In this document: one piece after another, positions 1 through 32,000 of the stretch
How positions within the stretch are numbered: position 1 is the first letter of the stretch
Layout of the letters: each line of letters begins with the position of its first letter
Source: Nostoc punctiforme PCC 73102
GTDB lineage: Bacteria; Cyanobacteriota; Cyanobacteriia; Cyanobacteriales; Nostocaceae
Reading direction: 5' to 3'
Length of the DNA: 32,000 bases
NCBI RefSeq assembly: GCF_000020025.1
Contig: NC_010628.1
Span: forward strand, 3,840,001-3,872,000
Translations under genes and position numbers: made by a program
Notes under the pieces: generated by a model
The model's input: the letters and a program-made list of their open reading frames with translations, nothing else
Databases searched by the model: none
Told to the model about the DNA's origin: nothing

Positions 1-254
1 CTTATCTACACCGTACCCAGCCAAACGCCGACGCAATTGTTATCCTCAATCCCCTTGAGCTTCGCATTTTGAAAGCTAAATCACCCAAACTACCCGAGAT
101 ATTAACAGTTAGTTGGGCTGTGGGAGCGATCGCTCGTTTAGGGGGTTACTTAGAACATCGACATAAAACCCCTATTGGTATTCAGGTACTGTAGCGAGGC
201 TGGTTAAAATTACATGACCTCTGTGAGGGATGGCAGCTTGCTAGAGAGACTTAA
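1..254 (+). pseudogene. IS4-family (Tn5/IS50-like) DDE transposase, C-terminal fragment with an in-frame TAG
   Basis: The frame starting at nt 3 reads ...ILTVSWAVGAIARLGGYLEHRHKTPIGIQVL*RGWLKLHDLCEGWQLARET*. The ARLGGY...(W)RGW...L.D...GW tail is the conserved C-terminus of IS4-type transposases. The TAG at 192-194 sits where the conserved Trp (TGG) is expected. The 5' part lies outside the window. Confidence 0.7.
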
Positions 255-271
255 CGGGAAAAGTCAGATTT

Positions 272-589
272 ATGGATGAAGTCGTCTTCTTTCACCGCAA
301 CAGTACTACCCTGATTCTGGCTGACTTGATCGAGAACTTCGAGCCAAGTAAAGTAAGTCAGAATTTTGGTTGGCTAATAAAACTAGCAGGCAGTGCCGAC
401 CCAGATGGTAAAGCGCCACTTGATTTGCGACTAACATTTTGGGGACACAAGGTTCAAGCGCGTCAATGTATTGAGCAGTTGCTGCAATGGCAACCTGAAA
501 GAATTATTCTGTCGCATGGCCGTTGGTATGCGGCGAATGGTGCTGCTGAACTGCGTCGCGCTTTTCGTTGGCTGGGAGATTTTGGATGA
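272..589 (+). pseudogene. DUF4336-like (metallo-beta-lactamase-fold) protein, C-terminal ~105 aa only
   Basis: EVVFFHRNSTTLILADLIENF...ERIILSHGRWY matches my recollection of the C-terminal half of DUF4336 proteins, which are about 230-250 aa. The frame is closed by TAG at 242-244, directly beside the IS4 remnant, so the N-terminal half is missing. Confidence 0.5.
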
Positions 590-619
590 TACAAAAAAGT
601 ATTTCCAAAGATAGTAGAA

Positions 620-663
620 ACCCATTTGCAATAATTTTTCAAATGGGTATTACAGTCTTTTTT
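620..663. terminator. Hairpin between convergent genes (possible bidirectional terminator)
   Basis: ACCCATTTG (620-628) pairs perfectly with CAAATGGGT (640-648) around an 11-nt loop. A T6 run lies at 658-663. The hairpin sits between the stop at 587-589 (+) and the stop at 662-664 (-). Confidence 0.4.
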
Positions 664-1285
664 ATAATCCAGTAAAGTTGTAACCAACTCCGAGCATCAA
701 TCCTACATCCGTTTGATCCAAAAACGCCGCATTCACCCCTGCTGTTGCTGTTAAGTTAGTATTTAAAGGAACATCTACACCACCAGATAAAAGTAAGCCA
801 ACGTCTGGATCATCACTAGTTTCAATCGCTACACCTGCTCCAACGTATGGTGCGACAGCGAATGTGTCTTGAAAAGCGTCTGCTGTACGAAAATTAAAGT
901 CATAAGTGAGAGGAACCAGAACAACAGGGTCATCCTCAATCGCTACAGATGGTCGTACAGATAAGGTACGTGTCAGCCCAATTTTGCTGATTACCATAAA
1001 GCTACCTTCACCTAAAGCTGAATCACCACCTAAACCAATGTTGCCAGCAACTCCAATATAGCTAGAGCCACCACGGGTAGTTCGACCTGGATTAACATTG
1101 ACTTGCGCCACCTCAGCAGAAGTTTTAGAAGCAGGCTGTGTTGGCTGGGGAATCAAATCGGCTGCTTTTGTTGAAATTTTACTGGAAGTCGATATTTGTG
1201 CTTGAGCAGATAATCCACTTCCCAGCATTGTGATTGTAGAGGAAATAAACAACGCAGAAAATTGCTGTAACCAAATACTATTCAT
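662..1285 (-). CDS. Small outer-membrane beta-barrel protein with signal peptide
   Basis: The N-terminal signal is ...TMLGSGLSAQAQ. A low-complexity linker follows, then alternating Gly/aromatic amphipathic strands (GVAGNIGLGG, YVGAGVAIE, LMLGVGYNF) typical of OMP beta-barrel domains. Confidence 0.6.
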   Translation of the reverse strand: MNSIWLQQFSALFISSTITMLGSGLSAQAQISTSSKISTKAADLIPQPTQPASKTSAEVAQVNVNPGRTTRGGSSYIGVAGNIGLGGDSALGEGSFMVISKIGLTRTLSVRPSVAIEDDPVVLVPLTYDFNFRTADAFQDTFAVAPYVGAGVAIETSDDPDVGLLLSGGVDVPLNTNLTATAGVNAAFLDQTDVGLMLGVGYNFTGL

Positions 1286-1502
1286 TTTTCAACCTTCCAA
1301 ATAATTTTGTATGAAGAAATCAGGTTTCAAAAAGCAATCTAATTCGTAACAAAATTGCTGTTAATTTCCTAACTGATTAAAGCTGATATTAGGCAACTTC
1401 ATTAACTGCATAGATAATACTATTCCGAGCCTGAATTACACTTTTGAAATTAACTTGGAAAAGTGGAAAACTTGTGGATATAAGCAATATTGTCAAAATT
1501 GC

Positions 1503-3608
1503 TCAGAGTTTACCAGACATTTTACCTAGGCTGGCAACAACGGCAATTAACTCAGCTGCTCTAACTGGTTTAGCAACATGTAGCTGAAATCCTGCCGCTA
1601 ATGCTTCTTTATAATCTTCTACCCTGGCGTATCCCGTCAGTGCAATAGCAGGAATCCGCCCGCCTAGCTCTGGTTCAAGTTTTCTGATTTTACGCATCAG
1701 CGCGTAGCCATCCTCACCTGGCATCCCAATGTCGCTGATTAACACATCTGGATGTAATTTTTCTAGTGCCTCAAGTGCCTGTCCTGTAGAGCTAAAAGCA
1801 CTAACTTCTGCTCCACACTCTTCGAGTACTGCGGTAATCCACTGCCGCACATCTGCCTCGTCATCTACAACCAATACCCGCAAGCCACTAAGAGGATTGG
1901 GGACTGGGGATTGGGGATTGGGGGCTGGGGACTGGGAAAAGAAGTGTAAATTATTGTCTCCTGCCCCTCTGCTTCCCTGCTCCTCGGTCACTGAGCGTAG
2001 TCGAAGTGCTGCCCCTCTGCTTTCTTCTAAAATCGGCAACTTGACTGTAAATGTCGCTCCTTGCCCTATTCCTTGGCTTTGGGCATCAATTGTACCACCG
2101 TGTAGTTCTACCAGATGAAGTGCGATCGCTAACCCTAAACCTAGTCCTTTATTTGAACGAGTATGAGTACTATCTGCTTGCCAAAAGCGCTCAAATACGT
2201 GAGGTAGGAAATCTGGACTGATGCCCTTACCGGTATCAGTTACTTCAATTTGGAGATAATTAGGAATTGCGGGTTGGGAAAACTCTTCCCTACTCCCCAT
2301 TTCCTTAGACAATCGCACTTCAACTCGTCCACCGTTGGGTGTAAATTTGATGGCATTAGTAAGTAGATTTAATACTACTTGTTGCAAGCGATCTGAGTCA
2401 CCCCAAATTTTTTCTATTGAGGTATCAAGTATAGTCTCAAGTTGAATATCCTTAGCATTTGCCAGTGATTGTACAACCTCAATTGCGGCTGTAATTACTT
2501 CTACTAAATCTACCAAATCAATGGACAGTGAAAGCTCTCCTCTAACAATCCGCGAAATATCAAGTAAGTCTTCAATAAGTTGCATTTGCAAATTAGCATT
2601 GCGCTCAATTATCTCCAGCGCGAGAGTTGCTTTAGCTTCATCTAACACACCCGTTTGTAACATTCCAGCCCAACCGATAATTGCAGTCATGGGGGTACGT
2701 AATTCGTGAGAAACTATTGCTAAAAATTCGTCTTTGGAACGGTTTGCGGCTTCTGCTGCACTTTGGGCAGCTTCGCTAACGGCGCGTGCAGCTTGTTCTC
2801 GCAGTAATAGTTGCTCTTTTTCTTCTTCAGCCTGTTTACGTTCAGTAATATCTTGCATAATTTTAGAAAAGCCGCGCAGATTTCCATCGTCATCTAGTAA
2901 AGGTGTGATGAGACAATGCGCCCAGAAAAATGTACCATCTTTACGAATATGCCAGCGATTCTCCCTAGAAAAACCTTCAGCTACTGCTTTTCTTAATACT
3001 TGCTTGGGTAGTCCCTGCTTAATTGCTTCAGGTGAAAAAACTCGTTCAAAAGGTTGACCAATTATTTCTGCTTCCTGATAACCTAAAATACGTTCTGCTC
3101 CAATGTTCCAAGTGGTAACGTTACCGTTTGGATCTAGCATAAAAATTGCGTAATTAGTTACTCCTTCTACTAATAGCCGATAACGTTCTTCACTTTGACG
3201 CAGACTGTCTTGACTTTCACGTAGACGCTCATAATTTTGCAGGGCTGCTACCGCGTTCATTTGGGCTTGTGATCGCGCCTGACGCAATGCAGTGTTAAGT
3301 AAGCTAATCAACAACGCTACTAACACAAACTGAAGCAACCCCACTACACTGAACCCAGTAATAGCCAGAGAATAAAAAGGTGGTAAAAGAAAGTAGGCGC
3401 AGACTATAGCAGACAAAAAAGTCGCCAACAGTCCTGGGTTTAAACCACCATACCAGGAACTAACCATGACAGCAGCTAAAAACAGTGGGTAAATGGAATT
3501 CAGCCTGTGTAGCTGCCATAGAAGCAGTGTCAGTAGTAAAGCCAGTAAAACCGTTAAGAATGCAATGCCATAGCCTTGTAGTTGCGATCGTCGCGTCAAT
3601 CCCCACAT
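1503..3608 (-). CDS. Hybrid sensor histidine kinase (TM region, PAS, HisKA, HATPase_c, C-terminal receiver)
   Basis: 701-aa ORF. It has four N-terminal TM helices, a PAS-like segment (ERYRLLVEGVTNYAIFMLDPNG...ITERK) and the H-box FLAIVSHELRTPMTAI. The N, G1 and G2 boxes are NLLTNAIKFT, DTGKGI and GLGLGLAI. The receiver is RVLVVDDE...ISDIGMPGEDG...LTGY...K. Confidence 0.9.
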   Translation of the reverse strand: MWGLTRRSQLQGYGIAFLTVLLALLLTLLLWQLHRLNSIYPLFLAAVMVSSWYGGLNPGLLATFLSAIVCAYFLLPPFYSLAITGFSVVGLLQFVLVALLISLLNTALRQARSQAQMNAVAALQNYERLRESQDSLRQSEERYRLLVEGVTNYAIFMLDPNGNVTTWNIGAERILGYQEAEIIGQPFERVFSPEAIKQGLPKQVLRKAVAEGFSRENRWHIRKDGTFFWAHCLITPLLDDDGNLRGFSKIMQDITERKQAEEEKEQLLLREQAARAVSEAAQSAAEAANRSKDEFLAIVSHELRTPMTAIIGWAGMLQTGVLDEAKATLALEIIERNANLQMQLIEDLLDISRIVRGELSLSIDLVDLVEVITAAIEVVQSLANAKDIQLETILDTSIEKIWGDSDRLQQVVLNLLTNAIKFTPNGGRVEVRLSKEMGSREEFSQPAIPNYLQIEVTDTGKGISPDFLPHVFERFWQADSTHTRSNKGLGLGLAIALHLVELHGGTIDAQSQGIGQGATFTVKLPILEESRGAALRLRSVTEEQGSRGAGDNNLHFFSQSPAPNPQSPVPNPLSGLRVLVVDDEADVRQWITAVLEECGAEVSAFSSTGQALEALEKLHPDVLISDIGMPGEDGYALMRKIRKLEPELGGRIPAIALTGYARVEDYKEALAAGFQLHVAKPVRAAELIAVVASLGKMSGKL
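1894..1935. repeat. STRR1-type heptamer tract (6 units) inside the kinase CDS
   Basis: The + strand reads GGATTGG GGACTGG GGATTGG GGATTGG GGGCTGG GGACTGG. On the coding strand this is TCCCAGT CCCCAGC CCCCAAT CCCCAAT CCCCAGT CCCCAAT. The 42 bp equal 14 codons, translated as SQSPAPNPQSPVPN. Confidence 0.85.
1961..2022. repeat. Perfect 14-bp direct repeat pair (CTGCCCCTCTGCTT), 48-bp period, inside the kinase CDS
   Basis: CTGCCCCTCTGCTT occurs at 1961-1974 and again at 2009-2022, bracketing 34 bp. The segment is translated as the linker ...SRGAALRLRSVTEEQGSRGAG... Confidence 0.7.
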
Positions 3609-3786
3609 TTTTTATTACTTCTGGTTATGCCATAGGTTTATTAAACTTCTACCCTAGTTTTCCACTTTCAAGTTTTACCATAAAAAATTATTCTTAAGAG
3701 TATGGTAGCTCTAAACAATACTCCTCATCATAATATTGGAAAAATCAAAGCACTAAAGAATAATTTAAAACAGGAAGATAATAACA

Positions 3787-4158
3787 ATGACCTCTAAGCA
3801 AATCTTAGTTATTGATGATGAAGATGACATCCGTCAATTGATTCAGACTTGTCTAGAAATAATGGGAGGCTGGAAGGTGTTGACTGCTACTTCAGGTAAT
3901 CAGGGATTACTATTAGCTCAGTCATCTCAACCCGATGCTATCCTTTTGGATGTAATGATGCCTGATATGGATGGTTTGACAACTTTTCAAAAACTACAGG
4001 CTAATCAAATAACTAAAAATATACCTGTGATTTTGCTTACAGCTAGAGGACGCGCTAATGACCAACGTCTATTCAACGATCTAGGTGTCAGAGGCATAAT
4101 CAGTAAACCATTTAATCCTCAGAAACTAGCTGTTCAAGTAGCAGCAGCTTTGAAATAA
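3787..4158 (+). CDS. Single-domain response regulator (CheY-like receiver)
   Basis: Receiver signature: ILVIDDEDD ... ILLDVMMPDMDG ... ILLTA ... KPF. The gene is divergent from the hybrid kinase. Confidence 0.9.
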   Translation: MTSKQILVIDDEDDIRQLIQTCLEIMGGWKVLTATSGNQGLLLAQSSQPDAILLDVMMPDMDGLTTFQKLQANQITKNIPVILLTARGRANDQRLFNDLGVRGIISKPFNPQKLAVQVAAALK

Positions 4159-4486
4159 AGTACATTGAAAAATGTAAAGATTTAGATGCCAAAGATAGGA
4201 TTACTGTAGTATCTCTAATTTAGGGTAGATATGCTTCAACTAAATGCTCTATCTATAGTACTATTAACCTCTTCCCTAAGTCGTATTTTTCCCAGAGAAT
4301 ACATATTCTGCTCTAGTTTTCCACTTTTAGTCTCTAAATTTAAAACTAAGCTCAATATTAGTTCTGAATTTTGGATAGGTTATTTTATTTCCAACTAAAA
4401 AGCCTAGTTTTCCAAAACCAAAAGTAAATATATTAATTTATGAATTTTATATAAAACATGAAACATGAAATTTAACTCCAATTCTC

Positions 4487-4608
4487 TATAGCGTTTCCTA
4501 GTCTGCTGAGGTACAAATCTCTGCGTACCTCTGCGCTTTACTTTGCGTCCCTTTGCGTTTCAAAATATTATCTGTACTCTGTACCTCACGTAACTGGGAA
4601 TCGCTATA
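4487..4608. mobile_element. MITE-like 122-bp element with 29-bp terminal inverted repeats
   Basis: TATAGCGTTTCCTAGTCTGCTGAGGTACA (4487-4515) matches the reverse complement of 4580-4608 (TATAGCGATTCCCAGTTACGTGAGGTACA) at 23 of 29 positions. The interior is CTCTGCG/TTTGCG-rich. It is intergenic and has TA-rich flanks. Confidence 0.6.
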
Positions 4609-4646
4609 TATTTCTTTAAATCATCTACTTAGGGGCTATATAATAT

Positions 4647-5216
4647 ATGTTAAATAATTTAGAATCATTTTCACATCCACCAAGCAAACAGAAATTTGCT
4701 GCTACCTTTCGTTTAGTAAGTCGAATTAGTTTTTGGGTACAGTTAGTACTTGGCGGTATTTCTGGCATTGCTGTATTGTTAGCGTGCTTTAGCCGTAACA
4801 TTACTACTCAAACAAGCAATGCAGGTATAGGATTTAGTATATTTTTGGCCATTGTTGGTATTTTATTGCTGTGCTTTCGAGTATATTGGGCTTTCCGTTA
4901 TCGAAAACTGGCTAAAACTTTACAAACACCAAATACTCAAAACCATCCCAGAAAGGAAGACGTAATTCAAAACTTACGAATTGGGTTGCTCGCGAGTTTC
5001 GTAGGGTTATTAATAGCTTTTATTGCTTCTGAAACGACAGTTGCAATTATTTTGGGCAAAGCAGTAGCACAACCTCAAGGTGTCGCAATCTATCAACCAG
5101 AAAATGTAATCCGTTCGCTAGACATTTTTGTAATGTTAGCAAATGTCAACATGATTGGCGCTCACTTTTTTGGGGGAGTTACTTCTCTTGGTTTACTTTA
5201 TTGGTTAGAAGAGTAA
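4647..5216 (+). CDS. DUF3611-family integral membrane protein
   Basis: 189 aa with 4 predicted TM helices. The N-terminal FAATFRLVSRISFWVQLVLGGISG pattern is what I recall for cyanobacterial DUF3611. Confidence 0.65.
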   Translation: MLNNLESFSHPPSKQKFAATFRLVSRISFWVQLVLGGISGIAVLLACFSRNITTQTSNAGIGFSIFLAIVGILLLCFRVYWAFRYRKLAKTLQTPNTQNHPRKEDVIQNLRIGLLASFVGLLIAFIASETTVAIILGKAVAQPQGVAIYQPENVIRSLDIFVMLANVNMIGAHFFGGVTSLGLLYWLEE

Positions 5217-5546
5217 CAGCCACAGTATTGATTTGATTTTGCTAGCTATCCCTATGGAAATACTAACCTATTCCTAAAGTAGGATTTACCAAATTTATGA
5301 GGATTCTGCCCGACTTTTCTACTATTTAGATTTAACCTCAAAATACAGTCTGTGTTCATGTCTCCTCTTGCTAGTTGAGCGGCTCAACTTTACCTAAAGT
5401 ACATAATCAAAATTTTTGATTATCGCAAAAAAAGAATAATTTAGAGACTCATTAAGAGTATTTTATATTTTTTCAATAGGTGTCAGCATTTGATTTTTCA
5501 AACAATCAATAAAAATAAGCAAAGATGAAATTACCAGGAGGTAATT

Positions 5547-6191
5547 ATGTACAACTTAAACCGTTTTTCTTTAAAAAAAGTTGGATTATTAGGAACAATT
5601 TTTGGAAGTTTGCTAATCGGTTCCTCTGCAATTACTCAATCAGCAGTAGCACAGCCGCGAATTTCCCAAATTAATCCTTGTCCTAGTATTTTCTACGAAG
5701 AACCACACCGCGATCGAGTTTTAGTTCCAGCAGGATGTCCACCGAATGCTGCAACTTTAAGATTCGGAGGACAACAAGGAACTTCTAGTTCCCAAAGTAT
5801 TATGGTTCCCGTCTATCCTATGAATGGAAGACGCTCAACTGTTATACAACCACCATTTCCAGAAAGTCGGCAAAGTCCAATTGCAACTATCACACCAACA
5901 GCAGGTACAGTTGATGTGAGATTGAAAAATAATACAAACGCTGGTATCTCTTATCAAGCAATTGGTTATACAAAGCCTCGATATCTTGCAGGTAGACAAG
6001 AATTTGTCCTACGGAATTTACCAACACCCGTCAGTATCACTTTAGTACGTCAAGACGGTGGACTACTAAAAGTTATGCCTACGTCTACCTCTGAAGGGAC
6101 ACTCGCAGTCTCGTTAGATGAAACAACAAAATTCGATAACGATCAAGGTGTATTGAGAATTCAAAAGAATGGTCAAGTCTTCTTGAATTAA
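5547..6191 (+). CDS. Secreted hypothetical protein (signal peptide, Cys pair)
   Basis: AGGAGG lies 5 nt upstream of the ATG. The signal peptide is ...SSAITQSAVAQP, followed by the CPSIFYEEP...GCPP motif. I recognise no domain. Confidence 0.65.
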   Translation: MYNLNRFSLKKVGLLGTIFGSLLIGSSAITQSAVAQPRISQINPCPSIFYEEPHRDRVLVPAGCPPNAATLRFGGQQGTSSSQSIMVPVYPMNGRRSTVIQPPFPESRQSPIATITPTAGTVDVRLKNNTNAGISYQAIGYTKPRYLAGRQEFVLRNLPTPVSITLVRQDGGLLKVMPTSTSEGTLAVSLDETTKFDNDQGVLRIQKNGQVFLN

Positions 6192-6341
6192 TACAAAAAG
6201 ATAGTCCAGATTAAACCATCCTTTTATTTGGAACCTACTAGTGGCTCACCACATTAATTTTAAGAGCGTTAAAACCCTTACTACAAGCAAATCAAAACTT
6301 TTGTGGTCGTCTACTAGGTTAACTTAAATGGAGCTTTTGAA

Positions 6342-7145
6342 ATGATCAACTTGATTCAAACAAAGTGGAGTTATAAAGGAGCTTTTGCTCTAGCAATCTC
6401 CACAGTGCTACTTGGAAGTTGTACCAACAACTTAGATCAACAGGCCGGAGTACCAGAAACCAACGTTACTACAGAAGAAGTCGCAGATAATACAAACGAA
6501 CTAATTGGCAAAACTGTAACAATTAGAAGTACACCCATTAGAAAATTAGGGCCCTCAACTTTCACAATTGCTGATAAGCAATTTTTTGGCACTCAACCAA
6601 TTTTAGTTGTAAATGCTTCGGGTAAAACTTTCACTTTACCTACTGACTCAAATACACCAATTCAAGCCACAGGCCCAGTTCGTAAGTTTGTGATTGCAGA
6701 TATTAATCGAGATTACAACTTGGGTTTAGATCCTAACTTGTACAAAGATTACGAAACCCAACCTGCAATTATTGCTCAATCAATTGCACTTGCTCCTAAA
6801 CCAGGTGAAATTACTACAAATCCTAAACTATACTACGGGAAAAACTTGGCAGTGACAGGTGAAGTGGAAAACATTAGAAATGCCAGTTCTTTCACCTTAG
6901 ATGAAGACAAATTATTTGGTGGACAGGACTTGTTAGTGATCAGTGCAGGTACTCCGAAAGGAACTGTCAACAAAGGTGAGAAAGTAGCTGTCACGGGTGT
7001 GTTACGTCCGTTTGTTCTAGCTGACTTAAAACGAGATTACGATCTCAAATGGGATTTAACTTTGCAGAAGAAACTAGAAGTAGAGTACACGAACAAACCT
7101 GTGTTAATTGCAACAGAGGTATATCCCTCTGCAATTCCGCAATAA
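6342..7145 (+). CDS. Putative lipoprotein built from two copies of a ~105-aa module (uncharacterised family)
   Basis: Signal peptide with the lipobox LLGSC. The internal repeat runs GKTVTIRS..STFTIADKQFFG..ILVV...ATGPVRKFVIADINRDYNL...PAIIA and then GKNLAVTGE..SSFTLDEDKLFGG..LLVI...VTGVLRPFVLADLKRDYDL...PVLIA. Confidence 0.75.
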   Translation: MINLIQTKWSYKGAFALAISTVLLGSCTNNLDQQAGVPETNVTTEEVADNTNELIGKTVTIRSTPIRKLGPSTFTIADKQFFGTQPILVVNASGKTFTLPTDSNTPIQATGPVRKFVIADINRDYNLGLDPNLYKDYETQPAIIAQSIALAPKPGEITTNPKLYYGKNLAVTGEVENIRNASSFTLDEDKLFGGQDLLVISAGTPKGTVNKGEKVAVTGVLRPFVLADLKRDYDLKWDLTLQKKLEVEYTNKPVLIATEVYPSAIPQ

Positions 7146-7215
7146 ACTATTCTAGAGCATTGTTTATCAGGAAAGCTTTCCATGAATAGCCTCAAGACAA
7201 ATAAGAGCAAGGGCA

Positions 7216-8010
7216 ATGAGTGACAATTCTCAAAGGGGAGATTTCTCACAAGCACTAGGTCAAGCAGGGACATTAGTTTTCCTGGTAGCGATCGCTATGG
7301 TAGTGAGAAGTTGTAGTTTTTTTGAGGCAAAGCCAACTTTCACTAGTACATCGGAAATCGCTGAGAACACTGACGAATATATCGGTAACTCTGTAACGAT
7401 TAAAAGCAGAGCAATTCAAAAAGTTGGTTTGAGTTCTTTCACGGTTAGTGATGCACGGTTCTTTCGCGGTGAACCTATTGTAGTTGTCAATGCTTCAGGT
7501 GTGCCTTTCGAGCTACCGCTTGACCAGAATGTAAAAGTTCAAGCTACTGGTCAAGTTCGTAATTTAGTAATTCCCAAAATTGAGCGAGATTTTAATCTCA
7601 ATATCGAGGAGGAATATTACAAAAATTACATAAATAAACCTGCAATAATTGCTCGATATATTGTAGTAGCGCCGCAACCTGGCCAAATAACGCAACGTCC
7701 CAAACAATACTATGGTCGTAGAGTTACAGTTACAGGAAAAGTGGACAATATTCGCAGTCCGGTTTTATTAACCCTAGATGAAAACCAATGGTTTGGTGGG
7801 CAAGATTTACTTGTTTTACTAAAAGCACCGCCCAAAATAGCAATAAATCAGGGTCAGACAATATCGGTAAGTGGTGAGGTTCGTCCTTTTGTTGCTGCTG
7901 AAATTGAACAAGATTATGATTTAACTTGGGATCTAAATGTAAAAAAAGAGTTAGAGACTGAGTACAGAAATAGACCTATTTTAATTGCTGGAACTGTATA
8001 CCCTTCTTAA
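7216..8010 (+). CDS. Paralogue of 6342-7145 (same two-module architecture, N-terminal TM/signal anchor)
   Basis: It is collinear with the upstream protein over its whole length, and by eye roughly half the positions are identical. It has the same VNASG, ATGxVR, RD(Y/F)(N/D)L, FGGQDLLV and VYPS landmarks. Confidence 0.75.
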   Translation: MSDNSQRGDFSQALGQAGTLVFLVAIAMVVRSCSFFEAKPTFTSTSEIAENTDEYIGNSVTIKSRAIQKVGLSSFTVSDARFFRGEPIVVVNASGVPFELPLDQNVKVQATGQVRNLVIPKIERDFNLNIEEEYYKNYINKPAIIARYIVVAPQPGQITQRPKQYYGRRVTVTGKVDNIRSPVLLTLDENQWFGGQDLLVLLKAPPKIAINQGQTISVSGEVRPFVAAEIEQDYDLTWDLNVKKELETEYRNRPILIAGTVYPS

Positions 8011-8126
8011 AAATTCTCAGTTTGTCATGCCCATCTTAAATGCTGTATTTTATGTCAGGTTTATACAAAAGTTACTCCAACAGCGATCGCTTCCTACCTT
8101 TTTGGGTGGGTATGCATCCTGCAATG

Positions 8127-8254
8127 AGCGATGTCTGACGACAAGCCGCTAACGCTCCTTCTCTGCGAGACGCTACGCGAACGTCGCTACCGCTTCTCTA
8201 CGAGAGGCTTGTCTGCGACACGCTCCGCGAACGCCAACGCTAATGCGTCTACGC
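8127..8254. repeat. Small-dispersed-repeat-like element, long/nested copy
   Basis: It starts AGCGATGTCTGACGACAAGCC and ends GCGTCTACGC, the same ends as the 57-bp copy at 14369-14425. It contains internal 23-bp imperfect direct repeats: CTCTGCGAGACGCTACGCGAACG at 8161-8183 and GTCTGCGACACGCTCCGCGAACG at 8211-8233. Confidence 0.55.
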
Positions 8255-8392
8255 ATCACTGCCTTAAAAAGCGAAATGAATTCTCAAAATGCTTATAAAA
8301 GCGTTGGTTTAACCAATACTGCTTATGAAAGAGAAATTCAGCCTTTAAGTCAGTTTTTAATCAAGTTTAACAGTTTTAATAGGAGGAACAAT

Positions 8393-8881
8393 ATGATTTT
8401 ATATAAACTGGATGAATACAATCCTAACTATACCAATGAAATTTTTAATGGTAATGACATTAAAAACTTTGATGTTTACGCTGATGATGCTAGGGTTGGT
8501 TCTGTTGTCAACATATTAGTCGATGAAAATGATGCCCGTTTCCGGTATTTTATCATTGATACAGGCTTTTGGATTTTCGACAAACAAGTTTTGCTCCCGG
8601 TCGGTTTAGCTCGTCTGGACTATGACAACAAACATCTTTTCGTTTCTAAACTGACTAAAGAGCAGGTAAAAAATTTACCCGAATTTAGCGAATCTTTAGC
8701 AATCGATAATGAGTATGAAGAACGAGTTAGAGGAGTTTATCGACCTTTAGTGCCATCAGCGATGTCAGGTATATTAGGTACTCCTGCTTTTTATAATTAC
8801 ACGATGGAGCCTTACTTTTACGAAATGAACGATCCTAACTTCAGAACCTATGAAGAAAATTTGAGAAATAAAAGAAATTAA
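8393..8881 (+). CDS. PRC-barrel domain protein
   Basis: The ATG at 8393 is preceded by AGGAGG. VYADDARVGSVVNILVDENDARFRYFIIDTG...VLLPVG fits the PRC-barrel pattern. The longer ORF from 8243 begins inside a repeat element and lacks an RBS. Confidence 0.7.
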   Translation: MILYKLDEYNPNYTNEIFNGNDIKNFDVYADDARVGSVVNILVDENDARFRYFIIDTGFWIFDKQVLLPVGLARLDYDNKHLFVSKLTKEQVKNLPEFSESLAIDNEYEERVRGVYRPLVPSAMSGILGTPAFYNYTMEPYFYEMNDPNFRTYEENLRNKRN

Positions 8882-9102
8882 AATATAACAAAATTTTGAC
8901 AGTTCTGCTAGTATAGCTGCTTGAATACTTTATAATTAATACATGCCGCTAGTTGTTTTTAGATTGAATTAATTTTCATCAAAAGCAAGCGGCTATTTCT
9001 AATTTATAAATGTATATTTTTGATGTATTGCTATCAAATTGCTGAGATTAATCAAGCTACAAAAATAGTTTCGTTTGTTCAAATTCAAAAGAGAATAACT
9101 TT

Positions 9103-9483
9103 ATGAATACTCGATTAATGCGCTCAATAATTTTACCATTGGGCTTGATTTCTACATTGTTTTTGGGAATGTTACCCTTTAGTTTTGCACCTGCTAAGGC
9201 ACAGACAAATAATGCCTTAGCAGCTAGGTTTTCAAAATACTCTCCCACAAAAGCCCCTTTTCTTGCACCTGGATCTCGTGGACAGGCTGTGAGAGATGTG
9301 CAAGCTGCTCTACAAAGGTTAGGATTTTATAATGGAGCTGTTGATGGTATCTATGGCTCTAGAACCGCTACAGCAGTAGCTACTTTTCAGCGATCGCACA
9401 GAATAGTTGGTGATGGTAGGGTAGGAGCGCTGACGTGGCAAGCTTTACGTAGTAGTATAGCTCCCCGCCGTCGTTCTTTCTAA
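9103..9483 (+). CDS. Secreted peptidoglycan-binding-domain protein
   Basis: Signal peptide ...FAPAKAQ, then GSRGQAVRDVQAALQRLGFYNGAVDGIYGSRTATAVATFQR (PG_binding_1 signature). Confidence 0.8.
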   Translation: MNTRLMRSIILPLGLISTLFLGMLPFSFAPAKAQTNNALAARFSKYSPTKAPFLAPGSRGQAVRDVQAALQRLGFYNGAVDGIYGSRTATAVATFQRSHRIVGDGRVGALTWQALRSSIAPRRRSF

Positions 9484-9620
9484 CTGTAATAGCGATGCAA
9501 ACAACGGCAATTACAGAATTAGTGCAATTTGTGCGATCGCAACTACATAAACATCATTGAGTCAGATGTGCTGATTGTTGTTTTTGCGATCGTTGGCATT
9601 TTTATGATCCTAATGGCAAT

Positions 9621-9775
9621 TCAAAACGCTTTTTGTAGTTCTTTAGATGTGAGAGATTTGATTAAACTTAACGGTAGTGGTTGCTGACTAATTTGACTAA
9701 CATAATCTTTACTCAAATATGGAAGGTAACTTGGCTGTTGGGCAACATAGGTTTCAAAAAAAGGAACACTTAAAG
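9621..9775 (-). pseudogene. Detached 3' end of the DUF1400/alpha-beta-hydrolase gene (see 12273-13806)
   Basis: The minus-frame translation is LSVPFFETYVAQQPSYLPYLSKDYVSQISQQPLPLSLIKSLTSKELQKAF*. It has no start codon. It joins in frame to ...RRYVKALS at 12273-12281 once the IS is removed. Confidence 0.75.
9768..9775. repeat. Target-site duplication ACTTAAAG (left copy)
   Basis: An identical 8-mer lies at 12273-12280. Both copies directly abut the terminal inverted repeats. Confidence 0.8.
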
Positions 9776-9812
9776 GGGTCTTGGCAACTTTTGGTGATCT
9801 AGGTTTGGGGAA

Positions 9813-9847
9813 GGCAGAGGGCAGAAGGCAGAAGTCGGAAGAAGGAA
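9813..9847. repeat. GGCAGAA-type heptamer array (left subterminal)
   Basis: GGCAGAG GGCAGAA GGCAGAA GTCGGAA GAAGGAA. Confidence 0.85.
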
Positions 9848-9856
9848 ATTATAGAT

Positions 9857-10207
9857 TCAAACTTTGAGTTTGTTTAAACTTGCAACTAATATACTTTGCA
9901 TTTCCTCAACTTCATTTAATAGGGGAATAAAAAGGTTTTTATCTGCCAAATCTACTTCTTTAGCAATGATTAATTGTGTATCGAGTTCTCTTAAAGAGCC
10001 TAAAGCAATATGCAAAAACTGTACGTATTCTTGCTTTGAACGTCTTCCATATCCTTCGGCTATGTTGGATGCTACAGATACAAAAGAACGTCGGATTTGA
10101 CTAGTTAAACCATACAATTCTGACTGAGGAAATAGACGGGTAAATTTATAACAATTGATAGCAAGTTGAACCGCTCTTTGCCAGATAAACTGATTTCTAT
10201 AACTCAT
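9857..10207 (-). CDS. Four-helix-bundle protein (23S rRNA intervening-sequence protein / Avd-like family)
   Basis: 116 aa. FIWQRAVQLAINCYKFTRLFPQSELYGLTSQIRRSFVSVASNIAEGYGRRSKQEYVQFLHIALGSLRELDTQL is the classic signature of this family (NIAEG, S..E..T). Confidence 0.85.
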   Translation of the reverse strand: MSYRNQFIWQRAVQLAINCYKFTRLFPQSELYGLTSQIRRSFVSVASNIAEGYGRRSKQEYVQFLHIALGSLRELDTQLIIAKEVDLADKNLFIPLLNEVEEMQSILVASLNKLKV

Positions 10208-10239
10208 ATAATCAAGTGTAAATTGTCAAAATTTTGTCC

Positions 10240-12125
10240 TCAAATAGCCAACAAAAACCGTCGCTCCAGTAAATCTATTTTGGCGCGACCATACATCTGC
10301 CGCTTTAACATTTTCAGTCGATTAATATGCCCTTCAACTGGGCCATTACTAACTGACATAGTTACACCTGCTTTCACAGCATCGTAGTCAGACTCTAAAC
10401 TAACAGCAAAGGAGCGCAACAAAGAAACCGAGCTGTTTTTAGCTTTGTTTAACCAAGCATCGAGCTGCTCGCTCAGACGTTGACGCACAACAGATGCTCT
10501 CCTGTTGAGCTAGTTCAATAGCTGACTTCAAATCAGAATGGGCTGTTTGTAGTTGAGCGATGATTTCACGCTCATTAAGCTGTATTAATTCTGGTCGTCG
10601 CAAGACTAAAGCTGTGACGCGACTGGGAGTGAGAGGACGATGGGAGGAAGAACTAACCCTGGGGGATGCGTTTTTCTTTGAACACTTTGCTGGCTCAAAT
10701 CCGGGCAAGGTCTTGAGATAACGAGTGAAGCGAGCGACCGTGGCATAACCACCGATATAGCCGCAGGTGCGAATTTCTTCAAACAGTTCTTGGGTGTTGT
10801 GGTTCCCGCTATTCCAGCGACTGAGGAGGTAATCTTGATTTGGGTTGAGAAGACTCAGACCGTGGTCGCTACGCTCACGACGTTCGGTAAAAGTTGAGCA
10901 ACGCTTGTAATTGAATACGGTAGTTTTAGAAACTCCCAGGGATTGAGCGATTGCTAGCCCTGATAAGCCAATAGACCGCAGTCTCCAGACTTGCTCATGG
11001 ATTTCCCTCCGTCTATCCCGTGCTTTGGCGGATTGGACTTTTCTTTTTAAAGATGTGTTTTGGGGAAACCTTGGCACAACTGGGCTTTTATTAGCCTCAG
11101 TAATCAGGGAAAGGTTCTCGGGGAAAGGCAGACGGCAGACGGCAGAATGTTAATTTGAGGGTTTTCCTGTGCAGTCAATCCGTCTGTATTCTCTGCCAAA
11201 AAGGGTTTAACATCCCCACACTCGTTTTGAATTTCAGTGGTTTGCAATTGGGTGGGGTATGTATCCCCATCCAATTCCCGAATGCCTTCAATTAGTGCTG
11301 TTTCCACCTCTAAATGCACTTTAGTATCAGTACTAAATACTTGTTTTTCCACAACTTTTACGTACTTTGGCATGAATACCAAAGACTTGATAGAGCGTTT
11401 GAGATAAGTTCTGCAATAAGTGAAAACGGTCTGCAACTTGAATGGCTTCTGGTGCGCCTTGACGAATGCCACTTTCATAAGTTTTTGACCGATCTCGTGA
11501 GACGACTTTGACACCAGGGTGGGCTTTTAACCATTCTGCCAAGGTTTCAGCCAAGGCATCTTTTAGTAGAGCAATTGGTCGGCTGTGTTCCAGGTCAATT
11601 AGTGCTGTGCCGTAAGTTTTACATTTACGTGCATCAAAAGTCGTCTACCCCAAGAGTATGTGGCGTTACGATTGGTGGCAGTGGGATTGAGCGGACTAAA
11701 TTTAACGGTGTGTTGCGAGAAACTTTTATCCCCCATTGCTGTAAGAGTCTTTCCCCTGCTGCACCACCATTAGCTAAACCAATCACACTCAGTCGTTGAG
11801 CTAAACGTAGAGTTTTTCTAGCCCAAGGTGCGGTTACATTGGTCAGCCTTTCTGTAAAAATGCGTCGTTTACACAAACTATTGATGCAAAAAAACTTCCT
11901 TACCCGTAACTGTAAGGTAATGCTGTAATCAGCCCAGGGTAAGTCTACTAATAAGCGTTCATAGCTACTATGAATTTTTTGAGTTGGTTGGTTACAAACT
12001 GGACAGTTAACTACTCTACTGATTGCGGAAACAATCAAATTTATCTGAGTTTTTATCTTGTCAAGTTGGCAATTCTCAAGTCTCAGATTGCTTGAATCTG
12101 GTAATAGGTGAGTTAGCACCGACAT
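10240..12125 (-). pseudogene. ISL3-family transposase, at least 4 frame disruptions
   Basis: The N-terminus carries a zinc finger (CPVCNQ...HSSYER...FFC...C). The DDE region reads LGVDDF|DARKCKTYGTALIDLE...VVSRDRSKTYE...ADRFHLLQNL. The C-terminus SNGPVEGHINRLKMLKRQMYGRAKIDLLERRFL is diagnostic. The pieces lie in different frames, with breaks near 11637, 11350, 11100 and 10500. Confidence 0.85.
11127..11147. repeat. Internal GGCAGAC/GGCAGAA heptamer array inside the transposase region
   Basis: GGCAGAC GGCAGAC GGCAGAA, preceded by AGGTTCTCGGGGAAA. This resembles the left-end AGGTTTGGGGAA that precedes the array at 9813. Confidence 0.7.
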
Positions 12126-12193
12126 AGAACATGAGTAAGGCTTATTCCTCAAATGTTTGATGGAGTGAAGTTTGAAGTATCTCGATTATATCT

Positions 12194-12228
12194 TTCTTCC
12201 TTCTGCCCTCTGCCTTCTGCCATCTGCC
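12194..12228. repeat. GGCAGAA-type heptamer array (right subterminal, inverted)
   Basis: TTCTTCC TTCTGCC CTCTGCC TTCTGCC ATCTGCC, which is the reverse complement of GGCAGAT GGCAGAA GGCAGAG GGCAGAA GGAAGAA. Confidence 0.85.
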
Positions 12229-12272
12229 TTAAGTGCGTAACTTTTCATCATCACCAAAAGCTGACAAGAACG

Positions 12273-12280
12273 ACTTAAAG
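12273..12280. repeat. Target-site duplication ACTTAAAG (right copy)
   Basis: Identical to 9768-9775. Confidence 0.8.
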
Positions 12281-13061
12281 CTTTAACATAACGACGTGCT
12301 AATCCTGGACTAGGGCCGATTGCTTCTGTAGGAACGGGAACGGTTGCATTAGGTGATTCTGCAATAGTAGAAAAGTGTGTTCCACCATTGATGAGGGTTA
12401 AATATTTGTTTGTAGTTGTTAACCAGGTAAAAGGTTGAATTTGTTCTAGTAAAGCCGGAGCAACAGTATCAGAACTACCAGATATAATCATCACTGGAAT
12501 TTTGATTTGGCTGAGGCTAGCTTGACCAAAAATACTGCTATCAACTGGATTAATTGCAATTACTGCTTTTATTCTTGCATCCGATAAGTTGTATTGAGCA
12601 TTGGGTAAATTGACAGCCAAACATTGAAGTAAAAGCGAAATATTTAATGTATCTTTCAAAGCTGGGCAGTCGGTTTTTAATTGTTTAAAATTAATCTTTG
12701 CACTTGCTAAAGCTAACACCGTATATCCACCGAATGATTGACCTAATACACCAATTTGGTCTAAATTCAAACGTCCCTGGAATGTTGGATTAGACTTTGA
12801 TAAACGAGTGAGTTCATCTAGAAGATATTTAATATCTAAAGGTCTGTCAATAAGTTCTCTGGGATTGGTAACTTTATCTGCTGTACCTGCTAATAATGCT
12901 TGCAGTTGTTGTGAATTACTTTCAGGATGTTCTGGAACAGCAACCACAAAACCATAGGATGCGAGATGTTCAGCTAAATACGCAAAACTTGTTCTGTCAG
13001 AACCAAGTCCGTGCGAAATGACAATTATCGGACGAGAAGTTTGAGCAACTGGGAGGTAAAT

Positions 13062-13147
13062 ATCAGCCGGGAATTTTCTGAGACGCGATATGTCATTAAG
13101 AATAATCAGCCGGGAATTTTCTGAGACGCGATATGTCATTAAGAATA
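13062..13147. repeat. Perfect 43-bp tandem duplication (2 copies)
   Basis: ATCAGCCGGGAATTTTCTGAGACGCGATATGTCATTAAGAATA occurs at 13062-13104 and again at 13105-13147 with no mismatch. Confidence 0.95.
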
Positions 13148-13833
13148 ATAGTTTGCTTTAAAAAACGAAAACTTCCGGTTTTTCCTAAATCCATTAATGG
13201 AACAGTTTTAAGTGTAGAAGCTGTAATTATCTTTTGTTGGGATTGTTGGTTAATTAGAGCTACTGCATTTTGAGTTTGATTTACTAAATCTTGTAATGAC
13301 TGTGCTATTGCCAAACTCTGGTCTAAATTAATTGAAATTGCACTCGCTGGAAACTTGCGTAATACATTTAAAAGCGTAAAATCTTTTTGATCTGCGGCTG
13401 ACAAAATTAGTGCCGCACGAATTGCATAAAAGCCTGATAAGTTAGATTCTGTTTGAATAACTTTCCCCAGCCTTTGTAATAATCGTTCACCAATTGGTGT
13501 ATAAAGAAACTGCGAAATTTCTACTTTATTTAAGGGAATGCGAGTTAGTAAAACTTTCTGTAGTTGAGTTAGTTGCTTTTTGTTTACATACTGACTATAT
13601 CCAGCTAACTCATTGTCTATTTTGCCTGTTTTTGCATAGGTTTCGAGCGAATTAATAGGGACAGACCTTTCAAAAAGTCCGTAATTAAACCTTATACGTT
13701 CTGCACCTAAAGCCTGATTTGCAGTTAGTATAGGCAGCAACCCGATACTAAAAATTCTCAAAGCCAATTTCAGCCAAACAGTTTGTTTACTTATAAGATG
13801 AGTCATTACATACTACTTGAGATACTACATTTA

Positions 13834-14673
13834 TTACGTAACGATGAAATTAGCTGATAATAAAATTTGATAAAGATTAACATCATTTTGAACTAAGCAA
13901 GCATGGCCGCTATTAGGTAAAGTTATTATTTGAGAATTAGGAAAAATATTACTTAAACTTTGTGCCTCCGCTTCTGAAGGTAAAAGTCGATCATTTTTAC
14001 TGGCAATTAATAAGACAGGTTGAGTTATTTGAGATAATTTATTCTCGTCAATATCAAATTCTTTCATCAAAGATAGACGCTGATTAGCGGTTTTTTTTGG
14101 TGCAAAACTGGTTGATTTTAAAAGCGCTTGGCTAGCAACAGGTGAAACTCGACTTAAATTAGCTAGAAAAGGCAAAGATAAAAACGAAGAAATTTTATAA
14201 AACAATTGAGGTGTGTAAGGGAACAAAAGCGAACCTAAATTCAACCAAGGTACTCGATGAAATGAAGAAGCAGAATTAATTAAAATAATATTTGTAAATA
14301 GTTGAGGAAATTTTTCTAAAACTTTTAACGCCAAGCAACCACCGAATGATTCTGCACAGAGGTAAACAAGCGATGTCTCACGATAAGCCACTTCTGTAGG
14401 AGACCCTGGGCGAACGTGTCTACGCGGTTCTTTTTCTAGTTCTATCTGGGTTAAAGTTACCAGTTCTTCTGTCATTTCATCCCAAGTTGTTAAATTATCA
14501 GGTGGAATTACAAAACAACGGACATCAAAAGCAGCCTCTAAACCGGCTGTTTGAATGTACATCAAGTCTTTTCCTGTCTCATCCATTCCAGGTAGAAATA
14601 TTAAAAGTGGATAGCTAGGATTAGATGACTGGGGAGTTAAAAAATAAGGATGACTGCGGACTTTAGATAACAT
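13834..14673 (-). CDS. Alpha/beta-fold hydrolase
   Basis: 279 aa. PLLIFLPGMDETG, the nucleophile elbow AESFGG, and a C-terminal LPNSGHA (catalytic His region). Confidence 0.8.
   Translation of the reverse strand: MLSKVRSHPYFLTPQSSNPSYPLLIFLPGMDETGKDLMYIQTAGLEAAFDVRCFVIPPDNLTTWDEMTEELVTLTQIELEKEPRRHVRPGSPTEVAYRETSLVYLCAESFGGCLALKVLEKFPQLFTNIILINSASSFHRVPWLNLGSLLFPYTPQLFYKISSFLSLPFLANLSRVSPVASQALLKSTSFAPKKTANQRLSLMKEFDIDENKLSQITQPVLLIASKNDRLLPSEAEAQSLSNIFPNSQIITLPNSGHACLVQNDVNLYQILLSANFIVT
14369..14425. repeat. 57-bp small-dispersed-repeat-like element inserted in frame in the hydrolase CDS
   Basis: AGCGATGTCTCACGATAAGCCACTTCTGTAGGAGACCCTGGGCGAACGTGTCTACGC shares both ends with the 8127-8254 element. 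Its 57 bp equal 19 codons, translated within ...EPRRHVRPGSPTEVAYRETSLVY... Confidence 0.6.
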
Positions 14674-14748
14674 GGCTAAACTAATATTAGTAACAAAAGT
14701 TGTAATTTCGGTTAAGTAATCAACTAATAGTAATTACGCTTAAACTAA

Positions 14749-16029
14749 CTAGGAAACAGGGCTGATTATTTCTTCATCTTCTTGCATCTTGACATCATCA
14801 CTAGCTAATTGCGAACACTCTCGATCAATTTGAGTTGTTAAACGTAAATTGAGCAGGCTGGCGATCCAAGGGGCTGTCAATCCTTGAAAAAAAACTGTTA
14901 TTATAATTGTCAAAAATACCAAGGCTTTAATTGAATCACCGCCATTGATACCCTGTTTTGTAAGTGAAACTGCAAACAAAGAAGCTAAAGAAGCAGCTAC
15001 AATTCCACGGGGAGCAACCCAAGATAAAAATAACTGCTGTTGCCACTTCAAACCTTCATTCCAGGTAGATATCAAAATATCAACGGGACGCACTATCAGC
15101 ATTAAGACTATAACTGTCAGAACACTACCCCAACCTAAAGCGAAAACACTTGCAATTGATAAGTCTGCTGCTAGCAAAATGAATAAAACCGAGTTAGCTA
15201 AAATGCTCAACTGTTCATTAAACTGACGCAGTAAAGGCTCTGAAGATAGGTTACTGGCTTTTAAAACTATCCCCATAATTACAGCAACAACCAAACCAGA
15301 TTCACTACGCAACACTTGTGCAAAACTAAATAAACCCCAAACACTAGCTAAAACAACTAGATTTTTTAACTCTTGCGACAGAAATCGATCCTGTTTAAGA
15401 ATTTGAGAAAGCAACCAACCTCCGCTTACACCAATAGCTACGCCTATACCCAAACGTAGAACCAAACTCTTAACTAAAATGAGTGGCTCTACATTTACAT
15501 TCAAAACAAAGTGAAGCACGATCGTAGCTAAAATTGCACCAATTGGATCGATAAAAACACCCTCTCCTTCTAAAAGTGTTGAGACTTGTCTTTCTACACC
15601 AATTTGTTTGAGGAGGGGATTAATAACTGTTGGACCTGTCACAACTACCAGAGAGGCATAAAGAAAAGCAATTGGCCAAGGAAATTCACTTAGCCAGTGT
15701 GCAGTTATTCCAGCACCCATTAAGGTAATCAACACTCCCAAAGTGACAAGATTACGAAGACTACTAGAAACCTCTTTTAACTCTCCTAACTGTAGATTTA
15801 AACCACCCTCAAATAAAATTAGTGCCACTGACAGCGAAACCACGACTTCTAAACCAACGCCTAACAGTGATGGATCTAAAAAACCTAAACCATCTCGCCC
15901 CAGAAGAATCCCGAACAGAAGTAGCAAGACAATGCTAGGTATGTGAAAATAACCAGCTAAAACTTGAGCAGCAATACCAGCCACAACTGTTACACTTATC
16001 AAAATCGTAATAGGCAAAGATTCTTCCAT
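14749..16029 (-). CDS. Cation:proton antiporter (CPA1, NhaP-type Na+/H+ exchanger)
   Basis: A polytopic membrane protein of about 426 aa with FEGGLNL and typical Na_H_Exchanger helices. The first ATG is at 16029. The track ORF begins at a TTG at 16074, which overlaps the upstream terminator tail. Confidence 0.85.
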   Translation of the reverse strand: MEESLPITILISVTVVAGIAAQVLAGYFHIPSIVLLLLFGILLGRDGLGFLDPSLLGVGLEVVVSLSVALILFEGGLNLQLGELKEVSSSLRNLVTLGVLITLMGAGITAHWLSEFPWPIAFLYASLVVVTGPTVINPLLKQIGVERQVSTLLEGEGVFIDPIGAILATIVLHFVLNVNVEPLILVKSLVLRLGIGVAIGVSGGWLLSQILKQDRFLSQELKNLVVLASVWGLFSFAQVLRSESGLVVAVIMGIVLKASNLSSEPLLRQFNEQLSILANSVLFILLAADLSIASVFALGWGSVLTVIVLMLIVRPVDILISTWNEGLKWQQQLFLSWVAPRGIVAASLASLFAVSLTKQGINGGDSIKALVFLTIIITVFFQGLTAPWIASLLNLRLTTQIDRECSQLASDDVKMQEDEEIISPVS

Positions 16030-16065
16030 AAAAAATTTAAGTCGTGCTGTACAACCTCCTATAAT

Positions 16066-16106
16066 TAAAAGCAAAAATCATCAGCAAGTAAGGTAACTTG
16101 CTGATG
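16066..16106 (-). terminator. Rho-independent terminator downstream of the ADH gene
   Basis: A perfect 11-bp stem, CATCAGCAAGT (16079-16089) with ACTTGCTGATG (16096-16106), around a 6-nt loop. On the minus strand it is followed by AUUUUUGCUUUU. Confidence 0.65.
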
Positions 16107-16144
16107 TAAACTTTTTAGTTCATAAGATAGTCTTGATAAGGACT

Positions 16145-17374
16145 CTAAACATTAGCTAAAGTTGCTCCTGGCACTAATTCTACCTTCACCCAACCTGGTT
16201 GCCGTCGGTCAAATGCCTTATATGCATCAATAACTGACATTAACGGCTCGACTTGGGTTAAGACTTTTGTGGGGTCTACTGTGCCATTACGAACCAAATC
16301 TACCAAAGTAGGAATATATTTGCGGTGATTACAATTACCCATGTTGATTGTAAGATTTTTGTTCATCGCCGTGCCGATGGGAAAAAAATTATGGCTTGGT
16401 GGATAAACACCAATAATCGAGAGTGTACCAGCTTTAGCTAATGCCTGAACTGCCCACTCTAATACAAGAGACGGAGCATTCCCTGGATGCCAATTGCCAT
16501 TTTGAGGATTAGTTTTAGGGGCAATTTGTTGTAACTGCTGCTGGAATTGTTGTGCTTCTTGTCGTGCTTTTTCGGCGGCTGGGCCACTGTCAGGAGCATT
16601 CGCATCTACGCCAACTGCATCAATGGCTCGATCTACACCAATTCCTCCAGTAAGTTCGCGGATAGCCTCAATTGGGTCTTCGGCATTGTAATCGATGATT
16701 TCTGCACCCAAATCACGCGCCATTTCTAAGCGTGAAGGAATTGTATCTACTGCAATGATGTGTCCTGCACCGAACAGTCTGGCGCTGACAATGGCAAACT
16801 GTCCAACAGGGCCACAACCAAAAATGGCAACTGTATCTCCTGGTGTGATCTCTGCAATATCGGCTCCAAAGTATGCCGTAGGGAAGATGTCAGACAATAA
16901 AATTGCTTGATCGTCTGTGACTTCTTTTGGTAGCTTGACCAAGCCTGCATTGGCATAAGGAATTCGAGCATATTCAGCCTGCAATCCATCGAAGGGGCCT
17001 GCTGCTTCAGGGCCTCCGAAAAAAGCTGTTCCGGCGTTATGTCCGTTGGGATTGGCGTTATCACATTGAGCGTGATATCCTGTACGGCAATATGAACAGT
17101 AGCCACAGGCAATTGTCGAGGGAACAACAACGCGATCGCCCACCTTAAGATTCCGCACATTGGAGCCAATCTCTTCAACAATACCAACGCCTTCATGTCC
17201 CAGAATTGTACCGGGTTTCATTCCCGTGAATGTTCCCCGAATCATGTGTAAATCCGTGCCACAAATTGCACTAGAAGTCAGCCGAATAATGGCATCTGTT
17301 GATTCTTTAATTTTTGGTTCTGGTACGTTATCTAATCGAATATCTCCGATTCCGTGAAAAACCACTGCTTTCAT
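16145..17374 (-). CDS. Zinc-dependent alcohol dehydrogenase family protein (formaldehyde-dehydrogenase-like, long form)
   Basis: MKAVVFHG...CGTDLH...GHEGVG (catalytic Zn site), the CGYCSYCRTGYHAQC structural-Zn cluster and the GCGPVG Rossmann motif. AGGAG lies 8 nt upstream of the ATG at 17374. Confidence 0.9.
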   Translation of the reverse strand: MKAVVFHGIGDIRLDNVPEPKIKESTDAIIRLTSSAICGTDLHMIRGTFTGMKPGTILGHEGVGIVEEIGSNVRNLKVGDRVVVPSTIACGYCSYCRTGYHAQCDNANPNGHNAGTAFFGGPEAAGPFDGLQAEYARIPYANAGLVKLPKEVTDDQAILLSDIFPTAYFGADIAEITPGDTVAIFGCGPVGQFAIVSARLFGAGHIIAVDTIPSRLEMARDLGAEIIDYNAEDPIEAIRELTGGIGVDRAIDAVGVDANAPDSGPAAEKARQEAQQFQQQLQQIAPKTNPQNGNWHPGNAPSLVLEWAVQALAKAGTLSIIGVYPPSHNFFPIGTAMNKNLTINMGNCNHRKYIPTLVDLVRNGTVDPTKVLTQVEPLMSVIDAYKAFDRRQPGWVKVELVPGATLANV

Positions 17375-17717
17375 GGTGAATACTCCTGATTCATGACGTT
17401 TATATTTCAAAATAAAACTGCGTAGCTGGTGTTTTTAACTACTAAAAAACACAAGAAAATATTTATGCGCTATAGGAGAAAATCTTGTACCCAAATTAGA
17501 CTCTTTAATGGATAACTTCAGTAGAGAATTGAGTTTATTTCGAACTAGATGACATACGCAATTAGAAATTATGGTATCGATATTGCTATGGTTTCTTATC
17601 GTCCTCAAGAAGGATATAAATTGTGGATAGCAATGTTAGGTGAAGAAACTGGAAGCAATAGTAAACTTTTTAACAAGATGATGGTTAGGAGTGATCGCTG
17701 CTAACCCAAGTTCCTAG

Positions 17718-18176
17718 TTACTTAAAGCGACAGGATTGCTCTATAGTCGGATTCTCTTCAAGCTGTACCATTATCAGAACAGCTGGCGCATCGCCTACTG
17801 TTCCAGATAAGTGACCCTTATTACCTTGCGCGTCCGCCTTCGTGCCTTGGTCTTCTCCAAATGAAATTTCGCCAGGGCCCATCTCGACTCGCTGCCCGTC
17901 CATAGTCTCCACAAACCAGCGTCCCGATAGAGGGATTACCCACTGGGGTTTCGGGTTCTCATGCCAGTTACCAACCCATCCCACGGGTAGCACAGTAAAG
18001 GTGATTGTAGCACCAGATTGCTTCAAATTAGAAAGCCACTGTGGTGAGGTATCTGGAGCTATGCCTTTCTCAATGAAGTCTTCAATTTGACAACGGGACT
18101 GGTGACTTATACCATCGCGGTCAGTCCAGACGTGCCAGTAATCAATTGTTGGCTTGTATGATGAGTTATTTTTCAT
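17718..18176 (-). CDS. Cupin-domain protein
   Basis: 152 aa. G.WH.NP...VIPLSGRWFVETMDGQRVEMGPGEISFGED is a beta-barrel cupin pattern. Confidence 0.65.
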   Translation of the reverse strand: MKNNSSYKPTIDYWHVWTDRDGISHQSRCQIEDFIEKGIAPDTSPQWLSNLKQSGATITFTVLPVGWVGNWHENPKPQWVIPLSGRWFVETMDGQRVEMGPGEISFGEDQGTKADAQGNKGHLSGTVGDAPAVLIMVQLEENPTIEQSCRFK

Positions 18177-18317
18177 AAAAATGGCTCTTTTTGATTGTGC
18201 GTTTTTGTTACAGCGTTGCTAATTGATATATTTCAAGTAAAAATTCTTAATCACGAATTAGCGACTTCCAAATAAAAAAATGTTCCAAAACTGACGCGAA
18301 AACTCTCTCTATTCCTC

Positions 18318-18343
18318 CTCTCTGTGTTCTCTGTGTCTCTGTG
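18318..18343. repeat. CTCTGTG-type short tandem tract in an intergenic spacer
   Basis: CTCTCTGTG TTCTCTGTG TCTCTGTG. It is flanked by a weak inverted repeat: CTTCCAAATAAA at 18265-18276 and TTTATTTCTTGGAAG at 18362-18376. Confidence 0.4.
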
Positions 18344-18380
18344 GTTCCTTTATTTAGATAATTTATTTCTTGGAAGCCCC

Positions 18381-20774
18381 TTATGAAACTGCAACTGTGT
18401 AATTGCGTTGTTCCCATTTACTAGTGTCAATCCAGAAAAAGGTAAAGATAATTGGCTGCTGTTGGTTATCAGAAACAGAAATATCTACAAAATTTACTCC
18501 TAACTTTGTAGAAGTAGAAGGGGTATCTTTTACAGTTTGCCAATTATCATCAGACCAGTGTAATTGAAAAGATGCTAAAGCGTGAATTCGTAGTGTATAA
18601 CCTTTTTTAACTTTGTCTATTTGACGGTTAAACTTCCAAATTTCCAACGATTTACACTGCTTTCTTTCGCCTAAATAACGATTCGCTACCTCTGGAATAA
18701 AATCAAACACCTGACCATCATGGTTTGACCGTAGCAGCTTGATATACTCTGCGTGCGCCCACATTAAAGGCATCGCAGAACCTGTTGGTTTTCCCAAATA
18801 CTGATGGATATCCGGTCTATCTGCTTCATCCCAAACCTGTTCTGGTAACAAACAAGTGTTTGAAGCAAATCCTTCCACCACCTTGATATATGTTTTGACA
18901 TCGCCGCCAGCAGCTAATTCATAATGTCCTCGTTCTCCTGTCAAAAGAGGCCAAGCGTGTCCCTTGCCATAACCAATGTAAGGACTTCCATCTTCTTGTT
19001 GACCGTAGCAGTCGTGGTTGTAACGATGCCAACAAGGGCCAACGGGTGTATCTACTTTTAAGATTGCATCAATTACTTTGACAGAATCAACGATAATCGG
19101 GTCATCTGGTTTGCGAATTCCATAGCGAACTAATTGTAAGAATCCGCCATCGACAATTTCCTTCGCTGGAAATTCTGCTGGTTCACCAGGTGGCTGACTG
19201 GCAATAAGAAGAGTTCCCTGATTAGGATTTTCGTTGGGTTGAGGATTATTGATATTTGTAGGAGTAATTCGGATGTAATGGCGTTTGATGCCAGGAACCA
19301 GGGTTCCTTCGGTAGTAACCGTCCAAGCTTCAATGTGAGATTCTAAAAAATCGGCGTATTCTTCAATAAATTGTGCTGTTGCTTCATCACCACTTTCACG
19401 AACAAATTGAGCAGCGCAGATTAAAGCGGCAATATTAGATGCCAGTGTAGAAGGTGAATAGCCACTGTTTTCTTCCCAGCGTTCTTGTTGGGTAGCAGGG
19501 CCATGACGAATTAAATAACCTGCCGCTCGTAAAATCATGGGATAAATATCAAAGTGCAGTGGTACTTTTTCTTGGTGCAATATCCATGCCAGTAAAATTG
19601 GAAATGCCACTTCATCTAGCTGAATACCTTTCCAGTAAGGTTCACCATCAACCCAGAAATTTTGGGCAAAACCACCATCTTCTTGCTGGCTGGTTGCAAG
19701 ATAAATTAGCGATCGCACTGCTGTATCTGTTTCCCCAGCAGCCACCAAACCTGTTACACTACTGACCAGATCCCGCGTCCAGACAAGGTGATATCCTCCT
19801 TGGTCTTGGTCGTCTTTGGCTTCACCCCAAGGGATAGCCATAGATGCAATTAAAGCACCGGGATAGCTTTTGTCTTCGTGTGCCAACAACAAACTAACGC
19901 TGTTGTGATACAACTTCCCATCATCATAAGAAGCATTTTCTAATGAGTGGATGCCGTCGCGCGATCGCTTCCACTGTTCGTTATATTGCTGCTTCTGCTT
20001 CTCAAAAGGAATATTGAGTGACTGAAACAGTGTGGAAATTGCATTGTGCAGAGTTGTCCCAAATGCCAGCCCTAAAGTAAACTCTTTACTGCCATTGAGA
20101 TTTAATTTTCCAGTCAAAGCAAGGTTGCCATCTACAGCACTGTCAAACTCCCAATCCATCCGAAAATTATCAGCTAAATCTGTCCAACCATCACTTTGTC
20201 CAACGTAGCCACAGGAAAGACGAGTAAAGGGAACTGTTGCACTCAGCGCTAGCCATGTTCCTGCTTTCTCGGCCGTTAGAATCCGATGTCCAGCAACTTG
20301 TACAGCGTAACCATTATTACCTCTACCTCCGACTTCCAGATGCGGCGCACATAAAGCGTATAGCTGGAGTTGGGAAATAAAATCGCTATCTCCTGTTAAC
20401 TTTGTATGTTGTAAAATACAGGATAAATGCGGGTCAGCAATCACTTCTTTGATTACAGCATAACGCCCTTGGGGATCGGAATTAGTGATGCGATATCCTA
20501 AACCATGAATCCACATCGGTTCTACTTTTGATTCGAGATGGCGTTTCTCTTCGTGGAAAAAGCTTTTACCATCAGAAATGAGATACTGTAAATCCCGAAC
20601 TTGGGGTCTGTCTACTGTGGGGTGGTAGATTTCAGTCACAACACCGTTCCAGACAGTAAACCAAACGCGACTGGAGGTAGAGTAAGCTGTTCCTACTCCA
20701 TCTTTATTGGCATGAGTCCATTGAGGATCGATGCCAGGTGAACCAAAAGCCTGTCCTTGACTAAGAATTTTCAT
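18381..20774 (-). CDS. Glycoside hydrolase family 15 (glucoamylase/glucodextranase/trehalase-type)
   Basis: 797 aa. It has the N-terminal GH15 beta-sandwich (GIDPQWTHANKDGVGTAY) and catalytic-domain landmarks (GGYHLVWTRDL, ERWEENSGYSPSTLA, HAWPLLTGERGHYE). Confidence 0.9.
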   Translation of the reverse strand: MKILSQGQAFGSPGIDPQWTHANKDGVGTAYSTSSRVWFTVWNGVVTEIYHPTVDRPQVRDLQYLISDGKSFFHEEKRHLESKVEPMWIHGLGYRITNSDPQGRYAVIKEVIADPHLSCILQHTKLTGDSDFISQLQLYALCAPHLEVGGRGNNGYAVQVAGHRILTAEKAGTWLALSATVPFTRLSCGYVGQSDGWTDLADNFRMDWEFDSAVDGNLALTGKLNLNGSKEFTLGLAFGTTLHNAISTLFQSLNIPFEKQKQQYNEQWKRSRDGIHSLENASYDDGKLYHNSVSLLLAHEDKSYPGALIASMAIPWGEAKDDQDQGGYHLVWTRDLVSSVTGLVAAGETDTAVRSLIYLATSQQEDGGFAQNFWVDGEPYWKGIQLDEVAFPILLAWILHQEKVPLHFDIYPMILRAAGYLIRHGPATQQERWEENSGYSPSTLASNIAALICAAQFVRESGDEATAQFIEEYADFLESHIEAWTVTTEGTLVPGIKRHYIRITPTNINNPQPNENPNQGTLLIASQPPGEPAEFPAKEIVDGGFLQLVRYGIRKPDDPIIVDSVKVIDAILKVDTPVGPCWHRYNHDCYGQQEDGSPYIGYGKGHAWPLLTGERGHYELAAGGDVKTYIKVVEGFASNTCLLPEQVWDEADRPDIHQYLGKPTGSAMPLMWAHAEYIKLLRSNHDGQVFDFIPEVANRYLGERKQCKSLEIWKFNRQIDKVKKGYTLRIHALASFQLHWSDDNWQTVKDTPSTSTKLGVNFVDISVSDNQQQPIIFTFFWIDTSKWEQRNYTVAVS

Positions 20775-20775
20775 A

Positions 20776-21984
20776 TCAACTTTGAGTAGCTTTTTGATTA
20801 TTTTTGGATTCTGTGGTTAATGCTTTCCAAGCAAATCTAGTCAATCCTGTTAGCAAATTCCATTTATCTAGTTTGCTGCTGCGATTTGTGCTTTGATGTA
20901 ACTGTCGAGCTACTTCAGCACGAATATCTGACTCAGAGATTCTGTCGTCTTCATCTTTTTGAGCAACATATCGCTCTTGTTGAGCTTGATGATTCAAATA
21001 AGCCCCCACTGCTACCAAGACCACACCAGCACCTAATCCTAAAATAAGCCAATCTTGATTTTCGGTTGCCCAAAGTTGAGCGCTGTAGTCCTGTGCTTGG
21101 TCATCAAATCTTCCATGAGCGCCGCGATCACCTGGTAGGGGTTCCCACAAGTTGCTCAAACGATTCTTATTTTCTGGTTGTTCTGTCTGCTGGCTCTTGT
21201 ATCCAGTTTTACCGAGGTAGCGGTCTAGTATTCCGGGGGCAACTTTTGTACCTAAGATGGCCTCAACTGTAGAGCTACCTACATAGAGTTCGCGCCGTTT
21301 ATGTGTTGCTGCCCAAACAATCGCTTCAGCTGCAACTTCTGGTTGGAAAATCGGCGGTACTGGCTGAGGTTTATGGGGCATATTGTTCTCGATCCAGTCA
21401 AACTGCGGCGTGTTCACTGCTGGCATTTGCACCATTGTGATGTGAACATTGCTGCGATCGTGGTGCAGTTCGCAACGAATAGAATCTGTGAACCCGCGAA
21501 TAGCAGACTTAGCACCGCAATAAGCTGACTGTAAGGGAATTGAGCGATAGGCAAGGGCAGAACCTACTTGCACAATTGTGCCGCGATCGCGTGGCTTCAT
21601 CCGTCGCAATGCTGCCATTGTTCCATAAACATATCCTAAATATGTCACTTCGGTTACGCGCCGAAATTCCTCTGGTTTAATCTCTGTAAATGGTGACAAA
21701 ATCGATGCCATCGCATCATTGACCCAGATATCTATCGGGCCAAACTCTTTTTCTACCGCCGCCGCCGCCGCTTCCACTTGTTCGGGGTCGGAAACATCGG
21801 TTGGTAGCACCAGTGCTTTAGCACCAGCCGCCTCGACTTCTTGACGCGCAGCTTCCAGCCCATCACGACTGCGGGCGACTAGTCCAATATAGGCTCCTCG
21901 CTTGGCAAATGCGCGAACGGTGGCTCTTCCTATACCGGCGGAGGCCCCGGTAATGACAACTACTTCAGGTTTTGATGTATTCAT
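20776..21984 (-). CDS. Short-chain dehydrogenase/reductase with a C-terminal TM extension
   Basis: TGASAGIGRA, NDAMA, SxnYCGAK (YxxxK). The C-terminal segment WLILGLGAGVVLVAVGAYL is hydrophobic. The stop lies 1 nt before the GH15 ATG. Confidence 0.9.
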   Translation of the reverse strand: MNTSKPEVVVITGASAGIGRATVRAFAKRGAYIGLVARSRDGLEAARQEVEAAGAKALVLPTDVSDPEQVEAAAAAVEKEFGPIDIWVNDAMASILSPFTEIKPEEFRRVTEVTYLGYVYGTMAALRRMKPRDRGTIVQVGSALAYRSIPLQSAYCGAKSAIRGFTDSIRCELHHDRSNVHITMVQMPAVNTPQFDWIENNMPHKPQPVPPIFQPEVAAEAIVWAATHKRRELYVGSSTVEAILGTKVAPGILDRYLGKTGYKSQQTEQPENKNRLSNLWEPLPGDRGAHGRFDDQAQDYSAQLWATENQDWLILGLGAGVVLVAVGAYLNHQAQQERYVAQKDEDDRISESDIRAEVARQLHQSTNRSSKLDKWNLLTGLTRFAWKALTTESKNNQKATQS

Positions 21985-22090
21985 AAACTACTTTTTTGTG
22001 AACGACGATTTTTTATTTTTAAATTAAATTTTATTTACTTCTAGGAAATTATGCTCCAGACGCAGAGAGGAGTATCATAGTTTGTTGAGA

Positions 22091-23020
22091 TTATTGAGAA
22101 GATTTGCGAATGGCTGCTAAGGATTTAGCTTCAATAAATATTTGTTTAATTTCAGGATGCTTTTGACAAGTTTTTGCTTCTAATTAATCCACCGTTAATG
22201 CTATTTCCTCACCTGTAAGATTATTAGAAAATTGAATTTCCAAGTTGAGTAATACTTCCTGTGGAGCAAGCTGCATTGTAAGTATACGTATGACTTTTTG
22301 TACTCTTGGTTCTGTTTTGGACAAAGAACGGATATTGGCTATAGTTTGAGGATTAGCACTTTCACCAACTAATAATCCTTTACTTTCTCTCGCTAGTAAT
22401 ACTGCTACTAAAGCTAAAATAATGCCTATAATAATCGAGGCAATGCCATCAAAATAAACATTATTAAATAAATGTCCTAAGAAAATTCCTATCAAGGCGA
22501 CGAGTAAGCCTAAAATGGCGGCAGTATCTTCGAATAAAACTGTAAATACTGTTGGATCTTTACTGTTTTTTATTGCTTGCCAAAAATTCTGCTTCCCCTT
22601 GGTCGGTAAAAACTCTCTTAAAGCTACAGTCCAAGAAGAACCCTCAAGTATTATTGCCACACCCAACACAATATAATTCCACATTGGATCTTCTAAAGGG
22701 CTGGGGTTAATTAAATGAGTAATTCCTTCATAAATAGACATCCCGCCACCAATAGCAAATATGAGGATGGCAACAATTAAAGTCCAGAAATAAAGTTCTT
22801 GACCGTAACCAAAAGGATGGCTATCATCTGCTGGCTTTTGGCTCCTACTAAGTCCCAACAAAAGTAATAATTGGTCGCTAGTATCTCCAATTGAATGAAT
22901 CCCCTCAGATATCATGGCAGAACTACCAGTAATGGCGGCGGCGATAAATTTAGTAATGGCGATCGCTAAGTTAGCCCCCATCGCCGCAAAAATTGTTTTT
23001 TTAGATGAATCAGTTGCCAT
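22091..23020 (-). pseudogene. Cation diffusion facilitator (CDF) transporter with an in-frame TAA 31 codons before the natural end
   Basis: Six TM helices with the HSIGDTSDQ metal-site motif. After ...EEIALTVD the TAA at 22184-22186 is followed, in the same frame, by LEAKTCQKHPEIKQIFIEAKSLAAIRKSSQ*. That sequence is the expected CDF C-terminal domain ending. Confidence 0.8.
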
Positions 23021-23024
23021 GAGT

Positions 23025-23076
23025 GTAATTCGTAATTCGTAAAGTCAGGTTTAAAGTGTATATTAATTACGAATTA
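23025..23076. repeat. AATTACG-type heptamers arranged as an inverted repeat (12-bp stem)
   Basis: GTAATTC GTAATTC GTAAAGT (23025-23045) with TTAATTACGAATTA (23063-23076). TAATTCGTAATT at 23026-23037 pairs with AATTACGAATTA at 23065-23076. Confidence 0.65.
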
Positions 23077-23078
23077 TT

Positions 23079-23895
23079 TTAACCATTCTCTGTAAACCCT
23101 GGATACAAAGTCATACCACCATCTACAAATAGTGTTGTATGTACCGTTAACATAATCAGAGTCATCAGAAGCTAGCCAAACTGCTGCTTTGGCGATATCT
23201 TCTACATCACCTACTCGTTTTGCTGGAATCAATTGTAGTAACTTCGCCTCTGCTTCTGGAGTATCCCAGGCTGATTTATTAATTGGAGTTTTGATTGCGC
23301 CAGGGGCAATACTATTAACGCGAATTTTGTGAGGAGCAAGTTCTTGGGCAATACTTTGCATCATCATATTGATACCGCCTTTACTAGTAGCATAATTCAC
23401 ATGACCCGCCCAAGGAATTACTTGATGCACTGAACTCATGCAAATAATCTTACCTGCCGCACAAGAAATATCGGGCTTCACACCTCGACGCAAGAACTCC
23501 TTTGCCGCTTCTCGCGCACATAAAAATTGTCCTGTCAGGTTTATCCCAATCACTGCATTCCATTGATCGAGGGTCATATCTATAAATGCTGAGTCTTTTT
23601 GAATGCCCGCATTACTTACCAAAATATCAATAGTGCCAAATTCTTGGAGCATTTTGCTGAACATCGCTTTTACTTGGTCTTCTTTGCTGACATCAGCTTG
23701 AATAGCGAATGCTTCTCCATTAGCAGTTTTAATATCATCAACAATTTTTTGGGCTTCTTGGGCTTCAGAATGATAGTTAATAACTACTGCTGCACCTGAC
23801 GAAGCCAAATTGCGAGCTATAGCTTCACCAATGCCAGAACTAGCGCCCGTTACAAGTGCTTTTTGACCTTTGAGCAGGTAAGGGGAATAGCTCAT
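23079..23895 (-). pseudogene. Glucose-1-dehydrogenase-like SDR, frameshifted 20 codons before the end
   Basis: TGASSGIG, NAG, SSVHQ...YATSKGG (YxxxK). The track ORF ends ...YVNGTYNTICRWWYDFVSRVYREWLK*. The alternative frame gives the canonical TLFVDGGMTLYPGFTENG*, with its stop at 23079-23081. Confidence 0.75.
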
Positions 23896-24484
23896 AATAT
23901 TTCCTCAAAATGTAGATAGAGTTTGGGTGTCTCTGATAGCGAAAAATTACAACAGAATTCAGAGATGATGACTGATAAATGACTTTACGGCCTCAATCAC
24001 AATACTGCTTATCAAACAAATTAATAATGTGCAAGTGCTAAGTATTACTAAATTAGTACTTAGCTTGATTACAGAAATTTATCAGATTCTGGCATCACTT
24101 TAGTGGTTTGCAGTGGCGATCGCTTCTAACTATTGGAGTAATAAATATCTATCACTAAAGAGTTAAGAAAATTTCATTATAATTTCATTATTATATGAAA
24201 TTCTTAGAAAATAAAGTTAATAAAACTTATCTTCTAATAAAAGTATGGATTTTATGAAAATTTATTTTTTCGATATCAGCTTTATATAATACTTTGATTA
24301 ATTAGCAATAAAACCTTGTAATATTCACCAAATATAAATTATTTTTGAATTAAATTATTCGTGTTTCTTAGGTAGTTTTTACAATTAAAATTTAAATTAT
24401 TTCATAAATAAACTCAGATTTTTATAAACCTAATTTTCTTAAAACAAAAACAGAACGTTAATTGTAAGTACAGAGACTGTGAAT

Positions 24485-25453
24485 ATGTCTAGTCAAACCG
24501 ATTTACAAGTGCAAAGAATTAGAGCTATTGGCTTAACGGTGACAAATTGCGATCGCTCTTTGAATTTCTATACACAAGCACTTACTTTTGAACTCGTTTC
24601 TGACATCACTGTTGAAGGACAGGATTACAACGATTTAGAAGGAGTGACTGGAGCAAAAATTCGCATTGTTACTTTACGACTAGGCGATGAACTTATCGAG
24701 TTGATGGAGTACCTCAACATTAAAGGAAAACCCATACCTAGCGATTCACAAAGTAATGACCTGTGGTTTCAACACCTAGCGATTGTGGTAAGCGATATGG
24801 ATCGCGCTTATACTCATTTGCGTTCATTTCCCATTGAGCCAATTTCCGTTGCACCGCAGACAATCCCACCTAGTAATGAAGCGTCTGGTGGTGTTCGCGC
24901 CTTTAAGTTTAAAGATCCTGATGGTCATGATTTAGAGTTAATTTGGTTTCCACTTGATAAAGGAAAAGATAAATGGCATCAAAACGACCATCGCTTGTTT
25001 TTGGGAATTGATCATAGTGCGATCGCTATTTCTAACACTGAGCAGAGTTTACATTTTTACCGCGCCCTTCTGGGAATGCAAGTTGATAGCCGTAGCCTCA
25101 ACTGGCGTGCAACGCAAACTCGCTTGGATGATTTACCAGGAGCCGAAGTCAGAATTACGGCACTGCGGCCAGTTCAAGATGGTGTAGGAATTGAACTGCT
25201 AGACTATATTGTGCCTGGGAAAGGTCGTTTTATACCGAGTGATTGGAAAAGTTGCGATATTGCGAAGGTGCAAATCGAGCTTGTTGTAAATAATCTTGAG
25301 CAGCTAGTAGATAAGCTACAGCAGAATGGAGTTCAGTTTGTGTCATCGCGGATTGTACAGTTTAGCGATCGCTCATTTTCTTATAGCAAAGGTTGTTTAG
25401 TTAAAGATCCTGACGGACACGCAATTTTGCTTGTCACAAAATTATCTAAATGA
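24485..25453 (+). CDS. Two-domain VOC (glyoxalase/bleomycin-resistance/dioxygenase) family protein
   Basis: Two tandem beta-alpha-beta-beta-beta modules: FYTQALTFELV...FQHLAIVV...DPDGHDLELI and FYRALLGMQV...DPDGHAILLV. The start is the ATG at 24485 or the GTG at 24479. Confidence 0.8.
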   Translation: MSSQTDLQVQRIRAIGLTVTNCDRSLNFYTQALTFELVSDITVEGQDYNDLEGVTGAKIRIVTLRLGDELIELMEYLNIKGKPIPSDSQSNDLWFQHLAIVVSDMDRAYTHLRSFPIEPISVAPQTIPPSNEASGGVRAFKFKDPDGHDLELIWFPLDKGKDKWHQNDHRLFLGIDHSAIAISNTEQSLHFYRALLGMQVDSRSLNWRATQTRLDDLPGAEVRITALRPVQDGVGIELLDYIVPGKGRFIPSDWKSCDIAKVQIELVVNNLEQLVDKLQQNGVQFVSSRIVQFSDRSFSYSKGCLVKDPDGHAILLVTKLSK

Positions 25454-25499
25454 AAATACAAGTACTAAAATATTGCAATAAATATACGTTAAAACTGCA

Positions 25500-26138
25500 T
25501 CAATTAAGCTTTTGTTCAAGGGTAGTGAGATAGTTGTAAGCACACATCGCATAAGCACGCACAATATTCATTTCATAGTGCTTACTATTTTCTTCCGTGA
25601 CGTTGAGCAAGCTTCCTAAACTTTTGCTGACTTCCTTTGAAGTGAGAAGCCCCACTATCAATGCAGGATCAGTATTAATATTGAGATCCTTGCAAAGTTT
25701 TTCAGATGGTTTCGGGTTAGCATCGTGCTTCCAGCAGTTGGCAAATAACCGCAGAACATTTAGCTCAAAGTCGCCTGGGATCTTTTTAAGATCAACACCT
25801 CTTTTCGAGAAGATGTCGCTTAGATTTTTCATATTCAGCCTTGCTAAGTGGGAATAACCACCTGACACAGCGGCTAATAGGAGTTTCATTTCACGCTTGA
25901 CCCAATGAAAGATGTCCACTAGGAGCAACTCTGCAACTTTTATAAGTTCATAATTCCAGTCGGCTAAGTCGTCGAAGTATCTTTCTTGCTCAAAATCATC
26001 GTTAGTACTTAGAGCTTGCGAGTAATGTGAGTAGAGCGTTTCTTGTTTTTCAAGGAGAGCATTAATGATAGTTTCTATACTCTCGGTGTGAAGTCTAAGT
26101 CCAATTTCGTATGGGATAAAAGAATTACGCATTGTCAT
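25500..26138 (-). CDS. Hypothetical all-alpha protein, no family recognised
   Basis: A 212-aa ORF with helix-rich composition. It contains RLFANCWKH (R-x3-N-x3-H). It is convergent with the VOC gene. Confidence 0.55.
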   Translation of the reverse strand: MTMRNSFIPYEIGLRLHTESIETIINALLEKQETLYSHYSQALSTNDDFEQERYFDDLADWNYELIKVAELLLVDIFHWVKREMKLLLAAVSGGYSHLARLNMKNLSDIFSKRGVDLKKIPGDFELNVLRLFANCWKHDANPKPSEKLCKDLNINTDPALIVGLLTSKEVSKSLGSLLNVTEENSKHYEMNIVRAYAMCAYNYLTTLEQKLN

Positions 26139-26199
26139 ATTTAGTGAACTCAGGCAAAGTTTTGAGCTTGGCGATCATTTTTTCAAGTAACTCGGTCAT
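26125..26199 (-). other. 24-codon mini-ORF overlapping the start of the 212-aa ORF (possible antitoxin-like remnant)
   Basis: It encodes MTELLEKMIAKLKTLPEFTKYDNA*. The stop overlaps the downstream ATG region (AAATATGACAATGCGTAA). The N-terminus resembles the LLE...L..LPE starts of small addiction-module components. Confidence 0.2.
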
Positions 26200-26220
26200 C
26201 ACTACCCTACTCCCGTAGAG

Positions 26221-26240
26221 GAGATACTTTCAATTATCTC
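26221..26240. promoter_or_regulatory. Palindrome GAGATA-N8-TATCTC upstream of the mini-ORF
   Basis: Perfect 6-bp arms, located 22-41 nt upstream (minus strand) of the ATG at 26199. Confidence 0.2.
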
Positions 26241-26288
26241 TCACAAAATCGCCTGTCTGGTAGAATGGAGTGTTAACGATAAAATAAC

Positions 26289-26831
26289 TCAACGTCCAAA
26301 AATTAAAGCATCGAGCGAATAAGCACCAGGGACTAAAACCGCGATCGCAATTAGCATAACGCAATACATAAAAGCCTTTTCCCAACTTGGCGGTTCACCT
26401 TGTCCTAAAGCACCTTGATACTGTTCTGGAGGAATTAAGTATGGATCTTGAGCTACAAAAGGCTTACTTCCAGTGATGTGCAAATATATCGCAAAAATCA
26501 TTGAGCAGAGAATGGGCAATGTCGCTAAGAGGGTGAGGAATCCAATTATCAGAAAAATTCCGCCACCTAACATCGATGCACCTGATAAAAAGCAAAGAAA
26601 TACAGGCATTTTTAGAGACTCAGCCCACTGTCGAAGATGCGTTATCTTGGGATAGCCGTGTAGTATAAATAACCAGCCAAGGCTAACTCTGAGAAGTAAA
26701 AGTGCCAATCCTGGGAATCCGTCAGGATACACCGGAGAAAGCGAACTTAACAAGTGTGGACTTAACTGTGGGAAATTAAATGCAGCTAGGAAAAAAGCGA
26801 TCGCTACACCCAACCCAAATTGATAAATCAT
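26289..26831 (-). CDS. DoxX-family membrane protein
   Basis: 180 aa with 4 TM helices. LLLLRVSLGWLFILHGYPK is the DoxX signature. Its ATG overlaps the reconstructed TGA of the upstream gene (ATGA). Confidence 0.75.
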   Translation of the reverse strand: MIYQFGLGVAIAFFLAAFNFPQLSPHLLSSLSPVYPDGFPGLALLLLRVSLGWLFILHGYPKITHLRQWAESLKMPVFLCFLSGASMLGGGIFLIIGFLTLLATLPILCSMIFAIYLHITGSKPFVAQDPYLIPPEQYQGALGQGEPPSWEKAFMYCVMLIAIAVLVPGAYSLDALIFGR

Positions 26832-27732
26832 AGCTGTACACCACGGGTATTAAGGTTGATAACATATAACGAATGATCGGCTGTGATAAATAGCGATCGC
26901 CTTCTTTACCACCGAAAGTCAGGTTAGCTGATGTCTCCGGTACAAAAATTTTTCCTAAGCGAGTTCCGTCGGGGGCGTATATCTGCACGCTATCTTGAGA
27001 GCTAGTAAAAACATTGCCATATTCGTCAACCCGCAGTCCATCCGGTTGTCCTGGCTCAATGACTGCAAATACACGCCCATTCTTTACATAGCCATCGCCT
27101 ACAACCTCATAGACACGAATATGATGAGGCCCCCCAGGAATATTAAACGCAGCTGTATCTGAAACATACAGCATACTTTCGTTTGGACTGAAAGCCAACC
27201 CATTAGGGCGCACCATATCTGTTACTACAGGATAAATCTCACCTGTTGCCGGATCAAAGCGATAGACGTAACTTCCGGGTTGTTCCTGTTCGCCGCCATA
27301 ACCTTGGTTTGGCTCGGTAATCCCATAAGGCGGATCGGTGAACCAAATTGTACCGTCGCTTTTGACAACCAAATCATTTGGACTGTTCAGGCGTTTACCT
27401 TGGTCGCGATCGACTAAAACCTTCCATTCACCATCATGTTCGCGTCGGATAATAGCACGCAAACCAGATGAACACGCAACTAGACGACCCTCTAAGTCTC
27501 GGTAATTACCGCTTTGGTAATCAGATGGATCTCGTAGGACAGTCACATTGTCAGTGGCACTCCACCGCAACAGGCGGTTGCCGTGAGCATCGCTCCACAC
27601 AACGCTATCATCTTCGTGGAAGTAAACAGGCCCCTCACTATGGACTGCACCGTTGGCAAGCTTTTGAAGTGAGGCTCCTGGGCGTACAATAGCACGCAGG
27701 CGATCGTCATAAATCTCAATAGCTTCAGGCAT
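26828..27732 (-). pseudogene. SMP-30/gluconolactonase/LRE-like lactonase with a -1 frameshift 23 codons before the end
   Basis: Six-bladed propeller motifs (EGPVY, SPNDLVV, RPNGLAFSP, PDGLRVD). After FGGKEGDR the track frame gives YLSQPIIRYML... The neighbouring frame gives LFITADHSLYVINLNTRGVQL*, ending at 26828-26830. Confidence 0.8.
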
Positions 27733-28330
27733 AGAAATCTCCTGTTATTTAACTTGGCTACTGACGATAAATAGCAGGTCTAAATTAATACTAAAATTCT
27801 GTGGGTGTATATTTAACATCGTGTAACAAACTGAGTGTAGAATTTCTAGCTATTTTCATCAGTTACTAAATACAACATTGAAATTATTTATTATAAAGCA
27901 AATTCTATTTTATGGGTCTCAAATAACATTGAACCATAGATATAGATTGCACCAAAAAACTATTTTTTCAAAATAATTATTTGTATTTAAAATTAAACAT
28001 TTTTAATACAATCGAATTAATAGCTTGATCAAAGATGCCAAGCGAAATTTATTTACTATTTTTGTAAACCGATTATATGGCTAATTCACACAATAGAAAT
28101 AAAAAATGAAATCAAAATGAAATACTAACCTATATTTAGGCATAAATAAATATTAATCCATTAGAGAGAAGCAATATTGTAATTAAAGCTTTAGTCTAAG
28201 CATAAGAATATGTCTTTAGAGCTATTTAAATTTTGATAAAACTTATAAATTAACTTAAAATATTGCCAAATTAATTTGTGAAATTCAAGAAATTAAACCG
28301 TAATTAATATGAAATTACCAATTATCAATT

Positions 28331-28582
28331 ATGACTAGCATCACAGAACATTACGACATCATTATTATCGGTACAGGAGCAGGTGGAGGTACATTAGCCC
28401 ACCGCCTTGCACCCATAGGTAAAAAAATTCTAGTAGCCGTTTCTACATCCTTAAGCTTTGCTTTAAAAGCTGGCAATGAAAACAACTTAGTTGTGTTTGG
28501 TCTAGCTGTGGGCATCACTGCCCTGTTGGTTGGACTAGAACGCTTTGCTCTGTGGCTTCTGGTACACCTGAGCAAGAACTAG
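28331..28582 (+). pseudogene. Remnant of a GMC/FAD-dependent oxidoreductase (first ~34 codons only) fused to unrelated sequence
   Basis: MTSITEHYDIIIIGTGAGGGTLAHRLAPIGKKIL is a Rossmann FAD-binding N-terminus (GxGxxG). The rest of the 83-aa ORF is hydrophobic and unrelated. Such enzymes are normally over 500 aa. Confidence 0.6.
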
Positions 28583-28618
28583 TTTCATGCTGATTATAGT
28601 TTCAAGGAGAAACAGATT

Positions 28619-28975
28619 ATGAACGAAGAACACTCTACTTCTAACCAAGAAAATGAAAATCAAACGCCCCCAAATACTCATCCTATTGCAACAGGATTGG
28701 GAGCAGCCGGAGGCGGAATTGCCGGAGCCGCACTAGGCCGCTCAATTGGTGGTAAGGTAGGTGCGGCGATTGGCGGGGTTGCAGGTGCGATCGCACTTGG
28801 AGTTGCAGCCAATGAACTGGCAGGATACACCGAGCAATTCATTGAAGAACTCCAGCCGACAGTAGGCTTAGGATTAGGAGCAGATCACAAACCAATTGAA
28901 CTACCCTCTCACTATTCTTGGGAAGAATTACAAGCACTATCAAAACCCCAAGGTGAAAAAATGCAAGCCACCTAA
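28619..28975 (+). CDS. Glycine-zipper small protein
   Basis: AAGGAG lies 9 nt upstream. The core is GLGAAGGGIAGAALGRSIGGKVGAAIGGVAGAIALGVAA, with polar N- and C-terminal tails. Confidence 0.65.
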   Translation: MNEEHSTSNQENENQTPPNTHPIATGLGAAGGGIAGAALGRSIGGKVGAAIGGVAGAIALGVAANELAGYTEQFIEELQPTVGLGLGADHKPIELPSHYSWEELQALSKPQGEKMQAT

Positions 28976-28987
28976 GCCAATAATTTT

Positions 28988-29015
28988 AATTACGAATTAC
29001 GAATTACGAATTAAT
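28988..29015. repeat. AATTACG heptamer array (3 perfect units plus 1 degenerate) abutting the ZIP start codon
   Basis: AATTACG AATTACG AATTACG AATTAAT, then C ATG (29017). Confidence 0.85.
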
Positions 29016-29016
29016 C

Positions 29017-29772
29017 ATGTTTCCACTTTGGTTAAAAGCAGGTTTTTGGGGTTTGGTGGGTGGTTCAGCGCTGCTACTGGGTTCCGCAGTAGGTTACTAC
29101 GCCAAGATTCCTCAACGGGTTATTGCTGCAATTATGGCTTTTGGTGCTGGTGTGCTAATTTCGGCACTAGCGTTTGAACTAATGGATGAAGCTTATAAGC
29201 GTGGTGGCTTTGACTCAACAGCGATCGGATTTGTAAGTGGTGCAGTTGTATATACAGCAGCAAACTGGTTTCTGTCCTATCAAGGTGCAAAGCACCGCAA
29301 ACGTTCAGGTGAACAGCAACCATCGGAAGAGGAAAATAGTGGGAGTGGGATGGCGATCGCAGTTGGTGCATTACTCGATGGTATTCCCGAATCTATTGTG
29401 ATTGGTGTGAGCATGATTGACGGTGGAGTTGTTAGTTGGGTAACTGTAGCGGCTGTTTTTCTCTCTAACGTTCCCGAAGGACTTTCTAGTGCTGCTGGGA
29501 TGAAAAAAGCAGGGCGTTCAACAGCTTACATCTTCGGTGTGTGGGGAGGAATTGCCATCATTTCTGGTATAGCAGCACTTTTAGGCTATGCTTTGTTCAG
29601 TCATTTTTCACAAGAAATCATTGCCGCCACTACTGCGATCGCCGCAGGTGCTATTTTGGCAATGATTACAGACACAATGATTCCAGAAGCTTTCGAGCAA
29701 GCCCATAATTTTGCTGGACTAATCGTCGTCTTTGGATTTCTTGCTGCTTTTGTCTTGAGTAAACTCGCTTGA
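29017..29772 (+). CDS. ZIP-family divalent metal transporter
   Basis: 251 aa and about 8 TM helices. LLDGIPESIVIG and LSNVPEGLSS are paired signature helices, separated by a cytoplasmic loop (HRKRSGEQQPSEEENSGSG). Confidence 0.75.
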   Translation: MFPLWLKAGFWGLVGGSALLLGSAVGYYAKIPQRVIAAIMAFGAGVLISALAFELMDEAYKRGGFDSTAIGFVSGAVVYTAANWFLSYQGAKHRKRSGEQQPSEEENSGSGMAIAVGALLDGIPESIVIGVSMIDGGVVSWVTVAAVFLSNVPEGLSSAAGMKKAGRSTAYIFGVWGGIAIISGIAALLGYALFSHFSQEIIAATTAIAAGAILAMITDTMIPEAFEQAHNFAGLIVVFGFLAAFVLSKLA

Positions 29773-30881
29773 AATTCCAACTTCAACCGTCTCTTGTAAA
29801 TTGTCTGTACAATCGCGCAATTAAGCTATTAAAAAATCAATCACAGAGGCGGCGAATCCAGTTAATTACTATATACGCTTATTGGATCGCTCAGGAAAAC
29901 TTTTTGCTAGTGGAGGCATGGAATTTGACAATTTACCGATTACCTCAAAATTACAGTATTGGCAAATCTTAACAGATTCTTCTGGCGCTCGATACCGCGA
30001 AATCATTTTGCCTTTGTATACTCAAAAACAAGTTTCGGGTTATCTACAAGTGGCGCGTAGTATCACTGATTTAGACCAACATCTGGCTTATTTAAGATTA
30101 GCTTTGGTGTTGGGATTACCAATTTCGATGATTTTCGTTGGTTTGTCTAGTTGGTGGTTAGCAGGAAGGGCAATGCAACCTGTATATCTTTCCTACTAAC
30201 AAATACAACAATTTACTGCTGATGCTGCCCATAAGTTTCGCACACCTTTAGCAGCAATGTACTCTACTATTGAAGCTGCTATCAAGTTACAGCAAGAACC
30301 AAAATCCAATGGTGGAATTTTAGATGTACTCAAACGCCAAAATCGGCGACTATCACAATTAGTAGGAGATTTGCTGTTATTAACGAGGATAGATCAAAAA
30401 CAACTAACAGGAGAATATCAGTCTTGCTGTTTGAATGATTTAATTAGCGACTTAATTGAGGAATTAGCATTTTTGGCTGTAGAAACTAAAGTAAATCTCT
30501 CTAAACAGGTGCAAGTCTCAGAAAAACTGTATGTGATGGGAAATGAAGAACAGCTTTATCGCTTAATTTCCAACTTAATTGCCAATGCAATTCAAGCTAC
30601 ATCTAGCGGTGGAAAAGTCACGGTTTTTTTTAGAAAAGAGTGAGCTTTACGCCATGATTAAAGTTGAAGATATAGGAATTGGTATTGCTGTTGAACATCA
30701 ACAGCGAATTTTTGATCGCTTCTACCGAGTAGATCGCGACCGCTTTCGTACCTCTGGCGGTTCGGGTTTAGGATTAGCCATCGCAATCGCGATCGCCAGA
30801 GCGCATAAAGGCAATATTCACGTTCAAAGTCAACCTGGGCTTGGTAGTACATTTACAGTTCAACTTCCTTTTTCATCGTGA
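29763..30881 (+). pseudogene. Two-component sensor histidine kinase, 5'-truncated with an in-frame stop and frameshifts
   Basis: Periplasmic/TM2 piece ...YIRLLDRSGKL...LVLGLPISMIFVGLSSWWLAGRAMQP. A TAA at 30197-30199 is followed in frame by QQFTADAAHKFRTPLAAM (H-box). The N-box is LISNLIANAIQAT. A T8 run at 30624-30631 shifts the frame before VEDIGIGI...GGSGLGLAIA. There is no TM1, no start codon and no partner regulator. Confidence 0.85.
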
Positions 30882-30992
30882 TTTCTGGAAAAAATGTTGC
30901 TATCTAGTGCATTATTTATCTTGATAACGATATTTTATGCTGAAGCTTTTGTTTAAAATCTAGAATCTAACATCATTTGATTTGGAGGAGTT

Positions 30993-31254
30993 TTGATAAA
31001 TAATATTCGCAATCGCTTTAGGGGTTTTAAGCGCAAAAGGTTGAACCATCACAACTAAAACAGTTGGTACATGAGTTATTGTCAGAGTCTAATCTCGACG
31101 CAACATATTTGATTGTGATTATTGGCTCATTTGCGTTAGCGTTCGCGCAGCGTTCCACAGGAAAGCTCCTCCGAAGGAGATCGCTACATTTGGTCTACTT
31201 GCCAATAGCACTGCTGTAATTATCGGCGCAATGATTATCGCACCTCTAATGTAG
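30993..31254 (+). pseudogene. DUF389-family membrane protein, N-terminal fragment, frameshifted and carrying a repeat insertion
   Basis: GGAGG plus a TTG start. The pieces read ...QLKQLVHELLSESNLDATYLIVIIGSF and, in another frame, IATFGLLANSTAVIIGAMIIAPLM* (the DUF389 signature GAMIIAPLM). A TAG at 31252-31254 ends it, whereas intact proteins are far longer. Confidence 0.6.
31133..31185. repeat. Small-dispersed-repeat-like element (reverse orientation) inside the DUF389 fragment
   Basis: The reverse complement AGCGATCTCCTTCGGAGGAGCTTTCCTGTGGAACGCTGCGCGAACGCTAACGC shares the AGCGAT.TC start and GCGAACG...ACGC end with the 14369-14425 copy. It has its own central hairpin, CTCC-TTCG-GAGG. Confidence 0.5.
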
Positions 31255-31431
31255 TCTTATCTAAACTAGGAGTTTTACCTAAAACAAATTCTAGTTTGTA
31301 GGCGAAAAAGCTAACAAAAATAACTAAAAATATACAGTATCCCAATAGTTCCCCATTTATTTTTTTGAGGCTCCACTTTCGGAGGATTGGAATCTATAGC
31401 GATACCTGGGTCAGTTTTCATAGTTTTGATG

Positions 31432-32000
31432 TCACGAATGAAACACTTTATCCGGTGCTGATTGAGTAAACCACTCCATAGCTCTTTCGGCGATCGCAGT
31501 AGGAACTGTATGGAATCCGTTGAAATCACGGTATTCTAGGTCATAGTCTGCTTGTTTTAACTGCTGCACAATCCGGCGACTGCACCGTTCAATCGGTAAC
31601 GCCGTATCGAACTTTCCATGAGAGATGAATACACGCGGTTTCCCGGATTGGCTAGCAGGAGCCATGAATCCGGGTGAAAAGGCAATAATGTGGTTAAACA
31701 GTTCGCCATTGGTAATGCCAACCGAAAGGGCGTAGGAAGCACCATCAGAGAAACCAGCGATCGCTACCTGGTTTGGAGCGATCGCATAATGACTGAAAGT
31801 TTGTGCTAGTGCCCGATCGATAAAGGCAATATCAGGGCCATAGCCACCCCGAATAATGTCCCAAGTTTGTTGGCGTGAGTCTACTGCCAACAGAATTGTC
31901 CCAAAGCGATTTGCCAGATGATGGAGGATTTTTAGCGCACCCTCCGCATCACCTCCGGCTCCATGCAATATCAACACCAGGGGAACGGGCTGATCTGCTT
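31432..32000 (-). CDS. Phospholipase/carboxylesterase-type alpha/beta hydrolase (5' end outside the window)
   Basis: LILHGAGGDAEG, the GFSDGASYAL nucleophile elbow, then D..LP and GFHTVP (catalytic Asp and His regions). The ORF is open to the window edge. Confidence 0.75.
   Translation of the reverse strand, partial: ADQPVPLVLILHGAGGDAEGALKILHHLANRFGTILLAVDSRQQTWDIIRGGYGPDIAFIDRALAQTFSHYAIAPNQVAIAGFSDGASYALSVGITNGELFNHIIAFSPGFMAPASQSGKPRVFISHGKFDTALPIERCSRRIVQQLKQADYDLEYRDFNGFHTVPTAIAERAMEWFTQSAPDKVFHS

Follow-up and report, generated by a model that had tools for sequence, protein, structure and literature searches.

Mobile elements and their targets

The window examined in the current study is a 32-kb stretch of the chromosome (8,234,322 bp) of Nostoc punctiforme PCC 73102 (= ATCC 29133), to which it was assigned through exact matches of its proteins to the contig that also encodes ACC80800.1 of this strain. 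It carries about 33 genes, of which 10 are lesioned (11 if the HPP gene is counted), and all of the affected genes are accessory or mobile, with no core gene among them. Each lesion was re-derived at the nucleotide level against intact orthologues, taken from as many as 40 or so other Nostoc loci, and for eight cellular loci a disabling difference was found relative to several orthologues that are intact at the same position. An earlier note, made from the sequence of this DNA by itself, had claimed at least ten lesioned loci among roughly 35 genes, a count that is upheld here.

The window begins within the 3' end of an IS4-family element (nt 1–267, plus strand) encoding the C-terminus of a transposase. 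A TAG codon (nt 192–194) stands where two Nostoc plasmid copies have TGG (Trp), the original stop lies at nt 252–254, and the remainder of the 390-aa body is continuous. The window holds the 3' end only. The assignment to the IS4 family is based on homology (81–95% identity to plasmid-borne Nostoc elements that are annotated as such) and on the terminus at nt 267, where all copies lose homology. Just 5 nt past the end of the element is the remnant of a DUF4336 gene (nt 272–589, plus strand), recognised by a Pfam match and by alignment to homologues. Only the last 105 codons of the approximately 250-codon gene are left, confirming the 5' truncation proposed earlier. The full-length relative used for comparison (L094, ~250 aa, for which Pfam was run on the upstream half) itself has a nonsense codon.

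An ISL3-family insertion sequence of 2.5 kb (nt 9776–12272, minus strand) lies inside a gene for a DUF1400-containing alpha/beta-hydrolase. Its ends, GGGTCTTGGCAACTTTTGGTGAT and CGTTCTTGTCAGCTTTTGGTGAT, match each other as imperfect terminal inverted repeats, and it is bordered by an 8-bp target duplication, ACTTAAAG (nt 9768–9775 and 12273–12280), while in orthologues the insertion site occurs once and is unbroken. The transposase has the Pfam domains Zn_ribbon_ISL3 and DDE_Tnp_ISL3, but is a pseudogene (nt 10246–12125, minus strand), identified from Pfam fragments and by tblastn and DNA alignment to an intact 636-aa protein carried by plasmid pCC7120gamma. Relative to this intact copy it has suffered a 42-nt deletion and is split into five pieces, in frames -1/-2/-3/-2/-3, so that the four or more frame breaks noted earlier correspond to exactly four changes of frame (near nt 11634–11653, 11345–11367, 11131–11159 and 10497–10502). 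A passenger gene (nt 9857–10207, minus strand), specifying a four-helix-bundle protein of the 23S rRNA-intervening-sequence protein family, remains intact. The related element on pCC7120gamma (Nostoc sp. PCC 7120, NC_003267.1, nt 13100–15438) shares its gene order with the window copy at 88% nucleotide identity, likewise encodes the Zn-ribbon and DDE_Tnp_ISL3 domains, and is bounded by terminal inverted repeats and an 8-bp target duplication. It differs from the window copy in lacking the four frameshifts and the 42-nt deletion of the transposase. Because of these lesions, the window copy cannot move by itself.

The 5' and central parts of the interrupted hydrolase gene occupy nt 12281–13806 (minus strand), and its displaced 3' end, of about 48 codons and the stop, is found beyond the insertion (nt 9621–9767, minus strand). 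The larger part carries a further lesion, a perfect 43-bp tandem duplication (nt 13062–13104 and 13105–13147) that shifts the frame by +1 and is absent from four orthologues. Both the insertion and the duplication had been described in the earlier note.

Single lesions in a conserved gene neighbourhood

Genes for a GH15 glucoamylase, a cation-diffusion-facilitator (CDF) transporter and a glucose-1-dehydrogenase-type SDR lie side by side in about 36 of 41 relatives, with SMP-30/DoxX next in about 10. In the window the GH15 and DoxX genes are intact, as are a dioxygenase-like gene and a cupin gene, while three others are damaged, in each case in the manner previously proposed. The CDF gene (nt 22091–23020, minus strand) has a premature TAA at nt 22184–22186, where orthologues have AGT or AAT; several adjacent base changes are needed to produce it, and some 30 codons downstream can still be aligned. 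The SDR gene (nt 23074–23895, minus strand) has a tandem duplication of TACA (nt 23136–23143), which replaces the last 17 residues, including the conserved C-terminal TLFVDGGMTLYPGF segment. The corresponding SDR gene is also truncated in one relative (L047). The SMP-30/gluconolactonase gene (nt 26776–27732, minus strand) has lost one C (nt 26892/26893) inside a GCGATCGC (HIP1) site; this replaces the C-terminal 22 residues, and the frame that follows the deletion overlaps the start of DoxX by about 55 nt.

Each of these genes has one lesion and retains 88–95% protein identity to its orthologues, indicating that the slips and stops are recent. The segment missing from the SDR can be aligned to conserved parts of solved glucose 1-dehydrogenases (1GEE, 1GCO), and that missing from the lactonase to conserved parts of solved gluconolactonases (3E5Z, 3DR2). 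While loss of function is obvious in the remnants and multiply lesioned genes of the window, the C-terminal changes in the CDF protein, which loses ~30 residues, and in the SDR and the lactonase, where 17 and 22 residues, respectively, are replaced, suggest, from sequence comparison, that these too have probably lost function.

A duplicated block carrying a dead histidine kinase

Close to the right-hand end of the window, the N-terminal FAD-binding codons of a GMC oxidoreductase (nt 28331–28434, plus strand; about 35–40 codons, given earlier as 34) are all that is left of this gene. At nt 28434|28435 they continue in frame into the final 48 codons of a gene for an HPP-family membrane protein (nt 28435–28582, plus strand), the two having been joined by a deletion of about 2.37 kb in which a DUF1622 gene was lost as well. 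The junction marks the start of a duplicated block (nt 28435–30941, plus strand) that comprises the 3' end of the HPP gene, a gene for a 118-aa protein, a ZIP transporter gene and a broken histidine kinase gene. A second locus of this genome aligns to the 2507-bp core with 99.4% identity and no gaps, the last 2157 bp being identical; the flanks of the two copies share just 90–95% identity. Individual sequencing runs (e.g. SRR8435154) yield both versions. Two copies with a near-identical core and diverged flanks identify a segmental duplication, and the pattern suggests gene conversion rather than a recent partial duplication of the core. At the second locus the GMC (523 aa), DUF1622 and HPP genes are intact, and a 308-aa ORF retains most of DUF389.

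The histidine kinase pseudogene (nt 29824–30881, plus strand) follows the ZIP gene and lacks about 100 codons at its 5' end. In addition, CAA has become TAA at nt 30197–30199, and a run of seven T residues has become eight at nt 30624–30631. All three lesions had been recorded earlier and all are common to both copies of the block, which shows that the kinase was broken before the last copying or conversion. A gene for its response-regulator partner is absent. The DUF389 remnant (nt 30992–31252, plus strand) consists of about 76 codons from upstream of the Pfam domain, with homology ending at nt 31252; besides the insertion noted previously (44 nt, nt 31135–31178), it has a 1-nt deletion near nt 31039.

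Independent sequence support

Seven of the ten lesions lie in sequence that is reproduced, at 100% identity to the window, by contigs assembled separately from many public runs. The identical stretches (nt 1–4516, 8224–13091, 13529–17847, 20028–24091 and 25386–27914) cover the TAG codon of IS4 with the DUF4336 junction, the ISL3 element in full, the CDF stop, the SDR duplication and the SMP-30 deletion. The CDF lesion is matched by seven independent contigs (L108–L114), the SDR lesion by one (L097), and that of SMP-30 by more than 10. For the kinase, the second copy of the block provides independent support, as its lesions are seen in both. The 43-bp duplication is supported indirectly, by one contig that ends 30 nt into the repeat, and the independent coverage takes in neither the GMC|HPP junction nor the DUF389 remnant. 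The read support that the earlier note had wanted at each lesion is found for most of them, and its view that the lesions represent real decay rather than sequencing noise is borne out by the identical contigs and the doubly represented kinase. All of the runs are from one strain, PCC 73102, and so natural mutations and those acquired in culture are not separable by them.

Pseudogene density

Ten lesioned loci in 32 kb correspond to about 310 pseudogenes per Mb, or about 30% of the genes in the window. The published annotation of N. punctiforme lists 371 pseudogenes, or 41 per Mb (PMC4369082 Table 1), roughly 5% of 6690 CDS, which makes the window a local hot spot. From this annotation, 1.3 pseudogenes would be expected per 32 kb (Poisson P of ten or more ~1e-6; ~0.007 if the annotation undercounts pseudogenes threefold). 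When a uniform screen was applied to the window and to 41 syntenic relatives, it flagged 7 loci in the window, 6 of which are real, against a mean of 1.0 in the relatives (median 1, maximum 4). Since at least six of the lesioned window ORFs stand in databases as ordinary proteins, the figure of 371 is probably an undercount, and the true local excess would then be less than 7.6-fold.

The main value of these data is one of caution. A density like that of 'Nostoc azollae' can occur across 32 kb of a genome that is not eroding, and no inference on lifestyle should therefore be drawn from one window. Moreover, in a widely cited comparison (PMC2900214 Table 1) N. punctiforme was entered with 0 pseudogenes; given that broken ORFs have also been deposited as proteins, comparative counts that take it as the 'intact' baseline understate its decay. 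The locus also supplies clean, datable examples of IS-mediated disruption, of a dead kinase spread by duplication or gene conversion, and of indels at HIP1 sites.

Origin of the lesions

The most probable explanation, in which we have good confidence, is a local decay of accessory genes in the N. punctiforme chromosome by four ordinary processes, and not an erosion of the whole genome. Transposition would account for the lesions at the IS4 element, which adjoins the DUF4336 gene and has taken away its 5' part, and at the ISL3 element, which split the DUF1400 hydrolase gene on insertion, with its 8-bp target duplication; both transposases decayed afterwards. The GMC/HPP/118-aa/ZIP/kinase/DUF389 block is present twice in the genome, and its duplication would have been followed by loss of the redundant copy. 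The kinase was already broken before the latest copying or conversion of the central 2.5 kb, and in the window copy the 2.4-kb deletion, small indels and truncation destroyed GMC, DUF1622, HPP and DUF389. Slippage and point mutation could explain the 43-bp and 4-bp tandem duplications, the 1-nt loss at a HIP1 site and the one clustered multi-base change to TAA, the slips and stops having fallen in the conserved glucoamylase – CDF – glucose-1-dehydrogenase ... DoxX – gluconolactonase neighbourhood. Such lesions may persist because selection is relaxed on dispensable or redundant functions in a 9-Mb, paralogue-rich genome.

That the lesions are artefacts of sequencing or assembly of the reference genome is scarcely credible. 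One of them, the change from T7 to T8, does affect a homopolymer, and the GMC|HPP junction falls on the edge of a near-identical repeat and, like the DUF389 remnant, is without independent coverage; but seven of the ten lesions are reproduced exactly in independent assemblies, and the set includes tandem duplications, an IS with its target duplication, and nonsense codons, while the GMC locus must be distinct rather than a chimera, as the sequences flanking its junction differ by 5% from the other copy. A related concern, that the CDF, SDR and lactonase lesions and the 43-bp duplication arose while PCC 73102 was kept in laboratory culture for five decades, would fit the single lesion per gene, the lack of secondary decay, and the common strain lineage of all independent data. 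It is nevertheless very unlikely: an extreme coincidence, or else a local mutator effect, would be needed to place four independent mutations in about 15 kb, the CDF stop requires several neighbouring base changes, and the runs of several projects do not differ, which places the lesions before the split of the laboratory stocks.

The remaining alternatives concern the scale and cause of the decay. The earlier note likened its level to the eroding genomes of obligately symbiotic Nostocales, and the numbers agree closely, since ten lesions per 32 kb (310 per Mb, ~30% of genes) is the average of 'Nostoc azollae' (304 per Mb, 31.2%), and the window holds two IS elements. However, it is highly improbable that the window represents its genome at large and that pseudogenes make up about 30% of all genes there. 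PCC 73102 is culturable and is listed as a facultative symbiont, with a genome of 9.06 Mb that is 77% coding (PMC2900214 Table 1) and an annotated load far from tens of percent; core genes in the window are unaffected, and for three lesioned cellular loci (GMC, HPP, DUF389) a better-preserved second copy exists. The literature figures point instead to the outcome that the note had itself named as fatal to this view, an ordinary genome-wide fraction with a local junkyard. A recent loss, specific to PCC 73102, of a conserved Nostoc route from glucan to glucose, gluconolactone and gluconate (GH15 glucoamylase, glucose 1-dehydrogenase, gluconolactonase and the neighbouring GMC oxidoreductase) is unlikely. 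Here two consecutive steps would have been inactivated in a pathway-level loss that a sugar-fed symbiotic or heterotrophic lifestyle had selected or permitted, as opposed to random local decay; the linked genes would have decayed together under selection, or under selection relaxed once a first gene was hit. The conserved GH15-CDF-SDR linkage, the closest solved structures (glucose 1-dehydrogenases and gluconolactonases), the single recent frameshift in each of the SDR and lactonase genes and the deletion of the adjacent GMC gene are all in its favour. On the other hand, GH15, DoxX, the dioxygenase-like gene and the cupin are intact, the functional link is drawn from family names alone, and the truncated SDR in L047 indicates that this gene may simply be dispensable. 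The IS-related and duplication-related lesions would also be left unexplained, and local decay by ordinary processes is preferred.

Comparison with known systems

The window resembles 'N. azollae' 0708 (Ran et al. 2010, PMC2900214) in its mixture of frameshifts, nonsense codons, truncations, IS insertions and fragmented transposases, in the proportion of genes affected (~30%, ~300 per Mb), and in having signal-transduction genes among them. In 'N. azollae', an obligate, vertically transmitted symbiont with 1670 pseudogenes (304 per Mb; PMC4369082 Table 1), the decay is genome-wide and has reached core genes such as dnaA and those of DNA repair (PMC2900214), whereas the decay seen here is, so far as one can judge, limited to a single accessory neighbourhood.

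Another parallel is 'local hopping', the enrichment of pseudogenes within kilobases of IS elements, with N. punctiforme named among the genomes in which it is significant (Vigil-Stenman et al. 2015, PMC4369082). Two ISs in the window directly disrupt two genes, with more lesions at distances from a few kb up to about 20 kb; unlike that pattern, most of the lesions (CDF, SDR, lactonase, the GMC deletion, kinase and DUF389) have no IS as their cause, and segmental duplication accounts for three or four of them. The culturable Nostoc sp. N6 has 518 pseudogenes among 6723 chromosomal genes (PMC5987646), a load similar to that of PCC 73102, which shows that pseudogenes numbering several hundred are normal in facultatively symbiotic Nostoc with genomes of 8–9 Mb. 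Its proportion of about 8% is genome-wide, while that of about 30% in the window is local.

Gene content of the window and comparison loci

Translation of all stop-to-stop segments, followed by a scan against Pfam, gave about 33 genes in the window, of which about 22 appear intact. The latter include a hybrid histidine kinase, a response regulator, a DUF3611 protein, three secreted-type proteins of unknown function, a PRC-barrel protein, a peptidoglycan-binding protein, an alpha/beta hydrolase, a Na/H exchanger, a Zn-alcohol dehydrogenase, a cupin, a glucoamylase/glucodextranase (GH15), a 402-aa short-chain dehydrogenase (SDR), a two-domain glyoxalase/dioxygenase, DoxX and a ZIP transporter. 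The remaining genes are the ten loci that an earlier note had listed as lesioned. To obtain comparators, the GH15 protein was searched in one genome per species, which gave 80 loci; about 50 of these come from Nostoc and its relatives, show 85–91% protein identity and conserve the synteny. Intact IS copies were taken from plasmid records. Every ORF of the relatives was aligned to the window by tblastn and each lesion then examined in a nucleotide-level alignment, the families of the intact comparators being verified by Pfam. All ten lesions were borne out by alignment to intact homologues, and the count proved slightly too low, as an HPP-family gene, a DUF1622 gene and a response-regulator partner have also been lost.

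Repeat and tandem-repeat scans of the whole window found no further duplications, and a tRNA scan found no tRNA genes in it, so there is no tRNA-linked island boundary. Three tandem, function-unassigned genes (nt 5547–8010; 214, 267 and 264 aa) have signal-peptide-like N-termini and no Pfam family; the 267-aa and 264-aa proteins are paralogues (~50% identical), and the trio is also kept in Nostoc sp. UCD121. A 212-aa ORF without a Pfam match (nt 25500–26138) lies between the dioxygenase-like gene and DoxX. It has no match among the aligned syntenic relatives, one of which (L015) has only ~370 nt between the same two genes, and it is confirmed in independent contigs of the same strain (L098).

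Insertion sequences and the genes they interrupt

The window starts inside an IS4-family element with its terminus at nt 267. Comparison with the copies in Nostoc sp. C052 and C057 shows that a TGG codon of the transposase has become TAG (nt 192–194); the rest of the 390-aa body is one continuous frame in a Logan contig reaching 1.1 kb upstream of the window. The N-terminal DNA-binding part of this transposase is out of frame with the catalytic part, both in N. punctiforme (L125, nt 27–167 vs 191–1360) and in Nostoc sp. C052 (L092, nt 670–2054), which may reflect either decay common to the two or a programmed frameshift.

Only 5 nt past the end of the IS4 element begins a DUF4336 ORF of 105 aa (nt 272–589). 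Homologues in the database are mostly 101–106 aa, and the ORF might be read as a complete member of a short family. This was rejected, as longer homologues align upstream of a shared internal Met, and a related contig (L094) carries one frame of ~250 codons that is broken by its own stop. Gene callers give only the 102 aa downstream of that stop, and the upstream half also matches DUF4336 in Pfam. The longer homologues and the ~250-codon frame thus indicate that the window retains only the 3' 40% of the gene. L094 is an environmental Nostoc-like contig, and its nonsense codon makes the DUF4336 gene there (nt 3557–4309) a lesioned one too.

The second element, of the ISL3 family, is 2.5 kb in length and has interrupted a DUF1400 hydrolase gene (548 aa in orthologues) at codon ~500. 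It is flanked on both sides by the duplicated sequence ACTTAAAG, and the final ~48 codons of the hydrolase have been displaced to nt 9767–9621. The hydrolase gene also carries a perfect 43-bp tandem duplication (nt 13062–13104 and 13105–13147) without counterpart in four orthologues. The ISL3 transposase lies in five pieces (frames -1/-2/-3/-2/-3) relative to the intact 636-aa protein of an 88%-identical element on pCC7120gamma, the changes being insertions of 1 nt at three places and of 14 nt at a fourth, together with a 42-nt deletion. Downstream of the transposase, the element (nt 9776–12272) carries an intact passenger gene for a four-helix-bundle ('23S rRNA intervening sequence') protein, and the two genes are arranged likewise in the annotated pCC7120gamma element (NC_003267.1, nt 13100–15438). 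Inverted arms of GGCAGAA/GGCAGAG-like repeats lie just inside the termini (nt 9811–9848 and 12193–12230).

The GH15 neighbourhood

Three of the lesioned genes belong to a conserved same-strand array beside GH15. CDF and the glucose-1-dehydrogenase-type SDR adjoin GH15 in about 36 of 41 relatives, with SMP-30/DoxX next in about 10. In the CDF transporter gene, the AGT/AAT codon of orthologues is TAA (nt 22184–22186), inside a run of four altered bases, and about 30 codons past it can still be aligned without gaps. A duplication of TACA (nt 23136–23143) in the SDR gene replaces the terminal TTLFVDGGMTLYPGFTENG and its stop by an unrelated 22-residue tail. The SMP-30 lactonase has lost one C at nt 26892/3 within GCGATCGC(C), replacing its last 22 residues. 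Each gene has a single lesion and retains 88–95% identity to its orthologues, which suggests that these are recent events.

The SDR orthologue is closest to the Bacillus glucose 1-dehydrogenases 1GEE and 1GCO (E about 1e-68) and the lactonase orthologue to the gluconolactonases 3E5Z and 3DR2. Since the segments lost in the window align to conserved C-terminal structure of these solved homologues, two consecutive steps in the oxidation of glucose to gluconate are probably both disabled in N. punctiforme. Coordinated loss of the glucose to gluconate pathway is the less likely reading: the enzymes are tied together by family names only, and GH15, DoxX and the genes next to them remain intact.

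The 402-aa SDR (nt 20776–21984), which has a long C-terminal extension, sits between GH15 and CDF in a region of raised G+C (~0.50 vs ~0.40 nearby); in about 36 relatives GH15 and CDF are directly adjacent without it. It is common only to a Halotia protein and to a 6.5-kb contig binned as 'uncultured Acetobacteraceae' (L031, CAZZZY010000354.1). The latter has an intact kinase beside it, shares GH15, the 402-aa SDR and the kinase with N. punctiforme at 90–95% protein identity, and is probably a misbinned Nostoc contig.

The lactonase lesion falls in a HIP1 site of sequence GCGATCGC (nt 26885–26901), where the window has lost 1 nt. At the same site the SMP-30 orthologues of four relatives (L015, L022, L033 and L058) have in-frame insertions, 24 or 48 nt long, of a short dispersed repeat. 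Another HIP1 site holds a 44-nt insertion (nt 31135–31178) in a DUF389 remnant of the window, and the second copy of that gene in the genome (L115, nt ~5200) has a nested 23-nt version. On these alignments, HIP1 sites act as indel hot spots.

A duplicated block with shared lesions

Towards the end of the window, MTSITEHYDIIIIGTGAGGGTLAHRLAPIGKKIL is a 95% match to the N-terminus of a 530-aa GMC oxidoreductase and runs in frame, across nt 28434|28435, into the final 48 codons of an HPP-family gene. The fusion corresponds to a deletion of ~2.37 kb, which removed the DUF1622 gene as well. The histidine kinase (452–464 aa in orthologues) shows homology only from codon ~102 (nt 29824), directly after ZIP, and has two more lesions, CAA to TAA at nt 30197–30199 and T7 to T8 at nt 30624–30631. 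Of DUF389, ~76 codons are left (to nt 31252), all upstream of the Pfam domain, with a 1-nt deletion in addition to the 44-nt insertion.

A second locus in the N. punctiforme genome was found through contigs bearing a 128-aa kinase fragment. It runs from an intact GMC of 523 aa through DUF1622, HPP, a 118-aa gene, ZIP, the kinase (broken into the same three pieces) and a DUF389 ORF of 308 aa to HPP, a Na/H exchanger and a GAF kinase. Since contigs that match unique parts of the window exactly come from the same runs as well, both copies of the block are present in one genome. GMC and HPP each have an intact copy at the second locus, where DUF389 is also mostly preserved. At nt 4934–5354 of L115, this better-preserved copy contains 131 extra bp ahead of DUF389 and, in the N-terminal codons of the gene, a 23-nt insertion that shifts the frame, the 308 aa being called from an internal start; this DUF389 may also be N-terminally damaged.

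Between nt 28435 and 30941 the window is 99.4% identical to the second locus without gaps, the last 2157 bp being identical, and the flanks (GMC start, DUF389 start) are only 90–95% identical. The simplest reading is an older duplication with a core that gene conversion would have homogenised recently, the limits of the tract being the deletion at one end and the 131-bp indel at the other. Alternatively, part of the block may have been re-duplicated recently. Both loci have in common the ZIP/kinase junction, the TAA and the T8, and under conversion or re-duplication alike the three kinase lesions are inherited rather than having arisen independently in the window.

Support for the lesions in independent assemblies

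Contigs assembled from a wide range of public sequencing runs (Logan) agree with the window at 100% identity over nt 1–4516, 8224–13091, 13529–17847, 20028–22735, 22706–24091 and 25386–27914. Within these ranges lie the TAG of IS4 and its junction with DUF4336, the TAA of CDF, the duplicated TACA and the lactonase deletion, as well as the complete ISL3 element, frameshifts and right junction included; the GMC/HPP junction and the DUF389 remnant fall outside the independent coverage. This supports the view of the earlier note that the lesions reflect real decay and not sequencing noise. No contig spans the 43-bp duplication: those from more than 10 runs all stop at nt 13529 and one at nt 13091. 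The last ends exactly 30 nt into the repeat. A graph built with k = 31, the value used by Logan, would break at this point if the duplication were present, which provides only indirect backing for it. The assemblies from many runs all break at exactly nt 8224/8225 and 13529, which suggests that sequence repeated elsewhere in the genome starts at these positions, at nt 13529 perhaps a DUF1400 paralogue.

Density of lesions and comparison with other Nostoc genomes

No core genes are found among the lesioned loci. Two are transposases, two are genes struck by those ISs, and three or four belong to the duplicated block (kinase, GMC, DUF389, HPP gene). Insertion of ISs is one source of the lesions and decay of a redundant duplicate copy another, with slippage and nonsense mutation, probably under relaxed selection, accounting for others; all of these mechanisms are well known.

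As a control, one automated screen was run both on the 22 kb of the window that surround GH15 and on 41 syntenic loci from relatives, using a filtered version in place of an unfiltered first one that overlooked short frameshifts at C-termini and included antisense ORFs in its count. In the window 7 genes were flagged, 6 of them real, compared with a median of 1 (mean 1.0, maximum 4) in the relatives. The false call was the Na/H exchanger, the C-terminus of which shows natural length variation. Real lesions do occur among the relatives: L047 has lesions in its Gdh-type SDR, cut at codon 100, and in its cupin, which is frameshifted (nt 8604–8903 and 12495–12819), and L023 a frameshifted 706-aa gene (nt 5591–7704). 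The GH15 neighbourhood is thus somewhat decay-prone across Nostoc, the N. punctiforme locus being the extreme.

About 10 lesioned loci in the window correspond to ~310 per Mb. The 9.06-Mb genome of N. punctiforme PCC 73102 has 366 IS hits and 371 annotated pseudogenes, or 41 per Mb (PMC4369082), giving an expectation of 1.3 per 32 kb and a Poisson P(≥10) of ~1e-6, or ~0.007 if the annotation undercounts threefold. Some undercount is likely, because several broken ORFs of the window were deposited as ordinary proteins. An earlier table gives the strain as facultative, 77% coding and with 0 pseudogenes (PMC2900214), the last figure reflecting only missing annotation.

The earlier note had likened this load to that of eroding genomes in obligate symbionts. 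The likeness holds for the local density figure only, 'Nostoc azollae' having 1670 pseudogenes or 304 per Mb (PMC4369082); N. punctiforme is a facultative, culturable Nostoc with a large genome. Nor is the link to genome erosion supported, as the literature indicates an ordinary genome-wide load, making the window the 'local junkyard' that the note itself had named as the case against it. Of the 6723 chromosomal genes of another culturable strain, Nostoc N6, 518 are pseudogenes (PMC5987646). Clustering of pseudogenes with ISs is already known for the N. punctiforme genome, where their enrichment near ISs is significant (PMC4369082).

Follow-up and report, generated by a model that had tools for sequence, protein, structure and literature searches.

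Insertion sequences of the ISL3 family typically measure 1.2-2.3 kb and carry a single gene of about 400-440 aa between inverted repeats (IRs) of about 15-39 bp (ISfinder definition). They duplicate 8 bp of their target, usually AT-rich, and some members, such as ISPpu12, bring passenger genes along. A second family, PF05635, consists of proteins for which structures have been solved and which, to our knowledge, have no known function outside the Avd proteins of retroelements. Likewise, the tandem heptamer arrays of cyanobacteria and xanthomonads have been catalogued since 1990, and we know of neither an origin nor a partner protein for them. A link between the PF05635 four-helix bundle (4HB) and the family of 23S rRNA intervening sequences (IVS) has been stated (PMC10053308). 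Regarding the heptamers, Xanthomonas and Nostoc contain GGGAATC and GGGGA(C/T)T repeats, typically in 3-5 units; these frequently form convergent pairs in inverted orientation, immediately behind a stop codon or ahead of a start, with no link to mobile elements reported and the 4HB gene unmentioned (Rehm et al., 2015; PMC4692102).

Here, we examined a 32-kb stretch of the Nostoc punctiforme PCC 73102 genome (the window, meaning the whole stretch analysed) in which these three themes meet. Very probably, a decayed ISL3 element carrying a 4HB cassette, with heptamer arrays as the arms of this cassette, has inserted in a hydrolase gene that bears a 43-bp duplication as a second lesion. The insertion itself is a routine event, and the main wider value of the locus lies in the repeat arrays, since a cassette made of a gene and inverted arrays ties heptamer arrays to the PF05635 family.

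A hydrolase gene with two lesions

The disrupted gene and the boundaries of the element are laid out as follows (strand in brackets where one applies).

9621-9767 (-): 3' part of the hydrolase gene, codons 498-545 and the stop
9768-9775: left copy of the 8-bp target-site duplication, ACTTAAAG, present as a single copy in the orthologue
9776-9798 (+): left terminal inverted repeat, type A, GGGTCTTGGCAACTTTTGGTGAT, with the same terminus in related ends
12250-12272 (-): right terminal inverted repeat, type B variant, CGTTCTTGTCAGCTTTTGGTGAT
12273-12280: right copy of the 8-bp target-site duplication, ACTTAAAG
12281-13806 (-): 5' part of the hydrolase gene, codons 1-497, with DUF1400 and an alpha/beta-hydrolase (Pfam DUF1400 E 4e-45, plus hydrolase families)
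13062-13147: perfect 43-bp tandem duplication in two copies (TRF, 100% match), which frameshifts the hydrolase after codon ~236

A preliminary description of this DNA had proposed that an element bounded by an 8-bp duplication splits the hydrolase gene. The direct repeat ACTTAAAG is indeed found directly outside the IRs on both sides, and these IRs are imperfect as described, 19 of 23 positions being identical between 9776-9798 and the reverse complement of 12250-12272. In the right IR, the terminal base is a C, a position that is G in every relative. The + strand of the window contains a third ACTTAAAG, at 17720, and no others. The IR core pattern CTTGNCANCTTTTGGTGAT has two matches in the 32 kb (0.18 expected), one at each end of the element.

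The reading frames proposed across the junctions were also recovered. The hydrolase frame runs through ...RRYVKALS into codons of the element and stops at 12186 (ORF 12186-13139); on the other side, 9773-9621 translates as LSVPFFETYVAQQ...KELQKAF followed by a stop; and joining 13806-12281, less one 43-bp copy, to 9775-9621 yields 1638 nt, open over 545 aa plus the stop. The statement that removal of the element restores the reading frame holds provided that one of the 43-bp copies (13062-13104 and 13105-13147, 100% identical) is removed as well; removal of the element alone is insufficient, and the frame breaks immediately if both copies stay. The preliminary description gives this condition in its text, though its headline omits it. 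Aligned with orthologues, as the same description advised, the reconstructed protein covers 100% of the 545-546-aa Nostoc sequences at 83-90% identity and is gap-free both at the junction of the element and at the duplication site, where the orthologues have ...LNDISRLRKFPAD... once. Moreover, the DNA of an orthologous locus (L128), whose neighbours match those of the window (a Na/H exchanger and a second hydrolase), has one CTTTAAGT at the insertion point, and it is this empty site that establishes the insertion.

The 43-bp duplication is a second inactivating lesion, independent of the element. Perfect short tandem repeats typify mis-assembly, and one might suspect the duplication to be an assembly or sequencing artefact, leaving the element as the sole disruption of the gene. 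This is improbable in view of an independent short-read assembly, from which a Logan contig (SRR6394273) is identical to window 8224-13091 and ends 30 nt into the first 43-bp copy: a de Bruijn graph breaks at this place if the reads hold the repeat, which argues, indirectly, for a genuine duplication. With two lesions and no further stop or frameshift, the hydrolase gene is thus a young, doubly hit pseudogene and records the recent loss in Nostoc punctiforme of a conserved DUF1400-hydrolase gene through two independent lesions.

As for the insertion, an ISL3 element 2,497 bp long, belonging to a Nostocales clade, entered between codons 497 and 498 of the hydrolase gene. Its DDE transposase would have made staggered cuts in the target 8 bp apart, and repair would then have duplicated ACTTAAAG; the duplication, together with the known behaviour of the family, suggests such a staggered cut.

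A defective and oversize member of the ISL3 family

The element spans 9776-12272 (2,497 bp) and contains two genes, arranged in the order terminal IR, G-rich heptamer array, transposase, 116-aa 4HB gene, C-rich heptamer array and terminal IR. The larger gene comprises two features.

10240-12125 (-): ISL3-family transposase pseudogene in five frame segments (tblastn against an intact 636-aa relative; Pfam)
11127-11147 (+): internal run of three GGCAGAC/A heptamers in the transposase reading frame

Assignment to ISL3, already made in the preliminary description, finds support in matches of the window fragments to Zn_ribbon_ISL3 (PF14690, E 2e-9) and DDE_Tnp_ISL3 (PF01610, E 3e-8 and 3e-9) and in the intact PCC 7120 relative, which scores 344 bits on the NCBIfam ISL3 equivalog NF033550 (cut-off 180). 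The 8-bp duplication and the 23-bp IRs, put forward as the family signature, are what ISL3 requires, and mobility is apparent from ends present in many Nostocales genomes and from the empty site in orthologues. In size, the element departs from the family, with 2,497 bp, two genes and relatives encoding 553-636 aa with a helix-turn-helix (HTH) insert; this oversize two-gene build is a variation in layout and no defining failure of ISL3 membership.

The window copy is a defective member. Using the intact 636-aa relative as reference, tblastn recovers the transposase in five segments (12125-11637, 11653-11345, 11367-11140, 11131-10502 and 10497-10246) in the frame order -1/-2/-3/-2/-3, and the alignment places four frameshifts between them (+1 near 11630, +1 near 11365, +14 at 11135-11148 and +1 near 10498), besides an in-frame 42-nt difference at 11294. 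Programmed -1 frameshifting is used by some families of insertion sequences (IS1, IS3), and the element could in principle be an intact, autonomous insertion sequence that makes its transposase in this way. Such a reading is barely credible here: it calls for four shifts of mixed sign and size (+1, +1, +14, +1), the relatives encode their transposase in one frame of 553-636 aa, and we know of no frameshifting in ISL3. Because of its four frameshifts, the decayed element is immobile by itself, and the window copy could move solely in trans, as the related ~260-bp miniature elements (MITEs) must.

The internal heptamer run is absent from the preliminary description, as are the transposase frameshifts, the intact 4HB gene, the right-end variant shared with the MITEs and the association of the arrays with 4HB. 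The intact relative has one heptamer unit at this site, and the extra 14 nt found in the window shift the transposase frame. Since 11066-11150 loosely resembles a left end (CTTGGCA..AACT, then AGGTT..GGGGAAAGGCAGA), the element might be viewed as composite, made up of two elements that are nested or fused, with the array at 11127-11147 and an IR-like CTTGGCACAACT at 11067 forming a second left end; the mosaic nature of the family, in which two deeply divergent alleles of the C-terminal transposase half are found, would be in line with it. This same region, however, lies within the uninterrupted 636-aa frame of the intact relative, with its single heptamer, and on this ground the internal array was rejected as the end of a nested element. 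As the IR core pattern fails there even at 3 mismatches, and both a matching right end and a duplication are absent, a composite origin appears highly improbable, and we retain a single element with a decayed transposase gene.

Comparison with related copies agrees with the termini and the duplication size that had been proposed. Among the matches listed, 64 related Nostocales ends start with GG(T/G)TCTTG at the equivalent of 9776 or 12272, and exact 8-bp duplications flank 11 paired copies (L005, L016, L034, L045, L046, L047, L059, L061, L067, L084 and L086). Related copies L001, L003, L004 and L112 have no matching 8-bp duplication, and their flanks look rearranged or sit in inverted copies of a repeated target; IR identity reaches 25/25 in L001 and L059. 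An intact relative on pCC7120gamma of Nostoc PCC 7120 shows 84.7% DNA identity over 98% of the element, and the annotation of full-length relatives on plasmids of Nostoc PCC 7120 and HK-01 gives an ISL3 transposase together with a four-helix-bundle protein. The ~260-bp MITEs have right ends with a TGTCAG variant and subterminal sequence in common with the right end of the window element, and they retain both heptamer arrays without the 4HB gene. Their derivation from the element by deletion was considered and set aside, no similarity of the interior being seen by eye. The clean ends of this Nostocales ISL3 clade and of its MITEs should be useful for annotation.

The 4HB gene and its heptamer arrays

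The passenger gene and the arrays near the two ends of the element are the following.

9810-9848 (+): GGCAGAN array forming the 3' arm of the cassette, C-rich when read on the gene strand; it begins 9 nt beyond the 4HB stop
9857-10207 (-): intact 116-aa four-helix-bundle gene (PF05635/TIGR02436, '23S rRNA intervening-sequence protein' family)
12193-12230 (-): GGCAGAN array forming the 5' arm of the cassette, located upstream of the transposase and G-rich when read on the gene strand

The 4HB protein matches PF05635 (E 8e-36, 122.9 bits; cut-off 33.8), TIGR02436 (128 bits; cut-off 24), NF008911 (183 bits; cut-off 137) and the structure PDB 2GSC (E 4.5e-20). All ten places returned for the exact protein correspond to the window locus, and none of the PADLOC defence-system models matches either this protein or the transposase. 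All seven full-length relatives have the gene, with dN/dS values of 0.01-0.06 vs 0.14-0.32 for the transposase, so that purifying selection is much tighter on the 4HB gene than on the transposase.

The preliminary count of five heptamers per inverted array is a fair one, each array containing 3-4 canonical and 1-2 degenerate units (TRF: period 7, 2.9-3.9 copies). The pattern GGCAGANGGCAGA has eight matches vs 0.07 expected, every one of them within the element. The two arms measure 38 nt, are 84% complementary and have a predicted duplex energy of -54.3 kcal/mol, vs -26 +/- 4 for shuffled sequences.

These GGCAGAN arrays are the arms of a 4HB cassette carried by the ISL3 lineage and not a feature of the ISL3 transposase. 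Indeed, four cyanobacterial ISL3 relatives devoid of 4HB, including ISAcma23 and elements of Stanieria and Leptolyngbya, keep the TTTTGGTGAT IR core and have no arrays. Conversely, stand-alone 4HB genes (Lusitaniella, Symploca, Microcoleus and Stanieria, the last being the plasmid gene L236), with neither transposase nor IR, share with the element the inverted GGCAGAN arrays, their polarity and the ACTTCAAACTT leader. Both observations argue against the arrays being subterminal binding sites of the transposase of this clade, with the 4HB gene as an unrelated hitchhiker. Multiple subterminal sites are known from Tn7, Mu and Ac/Ds, and such a function would be in keeping with the position of the arrays, which keep a constant distance of 36-46 bp to the terminus at each of the 64 related ends among the matches listed, with their persistence in the MITEs, with the 56/60 GGCAGAN arrays that adjoin an ISL3 IR among the IR-selected Nostocales loci listed, and with the extra IS21-like HTH region of these transposases, which could read extra sites.

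Additional evidence against transposase sites comes from more distant 4HB genes. Five more, on named cyanobacterial plasmids, have other heptamers (L231-L235; three cleanly bracketed, two with a weak 3' arm), and inverted arrays of further G-rich heptamers surround distant 4HB genes in many bacteria, including organisms where no ISL3 lies nearby. Screening the flanks for 6-9-mer arrays of any kind at a low TRF threshold separated 4HB genes from controls only weakly (64/67 vs 75/159), and a strict paired-inverted criterion was therefore used, by which 32/67 distant 4HB genes were positive vs 0/159 control windows. Similarly, RNAduplex energies of 150-nt flanks did not discriminate (median -81 vs -76 kcal/mol), because long GC-rich flanks pair anyway; the ungapped inverted-repeat score of the flanks that replaced this test was at least 13 for 39/61 distant 4HB genes vs 4/209 control ORFs (p = 7e-22). 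In addition, divergence among the heptamer units goes along with divergence of the 4HB protein (Spearman -0.54). Transposase sites accompanied by a hitchhiking gene are hence a rather unlikely explanation, and the arrays are best described as arms of the 4HB cassette. At one locus, a hypD-hypE comparison indicates that the cassette replaces the spacer and the first hypE codons, with no duplication seen.

Arrays and 4HB genes are observed together; what the arrays do is an inference, the likeliest roles being a long stem of RNA or of DNA, or binding sites for the 4HB protein. A role of the arrays in cis in transposition may exist as well, because the transposase sits here between the 5' arm and the 4HB gene, as in no stand-alone cassette, because MITEs have arrays without 4HB, and because most arrays in the IR-selected Nostocales loci listed adjoin an IR.

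On a broader scale, we tentatively suggest, by analogy with RAYT/REP and as a possibility that is still doubtful, that PF05635 proteins and the dispersed G-rich heptamer arrays of bacteria (STRR, Xanthomonas GGGAATC and GGCAGAN) could be cognate partners, the window element then being an ISL3 transposon merged with such a cassette. Each 4HB gene, with inverted arrays of its own heptamer on either side, would make up a self-contained cassette that would land intergenically, including within operons (nuoB/C-like genes; hypD and hypE), and the 4HB protein would bind, process or propagate its arrays. If this is true, merger with ISL3 would give the cassette DDE-driven spread. Our search of the literature found no link among ISL3, 4HB/PF05635 and heptamer arrays, and we came across no description of the 4HB-array cassette, a lead, in the literature that could be searched.

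Comparison with known systems

Among ISL3 elements, the closest relative with a name in RefSeq annotation belongs to Acaryochloris marina (ISAcma23). The window clade has the hallmarks of the family, namely Zn-ribbon, HTH and DDE_Tnp_ISL3 domains, the TTTTGGTGAT IR core and an 8-bp AT-rich duplication. Unlike ISAcma23, it reaches 2.3-2.6 kb and encodes a 553-636-aa transposase with an IS21-like HTH insert; it also has 4HB and subterminal arrays, both of which are missing from ISAcma23 and from the relatives in Stanieria and Leptolyngbya. Much closer are the elements of the PCC 7120 gamma plasmid (transposase WP_010994074 and four-helix-bundle protein WP_010994075) and of HK-01 plasmid 3, whose gene order, ends and arrays are those of the window element and whose 4HB proteins are 94-95% identical to that of the window. 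These copies have intact transposases and two type-A ends, while the right end of the window copy is type B and its transposase gene contains three 1-nt insertions and a heptamer expansion of 14 nt. Compared with ISPpu12, the clade stands apart by a single 4HB passenger that has its own repeat arms, occurs clade-wide and is under strong purifying selection.

Regarding the 4HB protein, the Avd proteins of diversity-generating retroelements, which are pentameric four-helix bundles, belong to a common fold superfamily. The window protein nevertheless scores 19.7 bits on the Avd equivalog NF033474, vs a cut-off of 80, and no reverse transcriptase, template or variable repeats were found in the element. 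The 'S23p' ORFs of 23S rRNA intervening sequences (Leptospira, Coxiella), from which PF05635 takes its name, are another parallel, as a PF05635 ORF is there, too, bracketed by stem-capable inverted repeats. Such sequences lie within a 23S rRNA gene, and RNase III cuts them out of the rRNA. In contrast to these, the 4HB gene of the window lies outside rRNA (no rRNA or other Rfam family was found in the window), in an insertion sequence within a protein gene, and its arms are tandem heptamer arrays.

These arrays resemble the heptamers of Rehm et al. and the STRR sequences of heterocystous cyanobacteria in that they consist of tandem 7-nt units in short, mostly non-coding arrays, the unit in the window being GGCAGAN. 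This unit differs from those of STRR1-3, and we take it to be a different member of the STRR-type class. Of note, one Xanthomonas array abuts XCC0516, which encodes the 4HB protein of PDB 2GSC. Finally, REP/RAYT systems (TnpA-REP) offer a parallel, by analogy only. Unlike RAYT, 4HB proteins have no known catalytic fold, and any role of theirs in spreading arrays would be hypothetical. As in these systems, a small gene is flanked by inverted repeat copies, further arrays of its unit occur at a distance from the gene at least in Xanthomonas (GGGAATC) and at one Lusitaniella locus (GGCAGAN), and different 4HB clades pair with different repeat sequences.

Insertion Site and Hydrolase Gene

The element, a 2,497-bp segment at window 9776–12272, is an insertion with an 8-bp target duplication. 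As claimed in the preliminary description, ACTTAAAG is present at 9768–9775 and again at 12273–12280, and immediately inside these copies lie terminal inverted repeats (IRs), GGGTCTTGGCAACTTTTGGTGAT on the left and CGTTCTTGTCAGCTTTTGGTGAT (reverse complement) on the right, identical at 19 of 23 positions. With up to three mismatches allowed, the IR core pattern is found in the 32-kb window at the two element ends only (0.18 expected). The proposal that the element splits a single 545-codon hydrolase frame was borne out as well. Indeed, when 9776–12280 and one copy of a perfect 43-bp tandem duplication within the hydrolase gene (13062–13147) are removed, 1638 nt remain in an open frame of 545 codons followed by a stop, which is broken at once if the 43-bp copy is retained. 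The reconstructed protein matches 545–546-aa DUF1400 alpha/beta hydrolases from many Nostoc genomes (coverage 100%, identity 83–90%) and aligns with them ungapped both at the junction, ...RRYVKALS|VPFFETYVAQQ..., and at the 43-bp duplication site, ...LNDISRLRKFPADIYLPV.... Conservation of the 48 residues encoded on the element's left side extends to the stop codon. The DNA of the closest orthologue provides the empty site, with a single CTTTAAGT and the same upstream neighbours, a Na/H exchanger and a second hydrolase. Since both lesions are perfect repeats and the gene is otherwise without defect, loss of the hydrolase is recent. A contig from a short-read assembly is identical to window 8224–13091. 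By consensus match alone, a promoter-like site (TAAACA, 17 nt, TATAAT; 10 of 12 matches) lies at 9876–9848 on the minus strand, directed out of the element's left end towards the hydrolase gene's orphaned 3' fragment.

A Defective Copy of an ISL3 Clade

Membership of the ISL3 family, also put forward in the preliminary description, is established by transposase pieces on the element's minus strand (a Zn ribbon and two DDE-domain parts) and by an intact 636-aa relative that scores 344 bits against the NCBIfam ISL3 model (cut-off 180). A full-length relative, 84.7% identical across 98% of the element, resides on plasmid gamma of Nostoc sp. PCC 7120, and others on plasmid alpha of the same strain and on plasmids of Nostoc HK-01; RefSeq labels the genes of these plasmid relatives 'ISL3 family transposase' and, next in order, 'four helix bundle protein'. 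Aligned to the 636-aa protein, the window transposase breaks up into five segments (frames -1, -2, -3, -2 and -3), owing to single-base insertions near 11630, 11365 and 10498 and to a 14-nt expansion of an internal heptamer (one unit in the intact relative, three in the window copy). These changes leave the transposase gene dead and make the copy non-autonomous. Its insertion would have involved 8-bp staggered cleavage by a DDE transposase acting in trans.

Within this clade, the transposase family is mosaic (L001, the PCC 7120 copy, 2018–3928; L003, 2004–3665; L047; L059; L101): the N-terminal half and the 4HB (four-helix-bundle) gene are 78–96% alike, the C-terminal half occurs as two alleles with dS above 1.4, and the DDE domain has an IS21-like HTH insert as well as an alpha-bundle tail that it shares with DesA (NF049919). 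The window copy lacks a 42-nt in-frame stretch, ..CTTCCCTACGGGACGCTGCGCGAACA.., which L001 has at about 3060–3100 and which is similar to the small dispersed repeats frequent in coding regions of Nostoc. In a related 4.7-kb element (L061 2782–7498), an insertion of about 2.4 kb, which carries a long ORF, interrupts the 4HB gene, and the element's own 8-bp duplication, TATAAACT, is intact.

Termini and Miniature Derivatives

A scan for the IR core, with one genome per species, returned many Nostocales loci as a lower bound, from which 64 ends also bearing heptamers were extracted. Among the matches listed, all 64 start with GG(T/G)TCTTG, equivalent to 9776 and 12272, which confirms the termini first assigned to the element; the window's right terminus is C, and G in every relative among these matches. 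Exact 8-bp duplications flank at least 11 paired copies (e.g., TCTTGATA, CATATTTT and AACTTATG). Four related copies are without one, and their flanks resemble inverted copies of a repeated target, which suggests a later rearrangement. The ends are of two kinds, type A (...GGCAACTTTTGGTGATCTTGGTTGGGG then heptamers) and type B (...TGTCAGATTTTGGTGATGATGAAAGGTTACGCACTTTAA then heptamers). The window element combines a type-A left end with a type-B right end, as does a family of ~260-bp miniature derivatives (MITEs) in Nostoc, Tolypothrix, Calothrix and Fischerella, so that the four mismatches between the window IRs represent a conserved end variant and are not private to this copy. The MITEs have exact 8-bp duplications, and comparison by eye revealed no similarity between their interior and that of the element.

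MITEs (about 250–270 bp) with a type-A left end, a type-B right end and heptamer arrays
L004, 601–872
L005, 601–871
L006, about 601–852
L016, 7350–7621
L034, 4829–5091
L045, L046, L084 and L086, further loci with the same ends and arrays as the window element

Target sites are biased: in the flanks of 61 distinct related ends and in window 9764–9775, the duplicated 8 bp are AT-rich and often CATAWNNT-like, with GAA(C/G) often immediately outside (in the window, GAAC|ACTTAAAG). The repeat AGCCAGGATTAA is a second recurrent target.

Passenger Gene and Heptamer Arrays

The element carries the following passenger gene, the sole 4HB gene in the window.

9857–10207, minus strand: intact ORF of a 116-aa four-helix-bundle protein (PF05635/TIGR02436)

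The closest solved relatives of this protein are the pentameric 2GSC and 2RLD. Its gene lies downstream of the transposase in every full-length relative, including a divergent 1.8-kb subfamily, and among element-borne copies its dN/dS is 0.01–0.06 (dS up to 0.87), that of the transposase being 0.14–0.32. In this clade, the 4HB gene is thus a conserved component under selection and not recent cargo.

The inverted GGCAGAN arrays previously noted inside the IRs were recovered at 9810–9848 and 12193–12230 (38 nt, 84% complementary), together with a third short array, unreported until now, at 11127–11147. All eight window matches to GGCAGANGGCAGA fall within the element (0.07 expected). Two other tandem heptamer arrays in the window, 1894–1936 (GGACTGG/GGATTGG, STRR1-like, inside ORF 1503–3608) and 28988–29013 (AATTACG x3.7), have no 4HB gene nearby.

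The arrays co-occur with the 4HB gene and not with ISL3. Four of four cyanobacterial ISL3 relatives without 4HB (Leptolyngbya, Nostoc HK-01 plasmid 6, Stanieria and Acaryochloris ISAcma23) retain the TTTTGGTGAT IR core and are devoid of heptamer arrays. Conversely, stand-alone 4HB genes of Lusitaniella, Symploca, Microcoleus and Stanieria, 75–78% identical to that of the window, have neither transposase nor IR and are bracketed by inverted GGCAGAN arrays; the ACTTCAAACTT leader, located 3' of the window's 5' array, is common to them. The 4HB gene and 3' arm of the window element exactly reproduce the stand-alone arrangement; the transposase gene separates the 5' arm from the 4HB gene, and the ISL3 IRs are external to both arms. 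The arrays may also act in cis during transposition, since MITEs devoid of a 4HB gene retain both of them and 56 of 60 GGCAGAN arrays adjoin an IR (among the matches listed, at Nostocales loci selected by IR). In read-through RNA, the arms may pair into a stem (predicted -54 kcal/mol); alternatively, the 4HB protein may bind them. GGCAGAN arrays also occur away from 4HB genes: in Lusitaniella (L139), others lie between small genes (516, 679, 4447, 5753 and 5938), including one convergent pair, about 160 bp apart, that encloses no gene.

A Cassette Apparently General across Bacteria

In itself, the insertion is unremarkable and of a type already known, involving a defective copy of a Nostocales ISL3 clade whose family RefSeq already annotates. 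Following the heptamers yielded the most interesting result. In 80 metagenomic loci encoding 4HB proteins just 45–55% identical to that of the window, tandem arrays of 6–9-mers with reverse-complementary units stood on both sides of 32 of 67 testable 4HB genes, versus 0 of 159 control windows. Likewise, an ungapped inverted-repeat score of at least 13 in 200-nt flanks was reached by 39 of 61 4HB genes and by 4 of 209 other ORFs (Mann–Whitney p = 7e-22). Units vary by locus (AGGGAAC, AGGGACT, AGGGTGT, GGCAGTC, GGCAACG, TAGGGCAG x12), their similarity tracking that of the 4HB proteins (Spearman -0.54); in all cases the G-rich arm is the 5' one, with the 3' arm beginning 1–30 nt past the stop codon. 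Five more 4HB genes on named cyanobacterial plasmids (L231–L235) have other heptamers, three being cleanly bracketed and two having a weak 3' arm. PF05635 genes are generally bracketed by inverted tandem G-rich 7-/8-mers whose unit differs among protein clades (L147–L222, L231–L236, L139–L141).

Stand-alone cassettes are located between operon genes, one example being flanked by nuoB-like and nuoC-like genes. The cassette in Microcoleus POL10_C6, about 610 bp long, separates hypD from hypE (L141 1170–1800). Two relatives with HypD 95–96% identical (L227 and L228, 3560–3740; Microcoleus/Allocoleopsis) have empty sites consisting of hypD, an 18-bp spacer and hypE. Where the site is filled, the cassette replaces the spacer along with the first few hypE codons, and comparison with these two relatives disclosed no target duplication. 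The cassette thus has filled and empty sites, and its insertion is not ISL3-like.

The heptamers mark a PF05635 gene-plus-inverted-array cassette, apparently general across bacteria, a description of which we did not find in the searchable open-access literature. In Xanthomonas, GGGAATC arrays have been catalogued independently, including 70–75 convergent pairs, and no link to mobile elements was found (Rehm et al., 2015; PMC4692102). The array listed there as repeat 15 (supplementary file 2), from Xanthomonas campestris, is situated between bccP (XCC0517) and XCC0516 and extends over the start of the latter. The product of XCC0516, the nearest structurally solved relative of the window protein, is the 4HB protein deposited as PDB 2GSC, a link unmentioned in that study.
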